Below, piece after piece: positions 1-64,000 of a stretch of 64,000 nucleotides of DNA. Each line of letters starts with the position of its first letter. The first letter of the stretch is position 1. Below the pieces are notes generated by a model. That model did not search any database. It had not been told where the DNA came from and was given only the letters and a program-made list of their open reading frames with translations. The DNA is from Spirochaetales bacterium. Its GTDB lineage: Bacteria; Spirochaetota; Spirochaetia; JABMQR01. The stretch is from NCBI GenBank assembly GCA_018399255.1, contig JAGYPA010000018.1, positions 1,060 through 65,059 on the forward strand. The letters run 5' to 3'. Both the position numbers and the translations under genes were made by a program.

Positions 1-2
1 TA

Positions 3-494
3 ATCAGTATCGGACTTAAAATCCTGCTTCCGCTCACAGCAGGTCAAATACTGCACAAGAGCTGGAAATCAGGACTGAAGCATAAAAAGAAACTCTCCAT
101 ACTCTCAAATATAGGTCTCCTGCTGATAGTTTTTATTAATTTTTCCAAATCAGCCGCCGACCCTGACTTCCGTTCCATGCTTCCCGCCATGGCTGCACCC
201 TTTCTCTATCTTGCTGTCTCTTTTGTGCTGCTGCTCGGGCTCAGTTTTCTTTCAGCCTCAGCCTTCGGTTTCTCAAGAAGCAATATTATCACAATCCTTT
301 TTACTGCCCCGCAGAAAACTCTCGCCATGGGGGTTCCGCTGCTCAGTACGTTTTTTGTCAATTCACCGGAACTGCTGGGAGCTGCCCTCCTACCGCTTCT
401 TTTTTACCATCCCTGGCAGCTGTTCGTATCGGGGTTCCTCAAGAGCTTTCTTCGCAATCTCGATAGAAGCGCGGCGCAAAACCTCAGTAAATAA
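3..494 (+). CDS. Bile acid:sodium symporter-like (SBF-like) transporter, 5'-truncated by the window edge
   Basis: Frame is open from base 3 (ISIGLKILLPLTAGQIL...). Hydrophobic, with family motifs QKTLAMGVPL and PLLFYHPWQL. Confidence 0.8.
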   Translation: MSIGLKILLPLTAGQILHKSWKSGLKHKKKLSILSNIGLLLIVFINFSKSAADPDFRSMLPAMAAPFLYLAVSFVLLLGLSFLSASAFGFSRSNIITILFTAPQKTLAMGVPLLSTFFVNSPELLGAALLPLLFYHPWQLFVSGFLKSFLRNLDRSAAQNLSK

Positions 495-500
495 TTACGC

Positions 501-529
501 TTGCCAAGTCCTCAGAGACCCCCTATAAT
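501..529 (+). promoter_or_regulatory. Sigma-70 promoter of the MFS/acyltransferase unit
   Basis: TTGCCA (501-506), 17-nt spacer, TATAAT (524-529). Confidence 0.65.
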
Positions 530-638
530 TCCTAAAGTCAATGAACAAATTTCCGTAAATGCGGAGCATTCAGAAAATTGCTTCCATATTTCAGGAAATT
601 GCTTTACTAAGTCAAAATCATCGGGTCCAGGAGCAGCT

Positions 639-2003
639 ATGGAAAAGCTCAGCAAGCGTGTGCGATACGGTTTCGGGATTGGCGATCTCGGGGGGAATCT
701 CTTTTTCACCATCATCGGTTTCTATCTTCTCTACTACCTTACGGATGTTGTCCATCTCTCCGCAGCCCTGGCTGGAACAGTTCTGATGATCGGAAAGATC
801 TGGGATGCTGTTACCGATCCCCTGACGGGCTACGCATCTGACGGAACCCGATCCCGTTGGGGAAGACGAAGGCCCTACATGTTTATCGGGGCTGTCATAT
901 CTTTTGCTGCGATGATCCTGATGTTCACAAAACCCGGACTTACCAGCCAGAGTTCCCTTTTTCTGCTTATGACCTTTTATTTTTGCCTTCTGAATACAGC
1001 ATACACCCTGGTAAATATTCCTTATGCAGCTCTTCTGCCGGAACTGACAAAAGATTTTGATCAGCGGACCTTGCTGACCGGGTATAGGATGAGCTTTGCC
1101 GTAATCGGCACGTTTGTCGGGGCCGGTGCGGTAATGCCTATTATCGGGCTCTTTGCATCGAGTGAAACCGGCTGGTCTGTGATGGGCGGCATAATGGGCG
1201 GGATTATGCTCGGCTCGGCGCTGATTACTATCTGGGCAATCCGTGAACCGGTGCATGCAGAGCGGGAGAAGGGTCCGGGGTTCCTGAAAACCTATATCGA
1301 GGTTCTCGGACTTTCTGTATTCCTGAAGGCGATGATCCCTTGGACTCTGTTCATTACCGGAACCACGATGGTTCAGGGAGCACTGGTTTACTATTTCAAA
1401 TATATTTTTCTGGATGAGGGACTTTTTCAGATAGCTCTGCTTTTCCTGCTGACCTTCAGTCTGCTTTTTATACCAATCTGGGTTGCAGCATCACGAAAGT
1501 TCGGAAAAAAACAGAGCTACAATCTGGGTATGGGAATAATGGGCTTCTCGCTGCTTCTGTTCGCACTGCTTGGTGAACAGCTGGGCCCAGTGTTTGCGTT
1601 CTTTGTTATGGCCCTCGGGGGCATCGGTCTTTCGACGCACTATGTTATGCCCCACTCCATCCTTCCTGATGTGGTTGAATATGATGCCGTTAATAATGGC
1701 GGATTACGCAGGGAGGGGGTTTTCAGCAGTTTGTGGACATTTTCGAGCAAGATTGGACAGGCGTTCGCCCTTGCGGTGAGCGGCTGGCTGCTGGCTTTTT
1801 TCAGGTACGACCCGGCGGTTATACCGGAGCGGTTCACCCTGACCGGCATCAAGATCCTCTGCGGACCTCTGCCGGTTGTATTCTATGTGATAGGCATTAT
1901 CATTCTCGCTTCTTACCCTATCAGCAGGGCTTACTATGATTCTATGATCTCAGCATCTGTTCCCGGAGGGCTGCAGGTTAAAGCAGCACCGGCTGCTGAC
2001 TGA
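639..2003 (+). CDS. MFS glycoside-pentoside-hexuronide (MelB/GPH) family transporter
   Basis: ATG 639 after AGGAG. Motifs YGFGIGDLGGN, KIWDAVTDPLTG, RSRWGRRRPY, PDVVEYD, RREGVF; about 12 TM segments. Confidence 0.9.
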   Translation: MEKLSKRVRYGFGIGDLGGNLFFTIIGFYLLYYLTDVVHLSAALAGTVLMIGKIWDAVTDPLTGYASDGTRSRWGRRRPYMFIGAVISFAAMILMFTKPGLTSQSSLFLLMTFYFCLLNTAYTLVNIPYAALLPELTKDFDQRTLLTGYRMSFAVIGTFVGAGAVMPIIGLFASSETGWSVMGGIMGGIMLGSALITIWAIREPVHAEREKGPGFLKTYIEVLGLSVFLKAMIPWTLFITGTTMVQGALVYYFKYIFLDEGLFQIALLFLLTFSLLFIPIWVAASRKFGKKQSYNLGMGIMGFSLLLFALLGEQLGPVFAFFVMALGGIGLSTHYVMPHSILPDVVEYDAVNNGGLRREGVFSSLWTFSSKIGQAFALAVSGWLLAFFRYDPAVIPERFTLTGIKILCGPLPVVFYVIGIIILASYPISRAYYDSMISASVPGGLQVKAAPAAD

Positions 2004-2029
2004 GCGGTTTGCTGGGGAGTATTTCGATT

Positions 2030-3451
2030 ATGGTAAAAGCTGGTGGAAAATATCTTCGCTACAGCCGTCCGGTTCGCGGCCGGGGTTTTGTTGCCCCGAA
2101 TTTCTCTCGCGGGACATTCAGTTTCATGCGGGCAGCCGGGAAACTCTATCTGCGTCTGGGTGAAGGTGTTGCCTCAGTCAGGCTCGACAGACCGGAGCTG
2201 CTTGTTAACGCCTACAGACAGTTTCAAAAGAAGGAGAAACGGCTGGTCATTGCATTTCGCCACTCTTCACGGATGGATGCGCCAGTACTGCTCTATGTCA
2301 TCAGCAGGATTCTGCATAAGCAGGCGAAACTGCTGGGAGAACCTTTTCCTGAAATACCGCATGCCCGTTTTCTTTACGGCAAGGATGTTCTGAACTGGGC
2401 CGGCAAGGCGGCTGTCTGGCTTTTCCCCAGGATCGGCAATATCCCTGTGGTAAATGGAGAACCGAACAAAGAGGGCTTGTCCCTGCTGCGGGAGGAACTT
2501 CATAACGGTAAATTCCCTATCGCCCTGGCCCCTGAAGGACAGGTTACGTATCATATGCATCAATGCTACCCGATCGCTTCCGGAACAGCATCCCTGGCAA
2601 GGTGGGGACTGGAAAGCGGAAAGGATGTTCTGGTGCTGCCGGTGGCTATCGGCTATAAATATTCTGAAAAGCCTTTAGATTTCACTCGGAAAGTGCTTCG
2701 CCGCTGGGAGAAACAAACGGGCTTCAGGCTGGAGCGCACATCTCTGGAGGGTTCAGCTGGAGTTGAACAGGATCTCCGTCGGCAGCTCATCGAGTCCACC
2801 CACCTGACCTTGAGTATTTTGGAGACGCAGTATCGAATTCCGTTCTCAGAGGTCCCCGACAAACCTCATTCGGAAGAAAGCGGCGGAAACGAAGGTCTTA
2901 CCGACTTACAGCAGCTGGATATTCTCCAGAAACGCATTATGCAGGTTTGTGAGGCTGTGCTGACGGCAGCCGAAGAACTGGCCGGGCTCAAAGCCCAGGG
3001 CACCTGGCTGGATCGTGTTTTCCGTATCAGATATGCCGGGGTCCGGCGTCTTTATCCTGAACACTTTGATCCATCCGGAATGCCGCTGCTTCAGCGCAAG
3101 CTTGCCGACTACCATTCCATGGAAGCAAGAATTTACCTGCGTCACTCACAGATTGTGGACGTGCTCGAATATCTTGATCCCGGGTATATCAATCTGCCCT
3201 GTCAGCCTCAGAGATTCTGTGAGTATGCCCTTAACCTGCTGGATATTGTGAATCGCATGGAAGGAGGAGATATCAGCACCCGGTATTCTCCCAAAGGAGT
3301 GCAGGCATTTGCCCTGCCGGGTCATCCGATTTCAGCAGCCGACCATTTTTCCGGCACGGCAGCTAACGGAGGCAGAACCGCTCAGAAGCAGCTTACCGGA
3401 GAGATTTTCAGGCAGCTGCAGAAGCTGTCAGAAAAGTTGATTATTCCTTAA
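2030..3451 (+). CDS. Long-form PlsC-superfamily glycerophospholipid acyltransferase
   Basis: HxxxxD catalytic motif (HSSRMD), APEG block, VLPVAIGY. GGGAG RBS precedes ATG 2030. Confidence 0.75.
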   Translation: MVKAGGKYLRYSRPVRGRGFVAPNFSRGTFSFMRAAGKLYLRLGEGVASVRLDRPELLVNAYRQFQKKEKRLVIAFRHSSRMDAPVLLYVISRILHKQAKLLGEPFPEIPHARFLYGKDVLNWAGKAAVWLFPRIGNIPVVNGEPNKEGLSLLREELHNGKFPIALAPEGQVTYHMHQCYPIASGTASLARWGLESGKDVLVLPVAIGYKYSEKPLDFTRKVLRRWEKQTGFRLERTSLEGSAGVEQDLRRQLIESTHLTLSILETQYRIPFSEVPDKPHSEESGGNEGLTDLQQLDILQKRIMQVCEAVLTAAEELAGLKAQGTWLDRVFRIRYAGVRRLYPEHFDPSGMPLLQRKLADYHSMEARIYLRHSQIVDVLEYLDPGYINLPCQPQRFCEYALNLLDIVNRMEGGDISTRYSPKGVQAFALPGHPISAADHFSGTAANGGRTAQKQLTGEIFRQLQKLSEKLIIP

Positions 3452-3485
3452 CCCCGCACCGGTTCACCAGGCCTCAGTCTCAGGA

Positions 3486-4250
3486 TCAGGAAAGTTCGGG
3501 TTCCAGCAGCGGTACTTCAATGGTAATATAGGTGTTTCCCAGAAACGGCGATAGATAGAACGGGTTAGCCCAGTCGCGCAGGAGCTGTTCATTACTTCTT
3601 TCAATATTGCCAATGGGCAGCGGCTGATACTGATAGGGATGCACAACAGAATCGTAGATAAAAAAGCCCCCGCCATGGTAGCCCCATATGGTTATCCAGT
3701 GTAAATAACCGGCATTCTGGCTTTTCAGCTGAGAGAAAGTTCCATCTTTACGGTAGCCGTTCGAGACCAGCAGCATTACCGGTCTGCCTTCATCAATTTC
3801 ATCTTTGAGAATCTGTATCTTCGCGTCATTGGAAAGCTTGTTGGCTCTTCGCAGCTCGGCCTGAACATTATACCGTGCAAGGGAAACTACGGCATTGGAG
3901 GGGGTCATTCCGCCAAATATCTGCCCCCACTGTGACATGTAGTTGGCAACGGGTACATCTTCATGCATATCAAAAGCGCTGAGGATGCCGGCAATGGAAA
4001 AGCCGCCGCAATAGGGTACATTCTGCTCAAAATAATAGGCAGGCCGGTTAGTAAGGGCAATGATGTTTTCGTATCCTTTGTACTCTCCCCTGATACTGCC
4101 GCTTTCAAAAAAATCAACCAGACTGATATAATCTGCAGAACGGATCTTGCTTACATACTCCGGAGTATTGCCTATTCTTCCTATCAGCAGATACACAGCA
4201 GCTGTCAGAAGCAGAATTCCAATCCCTATCTTCAAGCCTTTCCTTCGCAT
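3486..4250 (-). CDS. Membrane-anchored C39-like (papain-fold) cysteine peptidase
   Basis: N-terminal basic plus hydrophobic anchor. QNVPYCGG (Gln/Cys), HWITIWGY (His), YDS (Asp). Confidence 0.65.
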   Translation of the reverse strand: MRRKGLKIGIGILLLTAAVYLLIGRIGNTPEYVSKIRSADYISLVDFFESGSIRGEYKGYENIIALTNRPAYYFEQNVPYCGGFSIAGILSAFDMHEDVPVANYMSQWGQIFGGMTPSNAVVSLARYNVQAELRRANKLSNDAKIQILKDEIDEGRPVMLLVSNGYRKDGTFSQLKSQNAGYLHWITIWGYHGGGFFIYDSVVHPYQYQPLPIGNIERSNEQLLRDWANPFYLSPFLGNTYITIEVPLLEPELS

Positions 4251-4269
4251 TCCATCCTTCCTCCGGATT

Positions 4270-4851
4270 CTACACCAGATCACACGCCTCCGCCGGCATC
4301 CAGTGGGCATCCTCTCCATCCCACTTTACATTGCAGCCGACAGGATTTGTTACCGGAACGGCAATTTTACGCCCTGTAGTGAGAGCTATCAGGGCATCCC
4401 TGAGCTCACTGGCTGAGGCTTTCTCTATATTTCTGGGATTGTCTACGGCACGTCCCGTGTAAACCAGCTCGCGTTCTGCATTGAAGACGAAAAAATGGGG
4501 GGTTCTTAGTGCCCCGTAATCCCTTGCCGTATTCTGGGTTTCGTCATGCAGGTAGACCCACGGGAATCGATGCAGCGCCATTCTTCTCACCATGTGCTGG
4601 TAATCATCATCTTCATAGGTGTTCGGGCTGTTGGAATTGATTCCGAGGAAGGCGGTTCCTTTTGGGGAAAACTCGTTTGCTATTGCCCGGGTATCCTCAT
4701 CAGAACCCAGGACATAGGGGCAATGATTGCAGGTAAAAAACACCACCAGGCAGGGAAATTTATCAAAATCAGCAAGGGTATAGATTTTCCCGTCAGTTGC
4801 TTTAAGGGTAAAATCAGGAGCCTTTGCTCCAATCGGTATGGTAAAAGCCAT
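4270..4851 (-). CDS. Thioredoxin/AhpC-TSA family redoxin
   Basis: [38 protein letters not shown] before ATG 4851. Confidence 0.9.
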
Positions 4852-4926
4852 ATGCAGAAACTCCTTAAAAAACAATTAAATTTTGTGCATTAAGTAATTA
4901 GAAGCTACTGCCATTTTTTACGGATG

Positions 4927-6711
4927 TCAATAAGAATAGACCATTCCCCACCGCAGCAAATCGTCCATCTGGAGTTCAAGGGAAGGCCCCCTGATCCCCG
5001 TCACTTCCCTGCAGGGCACCTTCCGCATAGTCCCGGCAAGGGCATCCGGTGAGCAGTAATACACTGTTTGCCCGAGTCTGTACTGAGGAATCTGGATAGT
5101 CAGGGAAGCGGGCGCTGCCGGACCATTTTTGGGCTGATTCCAGTAAGTGTTATCCTCTCCGGTAAGATTGATCAGATATATGCAGGTGGTATGATGGTAC
5201 TGGCGGATACGCACCAGGATCGTTCCGGGCTTTCCGTCATGGGTAACTGCTGCACCCGTAAATAAGAACTCGCGATTTTCCCCGAATCCATGGGTCAGGG
5301 TGATATCCCGAAAACGAGGGTCGGTGAGCAGCTCACGGTAGCGGACAGAAAAATCCTGATAAGCAGCAAGAATATCTTCTTCGGAGGATTGCAAGCTGAT
5401 GCAGTCATTATAGTATGCCTGTGTGAGGAGTGCCGCCTGTTCTCCGAAAAGGAGCGGAACTGCACCGGCACTGCATACGGCGGCAATCAGATAGCAGGCA
5501 CTGTCGGTCAGGCAGGAGTCTTCGCTTTTATCGGTATCAGTGTCACTATCAGTGTCACTGTCGGTATTCCGACCCCGGTTTTTAAAGGCTGCAAGGTATG
5601 CGGCGATTATCACCGGTTTTCCATAGGGCAATGCCTCCCCGACGATGCCCAAAAGGTCGTTATAGGAAGAATAGGGTTCCCAGACCTCTATGTATACGGC
5701 ATCCTGATCTGTTTTTGCGGTCGTATGAACCGGCCAATTGCCGACATTGTTGAAAATAAGGGAGGAATCAGGAAGTTTTTTTCTCACTCTGTCAATAAAT
5801 GCGGGAAATTCATCTTCCAGAAAAACCGGCCTGCCTGACTCGGTTTCTTTATCGGTTTCTTTATAGGACCAGCCCTGTTTGGGATAACCGTAGGTATCGA
5901 GATGGATTCCGTCAAATCCTGTTTGCCTGAGGGCGATGCGATACTGCTCGATAATATGATCAGACCAGGGGGAGTTTTCTGACAGGTTCATGATATAGAA
6001 GGTGTCTATCAGGCTGAAGGGACTTCCGTCAGCAGCGTAGAGGCCCTGCTCAGGGTGCTCTTCAAGATACTCCCTGGATGCAGCGTATACGGCTCCGTAG
6101 GCCATGGAAATAATGCCGGCTGCTTTGCAGGCTTGAATATAGTGTTCCACCGTTGATAGATCGATGGGCTTCCCCATCATATCCCGGTAGAGCCCTGCCG
6201 GCGGCTGGTAGTCATGATGTCGATATACCCAATCATAGTATTGAATATGAGTAAGATGAAAGCGTCTGAAGAATCGCAGAGTTTCGGCTGCATGCTGCTT
6301 GTCAGAGGTCTTGAAATCGCAGAGAAAACCGTAGCGAACTGTCGGCCGATCGGGATTGATGAAATCAAATGCGGAGGAAACCGGGACTTCTGCCTGTTTT
6401 TCCGTGCTGTTTCCCGCACTGAAATCCAGATAGGACACGCTGCAGGTGCCGGTTACGCCGAATGCATATCCCGGTCTGCGCCAGAGTTCCGGGACAGGGA
6501 TAACTATTGGAATTACTCTGGGTATTGCTGTTTCTTCCAACTCGACTGCCTCGAAGCTTTCCTGTAAATGATACAGCGTAAGCCGGCAGCTAAGGTTTCT
6601 CAGTTTAACCATCGCGGCAATTTCAAGATTGTCAAATTGCAGGATCAGTTCGGCTGCTATCGTATCGCCTGTACTATATCGGGTTTTCTCAGGTATCAAA
6701 TGAATTCTCAT
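4927..6711 (-). CDS. Glycoside hydrolase family 66 (dextranase/cycloisomaltooligosaccharide glucanotransferase-like), no signal peptide
   Basis: RYGFL, QYYDWVYRHH, MAYGAVYAA, GFDGIHLDTYG, YIEVW. Confidence 0.85.
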   Translation of the reverse strand: MRIHLIPEKTRYSTGDTIAAELILQFDNLEIAAMVKLRNLSCRLTLYHLQESFEAVELEETAIPRVIPIVIPVPELWRRPGYAFGVTGTCSVSYLDFSAGNSTEKQAEVPVSSAFDFINPDRPTVRYGFLCDFKTSDKQHAAETLRFFRRFHLTHIQYYDWVYRHHDYQPPAGLYRDMMGKPIDLSTVEHYIQACKAAGIISMAYGAVYAASREYLEEHPEQGLYAADGSPFSLIDTFYIMNLSENSPWSDHIIEQYRIALRQTGFDGIHLDTYGYPKQGWSYKETDKETESGRPVFLEDEFPAFIDRVRKKLPDSSLIFNNVGNWPVHTTAKTDQDAVYIEVWEPYSSYNDLLGIVGEALPYGKPVIIAAYLAAFKNRGRNTDSDTDSDTDTDKSEDSCLTDSACYLIAAVCSAGAVPLLFGEQAALLTQAYYNDCISLQSSEEDILAAYQDFSVRYRELLTDPRFRDITLTHGFGENREFLFTGAAVTHDGKPGTILVRIRQYHHTTCIYLINLTGEDNTYWNQPKNGPAAPASLTIQIPQYRLGQTVYYCSPDALAGTMRKVPCREVTGIRGPSLELQMDDLLRWGMVYSY

Positions 6712-6759
6712 GGAGCTCCTCTTCCTCAAGCCTCTTTCGGCAAAGAATTTTCTGCAATC

Positions 6760-7602
6760 TCAGCCTTTCATCGCCCCGGCGGTTATGCCGTGAATAAAAT
6801 ATTTTTGAAATGCAATAAAAGCCAGTACAGCCGGCGTTAGGCCAATGAAAGCCGCGGCAGCCATTTCAGGCCAGTTTGCCCCATACTGCTGAAAAAAGAG
6901 TGAAATAGCCAGGGGGATGGTTCGATGAGCTTTGTCCTGCAGGAAGAAAACTGCCTGGGCATAGTTATTCCACATGCCGAGTCCCTGCAGGATGACGACC
7001 GAAGCGGTAACAGGTTTTATGAGCGGCATGACAATAAGCCAGTAGGATTTAAACCGTGAGCATCCGTCCATAAGCGCCGATTCTTCCATATCCTCCGGCA
7101 TGGCCCTGATAAATCCGGTATAGAGAAAGACAGAAAATGGTAACGCATTAGCCGCTAATACACAGATCATGGACCAATAGCGATTGATTCCATGGATCCT
7201 GATCATGAGGGTATACAACGGAACGGTATTTATAATCCCGGGAACCATCATACAAACGAGAAAGAGATAGAATATCGTTTTATTGAGCAGTGTCCTGAAC
7301 CGGGCAACGGCAAAACCAGCCATGGATGCCAGAAATATCAAGCCGGCTGCTGCCCCGAAAGTAATTACCGCACTGTTGAAAATTGAACGTCCCAGATCCG
7401 AACGGCGCCATGCCGATGTGAAATTCTGAAAGAAGAAATCAGGAACCAGCCTTACAGCGCCAAGTCCGCCTTCCGGTGATTTGAGTGCTATCAGAATAAG
7501 CAGGTAAAAGGGGATGACTGCGGCTATGGCAGCTGCTGTTGTGAGGAGCACATTCAGGTTCCTCTGAAAGTTTTTTCCGATCTGATACCTGAGAATGGTC
7601 AT
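6760..7602 (-). CDS. Carbohydrate ABC transporter permease (MalG-type)
   Basis: EAA loop EESALMDGCS, C-terminal FQKYFIHGITAGAMKG. Confidence 0.92.
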   Translation of the reverse strand: MTILRYQIGKNFQRNLNVLLTTAAAIAAVIPFYLLILIALKSPEGGLGAVRLVPDFFFQNFTSAWRRSDLGRSIFNSAVITFGAAAGLIFLASMAGFAVARFRTLLNKTIFYLFLVCMMVPGIINTVPLYTLMIRIHGINRYWSMICVLAANALPFSVFLYTGFIRAMPEDMEESALMDGCSRFKSYWLIVMPLIKPVTASVVILQGLGMWNNYAQAVFFLQDKAHRTIPLAISLFFQQYGANWPEMAAAAFIGLTPAVLAFIAFQKYFIHGITAGAMKG

Positions 7603-8515
7603 GCGTCCTCCAGCTTGTCAAAGAACCGCATCGAGAAAAGCACCGGGATCAGGATGATGATGAACAGTATCATAGCAACTGCCGTGGAAAAACCTGTCCG
7701 GTTCCCATAGCACATTCTCATGATATAGATGCTCAGTGATTCTGTCGCATACCCGGGCCCTCCGTCTGTCAGGGCCAGAATAATCTCAAATACTGATAGT
7801 GAGCCGATAATATTGGTAATAACATTTATGCGCAGGGCCGGCAGGAGCTGTGGTATGGTTATTCTGGTGAAGACCTGCCATTCCCGGGCACCTTCCACAT
7901 GAGCAGCCTCATACTGTTCATCTGGAATAGCCTGCAGCCCGGCAAGATAAATAACCATCGTCATCCCGGCAAACTGCCAGACATTCACCAGGATAAGTAC
8001 CGCCATGGCACTGCCGCCGGAGAGCATCCAGTTGGCTGTCGTCGAGATTCCTGCATTACGGGCAAAAATAGCAAGCATTCCTCTGCCTGGCTGCAGAAGC
8101 AGATACCAGACGCTGCCCATTATCATAGGACTGATAACAGCGGGCAGATAGACCAGTCCCCGTATCACCGGAATAAGTTTCCTCCCCTCCCCGAGCCGAC
8201 GTGGGCCCGCGGCGGCGTTCTGCGAAGCAAAGCGCCAGGTAGTCCGGAAGATACAGCAGCGGGTACTGCCGAGGGCAAATACCAGGGTATTGCGTACATC
8301 CTGGGTAATGCCCGTTCATCAGCAAAATCGGTAAAATTCCGGAGTCCAATAAACCGGGGATCGGTGAATCCATCCCACTCTGTCAGGCTTAAATGCATTC
8401 CCCGGTAAGGATAGAGAAAAAAGAGGGCAAACAGCAGCAGTGCCGGTATAGCCATATACTGGTGCCATGGAATTGTGTGTCCGTGGGTGTGTCTGCTGTT
8501 TGTCCTATTATACAT
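7599..8515 (-). pseudogene. Carbohydrate ABC permease (MalF-type) broken by frameshifts around 8160-8400 (real or consensus error)
   Basis: N-terminal part (SLTEWDGFTDPRFIGLRNF) and C-terminal part (YLAGLQAIPDEQYEAAHVEGA) lie in different frames. GGAGG RBS before ATG 8515. Confidence 0.8.
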
Positions 8516-8533
8516 AAGGCCTCCAAACAATTT

Positions 8534-9793
8534 TTAATAAGCGGCATCCCAGAGCGCTGCATACTTCTCGGCAAATTCGCTGGTCCGTTGTACCGCCCGG
8601 TCAGAAGCCCGGATCAGACGGCTGGTATCATCAACTGAAAGTCCGGGCAGCTTCGTTGAAAAGTTAATTCCGACATAAGTGTCAAGCAGGCGCTTGGCAT
8701 CGTCTTTAATGGGCTCCAGTCGGCATAGACATCGGTAAATGCTGACGGGCATACCGCGAATTGCCGGCCTTCGTTGAACTTCAGGGCTGAACATAAATTC
8801 AAGAAATGCCATAGCTTCTTCATATACCTCGGTTTCTGCTGAGACTGCCCACACTGAATCTTTCGGCACTGAGCACCATGGAGCATAGCCGTCCATAATC
8901 GGGGAAATGGGGCAAAACCGATATTGTCTGCCATTTCGGGGTTCAGCTTGATGATATCACCGACTACCCACATACCCTGATTTATCATAGCGGCTTTTCC
9001 CGAAGCGAAAGCCTTCTGATTGGTGTAGTTGCTGTTACCGCATCTGCATTGATAAGGCGTTTTTCCCGCAGCTCGAGCAGGCCGGCCGCAAAGCTTTCCA
9101 TTACGCCTCGGGGATATCCCAGCAAGGTCTCCCAGATCGTTATTCAGAAATGCCTGACGCGATCCGGGTATTCCCGTAAATCCTGCTTTACTATACCGTG
9201 AGCCCAGAATTCCCATCAAATGGCCAAGGGTCCAGGAATCTTTTCCGCCCAGGAAAAATCGGGTCGATATCGGGCCTTGCTTTCTTGACGGTTTCCAGAT
9301 TGGCTATAAAATGGTCCCAGGTCTGCGCATCACTAAGGCCGAGCTCGGCGAAAAGCTGCTTGTTGTAGAAGAGTCCGCCCATAGTGACATTGGTTGCTAT
9401 GCGAAACTGCTTGCCGGTTTTCAGGTCGGTGCACAAAGCCTTGACTGACGGTACAATTCTCTCCCAGAATTCGCTGTCTGACAAGTCTGCATACAGTCCC
9501 TGATCAATAAAATCCTGGGTTACTACCGTTGTCAGATCCGGCATTTCTCCCGAAGCAAGCTTCACTTTGATAACATTGCTGGCATCCTTCTGAAATTCAT
9601 GCTCAATATGAATTCCAGGATTTGCCGCTTCAAAAGCTGCTATCTTTGCATCTTCCCATTCTACGGTTTCAACACGTCCCGAAAAATAGGCAACAGAAGC
9701 CTTTTTCTCCTGTACGCCCTGTGCGGATAGCGAAAACAGGGCTGCAATTGCAATAAATAGTACTCCGACGAGTATTTTTACTGTTTTATGCAT
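8534..9793 (-). pseudogene. Sugar ABC solute-binding protein broken by frameshifts around 8600-9250
   Basis: Signal peptide plus KLASGEMPD and GLFYNKQLF in 9191..9793. FASGKAAMINQGMW and IGFAPFP in 8614..9219. AMAFLEFM in 8534..8896. Confidence 0.8.
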
Positions 9794-10922
9794 GATTTTT
9801 CTCCTTTTGGATAGTATAATACCCCGATAGCTGATAGTCGACTATCAGGTACATTGCATGGGACCAGAGCAGCGGAGCGGCAACAGGCCCCCATCGCTCT
9901 TCCCATGGTCGAATCATTGACGGATCGTTTGTCCGGGCAAGGACCTGCTCGGGCAGCGTTCCGTCATCTTTCTGCTGGCGGATTATCCAATCCAGCAGCG
10001 GCCGGGCCTTTTCGGGACTGCCTTCTTCAAGGTAGTACCAGGCAAGCCACGCTGAAAGTATAATCCACTGCCCTCCACCATAATAGGTGTCTTCCGGATA
10101 TCGTTTTACACCTCCTTCTTCAAGAATTTGCCGTTCTATCGCTTTGACGGTATTCCGCATCAAAGGGTGATCTGCAGGGAATATTTTGTAGGGAGTACTC
10201 AGCCAGATCAGGCTGGCATCTATGCTTTCTGAGCCGATATATTTGGGAAACCTCCCGGATGGGTGGGAATACTGGATAATAAATGAGCGGATGGTCCCTG
10301 CCAGGGTTTCAGCAGCAGCCCTGGCAGACGGGTCAAGATAGCGGGATATCGCTTTCACTCCTCCGGCAACACAGGCAAGGGTTGACGGATGAATGTGATC
10401 CGGGTGTTCCTCCCAGCAGTCGCTGTTGGGAATATTCCACACCATCGATAAGTACTGAAGGACCAGGTGCACACTTTCCAGCCACTTCCCGGGAATTTCC
10501 TGCAGCTGTATTTTTTCCAGGTATTGGGAAAGCAGCCAAAGCCAGGATCCGTATCCGTCTATCTGGAAATTCGGCCAATCAGATTCATCGTTACCGCCGT
10601 CAACGGTATACCGCGCTCCGAGAAAGTCGGAATTTGCAAGTGGTCCGCCGGTTTCCAGTTTGCCGGGTAGCTGTTCGATTATAAGCCGATGTTTGAGAAC
10701 AGTCCCGCTTACCCAGTTCAGATAGCGCATGGTTCCTTCTTCCTGCCCATACAGGAGCAGCGCATATGCATTGTAGGTGTTGTCTCTCAGCCAGGAGTAT
10801 CCGTATTGAGAGAAGGATGGGCTGGCAACAAAGGCCCCGCCGGCATGCTGGTGCGCCATTATGATTTCCAGACTGGTATCGGTAAGCAGGGTTCTTTTCG
10901 CTGTAATGTCAGTGCTGTCCAT
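9786..10922 (-). CDS. Glycoside hydrolase family 15 (glucoamylase/glucodextranase-like), cytoplasmic
   Basis: YSWLRD, FQIDGYG, DCWEE, LPEQV, PLLWSHAMY. Confidence 0.88.
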   Translation of the reverse strand: MDSTDITAKRTLLTDTSLEIIMAHQHAGGAFVASPSFSQYGYSWLRDNTYNAYALLLYGQEEGTMRYLNWVSGTVLKHRLIIEQLPGKLETGGPLANSDFLGARYTVDGGNDESDWPNFQIDGYGSWLWLLSQYLEKIQLQEIPGKWLESVHLVLQYLSMVWNIPNSDCWEEHPDHIHPSTLACVAGGVKAISRYLDPSARAAAETLAGTIRSFIIQYSHPSGRFPKYIGSESIDASLIWLSTPYKIFPADHPLMRNTVKAIERQILEEGGVKRYPEDTYYGGGQWIILSAWLAWYYLEEGSPEKARPLLDWIIRQQKDDGTLPEQVLARTNDPSMIRPWEERWGPVAAPLLWSHAMYLIVDYQLSGYYTIQKEKNHA

Positions 10923-10940
10923 ATCTCCTCCAAATTGTAA

Positions 10941-10965
10941 GTAAGCGTTTACCGTAAGCGCTTAC
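10941..10965. promoter_or_regulatory. Tandem LacI-family operators upstream of the GH15 operon
   Basis: GTAAGCGTTTAC (10941-10952) and perfect palindrome GTAAGCGCTTAC (10954-10965), with the central CG typical of LacI sites. Confidence 0.8.
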
Positions 10966-11005
10966 TTACCTATCAAAAAAACCCCGTCCTTCCGGCACCT
11001 TGCAA

Positions 11006-11995
11006 TCAGACATCCGTTACTGAATCACGAACAGAAATACTGTGCCGCAGGACAATATTTTCACGCCTGTCGCTTTTCAGCAGCAGATCCATTGCCCACT
11101 CCCCCATTTTCTCTATCGGCTGTCTGACCGTGGTCAGAGCAGGAAATGTCATTTCAGCATCCAGAGTATCATCATAGCCAATTATTGACATACTGTCGGG
11201 AAGGGGTATCCGTTTACTATGCAGATAGGCCATCGCACCCGCAGCCATCTCATCGCTTGCGGCAAAGACTGCCGTCAGTCCGAGGTCTCTTTGCATCAGC
11301 TCCTCCATCGCCGCGGAACCGCTTGTAAAATGAAAATCCCCATAGGCAATTCGGGCTTCCAGCAATTCGATTCCTGCATCCTCCAAAGCCTGTCGGTATC
11401 CGGCGATACGCGGCTTGCCGGCTATCCGGTCTTCAGGATTACCGCTGATCATACCTATTTTCCTATGTCCCCGGCCGATCAGATAGGAGACGGCGCTGTA
11501 GGAAGCCTGCCGGTCATCGACCCGCACATAGGGAAACGGATATTTATCCGTGTAGGTTGCCACCAGGGCTACCGGTATATTGAGCTTTTCCAGAATTTCG
11601 CCATATTCATCTTTGAGCCATTCACTGATAAAGAGTATTCCGTCAACACGCTTTTCACTCAGCGTTTGTATGTAGTTAAGCGTTCTTTCACCATTCCGGT
11701 CCGTATTGCAGATTATGACACTATAGTTCTTGCTGTGGGCTACCTTTTCAATTCCTTTGAGAAGTTCAAATGAGAAGCGGCTGGAAAGGCATGGCATCAG
11801 CACGCCGATTGTGTTGGTAGTCTGGCTTACCAGCCCCCGTGCAATTGCATTCGGCTTGTAGCCGAGCTCATCAATTACACGCAGGACCTTTCGCCGTGTG
11901 TCTTCGGTAAATCCGGTTTTATTGTTTATTACGCGGGAGACCGTTGCTGTTGAAACTCCGGCCCTTCTCGCCACGTCATCGATCTTTGATATCAT
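11006..11995 (-). CDS. LacI-family transcriptional regulator
   Basis: IDDVARRAGVSTATVSRVIN HTH, YKPNAIARGL hinge, IIGYDD, LTTVRQP. Confidence 0.95.
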   Translation of the reverse strand: MISKIDDVARRAGVSTATVSRVINNKTGFTEDTRRKVLRVIDELGYKPNAIARGLVSQTTNTIGVLMPCLSSRFSFELLKGIEKVAHSKNYSVIICNTDRNGERTLNYIQTLSEKRVDGILFISEWLKDEYGEILEKLNIPVALVATYTDKYPFPYVRVDDRQASYSAVSYLIGRGHRKIGMISGNPEDRIAGKPRIAGYRQALEDAGIELLEARIAYGDFHFTSGSAAMEELMQRDLGLTAVFAASDEMAAGAMAYLHSKRIPLPDSMSIIGYDDTLDAEMTFPALTTVRQPIEKMGEWAMDLLLKSDRRENIVLRHSISVRDSVTDV

Positions 11996-12018
11996 TATCC
12001 ACTATCACCTTTCGTTAA

Positions 12019-12061
12019 GTAAGCGCTTACGTAATAATATCACAAATCGCACAGACGTCAA
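12019..12061 (-). promoter_or_regulatory. LacI gene promoter with autoregulatory operator
   Basis: Minus strand TTGACG-16 nt-TATTAT with extended TG. Palindrome GTAAGCGCTTAC at 12019-12030 is identical to the site at 10954. Confidence 0.75.
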
Positions 12062-12100
12062 GTATTCTTTTGCGTTTTTTTCCTGGCAGCCTTCAGGCCG

Positions 12101-12766
12101 CTATAAAACCCGTTTGACAGCTTTTATTTTTTTTATGTCGACCGTCTTGCCCAGCAGTACCAGGGTTGAGGCTTCTTCGACTGCATAGTCCGGTTGGGGG
12201 ACAAGAATAAACTCCTCCGGATCCAGCTGCTTTATGGCGATGATGTGCACATTGTATTTTGCCCGCAAATTGAGCTCCCTGATCGTTTTCCCTATAAACT
12301 CTCGCGGCGGTTCTATCTGAACTAAATCGAATTTGTCTGAGAGCGGAAGAAAATCGAGCACATTCGGGCGGGAAAGATTCCGGGCAATTCGCATAGCCAT
12401 TTCTCTTTCAGGGAATATGATATCGGTAGCCCCGACCCGTTTCAGAATTTTTCCGTGATCATCATCCAGGGCTTTTACAAGAATTCTTTTAACACCAATT
12501 TCGTGCAGATAGAGACAGATAATAATACTTTCACTGATTTTGGTTCCGGTACTGACCACAACACCGTCGGTTTCTTCCAATCCAAGGGCTTTCAAGGCAT
12601 CCTTATCTGTAGCATTCATCACAACGGCTTCCGTTGTACATGAATCTATCGCCTGAATCCGGGCACGGTCAGCATCAATGGCGATAACTTCATGGCCTTC
12701 CTCAAAGAGAGTTTTTGCGGTATAGAATCCAAAATTACCCAGGCCGATAACTGCAAAACGCTTCAT
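12101..12766 (-). CDS. trkA: TrkA/KtrA potassium uptake NAD-binding subunit
   Basis: FAVIGLGNFG Rossmann motif, VGATDIIFPEREMA, C-terminal RCK_C (FIGKTIRELNLRAKYNVHIIAIK). Confidence 0.92.
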   Translation of the reverse strand: MKRFAVIGLGNFGFYTAKTLFEEGHEVIAIDADRARIQAIDSCTTEAVVMNATDKDALKALGLEETDGVVVSTGTKISESIIICLYLHEIGVKRILVKALDDDHGKILKRVGATDIIFPEREMAMRIARNLSRPNVLDFLPLSDKFDLVQIEPPREFIGKTIRELNLRAKYNVHIIAIKQLDPEEFILVPQPDYAVEEASTLVLLGKTVDIKKIKAVKRVL

Positions 12767-12818
12767 TGTCTATCTCCTCTCCCGCCTATCCCGGTCCTGA
12801 TCCATGAAAAACATCTGA

Positions 12819-12889
12819 GGCTCTTGCAAAAAGCAAGAGCGACGATTTGGAGCCAATTTCAAAAATGCGAAGCATTTTGAAATTGGCTC
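12819..12889 (+). repeat. Intergenic palindromic repeat element, copy 1
   Basis: Hairpin GCTCTTGC-AAAAA-GCAAGAGC followed by an 18-bp-stem hairpin (12850-12889). 32 bp are shared with 30263-30294. Confidence 0.7.
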
Positions 12890-12895
12890 ATCTAT

Positions 12896-14250
12896 CTATC
12901 CGATCATGATATTCTCTTCAGAATATTCAATTCCGTTCGCCGCGCTCGTGCCAAAGGCAATAATGAGGAAAGGCGTAAAACCCTCACCGCCGACAATCAT
13001 TATAGGCAGATAAAAAAAATTCACCGTTGCGCAGCGTTCAGCAGCGTGTAACGCCCATGGAAAGTCCGACAGTACCGTAAAGCTGAGACTGTTTCCTGCA
13101 AACAAACAGGCAAAATGGTTGCGTCAGCGATTACGGCAGCACTGTTTTTCCGTTGGTTGCCAGCAGGAAAAAAAATCAGCCTGATAATAGTACTCGCCAA
13201 CGATCAGAATAAGAGATCGTCCCACCGTATCTTCAGGTATGCTCTTTTATACATGCTCACCCGTTTATAACTTTATTCTGCTCCAGCTGCTGGCCATAAG
13301 AATTGCCAGAGCGGTTGTCTTGACCCCTCCTCCGCATGAACCGGGATGCTCCCACAAACATCAGAAACAGCATCAGGCTGGTCCGGGTATCACCAAGGGC
13401 GGCAATATCCATTGTGCAAAGCCGGCAGTGCGGGCTGCTACCGATTGGAAAATCGCCCTGAGAAATACTTCTCCTGGTGGCAGGATCGGCCAATGAAAAC
13501 TCCGGCAGGCTTAAGAGCAGTGCCCCTGGCACATCAGCAGGATTGAAGTAGTCAGAAATAGTCCTAAGTCTGAATTGAGACTTTTAGTCCATTTAATTTT
13601 GTAAGGATCTTTTCAATCTCATACAGGACCGAATTCCTTGACTGCTGAAGATGATCAGCAGGCTCATGACAGCATTAAGATGTAGAAATTGAGCTGCTGT
13701 ACTGTGACAAGGCTGTCAGGAACAGAGAGAATCCGGCATTGCAGAAGGCGGAAACAGCATGAAAATTCCTGTATAAAGCGCATTCTGACAGGCATAACGT
13801 GGACCAGAACAAGCTCAGCAGCAGCGCCCTCGATAAGCTCAATCAGAAATATAAACTTAAATCGATACTTATGACAAACTCGGTAAATATCATCTCTGGA
13901 GTGTGTGAAAACAAATCCTGCATTACCTTTCTGTCGAAAGGATACACTTCTCTCATCCATGGAAGCATGGTTACTGAGAGAGGGTCATGACCCTGATACC
14001 TCCCCAGTTGAATGAGCACCAGGATAACCAGCTGGGCCGAACAGGGTAAGGCAAAATATCCGGTACATAAACAATAATCAGCCTTGTTACAAAACGGCAG
14101 AGACTGCGGTAAACAACGCGTCCAGTGCATTGATGCTCCCCTGCACCGTCGAGAACGGAAGCATGAGCAGCAGCGTGCCGATTCCGATAAGGGAAAGAAA
14201 GCTTGCGAGAACCAATGCGCCGGGATGTATTTTCTTAAAGGCGCCGGAAA
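12896..14250 (-). pseudogene. trkH: TrkH/KtrB potassium channel subunit, heavily frameshifted (start approximate)
   Basis: Fragments: HPGALVLASFLSLIGIGTLLLMLPFS...LDALFTAVSAV, QLVILVLIQLG, LMLFLMFVGAS, C-terminal EYSEENIMIG. Full-length span lies directly upstream of trkA. Confidence 0.8.
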
Positions 14251-14253
14251 GAA

Positions 14254-14790
14254 TCACTGCAAGCTCCGAGGACTGAGAAAGTAGGTGCAATGTGTATGTT
14301 CTTTACGGGTGCACTTTTCCAGCTGTATCTTATGCCCGAGAACCAGTCTGTTCTGGCAGGCGCCGCAAACCGCCATCTCCTCCTGATTGCTGAATTCAAC
14401 ATAAGCGAGATACGGGCAGCATTCATCCAGAATGCTTGCTGTTGAATTCAGACCATCATCAACGGAAATTGTAACAATCCCGTTTTTAAGATACTTCTTT
14501 TCGCATCCCGAATATTCAGTTCCAATATCCTTCAGTGTTTCCAGTATTTCTCTATGAGGGATGCATAAAAGGGCAAGAACTGGAATGTCGTGATGCTTCA
14601 AAGCGCGGCAAAGATTTGACAGACGTTCCCGGTCCCGCAGTTCTACTGAACAGAAATTAACCAGAACCAGATCATACAGCCCGGTAATGGCTGTATCCAG
14701 ACAGAGAACTGGTGAACTCTCCACCTCACATCCCCCTCCACCTGTAATGGTCCGAGTGATATCACAAATCAGAAATTTCTCTTTTTTCAA
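14254..14790 (-). CDS. Hypothetical protein with Cys/His-rich C-terminus
   Basis: TTG start overlaps the kinase stop, with AAGGAG RBS. ECCPYL...VCGAC...KCTRKEHTHC. Confidence 0.65.
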   Translation of the reverse strand: MKKEKFLICDITRTITGGGGCEVESSPVLCLDTAITGLYDLVLVNFCSVELRDRERLSNLCRALKHHDIPVLALLCIPHREILETLKDIGTEYSGCEKKYLKNGIVTISVDDGLNSTASILDECCPYLAYVEFSNQEEMAVCGACQNRLVLGHKIQLEKCTRKEHTHCTYFLSPRSLQ

Positions 14791-16616
14791 CCATATCTCC
14801 TTTCGACAGGGAGCATAAAAGTGAACGTACTGCCTGAGCCTTCAGCTGAATCGACCCAGATAGCTCCCCCATGAGCACGAATAATCTCCTTGCATATTGC
14901 AAGGCCAAGTCCGCTGCCGCTGTTTTTGTCCTTCGATACCTGCATAAACTTCTGAAATATTTTCGCCTGGTATTCCAAAGGAATGCCCGGTCCATTATCA
15001 CGAACTGAAAAATACGCATTCAAATTATCCCGCCAGGCTGAAAGAACTATCTGCCCGCCTTGACTGACATATCTGAGCGCGTTAGATATAAGATTGGACA
15101 ACACCCAGGTTATTTTGTTAGCATCAACCTCCACCTTAATATCGCTATTGGGAGCAGATACCGAAAGAACCACCTTTTTCATATCCAGTTGGCCGGAAAA
15201 AATTTCTGAAACATGTGTAAAAAGCGAAAAAACCGAAACCCGCTCAAAATCCAGCTCTATGCTTCCTGCTTCGAGTCTTGAGAGATCCAGAAGCTCATGG
15301 ACCAGATTCTTCATGCGGTCGACCTCCTCACAGGCTACCTGGAGCAGCTCCTTTTCGCGGGGCGCCAGATCAGATTCAATTTGATTGCGAATCAACTCTA
15401 TGCTCATTCCCAGGCTGGTCAGCGGTGTGCGCAGCTCATGTGAAGCAGCCATGATAAACTCACTTTTCATGCGTTCTACTTCCTTGAGATGCGTTACATC
15501 ACGAAGCAGCAGGACAACTCCAGAAATTTGACCATCCTTGCCTCGAATGCTGGTAACCGAAAAGAGAAAATGTCGAATTGCATCTTCTTTTGCAATAATA
15601 AGAATTCTGTCCTCGTCTGCCACTTCCGGCTTTTTCCCGGTTTCAATTGCCTGCTGTATAATCCCGCAAATTCGTTTGTCACTGATAAAATCATCGCAGT
15701 GCAGTGCTGAATAATCAGAAAATTCCAAACCAAACAATGTTCGGGCTGCTGCATTTATTCCGGTAACTGCGAGTACTGGATCGAATACTATCATCCCATC
15801 TTCAATACTTGCCAGAATGGCCTCACCTTTGCGCTTTTCCGAAAGAATCTGTTCAATATTCAGTTCATGATACCGCTGCAGCTTCGATACCATCTGGTTG
15901 AATTCCCCCGCCAGCAGTCCCAGTTCATCAGGTGTTCGGACCGGAACGCTGACTGTATAATCACCAGCTGAGATTATGCGGGAAGCTTCAATAAACTGCC
16001 TCAGGGGTTTAACCAGTCTTTCGGCCAGAAACAAACTGAAAACCAGCGCCAGAATCAGAGCGGATGCAGCAATGACTGATGTGGACCAGACTGCTCTTGC
16101 AGCAACTGAACCGGCACGATCTCTTGCCGCATACATAACTTTCTCATTCATGACATATAGTTGATTGCATTTGCTGCGAACAACTGAGGATAAGCGCAGA
16201 ACGTCTCCGGATTCCGGACTGGTAATACCCTGAGTGCTCATAGCGGAAAACACCAGCTCCCTGTATTCACTGTATGTCTGCTCTATGCTGTTGACGAGAT
16301 CCTGTTCTCCGTCAATAGTAATATTATCTTTAGCTCTAGCCAGCCATTGAATAAAAACCAGATCCGCTGCCCTGAGCTCCTCCTGAATTTCTCCAGCAGC
16401 GGCCGCATAGGAAAGCAGCATGTATATACGGCTCTCCTGTGCTTCAAGAGATTCAGCCATGTTTTTTGCAGCCAGGATGCTGCGGTAATTTTCGCTGAGA
16501 ATAGCATCAGTAGCATCACGTAACGAGAGTATATTAGTAATCGCCCAGATTATTACGATACTCAGCAGCGCAAACACTACTCCATAACCCATTAAAATAT
16601 TTTTTTTCAGCGTCAT
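14787..16616 (-). CDS. Sensor histidine kinase (2 TM-HAMP-PAS-HisKA-HATPase; KinB-like architecture)
   Basis: DELGLLAGEFNQM HAMP, ASHELRTPLTS H-box, NLISNALRY, DNGPGI, GSGLGLAIC. Confidence 0.95.
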   Translation of the reverse strand: MTLKKNILMGYGVVFALLSIVIIWAITNILSLRDATDAILSENYRSILAAKNMAESLEAQESRIYMLLSYAAAAGEIQEELRAADLVFIQWLARAKDNITIDGEQDLVNSIEQTYSEYRELVFSAMSTQGITSPESGDVLRLSSVVRSKCNQLYVMNEKVMYAARDRAGSVAARAVWSTSVIAASALILALVFSLFLAERLVKPLRQFIEASRIISAGDYTVSVPVRTPDELGLLAGEFNQMVSKLQRYHELNIEQILSEKRKGEAILASIEDGMIVFDPVLAVTGINAAARTLFGLEFSDYSALHCDDFISDKRICGIIQQAIETGKKPEVADEDRILIIAKEDAIRHFLFSVTSIRGKDGQISGVVLLLRDVTHLKEVERMKSEFIMAASHELRTPLTSLGMSIELIRNQIESDLAPREKELLQVACEEVDRMKNLVHELLDLSRLEAGSIELDFERVSVFSLFTHVSEIFSGQLDMKKVVLSVSAPNSDIKVEVDANKITWVLSNLISNALRYVSQGGQIVLSAWRDNLNAYFSVRDNGPGIPLEYQAKIFQKFMQVSKDKNSGSGLGLAICKEIIRAHGGAIWVDSAEGSGSTFTFMLPVERRYG

Positions 16617-16636
16617 TTTTTTCCCTTCCTATATCG

Positions 16637-16654
16637 ATGCAAGATATGTGCCAA
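16637..16654 (-). promoter_or_regulatory. Sigma-54 (-24/-12) promoter of the kinase-ktr operon
   Basis: Minus strand TTGGCACATATCTTGCAT is an exact GG-N10-GC, ending 20 nt before the kinase ATG. Confidence 0.85.
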
Positions 16655-16705
16655 CCGCTGATGCCGAACTGATTGAGCGACTTTAGTGATGATATGGTAT
16701 TCATA

Positions 16706-16750
16706 TTGCATAATGAAAGCCTTGGCAGGAATGGACATTGCATTCTGCAA
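16706..16750. promoter_or_regulatory. Putative enhancer sites (UAS) for the sigma-54 activator
   Basis: TTGCATAATGAAA (16706-16718) and palindrome TTGCATTCTGCAA (16738-16750), offset by 32 bp, upstream of the sigma-54 promoter. Confidence 0.6.
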
Positions 16751-16755
16751 GTATT

Positions 16756-18102
16756 TCAATTGAGGTGGTACGTCCGTCTCTTTCTCCAAAGGGTAGCTTG
16801 ATCTATTCCCAGAATTGCAGCTGCCTCTTGAATTGTTCCAGTACGAGCCAGTACACGGGAGATATGGATTTTTTCCAATTGACTGAGAGAGACAGGATCC
16901 CCTGGCGAAGGAGTTCTGGATTCAGTAAATACTCCGCCGGGAAGCGGGAGCGTATCCAGATTTATTGAAGTAACCGATCCAAGAATAACCGCACGTTCTA
17001 TACAGTTTCTTAACTCACGAATATTCCCCGGCCAGGAATAACCGACAAGCCTCTCCATAGCATCCTGACCAATTTCAGTAATTTGCTTATGATTGATTGA
17101 AGAAAAATGGGAAAGAAATCCGCGGACAAGAGGAATGATATCTTCTTTGTGCTCACGAAGGGGAGGTATAGAAATCGATATCACATTCAGGCGATAGTAT
17201 AGGTCTTCACGAAATGTACCGTTATGTATTTTTTCTTCGAGATTTGCATTTGTTGCGGCAATTATGCGTATATCTGCTTTGCGCGTAACCGGGTCTCCTA
17301 CCCGCTGATAGGTTTTGTCCTGTATTACCTGCAGAAGCTTAGCTTGCGTCGAAACAGGCATATCTGCTATTTCATCAAGAAAGAGCGTCCCTCCCTCACA
17401 CATAGCAATTCTTCCGGGATTCTCTTTATGCGCTCCGGTAAAAGCCCCGCGCATATGGCCGAAGAGCTCACTTTCCAGCAGTTCTGAAGGCATCGCAGGG
17501 CAGGAAACAATGGAAAATGGACGCAAAGAGCGGGAGCTCCATTGGTGAACAGCCTTTGCCAGCACCGATTTGCCAGTTCCGCTCTCCCCTGTCAGCAGCA
17601 TTACTGCTTCAGAAGAGGCCGCTGTTTTTACAGTTTCCAGAACGCGCTTCATTCCGGGGTTTGCACTGATAAAATAGCTTTCCGGTTCGTGATTTGCCGT
17701 CTGCTCCCGCAATGATGCAAGCTCGAGTTCAAGGCTGCGTATTTTCTGAATACGGCCAGCTATCAGTCGAATTTTTCCTGCGGAAAAGGGTTTTTCTACA
17801 TAGTCTGCTGCTCCCAGTTTCATGGCCTCAACAGCACTCTCTATGGAAGCATGTGCAGTTATCATGATAATTTTCAACCAGGGACTGGTAGACAGGAGTT
17901 TGGGGATAAGATCCATACCGCTTTCTGTACCCAGCTTCAAATCCAGAAATACAGCATCGAAACAGTGACGTGATGCCTCTTCCAGCGCATCGAAACCGCT
18001 GCCAACAGCAATAACCACATGGCCTTCTTCAGCCAGACAGTAAGAAATAGTCTTTCGGATATTGATTTCATCATCCACCACGAGGATACTCAATTCGACC
18101 AT
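16756..18102 (-). CDS. Sigma-54-dependent response regulator (NtrC/AlgB-like)
   Basis: REC (VVDDE, FLDLKL), GESGTGKS, GAFTGA, LFLDEI, WPGNIREL, Fis-type HTH. Confidence 0.95.
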   Translation of the reverse strand: MVELSILVVDDEINIRKTISYCLAEEGHVVIAVGSGFDALEEASRHCFDAVFLDLKLGTESGMDLIPKLLSTSPWLKIIMITAHASIESAVEAMKLGAADYVEKPFSAGKIRLIAGRIQKIRSLELELASLREQTANHEPESYFISANPGMKRVLETVKTAASSEAVMLLTGESGTGKSVLAKAVHQWSSRSLRPFSIVSCPAMPSELLESELFGHMRGAFTGAHKENPGRIAMCEGGTLFLDEIADMPVSTQAKLLQVIQDKTYQRVGDPVTRKADIRIIAATNANLEEKIHNGTFREDLYYRLNVISISIPPLREHKEDIIPLVRGFLSHFSSINHKQITEIGQDAMERLVGYSWPGNIRELRNCIERAVILGSVTSINLDTLPLPGGVFTESRTPSPGDPVSLSQLEKIHISRVLARTGTIQEAAAILGIDQATLWRKRRTYHLN

Positions 18103-18154
18103 AGCAGCAGTATAGCGTAAATAATTATAAAAAAGGAAGACTCCTTTACAGCCT

Positions 18155-19636
18155 TCAGCCCGGAAGCACCCGTAAGAGGCCCTTTTTACTGAGTACTACT
18201 TTATAATGAAACAACTGCTCGCCTCCGTCCCCTCCCAGCTCCGCAAGTACAAGAACGATATGGAGATGATAGACTTTTTTCCCTTTACGTTCTTTTATCT
18301 GCTGATTATCTATCGCATAAAACCGGTCATCGGGATCATCCATTTCCCTCAGCCATTTATCTATACGGATCCGGATAATTTCATTGATTCCTTCCAGACG
18401 CATATGGTTCTTCTGCAGCTTCTTGGAATTGAGCTTGATGTGGCGAGAATAATAGACAATATCCTCATTGGGCATAATTTTTCTGAAGGGGTTGGGCTTT
18501 TCGTAACGGAGCGCTTTAACCCTGCTGGAAACATCCCGGAGACGGATAAAATCGATACGCTCCTTCGCACTGCCCACTTTAGCCTCGTTTGCCGGGTCAC
18601 GATAGAGCGATATATTATCGGCAATAAGCCGGGGAACCCCTTTGCCAAGCACATCCCGCATGATCTCCTTGATCCGATCCTTAAAGACATAGGCAAGGAT
18701 TATGATGATTGCCCATGGAAGGGTGTTCTGGCTGTAGTTTTTCTGGGCATAGAAGGAGGCCAGAACGGCAAACGTCATAGCTGAGGCAGCAGCCAGCCCG
18801 GCGAAAATATGCCGGACCTGTTTGGGGAGGGTCGAATTGTCGGTATGAATATAGAGTGATGACTGTGACCACTTTTTCAGCATGCTGGTTCGATAAGAGA
18901 CCGCTTCGTCTATATGGTTCTGTCCATTCACCTCAAAACTGATATACTGGAACTCCCGGCGATGCTCTTCCTCAGCCTTGAAGCTTTTCTCGATCTGCTC
19001 CAGCAGCTCATCGCGGAGGGGAATCTGGCGGGCAATCATGAAGATTTCCGCGAGGGTATCGAGATTAAGCAAGGTGATATTTTCATCAGTCCACCGGAAT
19101 GCAGTCCGCAGACTCTCCGGGATTCGCGGCTCAAGAAACTGAGGATACATATCGCGAAAAGTACCGGCAGTTTTTTCCGCTGATCCCAGGGTTCTTTTCA
19201 GCTTTGCGGTACATACAGACCTGGCGGAGGGTTTGACCGATTCCTGCAGAATTATCTGGACGGTATCCTTCATTTCCCGGCGGAAATTATTAACGAGCGT
19301 CTGCATTTCATAGATAGTTCGCCGCTCTTGCCTGGGATCAATGATTGTCTTTTCCAGAATCCTTTTAATTCTATACAATGGACTGAGTTCACAGGCAGGA
19401 TCCAGGAGTTTTTCCAGGGAGAGATTGGGAGAGGAAAAACGGGTGCGGGCGGAAATATCATTCAGAATTTTCAGCGGCTGGTAGTTGGCAGAACCCCGTA
19501 TATTCAGCTGCGCCGGTGAGAAAATATAGAGCTTCAGATGGTAGCGTTCTTTTCCGGATTTACTGACCGGAAGACTGGTTTTCAGTTCAAGATGCGTCCG
19601 ACTGTGCAAGCGGACATCTGTTTCAAATTCTTTCAT
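18155..19636 (-). CDS. Hypothetical protein with a central 2-TM hairpin
   Basis: 493-aa ORF with hydrophobic segments IFAGLAAASAMTFAVLASF and PWAIIIILAYVF. No recognisable catalytic motif. Confidence 0.75.
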   Translation of the reverse strand: MKEFETDVRLHSRTHLELKTSLPVSKSGKERYHLKLYIFSPAQLNIRGSANYQPLKILNDISARTRFSSPNLSLEKLLDPACELSPLYRIKRILEKTIIDPRQERRTIYEMQTLVNNFRREMKDTVQIILQESVKPSARSVCTAKLKRTLGSAEKTAGTFRDMYPQFLEPRIPESLRTAFRWTDENITLLNLDTLAEIFMIARQIPLRDELLEQIEKSFKAEEEHRREFQYISFEVNGQNHIDEAVSYRTSMLKKWSQSSLYIHTDNSTLPKQVRHIFAGLAAASAMTFAVLASFYAQKNYSQNTLPWAIIIILAYVFKDRIKEIMRDVLGKGVPRLIADNISLYRDPANEAKVGSAKERIDFIRLRDVSSRVKALRYEKPNPFRKIMPNEDIVYYSRHIKLNSKKLQKNHMRLEGINEIIRIRIDKWLREMDDPDDRFYAIDNQQIKERKGKKVYHLHIVLVLAELGGDGGEQLFHYKVVLSKKGLLRVLPG

Positions 19637-19791
19637 TCTTTTACTGCTCCGGGGGAAATTCCGTCCGAAACAGAATACTGGAAATCTTCAGATCCATCAC
19701 TGCCGGTGCTTCCCTATCAGGAAAGTATAGCATATTCCGACAAAAATTAAACGAGGAAAGGGTTGAATTGTCTGGCATTATTTATCAGGCA

Positions 19792-21063
19792 TCAGTTCCC
19801 GCAATGGTTCTGACCAGGCTCCGCCAGAGGAACGGTAACTGCTCCGTCAGGCAGTATCCATATCTTTGCGTTCGCCCCTTTCTGCTGGAGCGCTTCATCC
19901 ACGGCAGCCTGCAGGTCAGAGACAGGCTGGATAAAAATATTTTCCAGAAGCTTGCCTTCCAGTTCCGTCTTTGCCCAGATCTGCGCCCAAGTTGATATTT
20001 CCGCCATCTTGGCAGCTTTGTGAAACCCGAGACGATAGGTCGCCTTGATCTTATCGACCACCTCCTCCGGTGTTTTGCAGGAACTCAGCAGTTCGATATA
20101 GGCTGCTTCCCCCACCCCTTCCCGACAGGCGGAGACAAGAATAAGGATTCCGCCCTCATTCAGCGCCAGCTTACCGTTATCTATAGCCTTCTGAGCCTGA
20201 TAGAGATCCACGTCCATCGGGTATCCGGCGCAGGAGATCACAATATCTGCCTTTTGCGGAATGGTGGTAGTAAAAATTTCGTTGGCGGCAGAAACGGCAT
20301 CATCAAACGAGACCAGTATGTCGCCGGCGGTAACGCGGTAAATGTTGTGAAGCTTGTCCATAACCGTCATGATGGAGAATATTTTTTTATCTTTCAGCGT
20401 TTTCAGGGCATCTACCATATCCATATGGACCGGGTTTCCTGCCAGTTTGAGCGTCTGGGCATCGAGCGATATCGCGTGGCTGTGGTTCTGTTCGATGGTT
20501 CTGTAGGAGGCTATGCCAGGCAGTATCGCTTTGCGCCCTCCCGTGTAGCCGGCAAAGTAATGAGGTTCCACCGACCCGATCGCTATGATCTTATCGGCTT
20601 CGTATCCTTTCCGGTTTATGTACATTTCCGTACCCTGTCCGGAGGTTCCAAGGTAGACCATCTCCTCATCTTTACGGGCGTCATGCACAAAGATCGCATC
20701 GGCAAACCGGTCATAATGACGGCCGAAGATAAACCGGTACTCCTCTTCAGTCGGCCCCCGATGGACCCCGGTGGCAATAATGAATTTCGCATTGGCGGCA
20801 GCCAGGTCATCGGCAATAACATCGAGTACCTGCCGGGTCGGGGTCGGCCGGGTTCCGTCATTGACGATTACCAGCAGTGAGCCGGACCCGTTAATCATCT
20901 CATTATAGTCCAGCGACCCGGAACTGCTGTTCAGGGCATCCCATATCAGCGATTCGGGAGAGCCGGCGGCGGTAAGTTCATTCGGCTCGATCATACCGGC
21001 AAAATTGTGCTCCGGCAGATTTATCTCAATTTTTTTCCGGTTATAGGGAACTGACAGTTTCAT
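19792..21063 (-). CDS. larA: Nickel-pincer-dependent lactate racemase (LarA) family alpha-hydroxyacid racemase/epimerase
   Basis: VNDGTRPTP, ATGVHR, EPHYFAGYTGGRK, GYPMDVDLYQAQK. Confidence 0.88.
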   Translation of the reverse strand: MKLSVPYNRKKIEINLPEHNFAGMIEPNELTAAGSPESLIWDALNSSSGSLDYNEMINGSGSLLVIVNDGTRPTPTRQVLDVIADDLAAANAKFIIATGVHRGPTEEEYRFIFGRHYDRFADAIFVHDARKDEEMVYLGTSGQGTEMYINRKGYEADKIIAIGSVEPHYFAGYTGGRKAILPGIASYRTIEQNHSHAISLDAQTLKLAGNPVHMDMVDALKTLKDKKIFSIMTVMDKLHNIYRVTAGDILVSFDDAVSAANEIFTTTIPQKADIVISCAGYPMDVDLYQAQKAIDNGKLALNEGGILILVSACREGVGEAAYIELLSSCKTPEEVVDKIKATYRLGFHKAAKMAEISTWAQIWAKTELEGKLLENIFIQPVSDLQAAVDEALQQKGANAKIWILPDGAVTVPLAEPGQNHCGN

Positions 21064-21076
21064 AAGGCTGCTCCTG

Positions 21077-21826
21077 TTAAGAATTTTCCAGCTGCTTGCC
21101 TTCAGATAGGGCTGCGGCTTTTCTTAAAGAAATACGGGCATTCTCCCGGGCTTTGCATATGTGCTGATGCATGAGGGATGCCGCTTTGTCGCCGTCCCCC
21201 TCCTTGATCGCCTGGTAGATAGCCCGATGGTCGGCCAGACTCGATTTCGGCTGATTTTTCAGACGCAGGGTGGTTTCCCGGGTTTTATTGAGCAGCGATT
21301 TAGACATCAGCAGCATTTTTTCAAATACGTTATTATGGGTAGCCCGGGCTACAGCTTCATGAAATCCGTTATCCCCGACCAGCCCGATGCCGCCGGCGGC
21401 GATATCAAGCTGCATCAGATCCAGACTTGCAGAAATAGCATTCAGGTCGTCAGTTGTTCGCTGGACAGCAGCAATCCGGGCAAATTCCGTCTCTATGATA
21501 AGGCGGAAGTCCAGCATTTCCATAACCATATTGTCTTCGCTCTCGAGAAATTCGGCAAATGGATCGATTATGGTGTCCAGGGTGATCTCACGGACAAAGG
21601 TTCCGCCCCCGACACCGACCCTCGATTCGAGATATCCGGTTTTCTCCATTATCTTGAGGGCTTCACGGATCGATGCCCGACTGACCTGAAACTGTTCTGC
21701 CAGTTCCCGTTCGCTTGGAAGCTGGTCGCCGGGTATGTAGACTTTATCCTTAATCATCTGCAGAAGAATATTACCGACATGTTCCGATAACCGGCTCTTC
21801 TTGATCGGCTCTATTCTGGCTGTCAT
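21077..21826 (-). CDS. FadR/GntR-family regulator (PdhR/LldR-like)
   Basis: PGDQLPSERELAEQFQVSRASIREAL wHTH; FCD domain DNGFH...ATHN, HRAIYQAI. Confidence 0.93.
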   Translation of the reverse strand: MTARIEPIKKSRLSEHVGNILLQMIKDKVYIPGDQLPSERELAEQFQVSRASIREALKIMEKTGYLESRVGVGGGTFVREITLDTIIDPFAEFLESEDNMVMEMLDFRLIIETEFARIAAVQRTTDDLNAISASLDLMQLDIAAGGIGLVGDNGFHEAVARATHNNVFEKMLLMSKSLLNKTRETTLRLKNQPKSSLADHRAIYQAIKEGDGDKAASLMHQHICKARENARISLRKAAALSEGKQLENS

Positions 21827-21862
21827 ATCTCTACTCTCCTGTCTGCCCTGCTCTGTCCTGCT

Positions 21863-23311
21863 CTAAGAATCCGCCCTTTTTCCGGCAGACCTGCTGCTGC
21901 CGATAGTATGGACTGCAAAGCCTTCAACCGCATGGGCTGCTTCCATTACTGTCTCGCTTATAGTCGGATGGGGATGAACCGTGCTGTAAATTTCCTCAAT
22001 AGTCAGTTCTGACGCTATGGCCAGTGCCATTTCCGCTATAATATCAGTTGCCCGGGGCGACATCAAGTGCGCTCCCAATAGTGCTCCGCTGTTCTTATCG
22101 GTAACAAGCTTGACGAATCCTTCCGTCTCGCCAATGATAACAGCCTTGCTTGCGGCCTTCATCGGGAAGAAGCCTTCAACTGGTTTGAATCCTCTCGCCG
22201 CTGCTTCCCCGGCCGTCAGCCCGACCGATCCGATTTCCGGACGGGTATAGATGCACGACGGGATTATCTGACGGTTGATATAGTTCTTTTTTCCCAGGAT
22301 ATGGTCAACTGCAATTAGAGCGTGTGCAGTGGCGGCATGAGCCAGCATCCAGCCTCCGGTAACATCTCCAATGGCATAGATATCGGGCACCGTTGTCTGC
22401 TGGTGATCATTTACCGGAATACATCCTTTTTGCGTTGGAACTCCCGCGGCTTCCAGCCCTATATCGTCAGTCACCGGTTTCCGCCCGACGGCAATAAAGA
22501 GCCGGTCAGACTGAATGGATTTTTCATCTTCACCAATGGTGATGCGGCAGGTGACACCGGAGCCGGTTCCAGCCGGAGCTACGGTATTTACGGCTGCACC
22601 TGTAATGATCTCCATTCCTTTTTTCTGGAAATCCTTCTTCAGAAGTTCCGCAATTTCTGAATCCATTCGCGGCAGCAGCTGAGGCATCATTTCCACTATG
22701 GTCACCTTGACGCCGAAATCGTGAAAAATGAGCGCGCTTTCAACCCCGATTACTCCGCCCCCGATAATGGTTATGCTCTCCGGCATTTCCAGGGCTTCCA
22801 GAAGCAGCGTATCGCTTGTCCAGTAGTCTATCTGCTCCAGCCCGGGGATGGGCGGCACTGAGGGTTCTGAGCCTGTTGCCAGTATAATCCTGGCGGCTGT
22901 TATCGTCCGCTCCGTCTCTTTTCCAAGGCAGGATATGGTGTGGTTATCGGTCAAGGTCCCTGCTGCGGTTATTATTTCTGCTCCATGATACTTCAGCAGG
23001 CCTTTTACGCCGGAACGGAGTTTGCGGACGGTTTTCTCACGGTATGCATAGACTTTATCCATGTCAAATCCCGGTTCGGTCCGGGTTATGCCGAACTCAT
23101 GAGCTCGTCGAACTGTCTCCAGCACTTCACCGCTGTGCAGCATGGCTTTTGTTGGAATGCAGCCGCGGTTGAGGCAGGTGCCTCCAAGGGTATCTTTTTC
23201 TATGAGCGCTGTCCGCAGTCCCTGCCGTGCAGCATGAATCGCTGCGACGTAGCCGCCGGGCCCGGAGCCGATTATAACCAGGTCGTAGTCGTAGGTTGGT
23301 TCAAATGCCAT
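21863..23311 (-). CDS. lpdA: Dihydrolipoyl dehydrogenase (E3)
   Basis: GSGPGGY, GGTCLNRGCIPTK, IIGGGVIG, HPHPTISE. Confidence 0.95.
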   Translation of the reverse strand: MAFEPTYDYDLVIIGSGPGGYVAAIHAARQGLRTALIEKDTLGGTCLNRGCIPTKAMLHSGEVLETVRRAHEFGITRTEPGFDMDKVYAYREKTVRKLRSGVKGLLKYHGAEIITAAGTLTDNHTISCLGKETERTITAARIILATGSEPSVPPIPGLEQIDYWTSDTLLLEALEMPESITIIGGGVIGVESALIFHDFGVKVTIVEMMPQLLPRMDSEIAELLKKDFQKKGMEIITGAAVNTVAPAGTGSGVTCRITIGEDEKSIQSDRLFIAVGRKPVTDDIGLEAAGVPTQKGCIPVNDHQQTTVPDIYAIGDVTGGWMLAHAATAHALIAVDHILGKKNYINRQIIPSCIYTRPEIGSVGLTAGEAAARGFKPVEGFFPMKAASKAVIIGETEGFVKLVTDKNSGALLGAHLMSPRATDIIAEMALAIASELTIEEIYSTVHPHPTISETVMEAAHAVEGFAVHTIGSSRSAGKRADS

Positions 23312-23330
23312 TCAACACCTCTTCATTGGT

Positions 23331-24707
23331 TCAAATCATCAGGAGGGGATTTTGCAGAATCCCTCTCAAAGTCTGCAGAAATTCTGCTGCCGGAGCACCA
23401 TCAATAAGACGGTGGTCATAGGTAAGCGAAAGCGTGCAGACAGGTCGGACAGCAAGCTGCTTTTCTATGACTACCGGTCTGTCGGTTATCGAGCCTACAG
23501 CGAGTATGCAGCTTTCGGGCCGGTTTATAATTGCCGTAAAACTATCGAGGCCGTACATTCCGAGGTTCGATATAGTAAACCGTCCGCCGGCAAGATCTTC
23601 CGGCTGCAGGGTATTGCTGCGTGCTGCAGCGGCAAGCCGCTTGCTTTCGGCATGGATATCCTCGAGGCTGCGCTGGTCGGCATGGGAAATCACCGGCACA
23701 ATCAATCCCTCATCCAGGGCAACGGCTATACCGATATTGACATCCCTGAACTGCAGAATATTTCCATTACTCCCTATCTGCCGGTTAATGCGGGGATGGC
23801 GCTTAAGGGCTGCGGCTGCTGCCCTGACAATAATGTCATTGAATGAAACTGCCCGTCCTTCGGCTTTGAAAGCTGCCCGCAGTCGTACTGCTTCGCTCAT
23901 GTCTATATCCATCCGGTGAACGGCCTGTGCTGCTTCATCGAGACTGCTGCGCATCCTTTCGGCTATGACTTTCCTCATGCCGCGCATTGGAATCTCCTCA
24001 GCCCCATACTCTGCAGATTCCGGATAACTTCCAGTCGTCTTCTGCCGGGCAGCGGCGGCTATATCTGCTGAATATATTTTACCCCGAGGTCCGGTACCGG
24101 TAATTGAGGCCAGATCCTGACCGGTTCGTTCGGCCAGTTTCCTGGCTGTCGGGGTGGCGGATGGCTGTCCCGGGGCGCTTGATCCGGCAGAAACTGCGGC
24201 AGCAAGCACATCCCGTTCAATAACGAGTCCTTCGGGGCCGGTTCCGGTGATTTTCTGCAAGTCCAGCTGCTTTTCTTCGGCTGTCTTCCGGGCTCGGGGG
24301 GTGACAAACTTCCTGCCTGACGCACCAGCCGGAGCTTCAGTCGGAGCTTCAGTCGGAGCTTCAATCATGGATTCAGTCGGGGATTCAGTCGGGGATTCAG
24401 CCGGGGATTCAGTCGGAGCTTCAGTCGGAGGGTTTTTCGGGGCACCCGTCAGTGATGAAACATCCTCCCCTGCCTCCCCGATATATCCGATGATCTCGGT
24501 TATCGGAACCGTCTCCCCCTCTTTGCGAAGAACTGCCAGCAAAGTTCCCGATGCCGGAGCATCAATATCAATATTGAGTTTGTCGGTTTCAATTTCGAAG
24601 AGGGTCTCACCCTCCTTGACGGTATCTCCAACTTGTTTCTTCCATTCAATAATCGTACCTTCGGTCATTTGCAGACCCTGTTTCGGCATGATGATTTTTT
24701 CAGCCAT
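23331..24707 (-). CDS. Dihydrolipoamide acyltransferase (E2), one lipoyl domain and two E3-binding domains (AcoC-like)
   Basis: Lipoyl-Lys EIETDK, two TPxARK.A...ITGTGP.G domains, catalytic DHRLIDG. Confidence 0.93.
   Translation of the reverse strand: MAEKIIMPKQGLQMTEGTIIEWKKQVGDTVKEGETLFEIETDKLNIDIDAPASGTLLAVLRKEGETVPITEIIGYIGEAGEDVSSLTGAPKNPPTEAPTESPAESPTESPTESMIEAPTEAPTEAPAGASGRKFVTPRARKTAEEKQLDLQKITGTGPEGLVIERDVLAAAVSAGSSAPGQPSATPTARKLAERTGQDLASITGTGPRGKIYSADIAAAARQKTTGSYPESAEYGAEEIPMRGMRKVIAERMRSSLDEAAQAVHRMDIDMSEAVRLRAAFKAEGRAVSFNDIIVRAAAAALKRHPRINRQIGSNGNILQFRDVNIGIAVALDEGLIVPVISHADQRSLEDIHAESKRLAAAARSNTLQPEDLAGGRFTISNLGMYGLDSFTAIINRPESCILAVGSITDRPVVIEKQLAVRPVCTLSLTYDHRLIDGAPAAEFLQTLRGILQNPLLMI
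24331..24430. repeat. 12-bp tandem repeat (8+ units) encoding the E2 PTEA/PTES linker
   Basis: Variants of GGAGCTTCAGTC and GGGGATTCAGTC. Confidence 0.9.
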
Positions 24708-24715
24708 ACTGACTC

Positions 24716-25696
24716 CTATCTGTAGCAGATTTTCCTGACACCTTCGACAATGTCATCAACTCCCGGCACAACCGCATTCTCCAGCACCAGGCTGAAGGGC
24801 AATGTACAGGCTTTAGCACCAAGTCGAGCAACGGGGGCATCCAGATAGACAAAGGCCTTTTCTGTCAGCTCCGCGGCAATCTCAGCTCCGATGCCCATGG
24901 TTCGGTGAGCCTCGTGAACAACAAGAGCCCTGCCTGTTTTCTTGACCGATCCCACAAACGTATCCATATCCATAGGGAGTATAGTCCGCGGATCGATCAC
25001 TTCGACATCAATTCCCTCACCGGACAGTTTTTCTGCCGCTTCCAGAGCCCGGGAGACCATCAGGGAGGTTGCGATTACCGTAACATCGGCTCCTTCCCGC
25101 ATAATTGCAGCCTTGCCGAAGGGTATGGAAAAATCTGGATCATCGGGAACTTCGCCGCTTACTGCATACAGGGCCTTGTGCTCGAAAAACATAATGGGGT
25201 TATTGTCCCGTATGGCGGTTCTCAGCAGTCCTGCGGCATCGGCAGGGGTTGCGGGCATTGCCACTTTCAGACCCGGGATATGGGTAAAGAAGGCTTCCAC
25301 GCTTTGCGAGTGGGTGCCGGCATTCCCGCGCCCGATACCCTGCTGTCCTCGGATAACAAGCGGAAGCGTCGCCTTGCCGCCGTACATATAGCGTATCTTG
25401 GCTGCCTGGTTGAGGATCTGATCCATGGCTACATAGGTGAAATCCATATACATGAGCTCGATAACCGGGCGCATTCCCGTCAGAGATGCTCCAACACCTG
25501 CTCCGATAAATCCGGCTTCCGAGATGGGGGTATTGCGAACCCGTTCCTTCCCGAATTCTTCCATCAATCCGCGGGTACACCCGAAGATACCTCCCTGTTC
25601 GGCAATATCCTCTCCCATGACAAACACCCGCTCGTCCCGCTGCATTTCCTGCTGAAGCACATCGCGAATGGCAACTGCATATTTTTTCGTACTCAT
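24716..25696 (-). CDS. ThDP-dependent dehydrogenase E1 beta subunit (acetoin/2-oxoacid dehydrogenase type)
   Basis: MGEDI, VRNTPISEAG, HSQSVEA, FFEHKALY, EVIDPRT. Confidence 0.93.
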   Translation of the reverse strand: MSTKKYAVAIRDVLQQEMQRDERVFVMGEDIAEQGGIFGCTRGLMEEFGKERVRNTPISEAGFIGAGVGASLTGMRPVIELMYMDFTYVAMDQILNQAAKIRYMYGGKATLPLVIRGQQGIGRGNAGTHSQSVEAFFTHIPGLKVAMPATPADAAGLLRTAIRDNNPIMFFEHKALYAVSGEVPDDPDFSIPFGKAAIMREGADVTVIATSLMVSRALEAAEKLSGEGIDVEVIDPRTILPMDMDTFVGSVKKTGRALVVHEAHRTMGIGAEIAAELTEKAFVYLDAPVARLGAKACTLPFSLVLENAVVPGVDDIVEGVRKICYR

Positions 25697-25708
25697 TGGG
25701 CTCTCCTT

Positions 25709-26668
25709 CTAATTTTCAAAATAGACATTTTCGAGGACAGTTGCCGGATCGGGATCCGGGCTGCTCAGAGCAAACTCGGCGGCAGCATCGATCTGGCTGG
25801 ATGCATCGCTGTGCATCTTTTCCATCTCCTTCTCTGTAAGTATTTTGTGCTCACGGAGATACTCTTCAAGCCGCTTGATGGGGCATTTCTGCTTCCAGAT
25901 TTCCACATCTTCCTTGCTCCGGTAGACCTGCGGATCTCCCGTCCAATGGCCGTACCAGCGATACGTCTTGCACTCGATCAGCGATGGGCCTTTACCCGCT
26001 TTTGCCCGGGCCACGGCCTTCTTTACGGCCTTATCGATATCAAATACATCATTCCCGTCGACAACTTCGCCAGGTATATCGTAGGCCTTTGCCCGTACCG
26101 CAATATCTTTTACCGAGGTGCTTACATCCACATGAGTCGATATGCCGAACTGGTTGTTTTCGCAGACAAAGATTATCGGCAGCTTCCAGACGGCAGCCAG
26201 ATTGAGAGCCTCATGAAAGGCTCCCTCGTTGGCGGCGCCGTCACCGAAAAAGGCCACGGCGATCTGGTCGGTTCCCCGGAGCTTTGCGCTGAGCGCCGCT
26301 CCGGACGCTATCGGCAGACCGGCAGCCACGATAGCATTCGCGCCAAGGTTGCCTTTCGTAACATCGGCAATATGCATTGACCCGCCGCGGCCCAGACAGT
26401 AACCGGTAGACTTGCCCATCAGCTCAGCCATGGCCAAGTCTGGTTCAGCTCCTTTAGCTATGCAGTGTCCATGTCCGCGGTGAGTACTGGTTATATAGTC
26501 CTCATCCCGCAAATGGGAGCAGACTGTCGCCGCCACCGCCTCCTGTCCGGTACACAGATGCACCGATCCGCGCAGCTGATTGGACTCGAAGAGGCTCAGC
26601 GCCTTATCCTCAAAATTCCTTATTGTCAGCATTGTTTTGTAGATCCATTCCAAACGCTTGTTATCCAT
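25709..26668 (-). CDS. ThDP-dependent dehydrogenase E1 alpha subunit (AcoA-like)
   Basis: GQEAVA, STHRGHGH, GRGGSMH, GDGAANEG...ENN ThDP motif, TYRWYGH. Confidence 0.93.
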   Translation of the reverse strand: MDNKRLEWIYKTMLTIRNFEDKALSLFESNQLRGSVHLCTGQEAVAATVCSHLRDEDYITSTHRGHGHCIAKGAEPDLAMAELMGKSTGYCLGRGGSMHIADVTKGNLGANAIVAAGLPIASGAALSAKLRGTDQIAVAFFGDGAANEGAFHEALNLAAVWKLPIIFVCENNQFGISTHVDVSTSVKDIAVRAKAYDIPGEVVDGNDVFDIDKAVKKAVARAKAGKGPSLIECKTYRWYGHWTGDPQVYRSKEDVEIWKQKCPIKRLEEYLREHKILTEKEMEKMHSDASSQIDAAAEFALSSPDPDPATVLENVYFEN

Positions 26669-26715
26669 GGCTTTTTCCTTTTAAGTATCCTTTTACGTAA
26701 CCTTATCTATCCTTT

Positions 26716-27594
26716 TTATTTTCCCTTGATAAGTTGTTCCACTATTTCCACAAGATGCTCAGTTCCTTCGGCAATATGAACTCCCGCGGCCCGCAGAACT
26801 GCTTCCTTGTTTTCGGCAGATCCTTCTCCATCAGGTGACACTATTGCTCCGGCATGCCCCATGCTGGTATCCTTCGGGGCATTTTTCCCGGCTATGAGAG
26901 CGACAACGGGTTTCGTGACATGCTCGCTTATATAGGCAGCCGCCAGCTCCTCTTCGCCTCCGCCGATTTCCCCGATCATGACAATAATTTCCGTCTGTTC
27001 ATCCGCCTCAAAAAGCGGCAGCATATCCACAAAAGGGGACCCGGGAATCATGTCGCCGCCGACCCCGATACAGGTAGACTGGCCGATGCCTTTCTGCTGC
27101 ATCAGAAACACCGTTTCATAGGCGTTGGTCGCACTGCGGGACATCAGTCCGACAGAACCTTCGCTGAATATCCGATGGGCCATAAATCCCGCCTTCGCTT
27201 TACCCGGCGATATGATCCCGAAGGAGTTCGGCCCTATCAGCCGGCATCCTTTCTCTCTGGCCAGATGATGGAGCCTGAGCATGTCATGAACCGGAACACC
27301 TTCCGCAATGGTGATAACCAGAGGAATACCGGAAATGATGGCTTCATACGCCGCTCCGTACATGAATTTCGGGGGAACAAACAGCACCGCCGCGTTTGCC
27401 CCATGCTTCACCTTCGCCTCCATGACGGTATTATATACCGGAACGCCGTGAACTTCCGCGCCCCCTTTTCCGGGAGTTACCCCGGCAACTACCTGCGTAC
27501 CGTATATCAGCATCTGCTCGGTATGGAAGGCGCCTTCGCGACCGGTTATTCCCTGCACTATCAGCCTTGTCTCGTTATCGATCAAAAAACTCAT
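26716..27594 (-). CDS. sucD: Succinate-CoA ligase (ADP-forming) alpha subunit, divergent paralogue
   Basis: QGITGREG, GVTPGKGG, IGEIGG, phospho-His motif MGHAGA. Confidence 0.88.
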   Translation of the reverse strand: MSFLIDNETRLIVQGITGREGAFHTEQMLIYGTQVVAGVTPGKGGAEVHGVPVYNTVMEAKVKHGANAAVLFVPPKFMYGAAYEAIISGIPLVITIAEGVPVHDMLRLHHLAREKGCRLIGPNSFGIISPGKAKAGFMAHRIFSEGSVGLMSRSATNAYETVFLMQQKGIGQSTCIGVGGDMIPGSPFVDMLPLFEADEQTEIIVMIGEIGGGEEELAAAYISEHVTKPVVALIAGKNAPKDTSMGHAGAIVSPDGEGSAENKEAVLRAAGVHIAEGTEHLVEIVEQLIKGK

Positions 27595-27597
27595 ACG

Positions 27598-28740
27598 CTA
27601 TGCTCCTAACCTGTTTTCCAATATTGACACACCGTCCTTAAGCCCGGCTGCCAGCGTTACCCGATCGCTGGCGGATTCCAGTATCGCCAGCCCTTTTTCC
27701 TTATTGGTTCCCTCAAGCCGGACTACCAGCCAGATACTCTGCAGATGGCTGAGACTGCCCATAATACCATTGGCAATTTCATCGCACCGGGTGATTCCAC
27801 CGAAGATATTGAGAAAGATGGTCTCGACTTTCGGGTTCTCGGCTACAATTCTGAGAGCTTCCTTAATTCGGTCGGATGTCGCCCCGCCGCCAAGGTCCAG
27901 GGCGCAGGTTACGGCCATTCCCTGTTTTGAGATCAGGTCGATGGAGGACATGATCATTCCGGATCCATTGCTGATTACCGCTATACTGCCCTTCTCCTGT
28001 ATCGGGATATAGAGGAAATCGAAACTGCGCGCCTCGAGCACCAGGGGATTGCCGGTAATCTCGTCCCGGAAGAGTCTCACATCCTCATGCTTGAAGAGGG
28101 CGTTGTCGTCGATATCTATCTTCCCGTCAAGGGCAAGCAGTCTGCCGGCATCGGTTACCACCAGCGGGTTGATCTCGGCCAGAAGGCAGTTGTATTCGGT
28201 GAATATCCGGTACAGCTTTCCGGCTATATCCTTGAAGTCCGCCCGGTACTTCTCGTCAAGCCCGCTGGCATCCATAACATACTGCAGGGTGAAATCCTGG
28301 AGGGGTTCGTTGGGCGGCAGGTATACGGTAACCAGCTTGTCGGGATTCTCTTCGGCTATCTGATTAATATCCACGCCCCCTTCCGGGCTGAAAATCATAA
28401 CGGCCTGCTTCACCTTTCGGTCCAGCGTAATACTGAGATACATCTCCCGGGTCAGCTCAACCTTATGAGCGGCAAATACCTTTTCCACGGGAAGGTCCTT
28501 GATCTTCAGGTTGAAGAGAAAATCAGCTTTTTCTTCAAGTTCCTTCCGGTTTTCGGCAAACTGAATACCTCCCGCCTTGCCTCGTCCGCCGGTCTGCACC
28601 TGTGATTTGAGCACCATGGGATAAGGAATTCTGCCGTCCATCGCTTTCAGCTCTTCCGCACTGGATGCCACCATGCCGTTCATGCAGGGCAGATCGTATC
28701 TGCGGTAGATCTCATGAGCCTTGTATTCCAATAATTTCAT
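27598..28740 (-). CDS. sucC: Succinate-CoA ligase (ADP-forming) beta subunit, divergent paralogue
   Basis: KLLEYKA, GGRGKAGGI, EINPL, DDNALFKH, NIFGGITRCD, RLEGTN. Confidence 0.88.
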   Translation of the reverse strand: MKLLEYKAHEIYRRYDLPCMNGMVASSAEELKAMDGRIPYPMVLKSQVQTGGRGKAGGIQFAENRKELEEKADFLFNLKIKDLPVEKVFAAHKVELTREMYLSITLDRKVKQAVMIFSPEGGVDINQIAEENPDKLVTVYLPPNEPLQDFTLQYVMDASGLDEKYRADFKDIAGKLYRIFTEYNCLLAEINPLVVTDAGRLLALDGKIDIDDNALFKHEDVRLFRDEITGNPLVLEARSFDFLYIPIQEKGSIAVISNGSGMIMSSIDLISKQGMAVTCALDLGGGATSDRIKEALRIVAENPKVETIFLNIFGGITRCDEIANGIMGSLSHLQSIWLVVRLEGTNKEKGLAILESASDRVTLAAGLKDGVSILENRLGA

Positions 28741-28761
28741 CTGGTATATCCTCCCCTGTCC

Positions 28762-30135
28762 TTAGATCGTGCCGTTCCACAAATCGTCATCATCCGGCAC
28801 GGTCTGGTCTTTCTTCGGCCGGGCAATGCGGGTTATGTTGAGCAGGTGTTTGTAGTAGAAGTTTTCCGAGATGCTGTTGTTGCCCCAGGATCCGCAGCCG
28901 AGGGTGCTGGTAGGGTTGAGCCCGTTGGTGAAGCTGCCGCCGGCACTGGTAGAGCTTACCTGATTGACCACTACCCGGCTTACCGGGGCCCGCAGCCCTA
29001 CTTCCCTGATATGTTCGGGATTGTTTGAGTGCAGGGAGACGGTATGGCCCTTCCCCTCAATGTTAAGATTCTCGATTGCCGTATCGATTGCCTCCGAAAA
29101 ATCTCTGTAGGAAAACGGCGTGATAACGGGAAACATCTTCTCTTTGCGCAGCGGGCTGGTCTTGTTGGCAGAATCCTCCGGAATCACGATAACTTTTGTA
29201 TCAGCAGGCATGGGGATGCCGGATGCATCGGCTATATCCTGTACAGTCTGCCCTACCATATCCCGATTGAGCTTTCCTCCGGGAAAGAGCAGGCTGATGA
29301 GGGTCTCCCGCTCCTGCGGGTCTGATACCAGATAGCCGCCGTATGCCTGAACTTCTGCCATGGCCTCATCGTACTTATCGTCCGGAAGAATCATGGTCTG
29401 CTCACCGGCACAAATGATACCATTGTCAAATATTCTGCCGTCGATAATTTTCTGTACGGCCTCACGGATATCGACATCCCGATCGATGATTACCTGCACA
29501 TTTCCGGGACCTACCCCGAAGGAGGGCTTCCCTCCTGAATAAGCGGCTTTGACCATGCCGGGTCCTCCGGTAGCTACTACCACATCAGCTTCCTGCATCA
29601 GGGCCGTGGTCCGTTCGAGACTGCCGTCTTCGACAAACTGAACCAGATGTTCCGGTGCCCCATGGGTTTTAAGCAGCTTGTTCCACTCCTCGACCAGATA
29701 CTGCGTGCAGCCGGTTGTCCGCGGATGGGCAGCAAGGATTATCGCGTTTTTCCCCTTTATTGCGTTCATCACGTTAGCCATGGGGGTTACTATGGGATTT
29801 GTGCACGGCTGGACAGCTCCCACCACCCCCACCGGCTTCGCTATTTCGATAATTCCCGTCTCTTCATCATCAGAAATAATTCCCATCGATTTTTTACCGC
29901 GCAGGCTGGCCCACATTATTCTGGCTTTACCCTTGTTCTTGAGGGTTTTATACTCTTTTGATCCCATTCGTGATTCCCGATGGGCTCTTTCTGCCAGCAT
30001 TTCGGCATTATCGAAGACAAATCTGGCCACATCCCGCACCATAGCGTCCACGCTTTTCTGGTCGAACGGCTCAAAGAGCTCCATGGCACGCCGACCTTTT
30101 TCCACTAATGACTGTATATATGCTTTATCATCCAT
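28762..30135 (-). CDS. CoA-acylating aldehyde dehydrogenase (clostridial succinate-semialdehyde dehydrogenase/EutE type)
   Basis: PCTNP, ATGGPGMVKAAYS, GVGPGN, FDNGIICAGEQ, EKMFP, TLGCGSWGNNS. Confidence 0.9.
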   Translation of the reverse strand: MDDKAYIQSLVEKGRRAMELFEPFDQKSVDAMVRDVARFVFDNAEMLAERAHRESRMGSKEYKTLKNKGKARIMWASLRGKKSMGIISDDEETGIIEIAKPVGVVGAVQPCTNPIVTPMANVMNAIKGKNAIILAAHPRTTGCTQYLVEEWNKLLKTHGAPEHLVQFVEDGSLERTTALMQEADVVVATGGPGMVKAAYSGGKPSFGVGPGNVQVIIDRDVDIREAVQKIIDGRIFDNGIICAGEQTMILPDDKYDEAMAEVQAYGGYLVSDPQERETLISLLFPGGKLNRDMVGQTVQDIADASGIPMPADTKVIVIPEDSANKTSPLRKEKMFPVITPFSYRDFSEAIDTAIENLNIEGKGHTVSLHSNNPEHIREVGLRAPVSRVVVNQVSSTSAGGSFTNGLNPTSTLGCGSWGNNSISENFYYKHLLNITRIARPKKDQTVPDDDDLWNGTI

Positions 30136-30174
30136 ACCCCGTTCACCCCTTCATTTTCTTTGGTTTGTACTTTC

Positions 30175-30203
30175 AAAGGTTCTACCTTTTAAAGGTATAC
30201 CAT
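30175..30203. promoter_or_regulatory. FadR-type operator(s) upstream of the ALDH-sucCD-E1/E2/E3 unit
   Basis: Palindrome AAAGGT-TCT-ACCTTT (30175-30189) and adjacent AAAGGTATACCAT. Confidence 0.65.
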
Positions 30204-30237
30204 CGTTTGCAGGTTTTGTAAATAGCGCCGCAGCGAA

Positions 30238-30308
30238 GAAATTCCAAAATGCAAACTTCTAACCAAAACGTCGTTCTTGCTTTTTGCTAGAGCCACAATT
30301 GGAATTTC
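30238..30308 (-). repeat. Intergenic palindromic repeat/MITE-like element, copy 2
   Basis: 10-bp terminal inverted repeats GAAATTCCAA/TTGGAATTTC. Core is 29/32 identical to 12819-12850 in inverse orientation. Confidence 0.7.
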
Positions 30309-30441
30309 CTCTGCCAATAAAAAAAGTCCGGAACCGTTAACTGAGTTTTTTCGCAACGGCAAAAATATCAGGAGGAAAACGGTTCCGAACCACACAATTC
30401 TATTAAGTTGAAGATATTGAAAACAGTTAACCAACTCCTCC

Positions 30442-31683
30442 CTACGGCAGAACACTCCCGACATTCGGACAGGAAATCAGTCTCTCGGAAGGAAATTTGC
30501 TCAGCTGCCGGTATCCATCTTTTTCCACTACAAACATCTCTTCAATTCTGGCTGCGTCATTGCCCTCGCCGTTATATGTTTCCAGGGCAAATACCATACC
30601 CTCTTCCAGAATTTCCGGGTGCTCCAGCGAGAACCATCGGCTGATAACCGGCTTTGCCCAATGGGTTATGCCGATACCGTGACCAAGCTCCAGGGCAAAT
30701 GCCTCAGCTTCGGACTTGAGCCCCAGTGAATGGGCTTCAGGCCACTTGCGGGCTATGTCGGCAGTGCTCACCCCTGGCTTAAGCATTTCGGCGGCTGAGA
30801 AGAGCCAGTCATACGCCTGCTTGTAAATATCAAGCTGCTTCTGTGAAGGCTTTCCCACGACAAAGGACTGGTAGTAGCAGGTATGATACCCGTTAAAAAC
30901 GCTGACAATATCGATAAATATCATATCCCCCATTCTCAGCATACGGTCGGAAGCATCATGGGGATGCGGGTAGGAACGGTTGCCGGTTATAACATTGATA
31001 TTCTGGATCTCTTCTCCGCCAAGTTCATAAATGCGCTTACGCAGCAGCCCGTTAAGGTCATTCTCGCGAATCCCGGGCCGGGCTGTGGTAATTACATCCC
31101 AGAAGGCAGCTTCATCGATGGCTATTGACATCTCTATCAGGTCGATCTCTTCCTTGGTCTTGATCTTCTGAGCTTCAAGAATTGTCTGCTGCCCGTCGAC
31201 TACATTGAGGCCTTCCGCCTGCAGCGCAAGTATAAAAGGGAGTTCGGTAATATCCATACCCAGCGGTGCATCCGCCACTCCCCATTCGGTCAGGATGGAC
31301 TTGATTTCTTTCGCAAAATTCCTTGCATGATCAAATACCACCTGCTTGGGAAAGGAGCCCCGCATGGCGCCGCCGGTAAACGGAAATATCCTGTCAGCGA
31401 TCCAGGGGCATAATGCTTTCTTGGCAGCAATCGCACTGCCGGCTTCATAAAGAATCGGCGGCTGATCGGCTGAAACCAGACAGGCTCGCGCCAGCTTGTT
31501 GTTCATCCAGTCATTCAGCTTGGTGCTTGTGATATAGCGTATTGCGTCGTGATCAAATGCCAGAAGCGATCCCAGTCCATCCTTGCGGATCTGATTCTGC
31601 ATTTTATGTAAACGATCTTTTCTTAATTTATCATAGTCAATTCTGATTTCGCAATCAGTGGCCATGGTACCGAGTATTCCCAT
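30442..31683 (-). CDS. M24 (Xaa-Pro peptidase/creatinase fold) hydrolase with an atypical metal site
   Basis: Creatinase-N-like start, IKTKEEID, FIDI, GHGIG, ALET, RIEE. GYHTC replaces the usual GYxSD. Confidence 0.85.
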   Translation of the reverse strand: MGILGTMATDCEIRIDYDKLRKDRLHKMQNQIRKDGLGSLLAFDHDAIRYITSTKLNDWMNNKLARACLVSADQPPILYEAGSAIAAKKALCPWIADRIFPFTGGAMRGSFPKQVVFDHARNFAKEIKSILTEWGVADAPLGMDITELPFILALQAEGLNVVDGQQTILEAQKIKTKEEIDLIEMSIAIDEAAFWDVITTARPGIRENDLNGLLRKRIYELGGEEIQNINVITGNRSYPHPHDASDRMLRMGDMIFIDIVSVFNGYHTCYYQSFVVGKPSQKQLDIYKQAYDWLFSAAEMLKPGVSTADIARKWPEAHSLGLKSEAEAFALELGHGIGITHWAKPVISRWFSLEHPEILEEGMVFALETYNGEGNDAARIEEMFVVEKDGYRQLSKFPSERLISCPNVGSVLP

Positions 31684-31775
31684 GATCTCCTCCTAGTTTC
31701 TTTGCAGATTTTCATATATTACAGCTATCGCTATCTCCAATCCCTGAATGTCCGGATTCTATCAGGGAGGTATAA

Positions 31776-32591
31776 CTACGTTGAAAGTGCCGTACGCAAT
31801 ACAGCAATGTCCTTGCGCAGCAGTTCTATCGGATCGTCATGCACAGTGCACAACGGAGGCATATCATAATAGTTCTCGCTCACCAGCCATCCGTCATAGC
31901 CGCGCCGCTTGAGAACTTCCAGACTGGCGAAAAAATCTGCATCCCCGGTTCCCAGCAGCGCCCCGCTGAGCTCCTTGTTCCTGCCGTCCTTGACGTGCAC
32001 CTCGACGACATACGGGTACAGTTCCTCCAGAACACAGGGTGTGCAGTCGTCATTGGCCAGGTAGTAGTTCTGAAAATCAAAGTAGAGGGCAAAATTGACG
32101 GAATCAACCTCCTCCACCATGCGGAGAGTCTGTGCGACACTCAGGGTGTTTTCCGCGGCTATGGTTATTCCTGATCCCGCAGCTGCCTTGCAGGCTTCCC
32201 GAAGTACGTCAACCACAATTCTGAAGTGATGTTCCGTCTGTATATAACTTTTCTCAAAAGTTGGAACCATAATCAGGGGAATGTCCATATACTCAGACGC
32301 TTCAACAGCCGCTAATATCCCTCTTCGAACAATTTCATGCTCAACGGAACCCGGCTCGTCTACAAGACTGTAGTAATCACCGGTTCGTACCGCCATTGAG
32401 GGAAACTCAATTCCATAGCGATGTGCAAATTCCAGATACATATCCCGGACATACTTCCGTGATTTGGTGAATCCCCGTTCCCAGGGGCCGATATCAAGCT
32501 GGATTCCATCCAGCCCCACATCTGCAGCCAATTTACAGGCTGCCGGTCCTTCGATCGGCAATGCCCATTCACATGCTCCAATCTTATTCAT
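31776..32591 (-). CDS. Sugar (phosphate) isomerase/epimerase, xylose-isomerase-like TIM barrel
   Basis: Metal ligand pattern AAEN, YFDFQN, HVKD, SEN; GALLGTGDADF. Confidence 0.85.
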   Translation of the reverse strand: MNKIGACEWALPIEGPAACKLAADVGLDGIQLDIGPWERGFTKSRKYVRDMYLEFAHRYGIEFPSMAVRTGDYYSLVDEPGSVEHEIVRRGILAAVEASEYMDIPLIMVPTFEKSYIQTEHHFRIVVDVLREACKAAAGSGITIAAENTLSVAQTLRMVEEVDSVNFALYFDFQNYYLANDDCTPCVLEELYPYVVEVHVKDGRNKELSGALLGTGDADFFASLEVLKRRGYDGWLVSENYYDMPPLCTVHDDPIELLRKDIAVLRTALST

Positions 32592-32605
32592 AGCTGTCGC
32601 TCACC

Positions 32606-33619
32606 TTATACGGGACCGATTTCCGAAATACGAACCGGTCGATTCTCCTGCCATGACTTTTTTGCCGCCATGGATAAAACAACCGCTTTCCGACCGTCCG
32701 AACCTGTTACGGGAGGCGGCGTATCGTGATAGAGACAATCTACAAAAGCCTGTATCTCTCCATAGAATGCCTCAGGGTACCGTTCAATATTAAAATAGAG
32801 AGGAACATCACTATGGTGTCCCTGAGGATTGGTATATTCCACCCTGGTCGGAGTCTCATTATTTCCGAAAGCACAGGACTGCGTTCCGAAGACCTCCACA
32901 CGCTGATCGTAGCTGTAGCCAGTCCGTCGGGAATTGTTTATGGATCCGACCGCCCCGCTCTCGAATTTCAAGGTGACCATCGTAGTATCGAGGTCTCCCA
33001 GTTCACCAATCCTTTCGTCAACCAGAACACTGCCCGCAGCGTACACTTCGTATATCTCTTCGCCGGAAAGAAAGCGGGCCATATCAAAATCGTGAACAGT
33101 AGTGTCAAAAAAGATCCCGCCGCAGACTTTCAGGTACTCCAGATGGGGAGGCTGCGGATCCCGGCTGGTAATATTGATAATCATGGGTTTTCCAACGATC
33201 CCGTCATCCACCAGTTTTTTCACTCCGCTGAAGGTAGGATCAAAGCGGCGGTTGAAACCCACCATAAACTTGACCCCCTTCTTTTCGGCATAAGCCAGCA
33301 CCTCATCAATAGCCGCCAGAGTTGTGGCTATCGGCTTTTCACAGAATATATGTACCCCGGCATCTGCAGCAGCCCGTATAACTTCTTCATGAGTATCGGT
33401 AGAGGTGGCTATGACCACACCATCAAGCTGCTGCTCCGAAAGCAGTTTCCGGTAGTCATCGTACCGGGCAACTCCATCGATGCCGACCAGTTCTGCCCGC
33501 TCCATGGTAATGTCGCTCACGCACACAAGCTCGGCTTCAGGAATCCGGTAAGCAATGTTTTTGGAATGAATCTGGCCTTGACGTCCCATACCCAGAACAC
33601 CCAGTCGAACTCTCTTCAT
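32606..33619 (-). CDS. iolG: Inositol 2-dehydrogenase-like Gfo/Idh/MocA oxidoreductase
   Basis: GMGRQG, FCEKP, GFNRRFDP, SRDP, DTTVHDFDMARF, YDQRVEVFG. Confidence 0.8.
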   Translation of the reverse strand: MKRVRLGVLGMGRQGQIHSKNIAYRIPEAELVCVSDITMERAELVGIDGVARYDDYRKLLSEQQLDGVVIATSTDTHEEVIRAAADAGVHIFCEKPIATTLAAIDEVLAYAEKKGVKFMVGFNRRFDPTFSGVKKLVDDGIVGKPMIINITSRDPQPPHLEYLKVCGGIFFDTTVHDFDMARFLSGEEIYEVYAAGSVLVDERIGELGDLDTTMVTLKFESGAVGSINNSRRTGYSYDQRVEVFGTQSCAFGNNETPTRVEYTNPQGHHSDVPLYFNIERYPEAFYGEIQAFVDCLYHDTPPPVTGSDGRKAVVLSMAAKKSWQENRPVRISEIGPV

Positions 33620-33668
33620 AGCTTTTCTCTCTCCATTCTTCATTAAGGTTGTTTTACCCGCAGCCCTG

Positions 33669-35168
33669 TCAGACATGCGCAATGGCTTTAAGCAGCGTGG
33701 TTTCGGTAACTTCAGCATCGGTAAATACGCCGGTCACCCTGCCTGAACGCATAGCGATAATCCTGTCCGATACGCCGATAATTTCCGGCATTTCAGAACT
33801 GATAACCAGAACTGCATATCCTGATTCAGCTGCCTTGGCGATAAGTTTGTGGATTTCCGCCTTCGACCCGACATCGATACCCCGTGTCGGTTCATCAAGT
33901 ATAAGCAGATCGGGGGTCATGCTGAGCCATTTTGCAATAACAATTTTCTGCTGGTTTCCCCCGCTCAAATTGACAACTTTCTGATAGGCCCCGGGGGTTG
34001 ATATTGACAGCTTATCTTTGTACTCCTCATACATTTCCATCTCGACAGCGGTATCGAGAAAACCGCGGTTTTTTATCCAGGGCAGCTTAGCCAGACTGAT
34101 ATTCTCCTTGCATGACATTTTAAGCACGAGCCCCTGCTCCTTCCTGTCCTCCGGCACAAATCCGATCCCGATTTTCACGGCTTGCTCGGTACTCCTGATC
34201 GAGACTTCCTTACCGTTAATCCACACTCTGCCTGAGTCCGGCTGCCGTGCTCCAAAAATGGTTTCCGCTACTTCGGAGCGGCCGGCTCCCACAAGGCCAT
34301 ACAACCCGACAACCTCTCCTTTGCGGATGGAGAAGCTGATATTTTCAAAAAGACCAGCCTTGGAAAGGTTTTCCACTTTAAGGACTTCTTTCCCTTTTAC
34401 CGCCTGATTTTTATGAAAATAATCATCGAGAATGCGCCCGATCATCAGTTTGGTAATATCTTCAAGCTGAACTTCAGCGGTTACCAGACTTCCGGTATTC
34501 TGTCCGTCCCGCAGAACTTCCACTCTGTCTGTTATCTGAAAGACCTCATCCATTTTATGGGTTATATAGATTACAGAGACTTTTTTCTCTTTGAGCTTCC
34601 TGATATTCATAAACAGGATTTCTTTCTCCGCTTCGGTAAGCGATGAGGTAGGTTCATCAAAAATGACCACTTTAGCCCCCATCGAAAGCGCGCGGGCAAT
34701 CTCTACCATCTGCTGGCGGGATATTGAAAGGTTGCCGACAAGCTCCCGAGGATCGATATCAAGTTCCAGATCCGCCATAATCTTTCCAGCCATTTCATTC
34801 AGTCTTCTCCAGTCTATCAGCCCCCGTTTTGTTCTGGGCAGGTTGCCAAGATAGATATTTTCGGCAACGCTCAGTTCGGAAACCAGGGAAAGCTCCTGAA
34901 ATATCAGGATCAGTCCAGCCTTTTTAGCTTCGAGCGGATTGGAGAAGCTGACTGTTTTTCCATCCAGAATAATGCCGCCGCTGCCGTGGTCCGGATAAAA
35001 AACCCCTGAAAGAGTTTTCATCAAGGTCGACTTGCCGGCCCCGTTCTCACCCACTACAGCAAGAACTTCCCCTTTGCGGACCTTCAGGTTGACATTCGAA
35101 AGGGCTTTTACTCCCGGAAATGTTTTTGAAATATTCTTGACTTCCAGAATTATCTGTTCTTCATTCAT
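33669..35168 (-). CDS. Sugar ABC transporter ATP-binding protein (RbsA/MglA type, two NBDs)
   Basis: GENGAGKSTL, FDEPT, LSGGNQQK, DEPTRGIDVG. Confidence 0.96.
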   Translation of the reverse strand: MNEEQIILEVKNISKTFPGVKALSNVNLKVRKGEVLAVVGENGAGKSTLMKTLSGVFYPDHGSGGIILDGKTVSFSNPLEAKKAGLILIFQELSLVSELSVAENIYLGNLPRTKRGLIDWRRLNEMAGKIMADLELDIDPRELVGNLSISRQQMVEIARALSMGAKVVIFDEPTSSLTEAEKEILFMNIRKLKEKKVSVIYITHKMDEVFQITDRVEVLRDGQNTGSLVTAEVQLEDITKLMIGRILDDYFHKNQAVKGKEVLKVENLSKAGLFENISFSIRKGEVVGLYGLVGAGRSEVAETIFGARQPDSGRVWINGKEVSIRSTEQAVKIGIGFVPEDRKEQGLVLKMSCKENISLAKLPWIKNRGFLDTAVEMEMYEEYKDKLSISTPGAYQKVVNLSGGNQQKIVIAKWLSMTPDLLILDEPTRGIDVGSKAEIHKLIAKAAESGYAVLVISSEMPEIIGVSDRIIAMRSGRVTGVFTDAEVTETTLLKAIAHV

Positions 35169-35335
35169 CCTGCATCACCTTCATTCACTGTTTTTGGTAA
35201 GACTTTTGTGAAACCGCCTGACCCTGGCTATCACCAGCTTTTTGCAGTTGAGCTGTGCCCTCCTCCTGCAGGATTCAGGCACAACTCATTTACTTTGCGT
35301 CGGTGCATCGTCAGCACAACGCAAGTCTGGATTAC

Positions 35336-36304
35336 TTAGAAATTAGGTCTTTCGAACTGATCCATGTTTGCTTTTGTAACTACAGGAGTCTCGAAAAAGT
35401 TCCAGAAGGGAACTTCTTCGCCGTTAGCCAGCTTTACAGCAACTTCAACAGCTTTTTTGGCATCTTCTGCCGGAGACTGGTATACGGAACCGTAAATGAA
35501 GCCTTCTTCCATGGCATCGTAGCCTTCACCAAACATACAGGCACTGGTCATAACGATGTCCCCTGCCCGTCCTGCTTCCTTCAAGGCATTGAGAGCGCCG
35601 ATACCGATGTTATCGTCAGCAACATACACACCATCGATATTCTGGTACTTTGTCAGAAGATTTTCCATAACCCGGGTAGCTTTCTCACGGTTCCAGTCTG
35701 TCGGTTCGGTTGCCAGAATCTCGATTCCAGGGGCATCATCGGCAATTTTGTCCTGAAAGCCTTCTGATCTGCGGATGGCCGTCACATAACCGGGCATACC
35801 CATCAGCTCTACTACATTTCCTTCTCCGTCAAGAGCTTCGATCATACCAACGGCTGCATTAACGCCTTCTTCGTAGGTATCCGGTCCTGCAAATCCTTTA
35901 ACATACTGGTAGCCTGATTCATCAATCAATGAGTTACAGATAAGCACTGGAATTCCAGCATCAAATGCTTTTTTTGCAGCAGGTACGATTGCCTTGCCGT
36001 TTACCGGCCAGATCACGATAACATCAACATTTTTCTGGATCAGGTCTTCTACCTGATTAATCTGAAGGGCAACATCACCACCGGCATCCAGCTGAATTGC
36101 GGATACACCCTCGAGCGCTGCAACGGTGTCACGGAAAACCTGGTCATGGGTTGTCTGATAACTGTCAATACCCACATTATTGGCGGTATGCCCAATTACA
36201 ATGGTCCCATCATCTGTCGCTTCAGCATCACCTGTCGCAAAAACCAGTCCGCTGACAGCCAGCATCAAAACGATCAATACAGTAAGAATTCTCTTCATAG
36301 TCAT
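35336..36304 (-). CDS. Sugar ABC periplasmic binding protein (RbsB-like)
   Basis: Signal peptide ending FATGDAE; QINQVEDLIQKNVDVI, RRSEGF, DWNREKA. Confidence 0.92.
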   Translation of the reverse strand: MTMKRILTVLIVLMLAVSGLVFATGDAEATDDGTIVIGHTANNVGIDSYQTTHDQVFRDTVAALEGVSAIQLDAGGDVALQINQVEDLIQKNVDVIVIWPVNGKAIVPAAKKAFDAGIPVLICNSLIDESGYQYVKGFAGPDTYEEGVNAAVGMIEALDGEGNVVELMGMPGYVTAIRRSEGFQDKIADDAPGIEILATEPTDWNREKATRVMENLLTKYQNIDGVYVADDNIGIGALNALKEAGRAGDIVMTSACMFGEGYDAMEEGFIYGSVYQSPAEDAKKAVEVAVKLANGEEVPFWNFFETPVVTKANMDQFERPNF

Positions 36305-36362
36305 TCTCCTTTTCTCCTTACATAAAATTCTTTCAGGCATGCACCATGCCTGCTTTTTCAAA

Positions 36363-37319
36363 TCATGAATCGGTCACCCTGAGCGCATTGCGTGCCTGCT
36401 TGAAGCGGGAATCGGCAAATACCACAAGAATCAGGATAATCCCCATCAACAGCATGTTGTAGTAACTCTGAACATTCAAAAGGTTAAGCGCATTCTGAAT
36501 TACTCCGATGGTAAGAACGCCGCCCATGGTATGGACAATGCTTCCGTAACCGCCGTTAAGGCTGGTTCCGCCGAGTACTACTGTTGCAATAATCATCAGG
36601 TTCTGGTCCGGCCATCCGAGTCCGGGTGTAGCTGCATTCATTCTGGATGCAAGCAGGACTCCTCCGACAGCAGCAGCTAGGCTGCATAGAATAAAATTGA
36701 CCATAACGGTCCGGTTTACCCTGATTCCAGCGTTTTCCGCCGCTTCATAGTTCCCGCCGACAGCATAGGTATTACGTCCATGCGGGGTTTTTCTGAGAAC
36801 AAATTCGGCTATAACGGCAATGACCAGCATTATTATGAACAGGGTGGGAATCCCGAGGACAGAACTTGAGCCGAAATCGCTGAATACCATCCTCTCACCG
36901 ATCAGGGCATCTTCCTTGGTATAAATATAAATCAATCCCCGGACACCGATAAAGGAACCCAAGGTCACGACAAAAGCATTGATTTTAGCCCGTGCAACCA
37001 GAAATCCGTTAACCGCCCCTATCCCGGCTCCTGCCAGAAGGGCTATAATTACGGCTGGAAATATCCCGAGCGGCTGCAGCCCGACTGCCAGAGCGGCACT
37101 GAAACCCATGACGGTTCCGACTGAGAGATCGAAGAACCCATTGATCATCAGATAGGTCATCCCTACAGCCATAACCCCGTTAACGGAAGACTGAAGAAGT
37201 ATGTTCAGTAAATTTCTGCGGCGAATGAACTCCGGTGCCAGGATAGTGATGATAACTACCAGCAGCAGCAGAATTGCCCAGATCGGCTTCTTTTTAAAAA
37301 ACCTCAGTATTTTTTTCAT
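36363..37319 (-). CDS. Sugar ABC permease (RbsC-like)
   Basis: FDLSVG, GRNTYAVGGN, VVLGGTSLNGG. Confidence 0.93.
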   Translation of the reverse strand: MKKILRFFKKKPIWAILLLLVVIITILAPEFIRRRNLLNILLQSSVNGVMAVGMTYLMINGFFDLSVGTVMGFSAALAVGLQPLGIFPAVIIALLAGAGIGAVNGFLVARAKINAFVVTLGSFIGVRGLIYIYTKEDALIGERMVFSDFGSSSVLGIPTLFIIMLVIAVIAEFVLRKTPHGRNTYAVGGNYEAAENAGIRVNRTVMVNFILCSLAAAVGGVLLASRMNAATPGLGWPDQNLMIIATVVLGGTSLNGGYGSIVHTMGGVLTIGVIQNALNLLNVQSYYNMLLMGIILILVVFADSRFKQARNALRVTDS

Positions 37320-38284
37320 GCCAGCACCTTCCCGCGCTTAGACGCAATGTCGATCCATACCACAACCACCAGTATCACCCATTGAGCAACCCACTGGGTG
37401 TAGTAAGGAAAACCGAGCAGGATAAATCCATTCATGAGCATGCCCACAATAAGTATTCCGAGAAAAGACTTGAAAATATTCCCTTCACCACCGGTAAGGC
37501 TTGTTCCGCCAAGAATTACTCCCGTGATGACCTGAAATTCATAGCCTTCTCCAATATAGTTCTGGGCAGCCATAATCCTGGAGCCGAGTACAATGCCTCC
37601 GATCCCTGTTACAAGGCCTGAGGCAATAAAGGTAAGCATAATGATCCGCGTCTCTTTTATTCCTGAAAACTTACTGGCAACCTGGTTGCCGCCGACTGCC
37701 AGAAGCTGCCGGCCAAAAACAGTTTTCATGAGAATTACCGCGAATATTATAATGACGACTGCCAGAATTATGACGGGAAACGGAATGCCAAGCACAAATC
37801 CGCGGCCGATAAACCCGAACCAGGTTTCATCAGGGTCAGTCAGCCGCGAGTACTTGCCCCCGGTATAGATGAGGGTTACCGCCTGAATAACTCCCAGCAG
37901 CCCCAGGGTGATAATCATCGAGTTCAGCTTGAGATATCCAATCAGGTACCCGGCAAGCGTACCGGAGAGCATCCCGACCAGTAAGGCGACGATCATAGCC
38001 GGAATCGGGCCGATCTTGTCATGCAGACTGATAACCACGACAGTTGTCAGGGAGGTCAGGGAACCGACCGACAAGTCAAAATTGCCTCCGATGATGACAA
38101 ATGTCATTCCACAGGCAATTATTCCCAATATCGAAACCTGCCGCAGGACCAGTATAATATTTCCATAGGTGAGAAACACATCGGACGCTATTGAGAAAAA
38201 GATGACCAGCAGCAGAAAAGCGATAACCAGTCCCTGTTTCTCGGCAAACCCGAGTGCCTTTTTCTTTATTACCGACAGCTGCAT
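37316..38284 (-). CDS. Sugar ABC permease (RbsC-like)
   Basis: FDLSVG, GRQLLAVGGN, VILGGTSLTGGEG. GGAG RBS before ATG 38284. Confidence 0.93.
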   Translation of the reverse strand: MQLSVIKKKALGFAEKQGLVIAFLLLVIFFSIASDVFLTYGNIILVLRQVSILGIIACGMTFVIIGGNFDLSVGSLTSLTTVVVISLHDKIGPIPAMIVALLVGMLSGTLAGYLIGYLKLNSMIITLGLLGVIQAVTLIYTGGKYSRLTDPDETWFGFIGRGFVLGIPFPVIILAVVIIIFAVILMKTVFGRQLLAVGGNQVASKFSGIKETRIIMLTFIASGLVTGIGGIVLGSRIMAAQNYIGEGYEFQVITGVILGGTSLTGGEGNIFKSFLGILIVGMLMNGFILLGFPYYTQWVAQWVILVVVVWIDIASKRGKVLA

Positions 38285-38365
38285 AAACAGCTCCTCCTCT
38301 TTTTCTAAAAATTGCCGGGACCGGGATGGTGCTGCGGGCATTCTCCCGGTCCTGTATCGGTAATC

Positions 38366-39160
38366 CTAGGTAAAATCCAACCCGCCGTTAACGTTGATCA
38401 GCTGCCCTGTCACATAAGAACCGGACGGGGTAGCCAGCCATATGATGGCACCAGCCATGTCCTTGCCGTACCCGTAGCGATGAAGCGGAATCTCGTTCAG
38501 TTCCAGTTCCTTCATTTCATCAAAGGTTATGCCGCGGGCATCTGCATCTGCCTGAACAAAGGCCCAATGCATTTCTGATGCGGCCAGCCCGGGACAGAGA
38601 GCGTTGACATTGACATTGTAGGGAGCCAGCTCAAGAGCGAGTGCCTGGGTCATAGTATGCACAGCTCCTTTGGAAGCGCCGTAGGTGGCAGAACCGGCGT
38701 GACCGACCTTTCCGAAAAACGAACCGGTATTCACAATGGATCCGCTTTTCTGCTTGATCATCTGGATCGCGGCATATTTGCAGCCGAAAAATTCACCTTT
38801 GAAGTTTACCGCCAGAATTCTGTCAATCTGGCTCTCTTCAGTCTCCCAGACATTTCCGGTATCCATGTGCATGCCGGCGTTGTTTGCCATAATATCGAGC
38901 TTGCCGAGTTTTTCGACACAGCCTTCAACCAGGGCTTTCACTTCCATCTCGCTGGAGACATCCAGAACAACTGCATACCCTTTGTTATCCGGATTTGCAG
39001 CCTTGACTTCTTCAAAGGATTCCATAACCAGTTCCAGTTTGTCAGCCATGACAACATGGACTCCTTCACTTGCCAGCGTTTCTGCAATTCCCTTGCCGAT
39101 ACCCCGGGCAGCTCCAGTCACAATTGCTACTTTACCTTGAACGTTGCGAAAGTCACTCAT
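38366..39160 (-). CDS. Short-chain dehydrogenase/reductase (polyol/sugar dehydrogenase-like, probably NAD-dependent)
   Basis: TGAARGIG, NNAG, YGASK, NALCPG, GQLINVNGG. Asp follows beta-2 (MAD). Confidence 0.92.
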   Translation of the reverse strand: MSDFRNVQGKVAIVTGAARGIGKGIAETLASEGVHVVMADKLELVMESFEEVKAANPDNKGYAVVLDVSSEMEVKALVEGCVEKLGKLDIMANNAGMHMDTGNVWETEESQIDRILAVNFKGEFFGCKYAAIQMIKQKSGSIVNTGSFFGKVGHAGSATYGASKGAVHTMTQALALELAPYNVNVNALCPGLAASEMHWAFVQADADARGITFDEMKELELNEIPLHRYGYGKDMAGAIIWLATPSGSYVTGQLINVNGGLDFT

Positions 39161-39187
39161 ATTTCTTCTCCTGATTTTAGTATCTAT

Positions 39188-39245
39188 ATGGTAATACCAT
39201 TTAAACATTGGAATTCACATCTGTCAACTAAAAAGGTATTACATT
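39188..39245 (-). promoter_or_regulatory. Promoter of the catabolic operon with FadR-type operator
   Basis: Minus strand TTGACA (39222-39227)-17 nt-TTAAAT. Palindrome ATGGT-AAT-ACCAT (39188-39200) lies over the start region; a degenerate second site lies near 39232. Confidence 0.7.
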
Positions 39246-39316
39246 TTGCATATTTAAAAAAACCCTCTGAAATATTTCTTGACAACTGCAAGAACATCCC
39301 TTTAGTATGCTAATTC

Positions 39317-41695
39317 ATGACAAAGAAAAAAAAGCGTCTGCAGTCTTCCCTCTATCCGCTGCTCTTTCTCCTCAGCGCCTCAGGAATAGCCTTGGAAGTC
39401 TCCCTTACCAGGCTTTTCTCGTACCTCTTCACCCATAGTTATGTCTATATCATCATTTCCGTCAGCATGGCCGGGCTTGGACTCGGATCGGTGCTGATGC
39501 GAATTCTCCGGGACGGGATTCGGCAAAAGGTTCTCAGAACTGCATTGTTTCTTCCGGCTTTTCTTGCAGGAGTCATGCTGCTTTCGAGTCTGCTTCAGGC
39601 TGCAGTGATTGTTTCGCTTTTAACGGCATTCTTAATATTCATGACAATCGGATTATTCCAGGTGCTGGTCTTCCAGCAGCCCCGTGTACAGGCAGGAAAA
39701 CTCTACGCCTCAGATCTTTCCGGGGCGGCCTTCGGATCTGTTGCCGCCTTCCTGATTCTCAATGCGCTTGGCGGAATGTATGCAACGCTGCTTGCTGCCT
39801 CGGCAATCAGTCTCGCGTGCCTGCTGCTCTATGATAAGTTGTTCAGGGAGCCTGAGCTTTCTAAGGAAACTCCGGTTCCTCAGGCTCCTTCTCACCGGTT
39901 TCTCAAGCAAACAACAGCACTCACGCTCATCATAGCCCTGGTGCTGATTTCCGGCTCTGTATCCTCTCTCCTGCCCAAGCGTTCCCTCATGAAGGAAATG
40001 ACCCGTATGCTTGAAAGCCCGACAGATCCAGCGGTAATCACCGATTCCCGCTGGTCGGCCTTTGGGAGGGTAGACCTGACGGAAACAGACAACCCCCTTT
40101 TTAAAACACTCTTTATTGACGGAGCGGCCGGAACAAAGATGATTAAAATGGAAGAGGGCAAGGTTACCAGGGAAACGGCAGAAACCCTCCTCTATCAGTA
40201 TATGGGCGGTGTACCGCTCCTTGCTGTTGACGACAGCAATAAAGAACAGGCTCTGGTAATCGGCAGCGGCGGCGGTATAGATGTGGTAACCCTGCTTCTT
40301 GCCGGATACCGCAGCATCGATGCCGTGGAGATCAATCCGGACTTCATTCAGATTGTCAAAGAGCAAAGCTCCTACAACGGGGGAATTTATACGGATAATC
40401 CCCAGATCAACCTTATTGAGGGCGAAGGAAGGTCCTTTATCCGGGCTGTTGACAAAATCTATGACCTTATCCTGATGTCGCTGCCAATCACCAAAAGTGC
40501 CCGCAACTACGGCAACCAGGCGCTTACCGAGAACTACCTGTTCACCAGCAATGCCTTTGGTGAGTATCTTGACAAGCTCAACAGCACCGGTTTTATAATT
40601 ATTGTTGCCCATTATCCGAACGAACTGCTTAAAATTACCGCTAATGCCGCAGCCGCTTTGATGAATCGGGGTCTGGCTATTGAAGATGCCATGAAACAGG
40701 TAGTGACAATAGGAACTGACAGCGCCCCGGCTCTTATTCTGAAAACAACTCCTTTTACCGCTGACGAAATTGCGGTCTTTTACGCAGTCATGACATCTCT
40801 GGGTCTGCAGGGAACAACAAACTTTATTCCCGGCATGCCCCAGCGGTCACGCGAAATAACCCTCCCCGATAGTACAAAATCAACTGTGCACGAATTCCAT
40901 CCGGGGCTCTCCAGTCTTGCCCTGGGAGAATGGAACATTGAAGACCTTAATGCTCACAGCAGGGAAGATATCGGGATTGTTACCGACAATTCGCCTTTCT
41001 TCTACCAGATGAGCAAAACCCTCCCGCAGGAAGTGGTGACCGTAGCAATTATTTCTGCTGCAATTCTGCTGCTGATCGCCAGCCTGTTCCTGATTAAAGG
41101 AAAGCTGCCGGGCTCCCTGCCATTCAGCAGAAAATCAATTCTTCAGTTTGCCTCTTTCGGATTTATCGGCTTAGGGTATATGATGGTCGAAATCGCTTTT
41201 CTGCAGAAATTCATCCTCTACTGGCAGCACCAGACACTGGCCCTGGCGGTTGTTCTTTCAATAATCCTGATCAGCAGCGGTGCGGGAAGTTATATGTCAG
41301 GGTTTTTTCTGACCGGCAAGAGGTTCATTCTGGCTATCCTTATCCTGGCTGTACTGCTGACAGCCGGGCCCTTCGTTGTTGATGAGCTGCTTAGTTCTAC
41401 CGCAGCAGCACCGCCGGTATATAAATTTCTGATTACCCTGCTTGCTGCGGCTCCCCCGTTTTTCTTCATGGGAATGCCCTTCCCGATACTGCTGGAGCGG
41501 AACGTCTCCCTGAGAACCACACGAAGCGAATATCCCTGGATGATTGGGATCAACAGCCTGGCTTCCCTTGCCGGAGGTGTTTTCTCGATGGTAATTGCAT
41601 TGGCAGCCGGCTATCACATGGTAATGGCCGTTGGCATCATCTGTTATGCACTCCTCTTGCTCACGCTGCTTTTTGACAGCAGGAAACTCACCTGA
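39317..41695 (+). CDS. Multi-TM membrane protein with spermidine-synthase-like SAM-binding domain
   Basis: N- and C-terminal TM bundles; LYASDLSGAAFG, LVIGSGGGID, VEINP, EGRSFI, YDLI, ENYLFT. Confidence 0.82.
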   Translation: MTKKKKRLQSSLYPLLFLLSASGIALEVSLTRLFSYLFTHSYVYIIISVSMAGLGLGSVLMRILRDGIRQKVLRTALFLPAFLAGVMLLSSLLQAAVIVSLLTAFLIFMTIGLFQVLVFQQPRVQAGKLYASDLSGAAFGSVAAFLILNALGGMYATLLAASAISLACLLLYDKLFREPELSKETPVPQAPSHRFLKQTTALTLIIALVLISGSVSSLLPKRSLMKEMTRMLESPTDPAVITDSRWSAFGRVDLTETDNPLFKTLFIDGAAGTKMIKMEEGKVTRETAETLLYQYMGGVPLLAVDDSNKEQALVIGSGGGIDVVTLLLAGYRSIDAVEINPDFIQIVKEQSSYNGGIYTDNPQINLIEGEGRSFIRAVDKIYDLILMSLPITKSARNYGNQALTENYLFTSNAFGEYLDKLNSTGFIIIVAHYPNELLKITANAAAALMNRGLAIEDAMKQVVTIGTDSAPALILKTTPFTADEIAVFYAVMTSLGLQGTTNFIPGMPQRSREITLPDSTKSTVHEFHPGLSSLALGEWNIEDLNAHSREDIGIVTDNSPFFYQMSKTLPQEVVTVAIISAAILLLIASLFLIKGKLPGSLPFSRKSILQFASFGFIGLGYMMVEIAFLQKFILYWQHQTLALAVVLSIILISSGAGSYMSGFFLTGKRFILAILILAVLLTAGPFVVDELLSSTAAAPPVYKFLITLLAAAPPFFFMGMPFPILLERNVSLRTTRSEYPWMIGINSLASLAGGVFSMVIALAAGYHMVMAVGIICYALLLLTLLFDSRKLT

Positions 41696-41759
41696 TCCAG
41701 AGCAGATAAATTCATTATCCTGCTTGTTTTTTCTTATTTAATGCTTTGCTATTATGTCA

Positions 41760-41773
41760 AAAGGTGTTACCAT
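41760..41773. promoter_or_regulatory. FadR-type operator upstream of the second FadR gene
   Basis: AAAGGT-GTT-ACCAT, the same GGT-N3-ACC core as 30175 and 39188. Confidence 0.55.
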
Positions 41774-41811
41774 TACCAAATACTTTGTAGCATTATCTTT
41801 GGGAGTCACCT

Positions 41812-42513
41812 ATGATAGAACCGGTAAAAAAAATTCGGTTGTACGAATCAATCACCAAGCAGCTGCAGCGCCTTATCAAAGATGGGGAACTGAAGCCCGG
41901 AGACCAGCTTCCTCCTGAACGTGAACTGGCAGTACGGATGAATGTCAGCCGCCCGTCCATAAGAGAAGCTCTGCGGACTCTCGAGATGATGGGATACCTT
42001 GAATCAAGAGTAGGAGTTAACGGCGGAACATTCATTAAGCAACTGACCATTGACACCATAATTTCTCCATTTTCAACGCTGCTGATTCAGAATGAAAACT
42101 ACATAATCGAACTGCTGGAAGTACGGCTGGTTCTGGAAATAGAAGTCAGCAGGCTGGCTGCTCTGCGCAGGACGGAAGATGACCTTGTCAGGATGTCTGA
42201 AGCCGTTACGGCAATGGAGCTGCAGATTCAAGCGGGAGAATCGGGTTTTTCCGGAGATAATGATTTTCACCATGCCCTGGCAAAAGCTGCTCACAATGAT
42301 GTTCTGGAGCAATTTGTCGCCATGTGCGGGGATCTGCTCGAGATCGAGCGGGAATCTCATCTGCGTATGATAAAAGGTGAATCCAAGAAAGCCCTCAATC
42401 AGCATAAAGGCATCCTGAAAGCCATTTCGGCTGGTAATGAGGAACAGGCCCAGGCCTTGATGGGAAAGCATATTCTTAACATCTCAGAACTGATCAGAAA
42501 AGATCATTCCTGA
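41812..42513 (+). CDS. FadR/GntR-family regulator, paralogue of 21077..21826
   Basis: PGDQLPPERELA...SRPSIREAL, ESRVGVNGGTF, DNDFH...AHN. Confidence 0.93.
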   Translation: MIEPVKKIRLYESITKQLQRLIKDGELKPGDQLPPERELAVRMNVSRPSIREALRTLEMMGYLESRVGVNGGTFIKQLTIDTIISPFSTLLIQNENYIIELLEVRLVLEIEVSRLAALRRTEDDLVRMSEAVTAMELQIQAGESGFSGDNDFHHALAKAAHNDVLEQFVAMCGDLLEIERESHLRMIKGESKKALNQHKGILKAISAGNEEQAQALMGKHILNISELIRKDHS

Positions 42514-42520
42514 AGACGGC

Positions 42521-43411
42521 ATGCGCCAGTCAGTACCAGGCCCTGCCAAAGTTCCGTTAAAACCCCTTCTATTGACCATTCTTGCACCTCTCATCTGGAG
42601 CACTGGCGGAGCTGCTATCCGCCTGTTAGGCAGCATGCCGCCCTGGAATATCCTTTTCTGGCGCTCTCTCTTTATGGCCCTGTCGATCGGATCCTGGCTG
42701 ATAATGCGCAGCTCGGACCGGGGCAGAAAGCGCAGTCTCTTTCGCAGCATGCTTCACGGCCTGCCGGTCTCATTTTTCATCAGTCTGTCTATCGGGCTCT
42801 ATGTTCTTTCTATGACCAGAACCCTGGCTGCCGATTCTATGCTCATTCAGGGCACAGCCCCGCTGTTTATCATCATCATCGGACACCTCTATCTGAAGGA
42901 CCCCATAAGCAGAAGATCGATGCTCGCCCTGGCCGGAATAACAATCGGTCTGCTGATTATTATTCTGCCCTCGTTATCAAGCAGCCGTCTCAGCGGTAAT
43001 CTGTTCGGGCTGGGAAAAGCTGTCGCTTTTGCTATGAGCGCGATCATGGTCCGACGGCTCAAACATGTTGATATGGTTCCGGCTGCCTTTACCGCAGCCA
43101 TTATCCTGCTTCTTTTTTCACTCATCTTTGTCCGTGATTTTTCTTTGTCGCCTCACGATCTGCTGGTATCAGCCTACCTCGGCATGGTGCAGACCGGGAT
43201 CGGTTTTATGGTTTTCGTCAGCTGGTCGGGAAAAATCCCCGCTACGTACACAGGGGTCATTGTTGTCTTGGAAGCGGTACTCGGGCCGCTCTGGGTCTGG
43301 GCCGTTATCGGCGAAGTTCCTGGTATCATGACCCTTATCGGGGGGTGTATTATATTGGCTTCCCTGGTTTATAATAGCCTCAAGGTTGCTCCTGCCCTGT
43401 CTGAAGCGTGA
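42521..43411 (+). CDS. DMT/EamA family transporter
   Basis: About 10 TM; IWSTGG, TAPLF, LEAVLGPLWVW. Confidence 0.88.
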   Translation: MRQSVPGPAKVPLKPLLLTILAPLIWSTGGAAIRLLGSMPPWNILFWRSLFMALSIGSWLIMRSSDRGRKRSLFRSMLHGLPVSFFISLSIGLYVLSMTRTLAADSMLIQGTAPLFIIIIGHLYLKDPISRRSMLALAGITIGLLIIILPSLSSSRLSGNLFGLGKAVAFAMSAIMVRRLKHVDMVPAAFTAAIILLLFSLIFVRDFSLSPHDLLVSAYLGMVQTGIGFMVFVSWSGKIPATYTGVIVVLEAVLGPLWVWAVIGEVPGIMTLIGGCIILASLVYNSLKVAPALSEA

Positions 43412-43427
43412 CATTTCCCTGCAAACT

Positions 43428-45326
43428 CTACAGATTCTCTTCGGTGTAGAGCTGCAGCTCAATCATCCGCTCCAGCAGCTGCTCCCGGTCAACTTCGGGA
43501 AAATTCACCAGAACCAGTTCTTTTGCATACAGTTTGGCGATGTATTTCAGCTTTCGTGAGTTTGTCCGGGAAGAGTAGAGGAAATCGGCATGCCCGCTGT
43601 TAATAACGATTATAGATCGATTTGAATCATAGGAACTGCGCCAGAGTTCGCCCGGACAATGGTTAAAGGTATAACCGGGAAGACCGCGGCTGCCCCTCGC
43701 CCCCCCGTCCTGATCCTGACCCCGGGAAAACAGCTCCTTTGTAACCGTGACGACGGCGGTGCAGTGCACCCTGACGTCATTCTGCGTAACAACTGCACTC
43801 AGCTCTTCAACACCCGGTTCATCGGGAGCGGTATATTCAACAATTTCACCCTCATAAGCTGACAAGGAACCCAGTCCATGCTTTATTTCCCAGGCGACCC
43901 GGAATCCATCTTCCAGCACTATTCTTTTACGATCCCGAGCCTTGACTTGAAATGTCTTCTTTTTTCCTGTTGAAATAACTGCCGAAGCCGGCATTATTAC
44001 CGCTGAATGGAGCGGCCCGGAAAATTCAAAGAAATCCCGCTCCCTACCATTACCCTTCCCCGGCCCATCAGCCGTCCCGCTATCCTGATCGGGCATGTAA
44101 ATACTTTCAACGGCATTTTCCGCGGAGTGAGTTTCTGCATTGCCCTCACCTTCACCATCACCTTCATCTTCAGAGTCTATCTGGCCGCCTGCCTGAGGAA
44201 CTCCGGTATCTGACGGAACCCGCAATACTTTCGGTTTGACCCTCTCCTGAATATGCAGCCACCCATACTCCTCCGTGGGCAGGAACAGCAGCGCATCCCG
44301 CAAGGCCTTGCTTATCCGTTTCAGAATATTTTTGCTTACCTTCTCTTCTTCGGCCTTTTTCTGCTCTGCGGCCAGCTCCTCAAGCTTTACCGATATTTGC
44401 ACAAGGGAAGCCAGAAAGCTTTCATAGGCATCATCAAGGACTATTCCATCCCGGGTTCCGGGAGTCAGCTGCAGAAAGGAGGCATCGATAATACCCTCGA
44501 GCAGCTCGGAATTCCAGGGATAGCAGTTAAACGCCTCAAGCCGGGTAATATCGTCGATAACCCGTGTACCATGGCGATAGAGCCCGATCTTGTTTTTCGG
44601 TGAGGGATCATTGATATAGAGTTCGCAGTAGATTTCCCCCAGGGGATTTTTTGCCTGCGGAAGATTGTGGATAAGCTGACCGGTAAATTTTCGCGGTTCC
44701 ACCAGCAGCTCCTTTCTTGCCGACTTGTCAAGAATGCGAATTTCTACTCCGCTCTTTGCAATCCGGTCCCGCAGTTCGGAAGCCAGATAATTCTGGATTT
44801 TCTCACCGGATAGATACCGGATACCGGAAAGCAGGGGGGTAATGTAAAGTTCAGTTCCCGTCCCCTTTTCAAAAAGTTCCCGGACTTCGGTAATCGAGTA
44901 GCCGGGATTGTTCTTCACCAGTTTCATCCTTCGGGTAATCCCCTCGCTTCCGGTAGATGTAAGCATAAGCTGATCCCCGACAGTCCAGAAACTGAGTAGA
45001 CCGATACCAAATTCCCCCTGAATTCTCCCGGTATCTCCGCTCCCGGCCTGCTTTTTAAGCTTCCGCTTGATAGAATCTCCAATGTGCGTCGCAACATAGG
45101 AGAAATCATCTATACCGGTACCATCATCGATAATCTTCAGATAATGATCCCCTTTAAGCTTCCCGCGAATAATCCGGATGTGCTTTGCCTGGGCATCGAT
45201 ACTGTTCTCGACAAATTCCGCCACAGCCTTCAGGGGATTATTCTGGGAATAGGCAATTATGGTGATTGCATTCCAATTGTCGCCAATTTTAAGCTTGCCT
45301 GCGTTTGCATTCTTCGTCCTTGCCAT
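43428..45326 (-). CDS. GHKL (MORC/Hsp90-like) ATPase with acidic linker and Ig-like domain
   Basis: EFVENSIDA, DDGTGI, IGDSIK, GEFGIG, GTEL; C-terminal IVINSGH. Confidence 0.85.
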   Translation of the reverse strand: MARTKNANAGKLKIGDNWNAITIIAYSQNNPLKAVAEFVENSIDAQAKHIRIIRGKLKGDHYLKIIDDGTGIDDFSYVATHIGDSIKRKLKKQAGSGDTGRIQGEFGIGLLSFWTVGDQLMLTSTGSEGITRRMKLVKNNPGYSITEVRELFEKGTGTELYITPLLSGIRYLSGEKIQNYLASELRDRIAKSGVEIRILDKSARKELLVEPRKFTGQLIHNLPQAKNPLGEIYCELYINDPSPKNKIGLYRHGTRVIDDITRLEAFNCYPWNSELLEGIIDASFLQLTPGTRDGIVLDDAYESFLASLVQISVKLEELAAEQKKAEEEKVSKNILKRISKALRDALLFLPTEEYGWLHIQERVKPKVLRVPSDTGVPQAGGQIDSEDEGDGEGEGNAETHSAENAVESIYMPDQDSGTADGPGKGNGRERDFFEFSGPLHSAVIMPASAVISTGKKKTFQVKARDRKRIVLEDGFRVAWEIKHGLGSLSAYEGEIVEYTAPDEPGVEELSAVVTQNDVRVHCTAVVTVTKELFSRGQDQDGGARGSRGLPGYTFNHCPGELWRSSYDSNRSIIVINSGHADFLYSSRTNSRKLKYIAKLYAKELVLVNFPEVDREQLLERMIELQLYTEENL

Positions 45327-45460
45327 AATCCCGCCATCTCCTCACTGCTCAACCTTGTTTTTGTAAGAGCATCACTTACCATACTCCAATGGTCCGGCAA
45401 TAATCAAGAGAATTTTTTTTCTTCTTCCCAACCTCCCCTCAGCAGGCTATAATCAGGGGT

Positions 45461-46408
45461 ATGATATCTTTTATTTCGGGACTGCTGCTGGTTTTTCATT
45501 TTTCCCTGGTGTTCTCGATTACTTTTTTCTGTATAGTAATCTATTATCGAACCCGTGACTCGCAAATCAGCCGGTTCCTGCGCATCCTTATCCCCCTGTC
45601 GCTGTTCACCCTGATCTACTTTCTCTACTACCAGGCATCAGCGGAAGCTGCCGCCCTGCAGCCTGATACCCGTGAGGGGCTGGCTCTCTATCTGCTTATA
45701 GTAACCTGCATAGCTCTGGCAGCTTTTATCCAGGGAGTAGTCGCCTTTCTCGTCAGCCTTATTGTTCCCGATGCCGAAAAAAAACGAATCCCGCTTATTA
45801 TCACCAATATTCTGATCATGCTCTTTCTGCTCTTCAGCATCTATTCCCTGATTCTCCTTAACCGGGAGAGCTGGGAAGCCGCCCTGTCAGCAGCCCTGAC
45901 CGAAATGTTCCTTTACAGCAGCCTGCTGCTTCTTATTCCAACAATAGTCGCATCAATTTTTCTTCCTCGCTACCGGGGCAAGGAAAACTACCGGCTGCTC
46001 TCCAGCATGCTTATCGCCTTTTATCCGATGGTGCTCACCCTGCCGGCAGATCTCATTCTCCTTCGGGAGCTCTCCTTCAAGCTCACCCTGCTTACCCACA
46101 CGCTGCTTTGCGGATTTTTCTTTTTCTACATTCTCCGCCACTATCTGGTAAACTATGAAGCTTCCCCGAACAGCATACAGGATGCCGCGGCCGCCTACTT
46201 CTCCAAACATGATATCAGCAGCCGGGAACAGGAGATCGTGCTCAAGCTGATCGAGGGCAAGACAAATCGTGAAATCGGGGATGAACTTTTCATTTCCCCC
46301 AATACGGTCAAGACGCATATCAGAAATATTTACAAAAAACTTGAGATTTCCAACCGGGTCCAGCTGGTACACAAGATAAAAATTGACCAGCCGCCTTCCC
46401 GGCTTTAA
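45461..46408 (+). CDS. Membrane-integral sensor fused to a LuxR-type HTH
   Basis: About 7 TM helices, then ISSREQEIV...GKTNREIGDELFISPNTVKTHIRNIYKKL. Confidence 0.9.
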   Translation: MISFISGLLLVFHFSLVFSITFFCIVIYYRTRDSQISRFLRILIPLSLFTLIYFLYYQASAEAAALQPDTREGLALYLLIVTCIALAAFIQGVVAFLVSLIVPDAEKKRIPLIITNILIMLFLLFSIYSLILLNRESWEAALSAALTEMFLYSSLLLLIPTIVASIFLPRYRGKENYRLLSSMLIAFYPMVLTLPADLILLRELSFKLTLLTHTLLCGFFFFYILRHYLVNYEASPNSIQDAAAAYFSKHDISSREQEIVLKLIEGKTNREIGDELFISPNTVKTHIRNIYKKLEISNRVQLVHKIKIDQPPSRL

Positions 46409-46450
46409 AGCCGCCTTCCCGGCAGTAAAGCCGCCTTCCCGGCAATAAAG
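46389..46450 (+). repeat. 20-bp tandem repeat, three copies, spanning the LuxR stop codon
   Basis: AGCCGCCTTCCCGGC-(TTTAA/AGTAA/AATAA); each unit contains a GCCG/CGGC mini-hairpin. Confidence 0.9.
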
Positions 46451-46451
46451 T

Positions 46452-46516
46452 ATCACCCTTTCGGGCTATTGAAAAAATACCCCTCTCCGAAAGGCCTAAT
46501 CACTCATACCGGCGAT
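46452..46516. promoter_or_regulatory. Two putative LuxR-type boxes
   Basis: ATCACCCTTTCGGGCTAT (46452-46469) and ATCACTCATACCGGCGAT (46499-46516), both resembling ATCACCC-N4-GGGTGAT. Confidence 0.5.
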
Positions 46517-46588
46517 TTTTTTCCTCTGTCTGCCGCAGTACTATGAAGAAAAAGAGTTGTATAGCGAAAAGAGTCGGGGAGGATCGAA

Positions 46589-48097
46589 GTGACCGGAGAA
46601 CGCAGGCACAGGCAAACGATATTCATGACTGGAGCTACCGGCCATATGGGGTATGAGACCCTGCGCCTGCTCCTGGAATCGGACAGCTTCGTTATACGGC
46701 TGCTGGCGTTGCCTGACAAAGAAGGGCGCAGAAAACTGAACCCGTACCGCCGCTGCCAGGACCTCACCATCATCTGGGGCGATCTGACCAACTATGCCGA
46801 TGTGCTCGCCGGAGCAGCGGGAGCAGATATTATCCTCCACCTGGGAGCAGTAATTCCCCCGGCATCTGATTATCACCCCGAGCTGGCCAGGAGGGTAAAT
46901 TATCAGGGAACCCTGAATGTGATAGCTGCCGCGAAAGCCCGACCAGACAAGGACTGCCCGAAACTGGTATTTATCGGGACCGTGGCCGAAGCAGGCAGTC
47001 GTCTGCCGCCGGTTCACTGGGGCAGGGTTGGAGATCCCATCCAGGTCAGCCAGTTTGACGCCTACTCAGAGAGCAAAGTCATGGCAGAACGGGCGGTTAT
47101 TGAATCGGGCCTGCCCGGATGGGTATCCCTGAGGCAGACCGCTATGCTGTATCCCGAACTCTTCAGCAAGCTCGATCCCATCATGTTCCACCACCCCCTC
47201 AATACTCACATGGAGTGGGTCACCGTGGGTGATTCAGCCCGGGTTCTGGTCAATCTCTGCCGGAAGCAGGCAGAAGGTTCACTGCCTGACGATTTCTGGT
47301 GCCGCATCTATAACATCGGCGGCGGTGAGAGCTTCCGGAAAACGAATGAAGAATTCATGCAGGCGGGCTTCCGTTCTATGGGTATCAGAGATTTTCACCG
47401 GACGGTCAATCCGAACTGGTTTGCCGCGGGAAATTTTCACGGCTGCTGGTTTCTGGATTCTGACAAGCTCAACCGGATTCTGGATTTTCGCCGGGATACC
47501 TTTGACGGGTTTTTCAAGGAGATGGAAGCCTTAATGCCCCTGAAAAAACGCTTTCTGCGCTTCGCGGCAGCTCTGGCGCCGGCATGGATCATAAAACAGG
47601 CTGTCATGCGGCCGCTGGCTATGGCGCCGGAGGGAACCTTGCATGCGCTGAAACTGCAGCTGATCGAAAGGTGTCAGGCTTTCTGGCCGAATATCGAAAA
47701 CTGGAAGCTTATTCCCTCCAGGTGGAAGCAGATTTTCATCGACCATAATCCCCCTTCATCGGTAATTCTCCACGGGTTTGACGAAAACAAACCTGAAGCG
47801 GCGATAACCCTCGAAGATATTCAGACTGCTGCTGTCTTTCGCGGCGGTACATGCCTTGCAGAATCAATGACGACGGGAGACCTCAGTTATCCGCTCAGGT
47901 GGCGCTGCGGCAGCGGTCATGAATTCTCAGCAACTCCCCGTCTGGTACTTCACAGCGGTCACTGGTGCCCCATCTGCGATATTCAAACCTCAGAATACGC
48001 AAAATCAAGCCGTATCAACCCCTTTCTCCGACAAGTACTTTCTCCATCGCCGGCTCCTGTAAATGCCCGGAACCTCGTCCATAACGTCCGTCCATAA
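46589..48097 (+). CDS. Extended SDR (NAD-dependent epimerase/dehydratase) with C-terminal Zn-ribbon
   Basis: TGATGHMG, WGDLT, YSESK; C-terminal WRCGSGHEF...HWCPIC. Confidence 0.85.
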   Translation: MTGERRHRQTIFMTGATGHMGYETLRLLLESDSFVIRLLALPDKEGRRKLNPYRRCQDLTIIWGDLTNYADVLAGAAGADIILHLGAVIPPASDYHPELARRVNYQGTLNVIAAAKARPDKDCPKLVFIGTVAEAGSRLPPVHWGRVGDPIQVSQFDAYSESKVMAERAVIESGLPGWVSLRQTAMLYPELFSKLDPIMFHHPLNTHMEWVTVGDSARVLVNLCRKQAEGSLPDDFWCRIYNIGGGESFRKTNEEFMQAGFRSMGIRDFHRTVNPNWFAAGNFHGCWFLDSDKLNRILDFRRDTFDGFFKEMEALMPLKKRFLRFAAALAPAWIIKQAVMRPLAMAPEGTLHALKLQLIERCQAFWPNIENWKLIPSRWKQIFIDHNPPSSVILHGFDENKPEAAITLEDIQTAAVFRGGTCLAESMTTGDLSYPLRWRCGSGHEFSATPRLVLHSGHWCPICDIQTSEYAKSSRINPFLRQVLSPSPAPVNARNLVHNVRP

Positions 48098-48202
48098 CCC
48101 CTCCAACATATGATATACTGATACCGAGACATTTTTAAAAAACGGCCGGAACCTGCATTATGTTCTGACTCATATACTGTCTTGTCATGCAAAGGAGGTA
48201 TC

Positions 48203-49231
48203 ATGCGGATACAGGAGTGGGGAAAAGCAGTCGGGGATTCTGTGGGATCTGTCTTTTTCGGCAGCCGACAGGCTGTTGAGCAGATTCTGGCGGCAGTACT
48301 GTGCAGGGGGCATGTGCTTATCGAAGATGTGCCGGGAGTGGGCAAAACAATTCTTGCGCGGGCGGCTGCAGCCAGCCTGGGAGGGACATTTGCACGGATT
48401 CAGTGCACTCCCGACTTGATGCCAACCGATATCATCGGTGTTTCGGTCTACAATCCGGCTGACGGCAAGTTCACGTTTCGTCCGGGACCGATCGAAGCGA
48501 ACGTGGTACTGGTTGATGAGATTAACCGGGCTACCCCGCGCACTCAGTCAGCGCTGCTCGAAGCAATGGCGGAAGGCCAGATTTCAATCGACCATGAAGT
48601 CCGGAAGCTGCCGGATCCTTTTCTGGTGCTGGCCACCGAGAATCCGATCGACTTTGAGGGAACCTACCCCCTGCCGGAAGCCCAGAAAGATCGCTTTTTC
48701 CTCTCCCTGTCGCTCGGCTACCCGTCCGGAGATGCTGAAATGCTCATACTGGAAGCGCAAAATCATTCTCTTTCCCACCCTGTCGAGAATTTGACGGCAG
48801 TCTCTCTCCCTGAGGACGTTCTGGCTCTGCAAAACCAGGTGCTGGAAGTGTATGTGAGTACAGAACTGCGCCGCTATATACTCGGCCTGACAGCAGCGAC
48901 CCGTGAGAGCTCCCTCCTCAAGCTCGGGGTTTCCCCCAGAGGAAGTCTGGCGTTATTTCACGGAGCACAGGCACTTGCTGCACTCCGTGGACGGGATTTT
49001 GTTATCCCGGAGGATATCAGGGAGCTGGCTCTTCCTGTCTTTGCCAAACGCATAATCCTTATGCCGGATCAGGCCATGAAAGGCATGACTGAGGAGATTG
49101 TTATTCGCCGCTGTATGGAGCAGGTTCCCGTACCTGTCCCGGGAAAACCTCGCAATCCGGTAAACCCGCCCGAACCTGAAAACCCTGGCAACTCTGGCAG
49201 TTCTCTTAATTCCGGTAAGGTCGATGTCTAA
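48203..49231 (+). CDS. MoxR-family AAA+ ATPase
   Basis: EDVPGVGKT, RIQCTPDLMPTD, DEINRATPRTQSALLEAM, ATENP, LPEAQKDRF. Confidence 0.95.
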   Translation: MRIQEWGKAVGDSVGSVFFGSRQAVEQILAAVLCRGHVLIEDVPGVGKTILARAAAASLGGTFARIQCTPDLMPTDIIGVSVYNPADGKFTFRPGPIEANVVLVDEINRATPRTQSALLEAMAEGQISIDHEVRKLPDPFLVLATENPIDFEGTYPLPEAQKDRFFLSLSLGYPSGDAEMLILEAQNHSLSHPVENLTAVSLPEDVLALQNQVLEVYVSTELRRYILGLTAATRESSLLKLGVSPRGSLALFHGAQALAALRGRDFVIPEDIRELALPVFAKRIILMPDQAMKGMTEEIVIRRCMEQVPVPVPGKPRNPVNPPEPENPGNSGSSLNSGKVDV

Positions 49232-50510
49232 AAAAATGACCGGCGGTGTGCTGCTGGCAGTCGCAGCTCTGCTGTTCCTGCCCTTCAGAATGGGACAGGT
49301 GCTTGCATTCGCCGATCTTATTATTATGCTCTTTTCTTATGCCTGGTCGTCAGCCGCCAGGACTTCACTGACTGCAGCAAGAGAGCTGAACATAGTACGA
49401 ATTGACGCCTATCACACTGTCAGCCTCGTAACAATCCTGAAAAACAGCAGCCGCATCCCCTTTCCCGGGATAAAATATACCGATTCCGCTCCGGATCTTT
49501 TTTTCAGCACGCCGCCGACGGCATTGCTGCATATTCCGGGCAAACGGGAGATCACGGTCAGCAGTCGGCTGCAGGGGTATCGACGGGGAGTCTACCAGGC
49601 AGGACCGATGGAACTGTCAGGCAGCGATCCGCTGGGATTGTTTCCCTGGAAAAAAAAGCTGCCGAATACGCAAGTTTCGGTAGTAATCTACCCCGAGATT
49701 ATTCCCCTCGCCAAACCCTTCAGCATTCAGCGGGGAAGGATAGGCGGAAGCTCACGTACCACTGATAAAGCTTATGAGGATGTAAGCCGCTATCTCGGGA
49801 TGCGGGACTACCAACCGGGAGATCCTTTCAGGATTATCAACTGGAAAGCTTCGGCTCGCCGTGGAAAACTCCAGACTATGGATTACGAGCGGACCATCCA
49901 TGCTCCCGCCTGGGTAATATTGGATACTGCCCGCGAAGCATACCCGGAACGGCATCGGGAAGCATGGATTGAACGGGCAATTTCCGCTGTCGCCTCAATC
50001 TGCACAGCCTATGGAGCCGTGGGGCAGCCGATCGGTCTTCTCTGCAGCGGAACGACTCCATCAGCAGAAATCGCGAATTATTATGAAATACTCCCTGAAA
50101 GCGATAAAGCACCACCCCCATCCCCTCTCCTGCTGCAGCCGGGAGCCGGAAGCGGCCAGATCGAGGCTATTCTTTCTCTTCTTGCTTCCCTCTCTCCTGC
50201 AAAAGCTTACCGGAAGCTGCTGGAGAGTTTTATGCTGCTCCGGGCTGAGACATCATTGCATATCCCGGTCTCACCTGCGGGTGAACGGATCTTCTATATC
50301 GGACCGACGCTGTTTAATGAAGAGCGCACACGGATGATATTCCTCCGTAAACGAGGAGCTGCTGTTGATTATCACCCGGCCGCCTCCCGTTTTGAAGATG
50401 ATACCGAACTCAGAGCCAGCGGTGTTGCCATTTCCCCGCTGATAGAATACGGGCCGGATCTTTTCCGCGCGCAGCTGCTGCCGGCAAGCAGAAAGGAAGC
50501 TGTTCTATGA
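49224..50510 (+). CDS. DUF58 domain protein
   Basis: RRGVY...DPLGLF, RDYQPGDPFRIINWKASAR; follows MoxR. Confidence 0.88.
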   Translation: MSKKMTGGVLLAVAALLFLPFRMGQVLAFADLIIMLFSYAWSSAARTSLTAARELNIVRIDAYHTVSLVTILKNSSRIPFPGIKYTDSAPDLFFSTPPTALLHIPGKREITVSSRLQGYRRGVYQAGPMELSGSDPLGLFPWKKKLPNTQVSVVIYPEIIPLAKPFSIQRGRIGGSSRTTDKAYEDVSRYLGMRDYQPGDPFRIINWKASARRGKLQTMDYERTIHAPAWVILDTAREAYPERHREAWIERAISAVASICTAYGAVGQPIGLLCSGTTPSAEIANYYEILPESDKAPPPSPLLLQPGAGSGQIEAILSLLASLSPAKAYRKLLESFMLLRAETSLHIPVSPAGERIFYIGPTLFNEERTRMIFLRKRGAAVDYHPAASRFEDDTELRASGVAISPLIEYGPDLFRAQLLPASRKEAVL

Positions 50511-52165
50511 CGAAGCACCCACGAAAAGAACAGGAACCAACTGTCAGCCTCATACCTGAAACCGATGCCCCCCTGAAGGCAGCCGCTATGATTTTTCCAT
50601 TTCTCACCACTGTTTTCGCCCTGATCATTATCGATAGTGCGGGAAACGGGTCATTTTTTCCTGCTCTCGAAATCGGTATCGGAATCTCGGCCGTCATCGC
50701 TATTCTCGAGCGAGTTTCCAGCAGCTGGATGCAGGCATCCCGTGAAAGCACGGCTATGGAAATACGAAGGCAGATCCTGGGTTTGGCGGCCGTTCTCGGT
50801 ATCAGTCTGCTATCAGCCCCACCCCGTTTAACCTCATTGACCCCTTTGACCCCATTAACCCCTGGTCTGGCACTTTTCTCCCTCTATGCTGTTCAGTGGC
50901 TTATCACCAGCTCTATGGGCAAACTGGGGAAAACCCTGCCGATACTGCGTCAGTACGCAGCCCGCGGTCAGGGAGCAGCCCTTGTCGGGCACATGCGGGA
51001 GATAAGCGACGAGTCAGGAGAATTTTTCCGTGACTGCCGACGATCAACTGTTTTTTCCGGACTCCTTCTGCTGGTTCAGTTTTCAGCCGCTGCGGCAGTG
51101 CAGTTTTCGGGGTATCAAACGCCGATAATCCTTTCTCTCCTGCTCGGCCTGTCCATGATCTCCTTTTTTATCTTGAGAATGCTGATTTTACTGCTAGCTG
51201 ACAGACATCACCTGCTGCAGGAGGGAATAAGGCTGGGCAGCAGGAATGACAGTCTCCGTCCGCTTATTGGTTCGGGAATAATTGCTGCGGGGTGTTTTCT
51301 GGCCCTGATTATTGCCTCTGAAGATGCTGTAATTCCTCCAGATGAACTTTTGGCCTGGCTGGCGCGCCTGCTGAGCAGCATCCGATGGAAACAGTCAGTT
51401 GTTATGCCGCCGGAGGTGCTCTCCTCACCGGTATTTACACCATCGCCTGCTGCCGGACTGCTCGGTGAACTTTCTGCCGGAAAACCGGTAATCCGTTTGG
51501 ACCTCCTCCTGAGGTATTTTGGAATCGGTGCGGCGGCCGTGCTTTTTCTGATAATCATGAAGCCGTTTCTTACGGCAACGTTCTACCGTTCAATACGCCA
51601 ATATTCCCTGTTCGCCCGTCTATTGGCCGTCTGCAGACGCGTTCAGGGACTCCTTGCCCGCATAGTCTCCGAACTTTTCCAGCTCAAAAAAGCTTTTAAT
51701 ACGCCATCGCAAAACGGGAAGCTGGAGGATCCTTACAAGATTCAGCTTTCAGCTCTGCTCCAGCAGCAGAAAAGCTCCGCAAAAAAACGACGCCAGATGA
51801 GTGCAGTGATCAGAATGTTTGTCAGGCTTATCGAGGCGGCTCGAAGTGCCGGTATAGCCTGCAGCCCGTCAGATGCGCCAGGTGACTTCCTTACCAGAAT
51901 AGAAAAAGCCGTCGCGAACGATGACAGAACAGCACTGACTGCCGCTGCCGTACGCAGGGTAAAGAATACGCTGAATATTCTTTTATATTCCAGCCGGCAG
52001 CTGTCTCCGCAGGAGATGAAGAGTCTGCTCAAAGACTTGCAAAGCCTCTCCAGATTTGCTGCAGGCAGCTGTGCCAAGGGTTCATCTGCAGGCTCTACAG
52101 CAGGTTCACCTGCCGGTTCATCTGCTGAGCATGAAAAATCCCCTCGAGAACAAGATCCGGAATAA
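50507..52165 (+). CDS. Multi-TM membrane protein of the MoxR/DUF58 operon (DUF4129-like C-terminus)
   Basis: Start overlaps the DUF58 stop. Several TM helices and a soluble helical C-terminal region. Confidence 0.65.
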   Translation: MTKHPRKEQEPTVSLIPETDAPLKAAAMIFPFLTTVFALIIIDSAGNGSFFPALEIGIGISAVIAILERVSSSWMQASRESTAMEIRRQILGLAAVLGISLLSAPPRLTSLTPLTPLTPGLALFSLYAVQWLITSSMGKLGKTLPILRQYAARGQGAALVGHMREISDESGEFFRDCRRSTVFSGLLLLVQFSAAAAVQFSGYQTPIILSLLLGLSMISFFILRMLILLLADRHHLLQEGIRLGSRNDSLRPLIGSGIIAAGCFLALIIASEDAVIPPDELLAWLARLLSSIRWKQSVVMPPEVLSSPVFTPSPAAGLLGELSAGKPVIRLDLLLRYFGIGAAAVLFLIIMKPFLTATFYRSIRQYSLFARLLAVCRRVQGLLARIVSELFQLKKAFNTPSQNGKLEDPYKIQLSALLQQQKSSAKKRRQMSAVIRMFVRLIEAARSAGIACSPSDAPGDFLTRIEKAVANDDRTALTAAAVRRVKNTLNILLYSSRQLSPQEMKSLLKDLQSLSRFAAGSCAKGSSAGSTAGSPAGSSAEHEKSPREQDPE

Positions 52166-52889
52166 TCTCATCAAAGAGCCCCGCATCCCAGAAAAGAGAA
52201 GAAAATCCGCCCGTAGCCAGCACTTTAGGCGGCTTATCGCGGAAATTCTCGCGGGTCAGCCGCGATACTATCTCTCGGGCAGCCCCCAGATTACTGTAGT
52301 ACAATCCCGACTGGATACTCTCTTCAGTGGTCTGCCCGCACACCCTGGCCGGCTGAACAATTTCCACCTTGGGAAGCTTGGCTGTGTGCTCTTCCAGGGC
52401 CTGCATGGACAAACGCAGCCCGGGCAGAATAACTCCGCCAAGATAGACTTTTCCCGCTGAAACCACATCGTAGGTAGTTGCAGTGCCGAAATCGGCTATG
52501 ATGAGATTCTCACCCGGATAGCGCCTTGTCCCGCCGATGGCGTTGGCAATCCGGTCGGCCCCTACCGACTGTGGGTTCTTATAGGCAATCTTGAGCCCGG
52601 TTTTCACCCCGCTCCTGAGCACAAACGGTTCCTGCCTGAAATATCGCCGACAGCTGTTAATCATGGCATGATTCAGGTCGGGAACAACTGATCCATAGGC
52701 TATAGCCGATACCGCGTCGGGATCGAACCCGTTTTCCCGTATGGCACTGCGTAAAAAGAGCCCCATCTCATCGGAAGATACCATCTGATCGGAGACCTTC
52801 CTGAACTGCAGCACCAGTTCGCCTTCCCGGTAGAGTCCGCAGAAAATTTGCGAATTTCCGGCATCAATACATAATACCATAGTGTTCAT
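52095..52889 (-). CDS. coaX: Type III pantothenate kinase
   Basis: IDAGNS, SVVP, VGADRIAN, DFGTATT, GGVILPG, ATGG. Confidence 0.93.
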   Translation of the reverse strand: MNTMVLCIDAGNSQIFCGLYREGELVLQFRKVSDQMVSSDEMGLFLRSAIRENGFDPDAVSAIAYGSVVPDLNHAMINSCRRYFRQEPFVLRSGVKTGLKIAYKNPQSVGADRIANAIGGTRRYPGENLIIADFGTATTYDVVSAGKVYLGGVILPGLRLSMQALEEHTAKLPKVEIVQPARVCGQTTEESIQSGLYYSNLGAAREIVSRLTRENFRDKPPKVLATGGFSSLFWDAGLFDEIIPDLVLEGIFHAQQMNRQVNLL

Positions 52890-53638
52890 CACTCCTGCCG
52901 GTGCATTTCTTCTGCCAGCCGGGCTGTATAGCGTTCGAGATGCCGGTAGAGCATCTCCTTTGTCGTAACCTCTTCCATGAGCGTTCCGTTCCCCAGGTAA
53001 ATTGAAGCCTCATGCACCCCTTCTTCCCCGATCCGTCCGAGATCGTTGTGGACCAGCAGATCGCAGTCAACCTCGTCCAGAAGCTGGTCGACAGCCTGTT
53101 TCTGCTCCGCAGTATTCGGGGTGTTTGTCAGCTTGAAGCCCACAAGAATCAGCTTCCGGTAACCTGCATACCCCCGGATGGCTGCAATAATCTTGTGGTT
53201 GCGTTTAAAGTTCACACTGAGAAATTCAGGGGCTGATGAAATTTTACCGTCATCTCCCGGAATCAGATCTGCCCCATCGGGTATGCTGATGGATATCGGG
53301 CTGTAATCGCTAACCGCAGCAAGATGCACAACCGTCTCTATTGTATCATCAGCCAGCAGCAGCTGATGAATTTCACGATCCAGATCACGGAAGGTTCTGT
53401 AGCGGACAGTCCGGATGGAGCCATGCGAGGAACCGCGACCCCCAATACGGCTGCTTTTCGCCAGGGCGGTCATATCAGGCAGGGCAGCATGATACCCGTG
53501 CAGCAGCAGCACATCATGCCCTCCGGCAGCAAGGTAAGCAGCCAGTCCGGCACCAGTCTTTCCGGTTGAGAAATTGGTAATATAGCGCACGCCGTCGAGA
53601 GGCTCTTCGGTTCCTCCGGAGGTTATGAGATATTTCAT
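52889..53638 (-). CDS. coaB: Phosphopantothenate-cysteine ligase (stand-alone CoaB)
   Basis: ITSGGTEEPLDGVRYITNFSTGKTG, AAVSDY, GFKL. Confidence 0.88.
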   Translation of the reverse strand: MKYLITSGGTEEPLDGVRYITNFSTGKTGAGLAAYLAAGGHDVLLLHGYHAALPDMTALAKSSRIGGRGSSHGSIRTVRYRTFRDLDREIHQLLLADDTIETVVHLAAVSDYSPISISIPDGADLIPGDDGKISSAPEFLSVNFKRNHKIIAAIRGYAGYRKLILVGFKLTNTPNTAEQKQAVDQLLDEVDCDLLVHNDLGRIGEEGVHEASIYLGNGTLMEEVTTKEMLYRHLERYTARLAEEMHRQE

Positions 53639-54207
53639 GTCTCTGCCCGAAAATCCTCGATTAAGGCGAGCATAGTCTCGGGTTCAGCCAGACGGCCCGA
53701 ACCTACCTCTCCGCAGGCCAGAAGTCCTGCATCAGGATCGATGATCCGGGCACCCCAGCCTGCTAGAATATCAAGGTTCTCCCGGGTTGCCGGGTGCTCG
53801 AGCATGCTGCTGTTCATTGCCGGAGCAATCCAGAAAGGAACTTTGAAGTTGTTGGCAAGAAAGACAGCGCTTATGAGGTCTTCGGCCAGTCCCATCCTGA
53901 GGCGGGCCAGGGTTGCAGCCGATGCCGGATAAATGAGAATGAGATCGGCCCAGCGGGCTAATTCAATATGGGCGATTTCCGAAGAGTCGGCAAACATATC
54001 GGTCTGCAGCATACGCCGGGTTATCCCCTCCAATGCGGCAGGGCCGATAAACTGGAGGGCAGATTTCGTAGCTGCACACTGAACAAGATAATCTTTCTTC
54101 ACCAGGGCGGAGGCCAGGCTGGCCGCTTTATAGGCTGATATGGAGCCGGTTACCCCCAGCAGAATTCTCGTTTTCGGTTTATAGGGGTCCTTGTGTTCGT
54201 TTGGCAT
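53635..54207 (-). CDS. coaC: Phosphopantothenoylcysteine decarboxylase (stand-alone CoaC)
   Basis: GVTGSISAYK, HIELARWAD, APAMN, LACGEVGSGRL. Confidence 0.9.
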   Translation of the reverse strand: MPNEHKDPYKPKTRILLGVTGSISAYKAASLASALVKKDYLVQCAATKSALQFIGPAALEGITRRMLQTDMFADSSEIAHIELARWADLILIYPASAATLARLRMGLAEDLISAVFLANNFKVPFWIAPAMNSSMLEHPATRENLDILAGWGARIIDPDAGLLACGEVGSGRLAEPETMLALIEDFRAET

Positions 54208-54970
54208 TGTCTATTAACCTCACTTTTCCAAGATATGCAGCTGCCAGAAGGCGGCTTCCTAGTTCAGGATCGTTAAAGATTTCCACATACTCGACTCTGA
54301 AACCGGCGGTCTCGAGCTCTTCTTTTATCGCCTCGATCGTACGGTCTGAACTCAGCAGCTGGTGCAGCAGGGGAGCTTTCTCAAGTTCATCAGAGGTCAG
54401 ACGCCCATTTCGTGAACTGAGGGCAAGCCCTGAGGGTTCCCGCACCGTGGGACAGGATACAATCTCGGTATCAATCAGAAACGCTTCAGCCATTCTCTTC
54501 ACCAGGACATACTGCTGCCAATCCTTTTCTCCCATATACATCCGGCTGGCATGACTGATAAGAAGCAGCTTAAGGACAATGGTCAAAACCCCCTCAAAAT
54601 GGCCGGGACGATATTTTCCGCAATATTCTCTCGAGAGAGCTTTTTCGGTTACCGCATAGGTGTAGTTGTCCGGATACATGCTCTCGGCCTGCGGGGCAAA
54701 GAGCAGATCGGTACCGACTTTCTCGAGCAGGCTGATATCTTCGTCCAGCGTTACGGGATACCGGGTGAGATCCTCCCGGTTGTCAAACTGTGAAGGGTTA
54801 ACGAAGATGCTGGCTGCGGCTATCTGATTCTCCTCTCGCGCTCTCTGAAGCAGACTCCGATGTCCGGCATGGAGGGCTCCCATGGTCGGTACAATACCGA
54901 TGCTGTCTCCCTTCCGGCGATAATCCCGCAGTATCTGCTGCCATTTCTGCGGCTCTCTTACAATATCCAT
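54179..54970 (-). CDS. panC: Pantoate-beta-alanine ligase
   Basis: VPTMGALHAGH, FVNPSQF, RPGHFEGV, GEKDWQQ, GLALSSRN, VRLIDN. Confidence 0.96.
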   Translation of the reverse strand: MDIVREPQKWQQILRDYRRKGDSIGIVPTMGALHAGHRSLLQRAREENQIAAASIFVNPSQFDNREDLTRYPVTLDEDISLLEKVGTDLLFAPQAESMYPDNYTYAVTEKALSREYCGKYRPGHFEGVLTIVLKLLLISHASRMYMGEKDWQQYVLVKRMAEAFLIDTEIVSCPTVREPSGLALSSRNGRLTSDELEKAPLLHQLLSSDRTIEAIKEELETAGFRVEYVEIFNDPELGSRLLAAAYLGKVRLIDNAKRTQGPL

Positions 54971-55878
54971 CAGGTATAGCTCTCCGCTTCATCGGGAAAT
55001 GCCCTGGTAAGAATGTCCTTGTGAAAATTCTCCAAAGCTTCATGCATGAGGGCAGCCCCATCCAGGTATTTTCTGACAAATCTGGGAGTTTTGCCGGGAG
55101 TAAGTCCCAGCAAGTCGTGCAGCACAAGAACCTGGCCGTCGACCCCGCTGCCGGCACCGATTCCTATTACAGGAACCGTCAGCTTTTCTGCCATCTCACT
55201 TCCCAGCTCTTCAGGGACGCATTCCAGAACAATTGCAAAGCATCCGGCCTCTTCAAGGCGCCGGGCATCTTCAATCAGTTTTTCGCGGGCATCGCCTGCC
55301 CTTCCCTGTACCCGGTATCCTCCAAAGCTGTTGACTGACTGGGGGGTGAGACCAAGATGGCCCATAACCGGCACGCCTGACCTGACAAGCAGCTCAATGG
55401 CAGCAAGACTGCCCCCGTAACCTTCGACAGCTCCCTCAAGCTTGACGGCATTGGCTCCTGCCTGCATCAGGGTCCGTGCATGGGATACAATACTATCGAT
55501 ACTTCCCACCTCGGTCATGAACGGCATATCGCCGATGACAAAGGCCTGCGGAGCTCCGCGCCGCACGGCGGCTATATGAAGCGCCATCATGTCCACGGTC
55601 GCCGGAAGAGTTGATGCATAGCCGTGCATCACCATAGCGCCGCTGTCCCCGACAAGTATGCAGTCAATATCGGTTTCGGCAATAATCGAGGCGCTCCAAT
55701 AGTCATAGCAGGTGACCATGGAAATCGGGATATTCTTCTGTTTTCTGCTGATAAATTCCGGGGCCGTTATCCGGCTGCGATGACGGGCAGCCGGGGCGCC
55801 GGAGGCTGGAAGGTTGGAAACTGGCGAACCGGAAGATTCCTGTTTTGCATCCCGGTTCTGTAATTCGGATGAATTCAT
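54970..55878 (-). CDS. panB: 3-methyl-2-oxobutanoate hydroxymethyltransferase
   Basis: ILVGDS, GDMPF, AVKLEG, GHLGLTPQ, IGIGAG, DGQVLV. Confidence 0.96.
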   Translation of the reverse strand: MNSSELQNRDAKQESSGSPVSNLPASGAPAARHRSRITAPEFISRKQKNIPISMVTCYDYWSASIIAETDIDCILVGDSGAMVMHGYASTLPATVDMMALHIAAVRRGAPQAFVIGDMPFMTEVGSIDSIVSHARTLMQAGANAVKLEGAVEGYGGSLAAIELLVRSGVPVMGHLGLTPQSVNSFGGYRVQGRAGDAREKLIEDARRLEEAGCFAIVLECVPEELGSEMAEKLTVPVIGIGAGSGVDGQVLVLHDLLGLTPGKTPRFVRKYLDGAALMHEALENFHKDILTRAFPDEAESYT

Positions 55879-55880
55879 GG

Positions 55881-55971
55881 GGTACCTGTCCTTTGGATCA
55901 AGTCCTGTTTTTATTCGGCTGGTATGTTCAGAAAGAAACCCTGGTGGTCGGTGTGCACAAGCATCACCGCC
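55881..55971 (-). ncRNA. pan-RNA-motif-like cis-regulatory leader (two stems, each with two bulged A)
   Basis: GG-CGGUG-A-UGC(UUGU)GCA-CACCG-A-CC and GG-ACUUG-A-UCC(AAA)GGA-CAGGU-A-CC, directly upstream of panB. Confidence 0.7.
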
Positions 55972-56061
55972 GGCTGCTCCTCAACTACTCGCGCCTGCAT
56001 TATCATACAACGAAACAGCGGATGGCTGTCAACCATCCTGCAGATCAGATAGGAAAACAAT

Positions 56062-56181
56062 TTGTATCAGTACAATTGTCTGACAAATTATATGGAATTT
56101 CAGTTTTTTATCGATATTCCGGTTGATATTTTGTAGATATATGCTATTGTATCACTGGAATTTCTTATTGTTTCAATACAA
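56062..56181. promoter_or_regulatory. Three putative GntR operators
   Basis: TTGTATCAGTACAA (56062), TTGTATCACTGGAA (56147), TTGTTTCAATACAA (56168). Confidence 0.6.
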
Positions 56182-56203
56182 TGAATACAATCAGGAGGAA
56201 TCT

Positions 56204-57214
56204 GTGGCGGAAACAAAGCCTGCTTCTTCAGCTGTCCCTGCTGCAGACATTCTTGACAGATCTGCCGCTGACCCTCTTTACCTGCAGCTTAAGGCACACT
56301 TTGCTGAGCGCATTCTGCAGGGAGACTACACCGGAAGCAAGCTGCCGACCGTCAGGGATGCCGCTTCTGCCTACGGGGTGAGCATGAATACCGTTTTGAG
56401 GGCCTACGAAGGACTCCGGCAGGACGGCTATATTTCCGGTACCGTCGGCAGGGGAACGTTCGTAACCACAACCAAGGAAGAGCTGCACCGGCACAACCGC
56501 GGCTATCAGCTCCAGACATTCATCCGGCATGCCCTCGAAGAAGCCCTCTCCTTCGGTTACACTCTGGACGATTTTGCCCGGGAGGTGGAAAGCTTCATAG
56601 CACGGAAACGCGAAAACCTGGCTCAGATTCAGCTGATTTTTATTGAATGCAATATTGAGCAGCTCCGCTATTTCACCGAACACCTGGATCTCGACCCGTC
56701 CATCCACCGCATTCCCCTGCTTCTAGCCGATCTGCAGGAGGGCATTCGCAGCGGCGACAAGATCGTCCTGGATACTGTTAAAAAAAGCGATCTCATTCTG
56801 ACCAGTTTCTACCATATGCGTGAAGTGGCGGAACTGATACACCGTTGGGAAAAACCGCTGATAGGCATAAATCTGGAACCGGAAATCAGCACTATTGTGG
56901 AAATTGCAAAAATACCGACAGATTCAACTATCGGAATCGTCACTTCCAGTGAAAAGTTCCTGAATATCATTAAGGAGGAGCTGCACCGGCTGAATCTCAA
57001 TTTTTCCTCCATTCTGGAGACAACCTCCCGTGATGAAGAGACCATCATGCATCTGGTATCCCGCTGCAGCACCATCCTGGTCTCTCCGAAGCAGAAGCGC
57101 ATTGTCAGCCAATATGTCGGAAAAGAGCAGAAAATCATAGAATTCATTTTTACGCCCGACCGCACTTCCATCAACAATATCAAAGTCGCTGTGATGGAAC
57201 TCCATGCCAGGTAG
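56204..57214 (+). CDS. GntR-family regulator (YtrA-like wHTH) with long C-terminal effector region
   Basis: GTG start after AGGAGG. PLYLQL...KLPTVRD...VSMNTVLRAY...GRGTFV. Confidence 0.88.
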   Translation: MAETKPASSAVPAADILDRSAADPLYLQLKAHFAERILQGDYTGSKLPTVRDAASAYGVSMNTVLRAYEGLRQDGYISGTVGRGTFVTTTKEELHRHNRGYQLQTFIRHALEEALSFGYTLDDFAREVESFIARKRENLAQIQLIFIECNIEQLRYFTEHLDLDPSIHRIPLLLADLQEGIRSGDKIVLDTVKKSDLILTSFYHMREVAELIHRWEKPLIGINLEPEISTIVEIAKIPTDSTIGIVTSSEKFLNIIKEELHRLNLNFSSILETTSRDEETIMHLVSRCSTILVSPKQKRIVSQYVGKEQKIIEFIFTPDRTSINNIKVAVMELHAR

Positions 57215-57279
57215 CTTTATAGTCGGCTCCAGCACCAGGCCCGGAACCGGCGAGTGCAGTCTATTGCCAGGAGGCATTC

Positions 57280-58530
57280 ATGACCAGAAAAATCACAGAA
57301 CCCACATTTAACCAATTTTTTGCCCCGAGGTATAAAATCCCCGTTCCCCGCCTGCTTACCGGGGATTCCGGCTTATCTGAAATTAAACGATCGCTGGAAG
57401 CCTGGGGCGGTGAAGGTCTGGTAAAACCTGATGTCCTGGCAGGAAAGCGCGGAAAAGCCGGCTCAATAAGAGCAGTAGGCAGTGCTCAGGCTGCCGTAAA
57501 GGAACTTAACCGTACTGCTGGAATGGAAGTAAACGGCATCATTCCCCGCGGGGCTTATCTTGTGGAGAAAATACCGGCCAAGTGGGAAGTCTTTACCGCG
57601 ATCACCTACAGCACGGCTCACCTCGGACCGGTTCTCACTCTCTCCCTTGAAGGCGGAATTGATATCGAGCAAGTCAGCAGGAACAAGCAAGTCTCCATCC
57701 CCATTGATATTTTTGAGGGGCTGGATGCCTACCAGGCCAGTGAAGCCCTGCTGAACCTCGGCTACCCTCAAAAACTGATAAGCTCCTTCTCCCGGGTCCT
57801 CATCGCCTTCTGGGATATGTTCATATCCACCGGCATGGAAACTGCGGAAATCAACCCCTGGCGGATAACTCCCGACGGAAAACCCTATGCCTGTGATTTC
57901 AAGGGAAGCTTTGACGAATCAAACTATAAATGCCGCATCCCGGGCATCACCTATCCGGAGTATCCTTCAAATACGACCGATTTCGAGGATGAGATGCAGG
58001 AATGGGATGCCGCATCGCATCAGGGTCAAGCCCATGTATCCGATCTTGGCGGCAGCAAAATTCTGCCCCTGCTCTTTGGGGGCGGCGCTTCCACGATCAT
58101 AACGGAAATACTTCACGCATCTGGAGGGGATCCCGTTTTCCTCTCAGATTTCGGCGGCAATCCACCGTATGAGCGCATGTACGGTACAGCAAAACGCTGT
58201 TTCGACTATCATCTCGGGCATGCGGAGCTGCTGCTGATTCTCGGCGGCAAAGCTAATAATACCTTTGTCGACGTTACCTTTCAGGCCATTGCCGATGCCC
58301 TTTCCGATTACTGCCGTGAACACGGACCGCTTACCATTCCGGTGGTTATCGGCCGCGGCGGACCCAAGCTGGTGAAAGGATTTCTCGTGATGAGGCAGAC
58401 GCTTGAACAGCTTCACCTCCCCTACGTAATATTCGGACCTGATACACCGGTAACCATGGCAGCAGAATATGCTGCCCGGCTGGTTAACGCGCTGCCGAAA
58501 AAACAGGAGGAACAGGAACATGTCAGCTGA
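57280..58530 (+). CDS. aclB: ATP-citrate lyase beta-like subunit (ATP-grasp plus substrate-binding domain), divergent
   Basis: VKPDVLAGKRGKAG, EGGIDIE, EINP, GGGAS, DFGGNP, GGKANNT, RGGP, FGPDT match the AclB motif order. Confidence 0.75.
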   Translation: MTRKITEPTFNQFFAPRYKIPVPRLLTGDSGLSEIKRSLEAWGGEGLVKPDVLAGKRGKAGSIRAVGSAQAAVKELNRTAGMEVNGIIPRGAYLVEKIPAKWEVFTAITYSTAHLGPVLTLSLEGGIDIEQVSRNKQVSIPIDIFEGLDAYQASEALLNLGYPQKLISSFSRVLIAFWDMFISTGMETAEINPWRITPDGKPYACDFKGSFDESNYKCRIPGITYPEYPSNTTDFEDEMQEWDAASHQGQAHVSDLGGSKILPLLFGGGASTIITEILHASGGDPVFLSDFGGNPPYERMYGTAKRCFDYHLGHAELLLILGGKANNTFVDVTFQAIADALSDYCREHGPLTIPVVIGRGGPKLVKGFLVMRQTLEQLHLPYVIFGPDTPVTMAAEYAARLVNALPKKQEEQEHVS

Positions 58531-60595
58531 AACACTTTCAAAACTTCTAAAAAAAGGCGATCGGATTGCAGTATCCAATATAACGGGGAGAGAAGCTTCT
58601 CAGGTTACTGCAGTAAGCCAGAAGTACTGCGGCAATATAGTGGGAGGCTGGGCCCTGGGAAAAGGCGGCCAGGTGGTGGACACTCCCAAAGGTCCGGTGC
58701 AGGTATTTGCCAATTTTGAGGAACTGCTCAGACTGGTCCCGAGTAAAAAGCACCCGAACAAGATCCTGATTTACTCGCCGCCTGAGGCGGTATACGGCGA
58801 AGTGAAGGAGATCCTGAAATACGGGACCGGCACGGTGGAAACGTTGTTCATTGTCACTGAGCATGTAGCGGTAGAGGTTACGGCAAAACTGCATCGTCTA
58901 TGCCGCCAGGCTGGTATTGATGTGGCAGGCTGCAATACTTTGGGAATGATAAACACTCATGACCATGTCCGTATCGGAGCTGTAGGCGGCGACACCCCGG
59001 ATGAATCGTTCAAGCCCGGATCGGTAACCATCATCTCCAATTCGGGAAATATGGTTAACACCATAGCCGGATACCTCGCTTCGGTAGGGCTCAGGGTCTC
59101 ATTCGGTATCTCTACGGGCAAGGACCGTCTCATCCTTACCCCCCTCAAGCGCCTTCTCGAGTTGGCCGAGCATGATGAGCATACCCGGATCATCGTCCTC
59201 TATATTGAGCCCGGCGGCACCTACGAGGCTGAAGCAGTGGCATGGATGAAAGATCATGCTTTTTCTAAACCCGTTATCGTTTATGTCGGGGGAGAACTTG
59301 CTGAAAAAGCTGATATAACTCTCGGCCATGCCGGGGCGGTCATTGAGGGAAAGGCCAGTTCAGCCAGCGGGAAAAAGCAGCTGTTCGATGACTATTTTGG
59401 ATCCGCTCCCTTTAATCAAGCCATGACTGCTCAGCAGTACCAGCAGAAACCGGAAGCTTTGGCAAAAGGCCTGCGGGTAACCATCCTGCATCATATCCCG
59501 GCAGCAGCCGATCTTATATATCAGGTTCTGGGCTATACCCGTGATACTACCCGCTTCCAGCCCCTTACGCTCAATCCCTGGTTTGTCAATCTGCACAATC
59601 TCGGCAAAGCACTGCCGGCTGAACTGGCTTTGGCCGCAGGAACAATTCCCGAACCGCACCTGAGTCAATATAAGCTGCTGGTAAAAGGGTTTTCCGATTC
59701 CATGATTCGCCAGCCTATGAGAAACGCATCCCATGCCAGCTCGAATGACGGGGCAGTTCCCCGAGTTTATGGTATCTCATTAGCCGATCTGATGGAAAAA
59801 CGGTCGTTTGTCGCCAGCCTGGTGCTCTACTGGACCGGGAGACTTCCGAATGACATATTTGAAGAGCATCTTGTCGAAATGACCTTGATCGCCTCGCTTA
59901 CCAATGGCCCGGGCACCATCTCCGCCCAGGGTTCCAAACTCTCAGCTTCTGCCGGAAACCGTCCCCACACGGCCATGATCGGTACTCTGGCTTCGATAGG
60001 CGAGGTTCATGGCGGCAATGGATCCAAGGCTGCAGCCTACCTGCTCGATATTTTCTCGGATTCCGGGTTGAAGGATCCCTACGATCCCGAATTTACCACC
60101 TATCCCTTGGCAAAAAAAGCCGCGGCGGCTTTCAGGAGGAAAAAGGAGGCGGCAAAGGCCATCGGCCTTGAATACGAAAGAATACCCTGCCTGGGTCATC
60201 CGGTATTCACTGGTGAGGAGATCAACTACGATCCGCGGGAACGGGTAATTTCGGAATTTATCAGAAAAAGTAATCGCCGCCAGGTATTTCTGGATTTTTA
60301 CCTGCAGCTGGCGGCAGCGCTCAAGGCTAACGGGGCTGCTCCCCGGGTTATGGCGGTTAATGTCGATGCCGCCCTGGCCTGCATCTGGCTGGGTATTTGC
60401 TGGAAATCGCTGATTGACAAGGAGATTACAACGCAGCGGGTTATAGATCTCCCTTTTGCCGCCTTTGCTCTTGGAAGGGCCGCCGGAGGGGCTGGGGAGT
60501 TTTTTGATCATCAGGATTTCGGGACAGCCATGGATATGCGAATTCCGGTTAATGAATGCCGTTCGCTCACCCGCCCGGCAAAGCTTTCTCCCTGA
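58520..60595 (+). CDS. aclA: ATP-citrate lyase alpha-like subunit (SucD-like CoA-binding/phospho-His domain fused to a citrate-synthase-fold lyase), divergent
   Basis: PGSVTIISNSGNM, IEPGG, LGHAGA; lyase part NGPGTISA, HGGNG, IPCLGHP, NVD. Confidence 0.75.
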   Translation: MSAETLSKLLKKGDRIAVSNITGREASQVTAVSQKYCGNIVGGWALGKGGQVVDTPKGPVQVFANFEELLRLVPSKKHPNKILIYSPPEAVYGEVKEILKYGTGTVETLFIVTEHVAVEVTAKLHRLCRQAGIDVAGCNTLGMINTHDHVRIGAVGGDTPDESFKPGSVTIISNSGNMVNTIAGYLASVGLRVSFGISTGKDRLILTPLKRLLELAEHDEHTRIIVLYIEPGGTYEAEAVAWMKDHAFSKPVIVYVGGELAEKADITLGHAGAVIEGKASSASGKKQLFDDYFGSAPFNQAMTAQQYQQKPEALAKGLRVTILHHIPAAADLIYQVLGYTRDTTRFQPLTLNPWFVNLHNLGKALPAELALAAGTIPEPHLSQYKLLVKGFSDSMIRQPMRNASHASSNDGAVPRVYGISLADLMEKRSFVASLVLYWTGRLPNDIFEEHLVEMTLIASLTNGPGTISAQGSKLSASAGNRPHTAMIGTLASIGEVHGGNGSKAAAYLLDIFSDSGLKDPYDPEFTTYPLAKKAAAAFRRKKEAAKAIGLEYERIPCLGHPVFTGEEINYDPRERVISEFIRKSNRRQVFLDFYLQLAAALKANGAAPRVMAVNVDAALACIWLGICWKSLIDKEITTQRVIDLPFAAFALGRAAGGAGEFFDHQDFGTAMDMRIPVNECRSLTRPAKLSP

Positions 60596-60648
60596 AGTTT
60601 AAATTTTGACGTTTGAAGTTTGAAGCCTGAAATCTCAGACTTCAGGCC
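60593..60648. terminator. Hairpin between convergent genes, within a degenerate 7-bp repeat
   Basis: GCCTGAA-ATCTCAGAC-TTCAGGC stem; TGAAGTT-like heptamers. Confidence 0.4.
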
Positions 60649-60653
60649 GGCTT

Positions 60654-61418
60654 TCAGAGCATTTTCTCGAGAAAGGTTTTAATGCGGGGATGGTCGGGGT
60701 CAGTGAACAGTTTGTCCGGAGCGGCATCCTCAAGAATTCTGCCGTCATCCATAAAAATGACCCGGTCGGAAACCTCACGGGCAAACGTCATCTCGTGGGT
60801 AACCACCAGCATAGTAATGCGTTCAGAAGCAAGCTGCTTGATAACCTGCAGCACTTCACCAATAAGCTCGGGATCCAGCGCGCTTGTCGGCTCATCAAAA
60901 AGCATAATGTCCGGTCCCATAGCCAGGGCCCTTGCTATTGCCACCCGCTGCTTCTGTCCGCCGGAAAGATAACAGGGGTAGGTATCCCGCTTATCGGAGA
61001 GCCCCACCTTGGCCAGCATCTCCTCACCCCGGATTTCAGCCTGTTTTTTATCCTGTTTAGCCACAACCAGCAGGGCTTCGGTAACGTTCTCTAGCGCGGT
61101 TTTATGAGGAAACAGATTGAAATTCTGAAACACCATCCCCAGCTTTCGGCAGCGGTGGCGAACCTGCCGCTCATGGGGAGTATGCACCACCCCTTCGGCG
61201 GAAGTGGTAACAATCGGCTCTCCCTCTATATGAATAGATCCGGCGCTTGCTTTTTCCAGATGAATGAGGCATCGCAGAAGGGTGCTTTTCCCCGATCCCG
61301 AGGGCCCGATGATGGAAATTATCTCACCCTGACTGACCGTGAGGTCCACCCCTTTGAGCACTTCGAGATTTCCAAAATTCTTCCGCAGTCCCTTTGCTGA
61401 TATCATCTCTCTATTCAT
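60654..61418 (-). CDS. Polar amino acid ABC transporter ATP-binding protein
   Basis: [47 protein letters not shown]. Confidence 0.96.
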
Positions 61419-62058
61419 ACACGGCATACCTCTTTTCCAGCTTCCTGAAAAGCACAACAAGCAGGTAGTTGAGTGCCAGATAAATTCCTGCCGCGATAAT
61501 AAACGGGCTTATAGTAAAATCACGGGATACGATCTCTTTGGAATTCCTCAGAATCTCACCGATCCCGAGCACCACCACCAGGGCGGTATCCTTTACCAGG
61601 GTAATTGCTTCGTTGGAAACCGGGGGAAGCACACGCTTTACCGTCTGGGGAAGTACTATCCGCAGCATTGTCTGGGAATAGCTCATGCCGAGAACCCGGG
61701 AAGCCTCATACTGTCCCCGTTCTATCGACTGAATGCCGCCTCGGAATATTTCGGTAAAGTAGGCCCCGTAATTGAGGATGAAGGTAACGGCAGCAGCAGT
61801 AAAACGCTCAAACCGAAGCCCGGGAATAAGAATAGGCAGCCCGTAATAGACAAAGAAGAGCTGCAGCAGCAGGGGGGTTCCCCGCACAATAGAGGTATAA
61901 AGCTCCATTAACAGCCGCAGCGATTTTACTTTCGATGTTTTTCCCATGGCACAGAGAAACCCTAACGGCAGGGATACCGCCAGGGTTATAATAAAGAGCT
62001 TCAGGGTGACGCCGGCCCCCTGAAATATATATCCGGTTGTCTGCAGCAGATAATCCAT
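61411..62058 (-). CDS. Polar amino acid ABC permease
   Basis: [34 protein letters not shown]. Confidence 0.95.
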
Positions 62059-62089
62059 AGGCGTTCGGGCCGTTCAGCAGGCTTGAAGC

Positions 62090-62902
62090 CTAGCGGTCCA
62101 GCAGAACGTCCTCATCAAACCATTTTTCAGAAATTGCAGCTGCAGTGCCGTCGACAGCCATTTCGTCAAGGATACGGTCAACCTCGGCGGCAAAAGCCAG
62201 TTCTCCCAGCCTGAATCCGATTCCATACTCTTCCGCAGCAAAGAAGTCTGTGGCTACGGCAAAAACTCCCGGTTTTTTGGAGATGTAATAGCGTCCGAGG
62301 ATTTCATCCACTACCACTGCATCTACTCGCCCGATCTCCAGATCCATCAGTGCCTGGACATTGTCCTGATATTTGAAGAGTTCATCAAAGGACTGCAAAG
62401 CAGCAGGGTCGGAATTTACCGCATCTTCGGCACTGCTTCCCAACTGGATACCTACCTTGGCACCGTCGAGGTCCGCTTTCAGGTCTATTCCGGAGTCTGC
62501 CTGAACTATGACTATCTGCCGGTTGGCTATATAAGGTTTGGAAAATGTAATCATTTCCTTTCGTTCATCAGTAATGGTAAGTCCGTTCCAGATAACATCG
62601 ATATCGCGACTGTTCAGATCGAGAATCTTGGCATCCCAGTCAATCGGCTGAAATCTGAGGGAAACGTCCATACGAGCGGCTACTTCCTTGGCTAGATCGA
62701 TATCAAAACCGGCAATATTGCCATTTTCATCACGGAACCCCATGGGAGGAAAACTGTCATCGAGACCGAGTACCAATTCTCCCTTATCAAGGATGTAGTT
62801 CAGTGAGTTGTCAGCATCGGAAGTCTCCTGGGCACCGGCGGCAAACAGCAGTCCGGACACGGCTAAAGCAAGCAGTAAGGCAATAATCTTTTTCATGTGC
62901 AT
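62090..62902 (-). CDS. Polar amino acid ABC substrate-binding protein
   Basis: Signal peptide ...FAAGAQE; FPPMGFRD, GFDIDLA, IWNGLTITDER, EEYGIGFR. Confidence 0.94.
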   Translation of the reverse strand: MHMKKIIALLLALAVSGLLFAAGAQETSDADNSLNYILDKGELVLGLDDSFPPMGFRDENGNIAGFDIDLAKEVAARMDVSLRFQPIDWDAKILDLNSRDIDVIWNGLTITDERKEMITFSKPYIANRQIVIVQADSGIDLKADLDGAKVGIQLGSSAEDAVNSDPAALQSFDELFKYQDNVQALMDLEIGRVDAVVVDEILGRYYISKKPGVFAVATDFFAAEEYGIGFRLGELAFAAEVDRILDEMAVDGTAAAISEKWFDEDVLLDR

Positions 62903-62966
62903 CAATTCTCCATTCGTAGTATGTTTTCAATTCGGGCAGTATAAAATACTTTTCCTGTTTAGTAAA

Positions 62967-63923
62967 TCATGGGAGCAGGACTATTCGTCCGTAAGCAGGC
63001 GATTCGATAACCCTTCGATGGGCATCTGCAGCCCGCGAAAGGGGAAACTCCCTGCCTGCCACCGGAGTCAGCGTTCCGGATCTCAATCCGTCATCGATGT
63101 AGGCATACATCGCGGCAGTCTCCTCCGGCGGCGTCCCCATAACTCCCAGGATTGCCGCATTTTTCCGCATCAGGTCCCGCGGAGTTATGGTCACATCACC
63201 GCGGCTGCCGATCACTACCACTCTGCCGTTTTGCGCCAGAACAGGCAAGTCATTGCCAAGATTGACATTGGCCAGCATTTCCAGTATAACGTCGACGCCG
63301 CTGCCCCCGGCAGATTCGACAATATGGTCATAATGGCCGGGATCGCTGTGATCAGCAGCAAAGCCTGCTCCCTGTTCCAGAATAAGACTGCGGCCAAGTT
63401 CTGTCCCGGATGTGCCGACAACCCGCATTCCCCCGGATACCGCCATCTGCAGGGCTGCCAGTCCCACTCCGCCGCTCGCTCCATGAATGAGAATCGTCTC
63501 TCCTCTCACCGCCCGGGCCCGCAGAAAAAGCGCACTGTAGGCGGTGGTATAGGCTGTCCCGATTCCCGCCCCCTGACTGAAGGAAAGTCGGTCGGGAAGA
63601 GGATGGATCTGCGCTGCATCGCAAAGCGTCAGCTCAGCATATGCTCCGGTTATCGTGCCGCTGCAGTAGACTCGATCCCCGGGGACAAACCCGGTTATGC
63701 CGGTCCCAACAGCCTCCACAACTCCGGCAGCATTGCTTCCCGGCGTATAAGGCAGCTGCGGCGCATACCCCTGGCTGCCTGACCGTATATAGGTATCGAC
63801 AGGATTGACTCCTGCGGCATATACACGGACTACCGCCTGATTATCTCCAGGAACCGGATCCGGCAGGTTTTCCACGCGCATCACTTCTGGACCGCCGCAT
63901 TGCCTCACTTGAACAGCTCGCAT
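62967..63923 (-). CDS. NADPH:quinone reductase (zeta-crystallin/MDR family)
   Basis: GVNPVDTYIRSG, PYTPG, HGASGGVG, VVIGSRG. Confidence 0.92.
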   Translation of the reverse strand: MRAVQVRQCGGPEVMRVENLPDPVPGDNQAVVRVYAAGVNPVDTYIRSGSQGYAPQLPYTPGSNAAGVVEAVGTGITGFVPGDRVYCSGTITGAYAELTLCDAAQIHPLPDRLSFSQGAGIGTAYTTAYSALFLRARAVRGETILIHGASGGVGLAALQMAVSGGMRVVGTSGTELGRSLILEQGAGFAADHSDPGHYDHIVESAGGSGVDVILEMLANVNLGNDLPVLAQNGRVVVIGSRGDVTITPRDLMRKNAAILGVMGTPPEETAAMYAYIDDGLRSGTLTPVAGREFPLSRAADAHRRVIESPAYGRIVLLP

Positions 63924-63941
63924 ATATCTCCTCCTCATCCC

Positions 63942-63998
63942 TCAGCTCTGCTGGAATACAGTGTATCCTAAATCAATTCCCGCAAAAACCCCCAAACA
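63942..63998 (-). CDS. Possible 3' end of an upstream gene, truncated by the window edge
   Basis: Open frame ...CLGVFAGIDLGYTVFQQS* ends just before the RBS of the next gene. Confidence 0.3.
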   Translation of the reverse strand, partial: CLGVFAGIDLGYTVFQQS

Positions 63999-64000
63999 AA

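Follow-up and report, generated by a model that had tools for sequence, protein, structure and literature searches.

The catabolism of acetoin and 2,3-butanediol proceeds through a butanediol dehydrogenase, the AcoABCL complex and an acetaldehyde dehydrogenase. The cluster described here, which lies in the window (the whole 64-kb stretch of DNA that was analysed), shares with that system an SDR dehydrogenase, heterotetramer-type E1 alpha and beta subunits, a lipoyl E2, an E3 and an aldehyde-oxidising enzyme, and a similar logic is proposed, in which a diol would be oxidised to an acyloin and then split into acyl-CoA plus an aldehyde. Unlike the acetoin genes, the set sits inside a sugar/polyol uptake cluster with IolG, a TIM-barrel protein and an M24 enzyme, and its aldehyde enzyme is nearest to succinate-semialdehyde rather than acetaldehyde dehydrogenase and is followed by SucCD. 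This last pair recalls Clostridium kluyveri-type SucD (8cei) with succinyl-CoA synthetase, both pairs being suited to convert an aldehyde, through an acyl-CoA, to an acid and ATP; in the window, however, the pair is tied to E1-E3 and to polyol genes.

The cluster overlaps with the canonical iol pathway (IolG, E, D, B, C and J) in having an ABC transporter of the inositol type and an IolG equivalog, but it has no IolD, IolE, IolB, IolC or IolJ. The inositol pathway of Thermotoga maritima (IolG-IolM-IolN-IolO), as outlined in PMC5931981 and PMC12632266, resembles it in a kinase-free early part, with two dehydrogenations, a hydrolase, a TIM-barrel enzyme and an ABC transporter alongside. In contrast, the window M24 and TIM-barrel proteins are not matched by IolN (NF041098) and IolO (NF041099), and the downstream part of the T. 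maritima pathway, in the same outlines, is a uronate route without E1-E3, ALDH or SucCD. An IolN-IolO-UxaE set is located elsewhere in the same genome, with IolN and IolO matches on contigs C12 and C46 and none to IolN in the window. Canonical IolD (890 bits) and IolE (397 bits) are found on contig C113, so the cluster need not serve myo-inositol.

A further parallel is BqdLMS, which resembles pyruvate dehydrogenase (PDH) components, and whose products, acetate and malate, would match the C2 plus C4 outcome proposed here. As summarised in PMC10084136, this enzyme, named HBQ dehydrogenase, cleaves hydroxybenzoquinone during resorcinol degradation in Aromatoleum anaerobium, the common element being cleavage of a carbocyclic C6 compound. 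That system differs in its aromatic substrate, nitrate-reducing host and sigma-54 control. A literature search found no paper describing the present cluster.

Gene content of the two blocks

The cluster, whose host is a salt-lake spirochaete, consists of 17 ORFs, all on the minus strand, between 39208 and 19792. Profile searches (Pfam, NCBIfam) confirm the families of all 17, bearing out the first-pass annotation, which was also right that kinase, aldolase, IolD, IolB and IolC families are absent from them. Downstream of the M24 gene, block 1 ends in a terminator-like hairpin followed by U7 (30325–30391, minus strand; −28.9 kcal/mol, z −4.7, a stability reached by 0 of 200 shuffles), which supports an organization into two transcription units. 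The region between the blocks differs among strains (joints and loose ends at 30225–30314).

Block 1 starts with the SDR dehydrogenase (38366–39208; adh_short 180.6 bits, NF005559 217.2 bits against a cut-off of 215), in which the YxxxK motif is intact. The transporter genes follow: two CUT2-type ABC permeases (37316–38341 and 36363–37319; BPD_transp_2, 124 and 129.5 bits), a periplasmic sugar/polyol-binding protein (35336–36361; Peripla_BP_4, 186.5 bits) and a double-domain ABC ATPase (33669–35168; ABC_tran in two stretches, 182.7 bits). The binding protein falls far under every NCBIfam equivalog cut-off (RbsB 104, cut-off 337), and its best solved relatives are CUT2 sugar-binding proteins (111–125 bits). 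Next are an inositol 2-dehydrogenase-type GFO/IDH/MocA oxidoreductase (IolG, 32606–33718; TIGR04380, 400 bits, cut-off 355) carrying the EKP motif, and a xylose-isomerase-like TIM barrel (31776–32591; AP_endonuc_2, 97.5 bits), by family a putative isomerase, epimerase or dehydratase, with L-ribulose-5-P 3-epimerase as its best NCBIfam match (49.7 against a cut-off of 317). IolE and IolO were rejected as identities for the TIM barrel, as it is absent from the genome's matches to those profiles.

The M24 (pita-bread fold) enzyme (30442–31683; Peptidase_M24, 117.8 bits) is the candidate key hydrolase or lyase. Its 5004 homologues at E≤1e-10 are named only as Xaa-Pro peptidases. It has the fold of DddP and the prolidases, while full-length similarity, N-terminal domain included, is to DddP: its only full-length solved relatives are the DddP lyases 4s01, 4rzy and 4b28 (about 80–82 bits, residues 17–401). 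His335, Glu368, Glu382 and Asp258 align with the metal ligands of these enzymes (those of DddP taken from PMC4108388), but C269 aligns at a metal-binding Asp position of prolidase 5giu, and Cys stands in place of the second metal-binding Asp in all 14 M24 sequences compared. It is further set apart by scores far under the family cut-offs (DddP 108.6 vs 600, PepQ 74.6 vs 630) and by a context of carbohydrate and 2-oxoacid metabolism, and represents a distinct subfamily marked by Cys269. The suggestion that it hydrolyses a cyclic 1,3-diketone finds no homology behind it, the known enzyme, IolN, being of a different family.

At the head of block 2 is the CoA-acylating aldehyde dehydrogenase (28762–30135; NCBIfam AdhE-N 424, SauS 418 vs a cut-off of 600), with its catalytic Cys intact in NGIIC. 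Its best solved relative over the full length is 8cei, an acetylating succinate-semialdehyde dehydrogenase (453.8 bits, residues 2–453), compared with 301.4 bits for acetaldehyde dehydrogenase 5j78. The ADP-forming succinyl-CoA-synthetase-type SucC (27598–28740; TIGR01016, 379.1, cut-off 375.55) and SucD (26716–27594; NF004230, 366.6, cut-off 336), the latter with the GHAGA His, are both above threshold; a second SucCD copy in the genome (C170) is below in both cases (317.9 and 300.8). A TPP/lipoamide dehydrogenase complex is encoded by E1 alpha (25709–26668; TIGR03182, 372, cut-off 393.85), E1 beta (24716–25696; NF006667, 385.4, cut-off 321), an E2 with a lipoyl domain, two E3-binding domains and a catalytic domain (23331–24707; TIGR01349, 351, cut-off 445) and E3 (21863–23311; TIGR01350, 522.7, cut-off 408.8), with intact GDG...NN in E1 alpha, lipoyl ETDK and DHRxxDG in E2, and CxxxxC in E3. 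The last gene encodes a malate-racemase-like LarA-family 2-hydroxyacid racemase/epimerase (19792–21063; NF052593, 395.2 bits, cut-off 500). Of the solved structures, malate racemase Mar2 (6d6z) is nearest to it, at 238 bits and with matching catalytic His/His/Lys/His residues, and the LarA at the equivalent position in L008 exceeds the malate-racemase equivalog cut-off (561 vs 500).

Regulators, operator-like sites and divergent neighbours

Between E3 and LarA lies a GntR/FCD regulator (21077–21826, minus strand; GntR 65 and FCD 83.4 bits), the candidate binder of TGGT-N3-ACCA sites. Its earlier designation as FadR holds for the GntR/FCD family but not for the name, the best NCBIfam matches being NanR, PdhR and LldR, all under cut-off. 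L004 has an orthologue in the equivalent position, and in Marispirochaeta one comes after block 2. A pattern search found a perfect palindrome, TGGTAATACCA (39189–39199), as candidate FCD/GntR operator of block 1; it is the sole exact match in the 64 kb, and there are three matches with up to one mismatch where 0.51 are expected. It is upstream of the SDR start codon if translation begins at Met17 (39160), near which SDR orthologue alignments begin (94–98% coverage in most loci). The same operator had been described at the head of both blocks; the full palindrome is present before block 1, but before block 2 (ALDH) there is a shortened operator-like site, TGGTATACC (30194–30202). Orthologous loci in relatives do carry TGGT-N3-ACCA at both units: before the SDR in 5 of 6 (strict pattern) and before the ALDH in 7 of 10 (exact in L004, one mismatch in four, two mismatches in two), with none found at the latter position in L005, L009 and L011.

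Three features on the plus strand were missed in the first-pass annotation. Divergent from the SDR is a gene (39317–41695) for a 792-aa membrane protein, with hydrophobic N- and C-terminal thirds and a central spermidine-synthase-like domain (Pfam Spermine_synth, 23.1 bits). Homologues occur beside the cluster in nine loci (L004, L005, L006, L008, L012, L015, L016, L020 and L024; tblastn, 39–55% identity), those of L015 and L016 also confirmed by Pfam, and more are found in L029, L030, L039 and L087. The statement that every enzyme gene receives a role leaves this conserved SpeE-like protein out of account. The other two are a second GntR/FCD regulator (41812–42513; LldR/PdhR/NanR-like in NCBIfam, under cut-offs), 48% identical to the in-cluster regulator, and an EamA-family transporter (42521–43411; Pfam EamA), possibly an exporter and of uncertain membership. 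An EamA gene comes after the LarA-like gene in L036, and a 41% homologue is upstream of the SDR in L013.

Conservation across lineages

Gene order is kept in the spirochaete loci. Of the 16 that have 8 kb or more of flank and an M24 with 78% identity or higher, 14 contain ALDH, SucC and SucD; the block 2 of Marispirochaeta is found 13 kb downstream, without a change of strand. Outside the spirochaete group, ALDH-SucCD was found in none of 37 loci with enough flank. The core conserved across phyla is smaller, consisting of the M24 hydrolase, the SDR and the TPP-dependent E1 alpha/beta. Among 39 well-flanked loci (at least 3 kb on both sides), E1 alpha or beta is near M24 in 31 and the SDR in 27; the SDR is the gene most often adjoining M24 in other phyla, and SDRs 58–84% identical to that of the window adjoin it in many loci. 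Among the linked loci are some from Desulfobacteraceae and Fuchsiella as well as Planctomycete-like and Firmicute-like contigs, and E1 directly neighbours M24 in other phyla. Co-conservation of the blocks is supported for spirochaetes, and for M24 with E1/E2/E3 in several phyla, but does not extend to ALDH-SucCD beyond the spirochaete group.

Tartrate dehydrogenase directly adjoins M24 in L015, L016, L037, L086 and L092-L095 (505 vs 470 in L092, near-equivalog at 447 vs 470 in L016), and LarA-like genes do so in L034-L036 and L038. The Firmicute-type cluster (L092-L095) still contains M24 and E1-E3 alongside SSADH and tartrate dehydrogenase, with no SDR, IolG or TIM homologues detected there (L092 ORFs by Pfam). 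The closest similarity of its TRAP binding protein is to C4-dicarboxylate DctP (9dsy, 250 bits), and L092 encodes a TRAP transporter of C4-dicarboxylate-like type together with a gene resembling tartronate-semialdehyde reductase. Since M24 is retained here without polyol genes, it need not open a carbocycle.

The aldehyde-oxidising enzyme also varies. L092 has a classical SSADH (TIGR01780, 676 vs a cut-off of 646), an AOR comes directly after E3 in Fuchsiella, and at C175 a molybdenum hydroxylase is near a paralogous SDR-E1-E2 set. With acylating ALDH, AOR and classical SSADH each beside homologous E1/E2 sets in three separate lineages, an aldehyde intermediate is likely, as was first proposed. 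A C4-dicarboxylate endpoint is likely as well, given the kinship of the ALDH to acylating SSADH, the SucCD scores, and a malate-racemase equivalog or tartrate dehydrogenase at the same position in relatives.

Possible routes through the cluster

The favoured explanation, held at a probability of about 0.4, is that the two operons make up a kinase-free catabolic island, spread horizontally and controlled by a single GntR repressor of the FCD type; the island would convert a polyol or cyclitol to acyl-CoA and a C4 dicarboxylate. The CUT2 transporter would import the neutral substrate, and the IolG-type dehydrogenase, TIM-barrel isomerase/dehydratase and SDR would oxidise and rearrange it, after which the M24 protein, as a new metalloenzyme of its family, would hydrolytically open or cleave the product to a linear keto-hydroxy acid. 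Block 2 may operate like acetoin dehydrogenase, the TPP/lipoamide E1-E2-E3 cleaving an acyloin (R-CO-CHOH-...-COOH); one product would be a short acyl-CoA, the other a C4 aldehyde acid of the succinate-semialdehyde type (succinate, malate or tartrate semialdehyde). The next step, by the acylating ALDH, would give C4-acyl-CoA and NAD(P)H, the SucCD-type ligase would yield a C4 dicarboxylate and ATP, and the LarA homologue would set the configuration of the resulting 2-hydroxy-dicarboxylate. The families, the intact motifs, the TGGT-N3-ACCA sites at both blocks in relatives and the linkage of the blocks count in its favour, as does a lipoate-protein ligase-like gene in the genome (250 bits, cut-off 280). 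So do the signs of an aldehyde intermediate and a C4 node set out above, the epimerisation of tartrate by malate racemases described in PMC11770544, and an engineered transketolase (PMC12016104) as a precedent for TPP-dependent cleavage of 5-ketogluconate to tartaric semialdehyde. Against it are the 8 of 39 loci without E1, the composition of the Firmicute-type cluster, and mini-E2 proteins in some clusters (lipoyl/E3-binding only, without the acyltransferase domain). In an E1 tree with weak deep branches and no named AcoA reference, the M24-linked E1s are not one clade (4 changes, 90 of 500 shuffles as low). A literature search on C-C hydrolases found M24 in none of the descriptions, and searches of the genome (90.5% complete) yielded no LarC and no LarE match above cut-off; these results also speak against it.

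A further point against this reading is that E1 beta exceeds a PDH subfamily cut-off and that PDH models are the best matches of E1 alpha and E2, so that a plain 2-oxoacid dehydrogenase remains a rival, if an unlikely one. E1-E2-E3 would act on pyruvate or a substrate of the 2-oxoglutarate/4-hydroxy-2-oxoglutarate type, the acyl-CoA (acetyl-, succinyl- or malyl-CoA) would yield ATP through SucCD, and the ALDH, working backwards, would act as a redox valve in the way known from succinate reduction by C. kluyveri. SucCD scores above the succinyl-CoA synthetase cut-offs fit this, as does the similarity of the ALDH to 8cei, the C. kluyveri enzyme, whose physiological direction is from succinyl-CoA to the aldehyde; tartrate or D-malate dehydrogenase beside M24 would supply 2-oxoacids. 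However, E1 alpha and E2 fall below the PDH equivalog cut-offs, the complex accompanies sugar and polyol genes, including on rhizobial plasmids, and the E1-E3 set is shared with the practically irreversible classical SSADH (L092) and with AOR (Fuchsiella), which argues that a free aldehyde is made and oxidised.

Rather improbable is the reading that M24, E1-E3 and tartrate dehydrogenase or LarA form the core of a module handling C4 hydroxy-dicarboxylates (tartrate isomers, D-malate). M24 would then be a DddP-like enzyme (lyase, dehydratase or decarboxylase) whose substrate is the diacid or an oxidised form of it, and the block 1 polyol genes would feed the module only in some lineages. The DddP relationship, the tartrate dehydrogenase and LarA-like neighbours of M24, and the transporter and reductase-like genes of L092 point this way, but the SDR is the commonest M24 neighbour, the SSADH-type aldehyde dehydrogenases would be left without a role, and both the DddP score and the metal site (Cys269) depart from DddP.

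The overall interpretation first offered is partly supported, though in its exact form very doubtful. In that scheme, with myo-inositol taken as the cyclitol, two oxidations give a cyclic 1,3-diketone, M24 opens this to a 5-keto-aldonate, and E1-E3 forms glycolyl-CoA and tartrate semialdehyde, the latter passing through tartryl-CoA to tartrate, ATP and LarA. IolG does exceed the myo-inositol equivalog cut-off; the T. maritima chemistry to 5-keto-L-gluconate is established in the outlines given by PMC5931981 and PMC12632266; and malate racemases, according to PMC11770544, also epimerise tartrate. Against this, IolN and IolO are other families, encoded elsewhere next to UxaE, canonical IolD and IolE are also in the genome, the ALDH is nearest a succinate-semialdehyde enzyme, and a glycolyl-CoA route is not visible in the cluster. 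Glycolyl-CoA and tartrate are guesses as products, and the ALDH evidence would agree no less well with succinate or malate semialdehyde.

Two unrelated side-by-side operons, one for uptake and conversion of inositol isomers feeding the canonical iol genes and one for fermentative acyl-CoA/ATP metabolism, would agree with the hairpin, the strain-variable intergenic region and the location of the iol genes elsewhere, but are scarcely credible against the conserved spirochaete order, the adjacent M24 and E1 in other phyla and the operator-like sites common to both. Overall, the probable function of the cluster is uptake of a sugar alcohol or cyclitol and its cleavage to an acyl-CoA plus a C4 aldehyde acid from which ATP is gained.

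Gene content and transcription units

All 17 minus-strand genes recognized in the first-pass annotation, which run from 39208 down to 19792 in two blocks, were borne out with their families by the ORF listing and family scans, and a Pfam scan found neither kinase nor aldolase among them, as had been stated. The genome that holds them comprises 4.4 Mb in 246 contigs and is 90.5% complete; the window spans 1060–65059 of its contig C90. Block 1 encodes an SDR, two permeases, a binding protein, an ABC ATPase, IolG, a TIM barrel protein and the M24 protein; block 2 encodes ALDH, SucC, SucD, E1 alpha, E1 beta, E2, E3, a regulator and LarA. The regulator had been called FadR; it is an FCD-type GntR protein. 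SucD, E1 alpha, E2, E3, ALDH, LarA and the SDR all retain their catalytic motifs.

IolG passes the myo-inositol dehydrogenase model TIGR04380 (400 bits against a cut-off of 355). SucC lies narrowly over the curated succinyl-CoA synthetase cut-offs (379.1 vs 375.55, and 370.8 vs 370 for a second model) and SucD is above its own (366.6 vs 336), with the phosphohistidine motif GHAGA at residues 246–250. Scores and motif confirm both subunits of the ADP-forming succinyl-CoA synthetase type, substrate specificity being assigned by family only, and this is the sole SucCD copy in the genome above curated cut-offs. E1 alpha and E2 fall below the PDH equivalog cut-offs (372 vs 393.85 and 351 vs 445), while E1 beta exceeds the PDH subfamily model NF006667 (385.4 vs 321). 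ALDH carries the features of the CoA-acylating type (EutE/AdhE-N/SucD_Ck) over its full length, with the catalytic Cys in NGIIC; it matches a solved acylating succinate-semialdehyde dehydrogenase (8cei) over residues 2–453 with 453.8 bits, compared with 301.4 for acetaldehyde dehydrogenase, and passes no NCBIfam equivalog (SauS 418 vs 600, EutE-type 374 vs 620). LarA, the last gene, is closest to the malate racemase Mar2 (6d6z), with which its catalytic H102 and H168, NPN-binding K178 and Ni-binding H194 align. It is below the malate racemase (LarAH6) equivalog cut-off (395.2 vs 500), and its counterpart in one related locus, L008, is above it (561.3). Within the 90.5% of the genome that is represented, larC (PF01969) has no match and larE (TIGR00268) scores at best 40 bits against 150; a lipoate-protein ligase-like gene is carried.

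A strong hairpin with a U7 tail directly follows the M24 gene; a generic consensus scan for promoters and terminators gave the same counts as shuffles. Just ahead of the SDR coding region is the perfect palindrome TGGTAATACCA, the sole exact copy in the 64 kb, and before ALDH there is only the shortened TGGTATACC. In orthologous spirochaete loci, TGGT-N3-ACCA precedes the SDR in five of six cases, and ALDH in seven of ten (one exact, four with one mismatch, two with two mismatches). The proposal that the same operator heads both blocks is thus better backed by comparison than by the window itself, where the block 2 site is shortened. Either of two FCD regulators (21077–21826 and 41812–42513), which share 48% identity, is a candidate binder of these sites. 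The M24–ALDH spacer (30225–30314) varies between strains: two contigs of related strains, one from DNA and one from an RNA library, lack 88 bases here and have 2 different ones instead, and many contigs break at this point. Short metatranscriptome contigs from two libraries of one study (90–99% identity) cover 29 and 22 of 30 bins over both blocks, and DNA runs of that study cover the same bins; these contigs are a weak hint of transcription, of which they cannot be proof.

Several neighboring genes may be mentioned. A 792-aa membrane protein (39317–41695), with hydrophobic ends and a central spermidine-synthase-like (SpeE-like) domain, is kept beside or inside the cluster in Spirochaetes and Desulfobacteraceae, and has a place in no proposed scheme. 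Downstream of LarA there is a 493-aa ORF (18155–19636) with no Pfam or NCBIfam match and no homologue in the related loci searched, then a sigma-54-dependent, AtoC-like response regulator (16756–18102; 388 vs 714) and a 609-aa ORF (14787–16616) that may be its partner kinase. A regulator 40% identical to the sigma-54 protein flanks the Desulfobacteraceae-type cluster of locus L015.

Conservation and variants of the cluster

Window proteins and six extra queries were mapped by tblastn (E ≤ 1e-8, coverage at least 45%) onto 22 loci from species-representative genomes and 80 from metagenomes; M24 is present at that coverage in 99 of the 102. Judged by the M24 protein, the genome is closest to Marispirochaeta, Sediminispirochaeta and uncultured Spirochaetales. 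The spirochaete band, defined by M24 identity of 78% or more, contains 23 loci, of which 16 extend over a flank of 8 kb or longer; among these 16, ALDH, SucC and SucD occur together in 14 and E1 alpha with beta in 12; one locus (L004) has all 17 genes in the same order. An apparent exception is Ca. Marispirochaeta associata, in which ALDH-SucC-SucD-E1a-E1b-E2-E3 plus a GntR gene follow M24 on the same strand at a distance of 13 kb, the gap being occupied by a cupin, an MCP, a regulator and an OYE/BaiCD-like reductase. When all bands are pooled, M24 is flanked by 3 kb or more on both sides in 39 loci: E1 alpha or beta is found in 31, SDR in 27, and LarA or an isocitrate-dehydrogenase-family gene in 13. 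The eight lacking E1 are L018, L020, L027 (where the contig ends at SucD), L035, L036, L040, L041 and L054. The neighborhood comparison suggested at the outset therefore links the two blocks in spirochaetes, and M24 with E1 across phyla, but confines ALDH-SucCD to the spirochaete band (0 of 37 loci with enough flank outside it).

Other lineages display different arrangements. Desulfobacteraceae (L015, L016) have E1a-E1b-E2-E3-SDR-M24, followed by a tartrate-dehydrogenase-like gene (447 vs 470), an SDR, a VOC protein and an OYE-like reductase in L015, the SpeE-like membrane protein and the ABC transporter. Fuchsiella alkaliacetigena (L022) combines an ABC transporter, IolG, TIM, SDR, M24, E1a, E1b, E2 and E3 with an aldehyde:ferredoxin oxidoreductase (AOR), an OYE-like reductase and a 128-aa ORF. 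The planctomycete-like contig L055, to which L062 and L079 are related in arrangement, has a mini-E2, E1a, E1b, SDR and M24; in addition, such contigs encode an MFS transporter and a GFO-family oxidoreductase, together with a VOC or metallo-beta-lactamase protein. The mini-E2 (L055:6560–7027 and L062:11793–12266; 155–157 aa), ahead of E1 alpha/beta, consists of lipoyl and E3-binding domains only, without an acyltransferase domain. Firmicute-type loci (L092–L095) contain a TRAP transporter, RidA, M24, tartrate dehydrogenase (505 vs 470), a classical succinate-semialdehyde dehydrogenase (SSADH; 676 vs 646), a cupin, a tartronate-semialdehyde-reductase-like gene and E1a-E1b-E2-E3; the nearest named protein is from Paenibacillus sp. 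yr247 (79% identical), and the TRAP binding protein is most like a C4-dicarboxylate DctP (250 bits to 9dsy). Lastly, L101–L103 encode a LacI regulator, M24, a Zn-dependent dehydrogenase (best match IolM, 219 vs 450), a TIM barrel, an SDR, a sodium:solute symporter and GutM, followed by E1a-E1b-E2.

At E ≤ 1e-100, M24 occurs in 5 of 60 relatives and in none of a further 400 genomes drawn from across the phylum, and it is 64–74% identical to proteins assigned to Desulfobacteraceae, Nitrospinota, Lentisphaeria and Chloroflexi. This patchiness, together with such high identity to distant groups, points to an accessory module that appears to move horizontally. As a catabolic system the cluster is coherent, mobile and uncharacterised; no published description of it was found among the main texts available to the literature search.

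The M24 protein and the cyclitol hypothesis

The full-length solved relatives of the M24 protein (30442–31683) are DddP lyases only; for its catalytic domain, prolidases give the best alignments, and all these scores are near 80 bits. Asp258, His335, Glu368 and Glu382 are retained, and Cys269 replaces the second metal-binding Asp in the G-Y-x-x-D motif. All 14 of the homologues aligned, which come from several phyla and include a 42%-identical paralogue, have this Cys. The full prolidase ligand set (Asp, Asp, His, Glu, Glu) is accordingly absent, and the PepQ model gives 74.6 against 630. DddP has six metal ligands, including an extra Asp297 (PMC4108388); M24 scores 108.6 against 600 with the DddP equivalog NF043017, and nothing in its alignment corresponds to the Asp-x-Asp pair. 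At E ≤ 1e-10 the subfamily numbers more than 5000 database proteins, all named ‘Xaa-Pro peptidase’, and in the ESM Atlas it falls with generic M24 clusters only.

According to the first-pass scheme, a cyclitol would be oxidized to a 1,3-diketone that M24 then opens. This front half is hypothetical and the ring opening itself is purely conjectural; the main texts searched describe no C-C hydrolase of the M24 family. The Firmicute-type cluster shows that M24 can function alongside an acid importer and in the absence of IolG, TIM or SDR, which weakens the carbocycle-opening reading. It also leaves room for M24 as a lyase or decarboxylase of DddP-like type acting on a C4 diacid derivative. Other candidates are rejected: IolN, because its model matches contigs other than the window's; a relative of dihydrophloroglucinol cyclohydrolase, an enzyme placed in the isatin-hydrolase ‘cyclase’ family in PMC10470551; and an enzyme for DMSP or another sulfonium substrate, set aside on the DddP score and a transporter of sugar type.

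The cluster resembles the canonical iol pathway in having IolG and differs in lacking IolE and IolD; as regards IolB, IolC and IolJ, Pfam gave no kinase or aldolase family for any of the 17 genes. The models for these (TIGR04379, TIGR04377) match another contig of the genome, not the window's: at C113:45724–49724, IolD (889.9 vs 715) and IolE (396.9 vs 290) stand beside an IolG paralogue 39% identical to that of the window. The Thermotoga-type inositol pathway differs in that its IolN and IolO are matched by no protein on the window contig. The IolN model (NF041098) has four matches elsewhere in the genome, the best being 148 bits on C46 and 121 on C12, cut by the contig end; that for IolO, the 5-keto-L-gluconate epimerase (NF041099), has nine, the best also on C12 (294.8 vs 300). 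Since C12:4137–7180 holds the tagaturonate epimerase UxaE, an IolO-like epimerase and this partial IolN, the genome probably already has a Thermotoga-type route. By model match the window TIM barrel is neither IolE nor IolO. Judged from gene content, the cluster is thus a third cyclitol-like system in the genome, and its substrate is probably other than plain myo-inositol.

Proposed aldehyde and C4 diacid steps

In the proposed back half, E1-E3 would release an aldehyde, the acylating ALDH would convert it to an acyl-CoA, and SucCD would yield ATP and a C4 dicarboxylate on which LarA then acts. This sequence of steps gains real support from comparison. Three aldehyde oxidizers adjoin homologous E1/E2 sets: the acylating ALDH in spirochaetes, AOR in Fuchsiella and classical SSADH in the Firmicute type. 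A fourth type, a molybdenum hydroxylase, is near a paralogous SDR-E1a-E1b-E2 set on contig C175 of the same genome. An aldehyde is therefore very likely an intermediate. In terms of gene context, the pattern is the signature expected of acetoin-type cleavage (to acyl-CoA and aldehyde) and not of simple oxidative decarboxylation, so that E1-E2-E3 would cleave an acyloin. Glycolyl-CoA as the other product is hypothetical.

Probably this intermediate is a C4 omega-oxo acid, because ALDH is closest to 8cei, the Firmicute version has SSADH, SucCD exceeds its cut-offs and LarA is malate-racemase-like. The LarA position is taken by a malate-racemase equivalog in sister loci and by tartrate dehydrogenase in other phyla; malate racemases also epimerise tartrate (PMC11770544). 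Succinate or malate semialdehyde thus appears at least as likely as tartrate semialdehyde, and the diacid would be succinate, malate or tartrate, among which sequence does not decide. A sulfonate pathway, with a SauS-like ALDH, a sulfoacetate-CoA ligase and a sulfolactate racemase, is less likely, since ALDH matches succinate-semialdehyde dehydrogenase more closely than SauS, whose model it does not pass (418 vs 600); a TauE gene is seen in L062 only.

In a tree of concatenated E1 alpha and beta (35 rows, near-duplicates L059, L063, L102 and L103 omitted), the M24-linked sets fall outside a single clade; the tree is weak in its deep branches and includes no PDH or Aco reference by name. Further E1 alpha/beta and E2 sets occur in the same genome, at C170:141137–145414 (E2-E1b-E1a with a SorC-type sugar regulator and an alpha/beta hydrolase) and at C175:27526–35026 (with SDR and the molybdenum hydroxylase). 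E1 alpha homologues 52–55% identical also lie inside sugar clusters on rhizobial plasmids; those of Rhizobium rhododendri (L106) and Sinorhizobium chiapasense (L107), 54–55% identical, are accompanied by E1 beta and E2, and in L107 by E3. Both clusters encode a 441-aa NAD(P)H oxidoreductase as well as a SorC regulator; L106 adds a glucitol PTS and GutM, L107 a sugar kinase and a class II FBP aldolase. The function of these rhizobial sets is apparently undescribed and, taken with the SorC-linked set on C170, they make sugar-associated ‘PDH-like’ complexes a wider unexplained theme.

In its boldest form, the reading would make M24 the first pita-bread-fold enzyme to break a C-C bond, by retro-Claisen opening of an oxidized carbocycle at a Cys-containing metal site, and would couple it to a sugar-acyloin-cleaving E1-E2-E3 complex in an undescribed, ATP-yielding and kinase-free fermentation of cyclitols or polyols that gene transfer has brought to anaerobes in five phyla or more. 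We consider this unlikely in its entirety, with a probability of about one in five. Since carriers are available in culture (Fuchsiella alkaliacetigena Z-7100, Paenibacillus sp. yr247 and Ca. Marispirochaeta associata JC231), the question is open to direct test. Should the general scheme hold, abundant polyols or cyclitols would be fermented by a new route that spends no ATP on a kinase and gains it by substrate-level phosphorylation from the C4 half. The M24 subfamily would acquire its first function, as would many ‘PDH-like’ E1/E2 sets in sugar clusters, those of rhizobial plasmids included. The route would also be a biological source of D-malate or tartrate isomers, which would account for the frequency of malate racemases and tartrate dehydrogenases among anaerobes.

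Follow-up and report, generated by a model that had tools for sequence, protein, structure and literature searches.

The three genes of the locus probably constitute, on balance, one unit, composed of a dedicated regulator and a fused CCS-CCL ATP-citrate lyase (ACL), and most likely devoted to regulated citrate cleavage. The enzyme most likely splits citrate, or makes citrate, with ATP, in a non-autotrophic bacterium. The lineage is already in print, in the passages of Thiel 2017 (PMC5459899), as a fused ccsB-ccl ACL.

The window, the whole stretch of 64,000 nucleotides analysed, contained a GntR-type regulator gene, followed by an ACL-beta/CcsA-like gene and an alpha gene. As described in the initial annotation (GntR followed by overlapping AclB-like and AclA-like genes), all three were present and intact, with an overlap of 11 nt between the alpha and beta genes, and the motifs quoted in it were all found in the translations, namely TNGPGTISA, HGGNG, GHP, NVD and GHAG in alpha, and DFGGNP and GGKANNT in beta. 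Coordinates of the features are detailed in Table 1. According to the ORF translation, the GTG start of the regulator was placed 7 nt past AGGAGG. The alpha frame was open from 58469, and since homologues begin at the ATG at 58520 (MSAETLSKLLKKGDR, in agreement with the A1 consensus), alpha was taken from this codon.

Table 1. Features of the regulator and lyase genes, with positions counted from the first nucleotide of the window.
Feature	Position	Strand	Basis or remark
Promoter-like TTGATA-16-TATTGT, TG-extended	56123..56150	+	Consensus scan; upstream of the regulator gene
Palindrome ATTGT-N6-ACAAT, also TATTG-N3-CAATA; candidate operator	56166..56182	.	Script
GntR-family regulator, 336 aa	56204..57214	+	N-terminal winged helix and ~200-aa two-lobed alpha/beta C-terminal domain
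Beta subunit, 416 aa, CcsA-like	57280..58530	+	ATP-grasp and citrate-binding domain; Pfam, PDB match
Beta loop DFGGNPP, residues 290–296	58147..58167	+	Aligned with DIGGNPP of CCS 6hxq_B
Beta loop GGKANNT, residues 322–328	58243..58263	+	Counterpart of the ACLY GGIANFT citrate loop
Alpha subunit, 691 aa	58520..60595	+	CcsB/SCS-alpha-like half, linker, citryl-CoA-lyase/citrate-synthase-like half
Glu114 of TEHV motif	58859..58861	+	Unvarying in A1; aligned with AEG of type I ACL P0209
His270 in LGHAGA, phospho-histidine of CoA-ligase half	59327..59329	+	Unvarying in A1; aligned with GHAGA of CCS and SCS
Asn462 in TNGPGT	59903..59905	+	Occupies the DHG(P) histidine position of CCL, ACL and citrate synthase; profile and pairwise alignments
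His560-Pro561, GHP	60197..60202	+	GHR in CCL and ACL; H and P (nearly) unvarying in A1/A2
Asp616 in VNVDAA, where the citrate synthase fold has its catalytic Asp	60365..60367	+	Unvarying; aligned with LNVDG of CCL/ACL

Five promoter-like sites were found in the region by the consensus scan, against 4.9 expected in shuffles, and the site upstream of the regulator gene is therefore weak and positional only. The palindrome lay about 25–40 nt ahead of the regulator start; the homologous-regulator loci L003, L005, L006, L011, L012 and L044 carried palindromes of other sequence, 36–59 nt before the start codon. The gene unit was flanked immediately upstream by panB-panC-coaC-coaB-coaX (pantothenate/CoA biosynthesis) and downstream by an amino-acid ABC transporter, and none of the citrate-related neighbours known from the loci of relatives was present at the window's own locus. 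The initial statement that no rTCA genes lie around was right for these immediate flanks; elsewhere in the window, however, sucCD was located 28 kb from the operon. RNA-library contigs, 93–97% alike, spanned parts of all three genes, which is a weak hint only.

The beta subunit matched PF08442 ATP-grasp_2 (74.5 bits, cut-off 29.5) and PF16114 Citrate_bind (55.5 bits, cut-off 26.8). Its best solved relative was the large subunit of Hydrogenobacter thermophilus citryl-CoA synthetase (CCS; 6hxq_B, E 9.3e-48, residues 13–415), and its identity with 31 relatives was 51–66%. The loops DFGGNPP and GGKANNT were unvarying in 32/32 beta sequences, and the latter had as its aligned counterparts GGTANNT in CCS and aiANfT in the M. 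soehngenii ACL. On these alignments, both loops are normal CCS-type states, as in Hydrogenobacter, and not new rewiring.

Alpha comprised a ligase half (residues ~1–300), a linker of ~90 aa and a lyase half (residues ~405–691). Pfam matches to Succ_CoA_lig (45.1 bits), Citrate_synt (42.3 bits) and Ligase_CoA (25.8 bits) were all above cut-offs; NCBIfam matches of the genes were all far under theirs. The top PDB match of the N-terminal half was CCS 6hxq_A (2e-32), and the C-terminal half was best matched, by profile, by the citryl-CoA lyase (CCL) 6hxp (1.1e-14). Foldseek aligned the AF2 model (pLDDT 74) at full length, over ~700–720 columns, with the ACL of C. limicola, M. concilii and human (E ~1e-21).

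His270, Glu114, His560, Asp616, DPR and GR were all unvarying in the family, Glu114 being presumably the equivalent of human E599, and HGG, GH, DPR, NVD and GR, the positions at which the citrate synthase fold binds oxaloacetate/citrate, were kept. Among the 120 relatives listed, xNGPGT was found in all 120, HGGNG in 119, GHAG in 118 and C(L/I)GHPV in 116, so that the motifs did not arise by chance. Of the rewired active site initially proposed, the changes His to Asn (TNGPGT) and Arg to Pro (GHP) were real and family-wide, and they are the only distinctive traits of the lyase module; the beta loops and HGGNG (AHGGA in CCL) are, by comparison of sequences, ordinary CCS/CCL states. The DHG histidine position replaced by Asn462 is, we assume, that of H264 of E. 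coli citrate synthase. H264 is listed in the citrate synthase catalytic set (PMC13147460), and human ACLY R976E, altered in the Arg at whose position Pro stands here, showed activity at background level (PMC10115795).

The regulator matched Pfam GntR with 41.1–41.3 bits, above the Pfam cut-off; its C-terminal domain belonged to no Pfam family, nothing but GntR was credible at E ≤ 10, and FCD, UTRA and aminotransferase domains were not found at this threshold in the Pfam search. In the structure search with the AF2 model (pLDDT 82.9), the winged helix-turn-helix (wHTH) resembled GntR structures (Z 10–12), and for the C-terminal domain (residues ~138–336) LacI/PBP-type and PrpR N-domain folds were tied at Z ~8, close to the stated noise level of the tool. 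The PrpR N-domain 2pju (Z 8.5), a weak likeness, was among these tied matches; PrpR responds to 2-methylcitrate. Besides the window, 10 of the 46 loci with room upstream had an orthologue of the regulator (35–50% identity) immediately ahead of the enzyme genes, and we infer that the regulator controls the enzyme genes. In the classical GntR subfamilies FadR/FCD, HutC/UTRA, MocR and YtrA, the wHTH is joined to a named effector domain; the regulator has the wHTH, and of such domains FCD, UTRA and aminotransferase gave no match at E ≤ 10. A GntR regulator with a periplasmic-binding-protein-like sensor domain is the AraR-type architecture, and the same order was observed in the window, a wHTH and then a two-lobed domain like the LacI/CcpA/Cra sensors (Z ~8); unlike AraR-type regulators, the sensor domain had no matching sequence family, and its fold matches were tied.

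The gene pair was affiliated to a tight clade, with 54–74% identity across phyla and a mean column identity of 72%, present in at least 588 species genomes, all of them MAGs among the 80 listed. Hosts were mostly fermentative or heterotrophic: Spirochaetota, Kiritimatiellae, Phycisphaerae, Victivallales and Fibrobacterota. No assay of any clade member was found in the literature. In a tree of 26 rows, based on the N-terminal domain only, the family clade (98/99) had as sister a clade of ~900-aa proteins (99/99), followed by a CCS small-subunit representative (85/91). The type I ACL P0209 (563 bits to 6hxi_B) and P0250 constituted a separate clade (100/99), and thus the phylogeny suggested in the initial annotation gave no grouping with characterised type I ACLs.

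Among the 80 loci listed, aconitase and/or NADP-isocitrate dehydrogenase (IDH) were found beside the gene pair in 16, a 2HCT citrate-symporter-family transporter with a CitA-like sensor kinase and a response regulator in 2, and an adjoining glutamate dehydrogenase (GDH) in 2. In L005, L012 (only aconitase, at the contig end), L016 and L044, idh-acn ran divergently from the enzyme genes, with the regulator in between. Neighbour clusters, annotated from one representative each, corresponded to aconitate hydratase (NF005558, 910 bits against a cut-off of 612) and NADP-IDH (660 and 629 bits, above cut-offs), and not to methylcitrate, homocitrate or isopropylmalate enzymes.

The genome of the window's organism is a MAG of 246 contigs, 90.5% complete and with 3.66% contamination. 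It contained ordinary citrate synthases, aconitase and NADP-IDH, with a gltA-icd-acn cluster on C68; given this contamination, the citrate synthase contigs could stem from another organism. A single Citrate_bind protein was present, and the separate CCL-like gene on C166 encoded a different, His-type protein. Three 2-oxoacid:ferredoxin oxidoreductase-type (POR_N) genes and two SCS were detected, and PF02910 (fumarate reductase/SDH flavoprotein) was not found in this 90.5% complete genome, which supports the initial view that an ACL-like enzyme of two subunits, with a regulator gene ahead of it, is encoded in an organism where no rTCA cycle can be recognised. In a phylum sample of 301 genomes, canonical citrate synthase was found in 9/13 carriers against 219/301 overall, and carriers from other phyla had it in 4/5. 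This coexistence, together with the lack of a match to fumarate reductase, argues against both rTCA autotrophy and a replacement of citrate synthase.

We infer substrate, chemistry and direction as follows. The beta ATP-grasp domain would phosphorylate His270 of alpha, the phosphoryl group would move from there to citrate held in the beta citrate-binding domain, and attack by CoA would give citryl-CoA, which the C-terminal module of alpha would cleave to acetyl-CoA and oxaloacetate with Asp616 and His560 kept and Asn462 in place of the usual enolate-stabilising His. The reaction would be near equilibrium and reversible. Citrate may come from uptake, or from 2-oxoglutarate via IDH and aconitase, and the dedicated GntR-type regulator, with its PBP-like sensor domain, would control the enzyme genes. 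Against this reading weigh Asn462 and Pro561 in place of the usual His and Arg, the NCBIfam scores far under their cut-offs, the want of citrate-related neighbours at the window's own locus and the possibly foreign citrate synthase contigs of the MAG.

It had been put forward initially that the enzyme is a CoA-ligase/lyase that depends on ATP and acts on an analogue of citrate (citramalate, malate, methylcitrate or homocitrate), with a pocket retuned by His to Asn and Arg to Pro; this is rather improbable. At two active-site positions the enzyme indeed departs from all the characterised CCL, ACL and citrate synthase sequences aligned, all curated family scores (NCBIfam) are sub-threshold, and the sensor domain is weakly similar to that of PrpR. 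However, beta has the citrate-site loops of CCS, which is specific for citrate, the citrate-binding positions of the citrate synthase fold are retained, and the aconitase, NADP-IDH, GDH, citrate symporter and CitA-like sensors next to the relatives' genes favour citrate over an analogue. That the enzyme is the citrate-cleaving step of a complete rTCA cycle, for autotrophic CO2 fixation, is very improbable: ACL and CCS/CCL are taken for markers of rTCA, the passages of Thiel 2017 (PMC5459899) read the lineage so, and the oxidoreductase-type and SCS genes would fit, but besides the missing flavoprotein match in the 90.5% complete genome, the window contains sugar ABC transporters, inositol dehydrogenase and 2-oxoacid dehydrogenase E2/E3, and the clade occurs mostly in fermentative or heterotrophic lineages.

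The opposite direction, in which the enzyme would act as a citrate synthase that conserves ATP (acetyl-CoA + oxaloacetate + ADP + Pi → citrate + CoA + ATP), is unlikely, though less so. The citrate formed would supply aconitase, IDH and glutamate synthesis, and the regulator would switch the enzyme on when energy is limiting. The aconitase, NADP-IDH and GDH neighbours fit this oxidative branch equally well, and no canonical citrate synthase was found in 4/13 carriers of the phylum sample and 1/5 elsewhere. Additionally, PMC8085960 cites Moller 1987 for a report of reverse, ATP-harvesting use of ACL in Desulfobacter postgatei, and the ~900-aa sister clade, which includes Desulfobacter proteins, has the Asn signature in common with the family. 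On the other hand, the D. postgatei activity is only presumptively tied to the ~900-aa protein, the citrate-forming direction is given as +9 kJ/mol in the same passage (PMC8085960), and most carriers keep a canonical citrate synthase, at a rate like that of the whole sample.

The pair shares with heteromeric AclAB (EC 2.3.3.8) a beta subunit with ATP-grasp and citrate-binding domains and an alpha ligase half fused to a citrate-synthase-homology module, but it lacks the canonical DHGP His and GHR Arg. The subunit and domain order and the fold are those of type I ACL (Chlorobium limicola 6hxj, Methanothrix 6hxi/6znw, human ACLY), with the loop of the phospho-His, the (T/A)E(H/G) Glu, the His of GH and the Asp of NVD in common; alpha is only ~24% identical to type I ACL, whose clade is long-branched and whose motifs are DHGP, RFGGA, GHR and EYSG/GGIANFT. 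H. thermophilus CCS (6hxq) and CCL (6hxp) are the best solved relatives, with CcsA and CcsB the closest and the beta citrate-site loops and HGG motif shared, but in H. thermophilus CCL stands on its own and has GHR and the canonical His of DHG, whereas that of the window is fused via the linker and has Asn and GHP.

The ~900-aa alpha clade includes Geobacter metallireducens ABB30551.1, Variovorax, Desulfosarcina 'SucD2' and Desulfobacter, and may be, as a guess, what Hugler and Sievert 2011 termed 'type II ACL'. It shares (T/S)NGPG, HGGNG, HPVF and VN(V/I)DA with the family, with Asn at the DHG histidine position in 118 of the 120 proteins listed, and CCS is the best solved relative of both; it differs by an insertion of ~200 aa ahead of the lyase module and is 36–38% identical to the family.

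The passages of Thiel 2017 (PMC5459899) describe a fused ccsB-ccl 'heterodimeric ACL' from uncultured Planctomycetes/Phycisphaerae/Spirochaetes, placed between the Aquificae/Leptospirillum CCS-CCL and type II ACL. They present phylogeny only, with the genes read as rTCA genes, and make no mention of a regulator, of the Asn/Pro substitutions or of coexistence with citrate synthase. Compared with that description, the pair of the window has the same two-gene make-up, in which CCL is joined to the small subunit of CCS, the same host taxa and an agreeing position in the tree; P0050 (Spirochaetes bacterium DG_61) and L059 (Phycisphaerae bacterium SM23_30), both in the family, bear names styled like its example Planctomycetes bacterium DG_20.

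The beta (CcsA-like) and alpha (CcsB/lyase-module) subunits encoded after the GntR-type regulator are a textbook subunit pair. The closest solved structure for both was the citryl-CoA synthetase (CCS) of Hydrogenobacter thermophilus (beta to 6hxq_B, 9.3e-48; N-terminal half of alpha to 6hxq_A, 2e-32), and the C-terminal half of alpha was closest in profile comparisons to citryl-CoA lyase (CCL; 6hxp, 1.1e-14), followed by the lyase modules of ATP-citrate lyase (ACL). The AlphaFold model of alpha (pLDDT 74) aligned over approximately 700–720 columns with human, Methanothrix and Chlorobium ACL (Foldseek E ~1e-21). NCBIfam matches of the gene pair, to SCS subunits and citryl-CoA lyase, were all far under the curated cut-offs. 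The alpha start was set at the Met of MSAETLSKLL, where homologues start, though the ORF opens at 58469.

Features of the locus, of the remaining window and of other contigs of the same genome (G000)
Feature	Coordinates	Strand	Remarks
Palindrome, candidate operator	56166-56182		Between promoter-like site and regulator start codon
GntR-type regulator	56204-57214	+	GTG start; AGGAGG 7 nt 5'
Beta, 416 aa	57280-58530	+	ATP-grasp_2 and ACL Citrate_bind domains; 65-nt gap after regulator
Alpha, 691 aa	58520-60595	+	SCS-alpha-like half and citrate-synthase-like half; 11-nt overlap with beta
panB-panC-coaC-coaB-coaX, compact operon	52095-55878	-	Upstream, divergent from regulator; 325-nt intergenic region common to both
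DUF58 and DUF4129-containing genes, unknown function	49224-52165	+	Upstream of coaX end of pantothenate operon
LarA-family nickel-pincer 2-hydroxyacid (malate) racemase-like gene	19795-21063	-	NF052593 395 bits, under cut-off 500; adjoins 2-oxoacid dehydrogenase E2/E3 (21866-24707) and sigma-54 activator (16759-18102)
sucD-sucC	26719-30135, including acylating aldehyde dehydrogenase	-	366.6 and 379.1 bits, over cut-offs; acylating aldehyde dehydrogenase (28765-30135) directly upstream
Second citrate synthase, eukaryote-like (Si)-type	G000:C103:6-872 (L082)		NF007128 426 bits, cut-off 344; cut by contig end
Stand-alone CCL-family gene, 280 aa	G000:C166 (L083:1405-2247)	-	Canonical His; NF004868 197.8 bits, cut-off 193

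An amino-acid ABC transporter flanks the gene pair in the window, where it is of the polar-amino-acid type, downstream of alpha and convergent, and also in the closest relative (locus L001). In the pantothenate operon of the window, coaB and coaC are separate genes. Promoter and terminator scans over 55.7–60.8 kb gave no enrichment over shuffles. Contigs from two metatranscriptome libraries, 93–97% alike, span portions of each of the three genes and may include DNA carry-over; the read-library cover of the window consists of relatives' contigs only (88–99% likeness), and gaps in it carry no meaning.

All motifs from which the initial annotation had described a "rewired" ACL-like active site were present in the translation of the gene pair. 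The beta loops and HGGNG proved to be ordinary CCS/CCL states, as DFGGNPP and GGKANNT align with DIGGNPP and GGTANNT of CCS, and HGGNG with AHGGA of CCL. Among the quoted changes of the lyase module, TNGPGT (DHG in CCL, DHGP in ACL) and GHP (GHR in both) stood as distinctive, and the others did not. The pair retains the phospho-histidine His270, the Glu of TEHV, the GH histidine, DPR, the NVD aspartate and the GR and MDxR arginines. The Asn of NGPG was found in 120 of 120 relatives (the best 120 of 825 proteins), which argues that the substitution is a clade character under selection rather than decay.

By motif alignment, the two changed positions of the clade are exactly the equivalents of H900 and R976 of human ACLY. 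For the human enzyme, Wei et al. (2023; PMC10115795) place cleavage in the ligase half, with E599, argue for an allosteric citrate-synthase-homology module in which H900, R976 and R1065 bind a non-productive CoA, and give background-level activity for R976E. The clade's Asn, at a position where all characterised relatives have a catalytic His, bears on the debate over whether the module is catalytic or allosteric, and the clade could inform it.

Of 7996 proteins scored in the word-indexed search, 825 passed E<=0.001. The top 120 of these were 58–96% identical and nearly all full length, and one representative holds the whole family at 50% clustering. Alignment-based search of genome contigs, with one genome per species, matched at least 599 stretches, at least 588 of them relatives; single-protein search of the same contigs gave none. 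The 80 loci kept from these relatives were all from MAGs of Spirochaetota, Fibrobacterota, Desulfomonilia and other Thermodesulfobacteriota, Planctomycetota, Kiritimatiellae, Verrucomicrobiota, Lentisphaerota, Nitrospiraceae bins, Anaerolineales and Elusimicrobia. These are 53–74% identical, and the enzyme of the clade is unusually conserved across phyla (54–74% identity).

In the tree of the N-terminal domain (26 rows, IQ-TREE), the ~690-aa family of alpha was monophyletic (98/99), with a clade of ~900-aa proteins as sister (99/99) and then a CCS small-subunit representative (85/91). In keeping with the initial annotation, which had set the pair apart from canonical ACL, the family was separate from the type I ACL anchor P0209 (563 bits to 6hxi_B), so assigned by PDB similarity; cluster look-up of distant representatives gave mostly unnamed records. 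Gene tree and host taxonomy were at odds, a delta-proteobacterial bin grouping with Victivallis and a Nitrospiraceae bin with Elusimicrobia (L058/L069, L034/L050). These scrambled host taxa suggest that the gene pair was transferred laterally more than once, in a subset together with the regulator. P0256, a protein of 555 aa, has an SCS-alpha-like CoA-ligase half fused to an enoyl-CoA hydratase domain in place of the citrate-synthase module.

The genome carrying the window has a size of 4.40 Mb in 246 contigs, with 3.66% contamination. As the initial annotation had supposed, it showed no recognisable autotrophic reductive TCA (rTCA) cycle, and the fumarate reductase/SDH flavoprotein domain was not found in this 90.5% complete assembly; here the enzyme is probably no part of such a cycle. 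It encodes two SCS (one within the window), three OFOR-type genes and a single Citrate_bind protein. Another contig carries a citrate synthase of type I (600.9 bits against a cut-off of 505) adjoining NADP-isocitrate dehydrogenase and aconitase, and the (Si)-type citrate synthase of contig C103 could be a paralogue or stem from contamination of the bin. Beside the stand-alone CCL-family gene are genes for an SDR and for a sugar ABC permease, and no CCS partner is near.

The ~690-aa family was present in 12 further genomes of a 301-genome sample of the phylum, 11/17 within one family. Canonical citrate synthase (E<=1e-30, Re-citrate synthases being outside the counts) was detected in 9 of 13 carriers, versus 219 of 301 genomes overall, and in 4 of 5 carrier genomes of other phyla. 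Replacement of citrate synthase by the ACL was rejected on this co-occurrence with the canonical enzyme, and the ACL is therefore no stand-in for it.

ORFs of the 80 loci were clustered and annotated from one representative per cluster. In all 54 sources with an ORF called for each of beta and alpha, the two were adjacent. In 16 of the 80 loci, spread over several phyla, the neighbours include aconitate hydratase (NF005558, 910 bits against a cut-off of 612) and/or NADP-isocitrate dehydrogenase (660 and 629 bits, over cut-offs). Two loci have a transporter of the citrate:cation-symporter family (461 bits, under its cut-off of 549) accompanied by a response regulator and a CitA-like sensor kinase. 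These counts are lower bounds, as ORF calling missed or mis-clustered genes in high-GC loci and left alpha uncalled in 7/80.

Orthologues of the regulator (35–50% identical, with many invariant C-terminal motifs) lie directly 5' of the enzyme genes in the window and in 10 loci, out of 46 with room, from Spirochaetota, Desulfomonilia, Thermodesulfobacteriota and Anaerohalosphaeraceae, counting plus-strand members of 290–375 aa only, since antisense ORFs had entered the "GntR" cluster. In L005, L016 and L044 the regulator gene stands between divergent idh-acn and enzyme genes; in L012 the contig end leaves no more than the aconitase side of this arrangement. The regulator model (pLDDT 82.9) comprises a GntR winged helix (Z 10–12) and a two-lobed alpha/beta domain for which Pfam returned no family. 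This sensor domain reached TM ~0.3 to Asp/Glu racemase-like and PBP folds with Foldseek, and with VIA a near-noise Z of ~8, tied among LacI/PBP, PrpR-N, PTS-IIB and receiver domains.

The palindrome before the regulator gene is suggestive of an operator. Related palindromes precede the regulator start by 36–48 nt in L003, L005, L006 and L012 (TCTTAAT-N2-ATTAAGA, TGTCTTAAGACA, TGTCTTA-N6-TAAGACA); that of the window differs in sequence from them and holds the same relative place, and the search 5' of the regulator genes gave no one palindrome sequence common to all loci. The ligand of this conserved regulator would reveal the physiological role of the enzyme.

The initial annotation was right in what it observed and half right in how it interpreted this. 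A citrate analogue as substrate, as it proposed, found no counterpart in the neighbourhoods, where nothing pointed to enzymes of methylcitrate, homocitrate or citramalate. The substrate with the best support is citrate, favoured by the neighbourhoods, by citrate loops of the CCS type and by the oxaloacetate-binding positions that are kept, and regulated citrate cleavage is the simplest reading of the role. Reverse, ATP-conserving use of the enzyme is possible by analogy with Desulfobacter postgatei, whose ACL is described as working in this way (Moller 1987, as cited in PMC8085960).

It is a rather unlikely proposal that the clade supplies the last reaction of a heterotrophic "reductive branch" not described before, regulator-switched and with an adapted lyase module, from glutamate- or proline-derived 2-oxoglutarate to acetyl-CoA and oxaloacetate. 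NADP-isocitrate dehydrogenase would carboxylate 2-oxoglutarate reductively, aconitase would isomerise the product and the ACL would cleave it to acetyl-CoA and oxaloacetate. The outcome would be an amino-acid fermentation in redox balance that yields net ATP by way of acetate. Switching between this branch and the coexisting citrate synthase would fall to the dedicated GntR/PBP-like regulator, and the family-wide His to Asn and Arg to Pro pair would be a lyase-module adaptation common to the ~900-aa Desulfobacter/Geobacter clade. Genes for glutamate dehydrogenase (2/80 loci) and for P5C dehydrogenase (778 bits) with DAO/FeS oxidoreductases (a few of the 80) flank the gene pair, as in L009, L012 and L071, and the amino-acid ABC transporter next to it in the window and in L001 would fit this proposal too.

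Metagenome surveys routinely take ACL and CCS/CCL genes as markers of carbon fixation by the autotrophic rTCA cycle. The clade, spread over at least 588 species genomes of largely fermentative or heterotrophic lineages, would be a misleading marker because it usually stands beside an ordinary citrate synthase.

The ~900-aa proteins, the next relatives, include those of the cultured Geobacter metallireducens, Variovorax, Desulfosarcina variabilis and Desulfobacter (P0125, P0130, P0361, P0370), annotated merely as "CoA-binding protein" or "citrate/2-methylcitrate synthase". They share (T/S)NGPG and HGGNG (each 118 of 120 among the matches listed) and HPVF with the ~690-aa family, and differ from it by an insertion of ~200 aa. 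They may represent "type II ACL" and/or the Desulfobacter ACL; the literature on type II ACL gave no sequence features or lengths for matching. For uncultured Planctomycetes, Phycisphaerae and Spirochaetes, Thiel et al. (2017; PMC5459899) describe a fused ccsB-ccl "heterodimeric ACL" that falls between CCS/CCL and type II ACL, a tree position that agrees with that of the ~690-aa family. The gene pair is a further member of this already noticed ACL lineage and most likely acts on citrate in a heterotroph.
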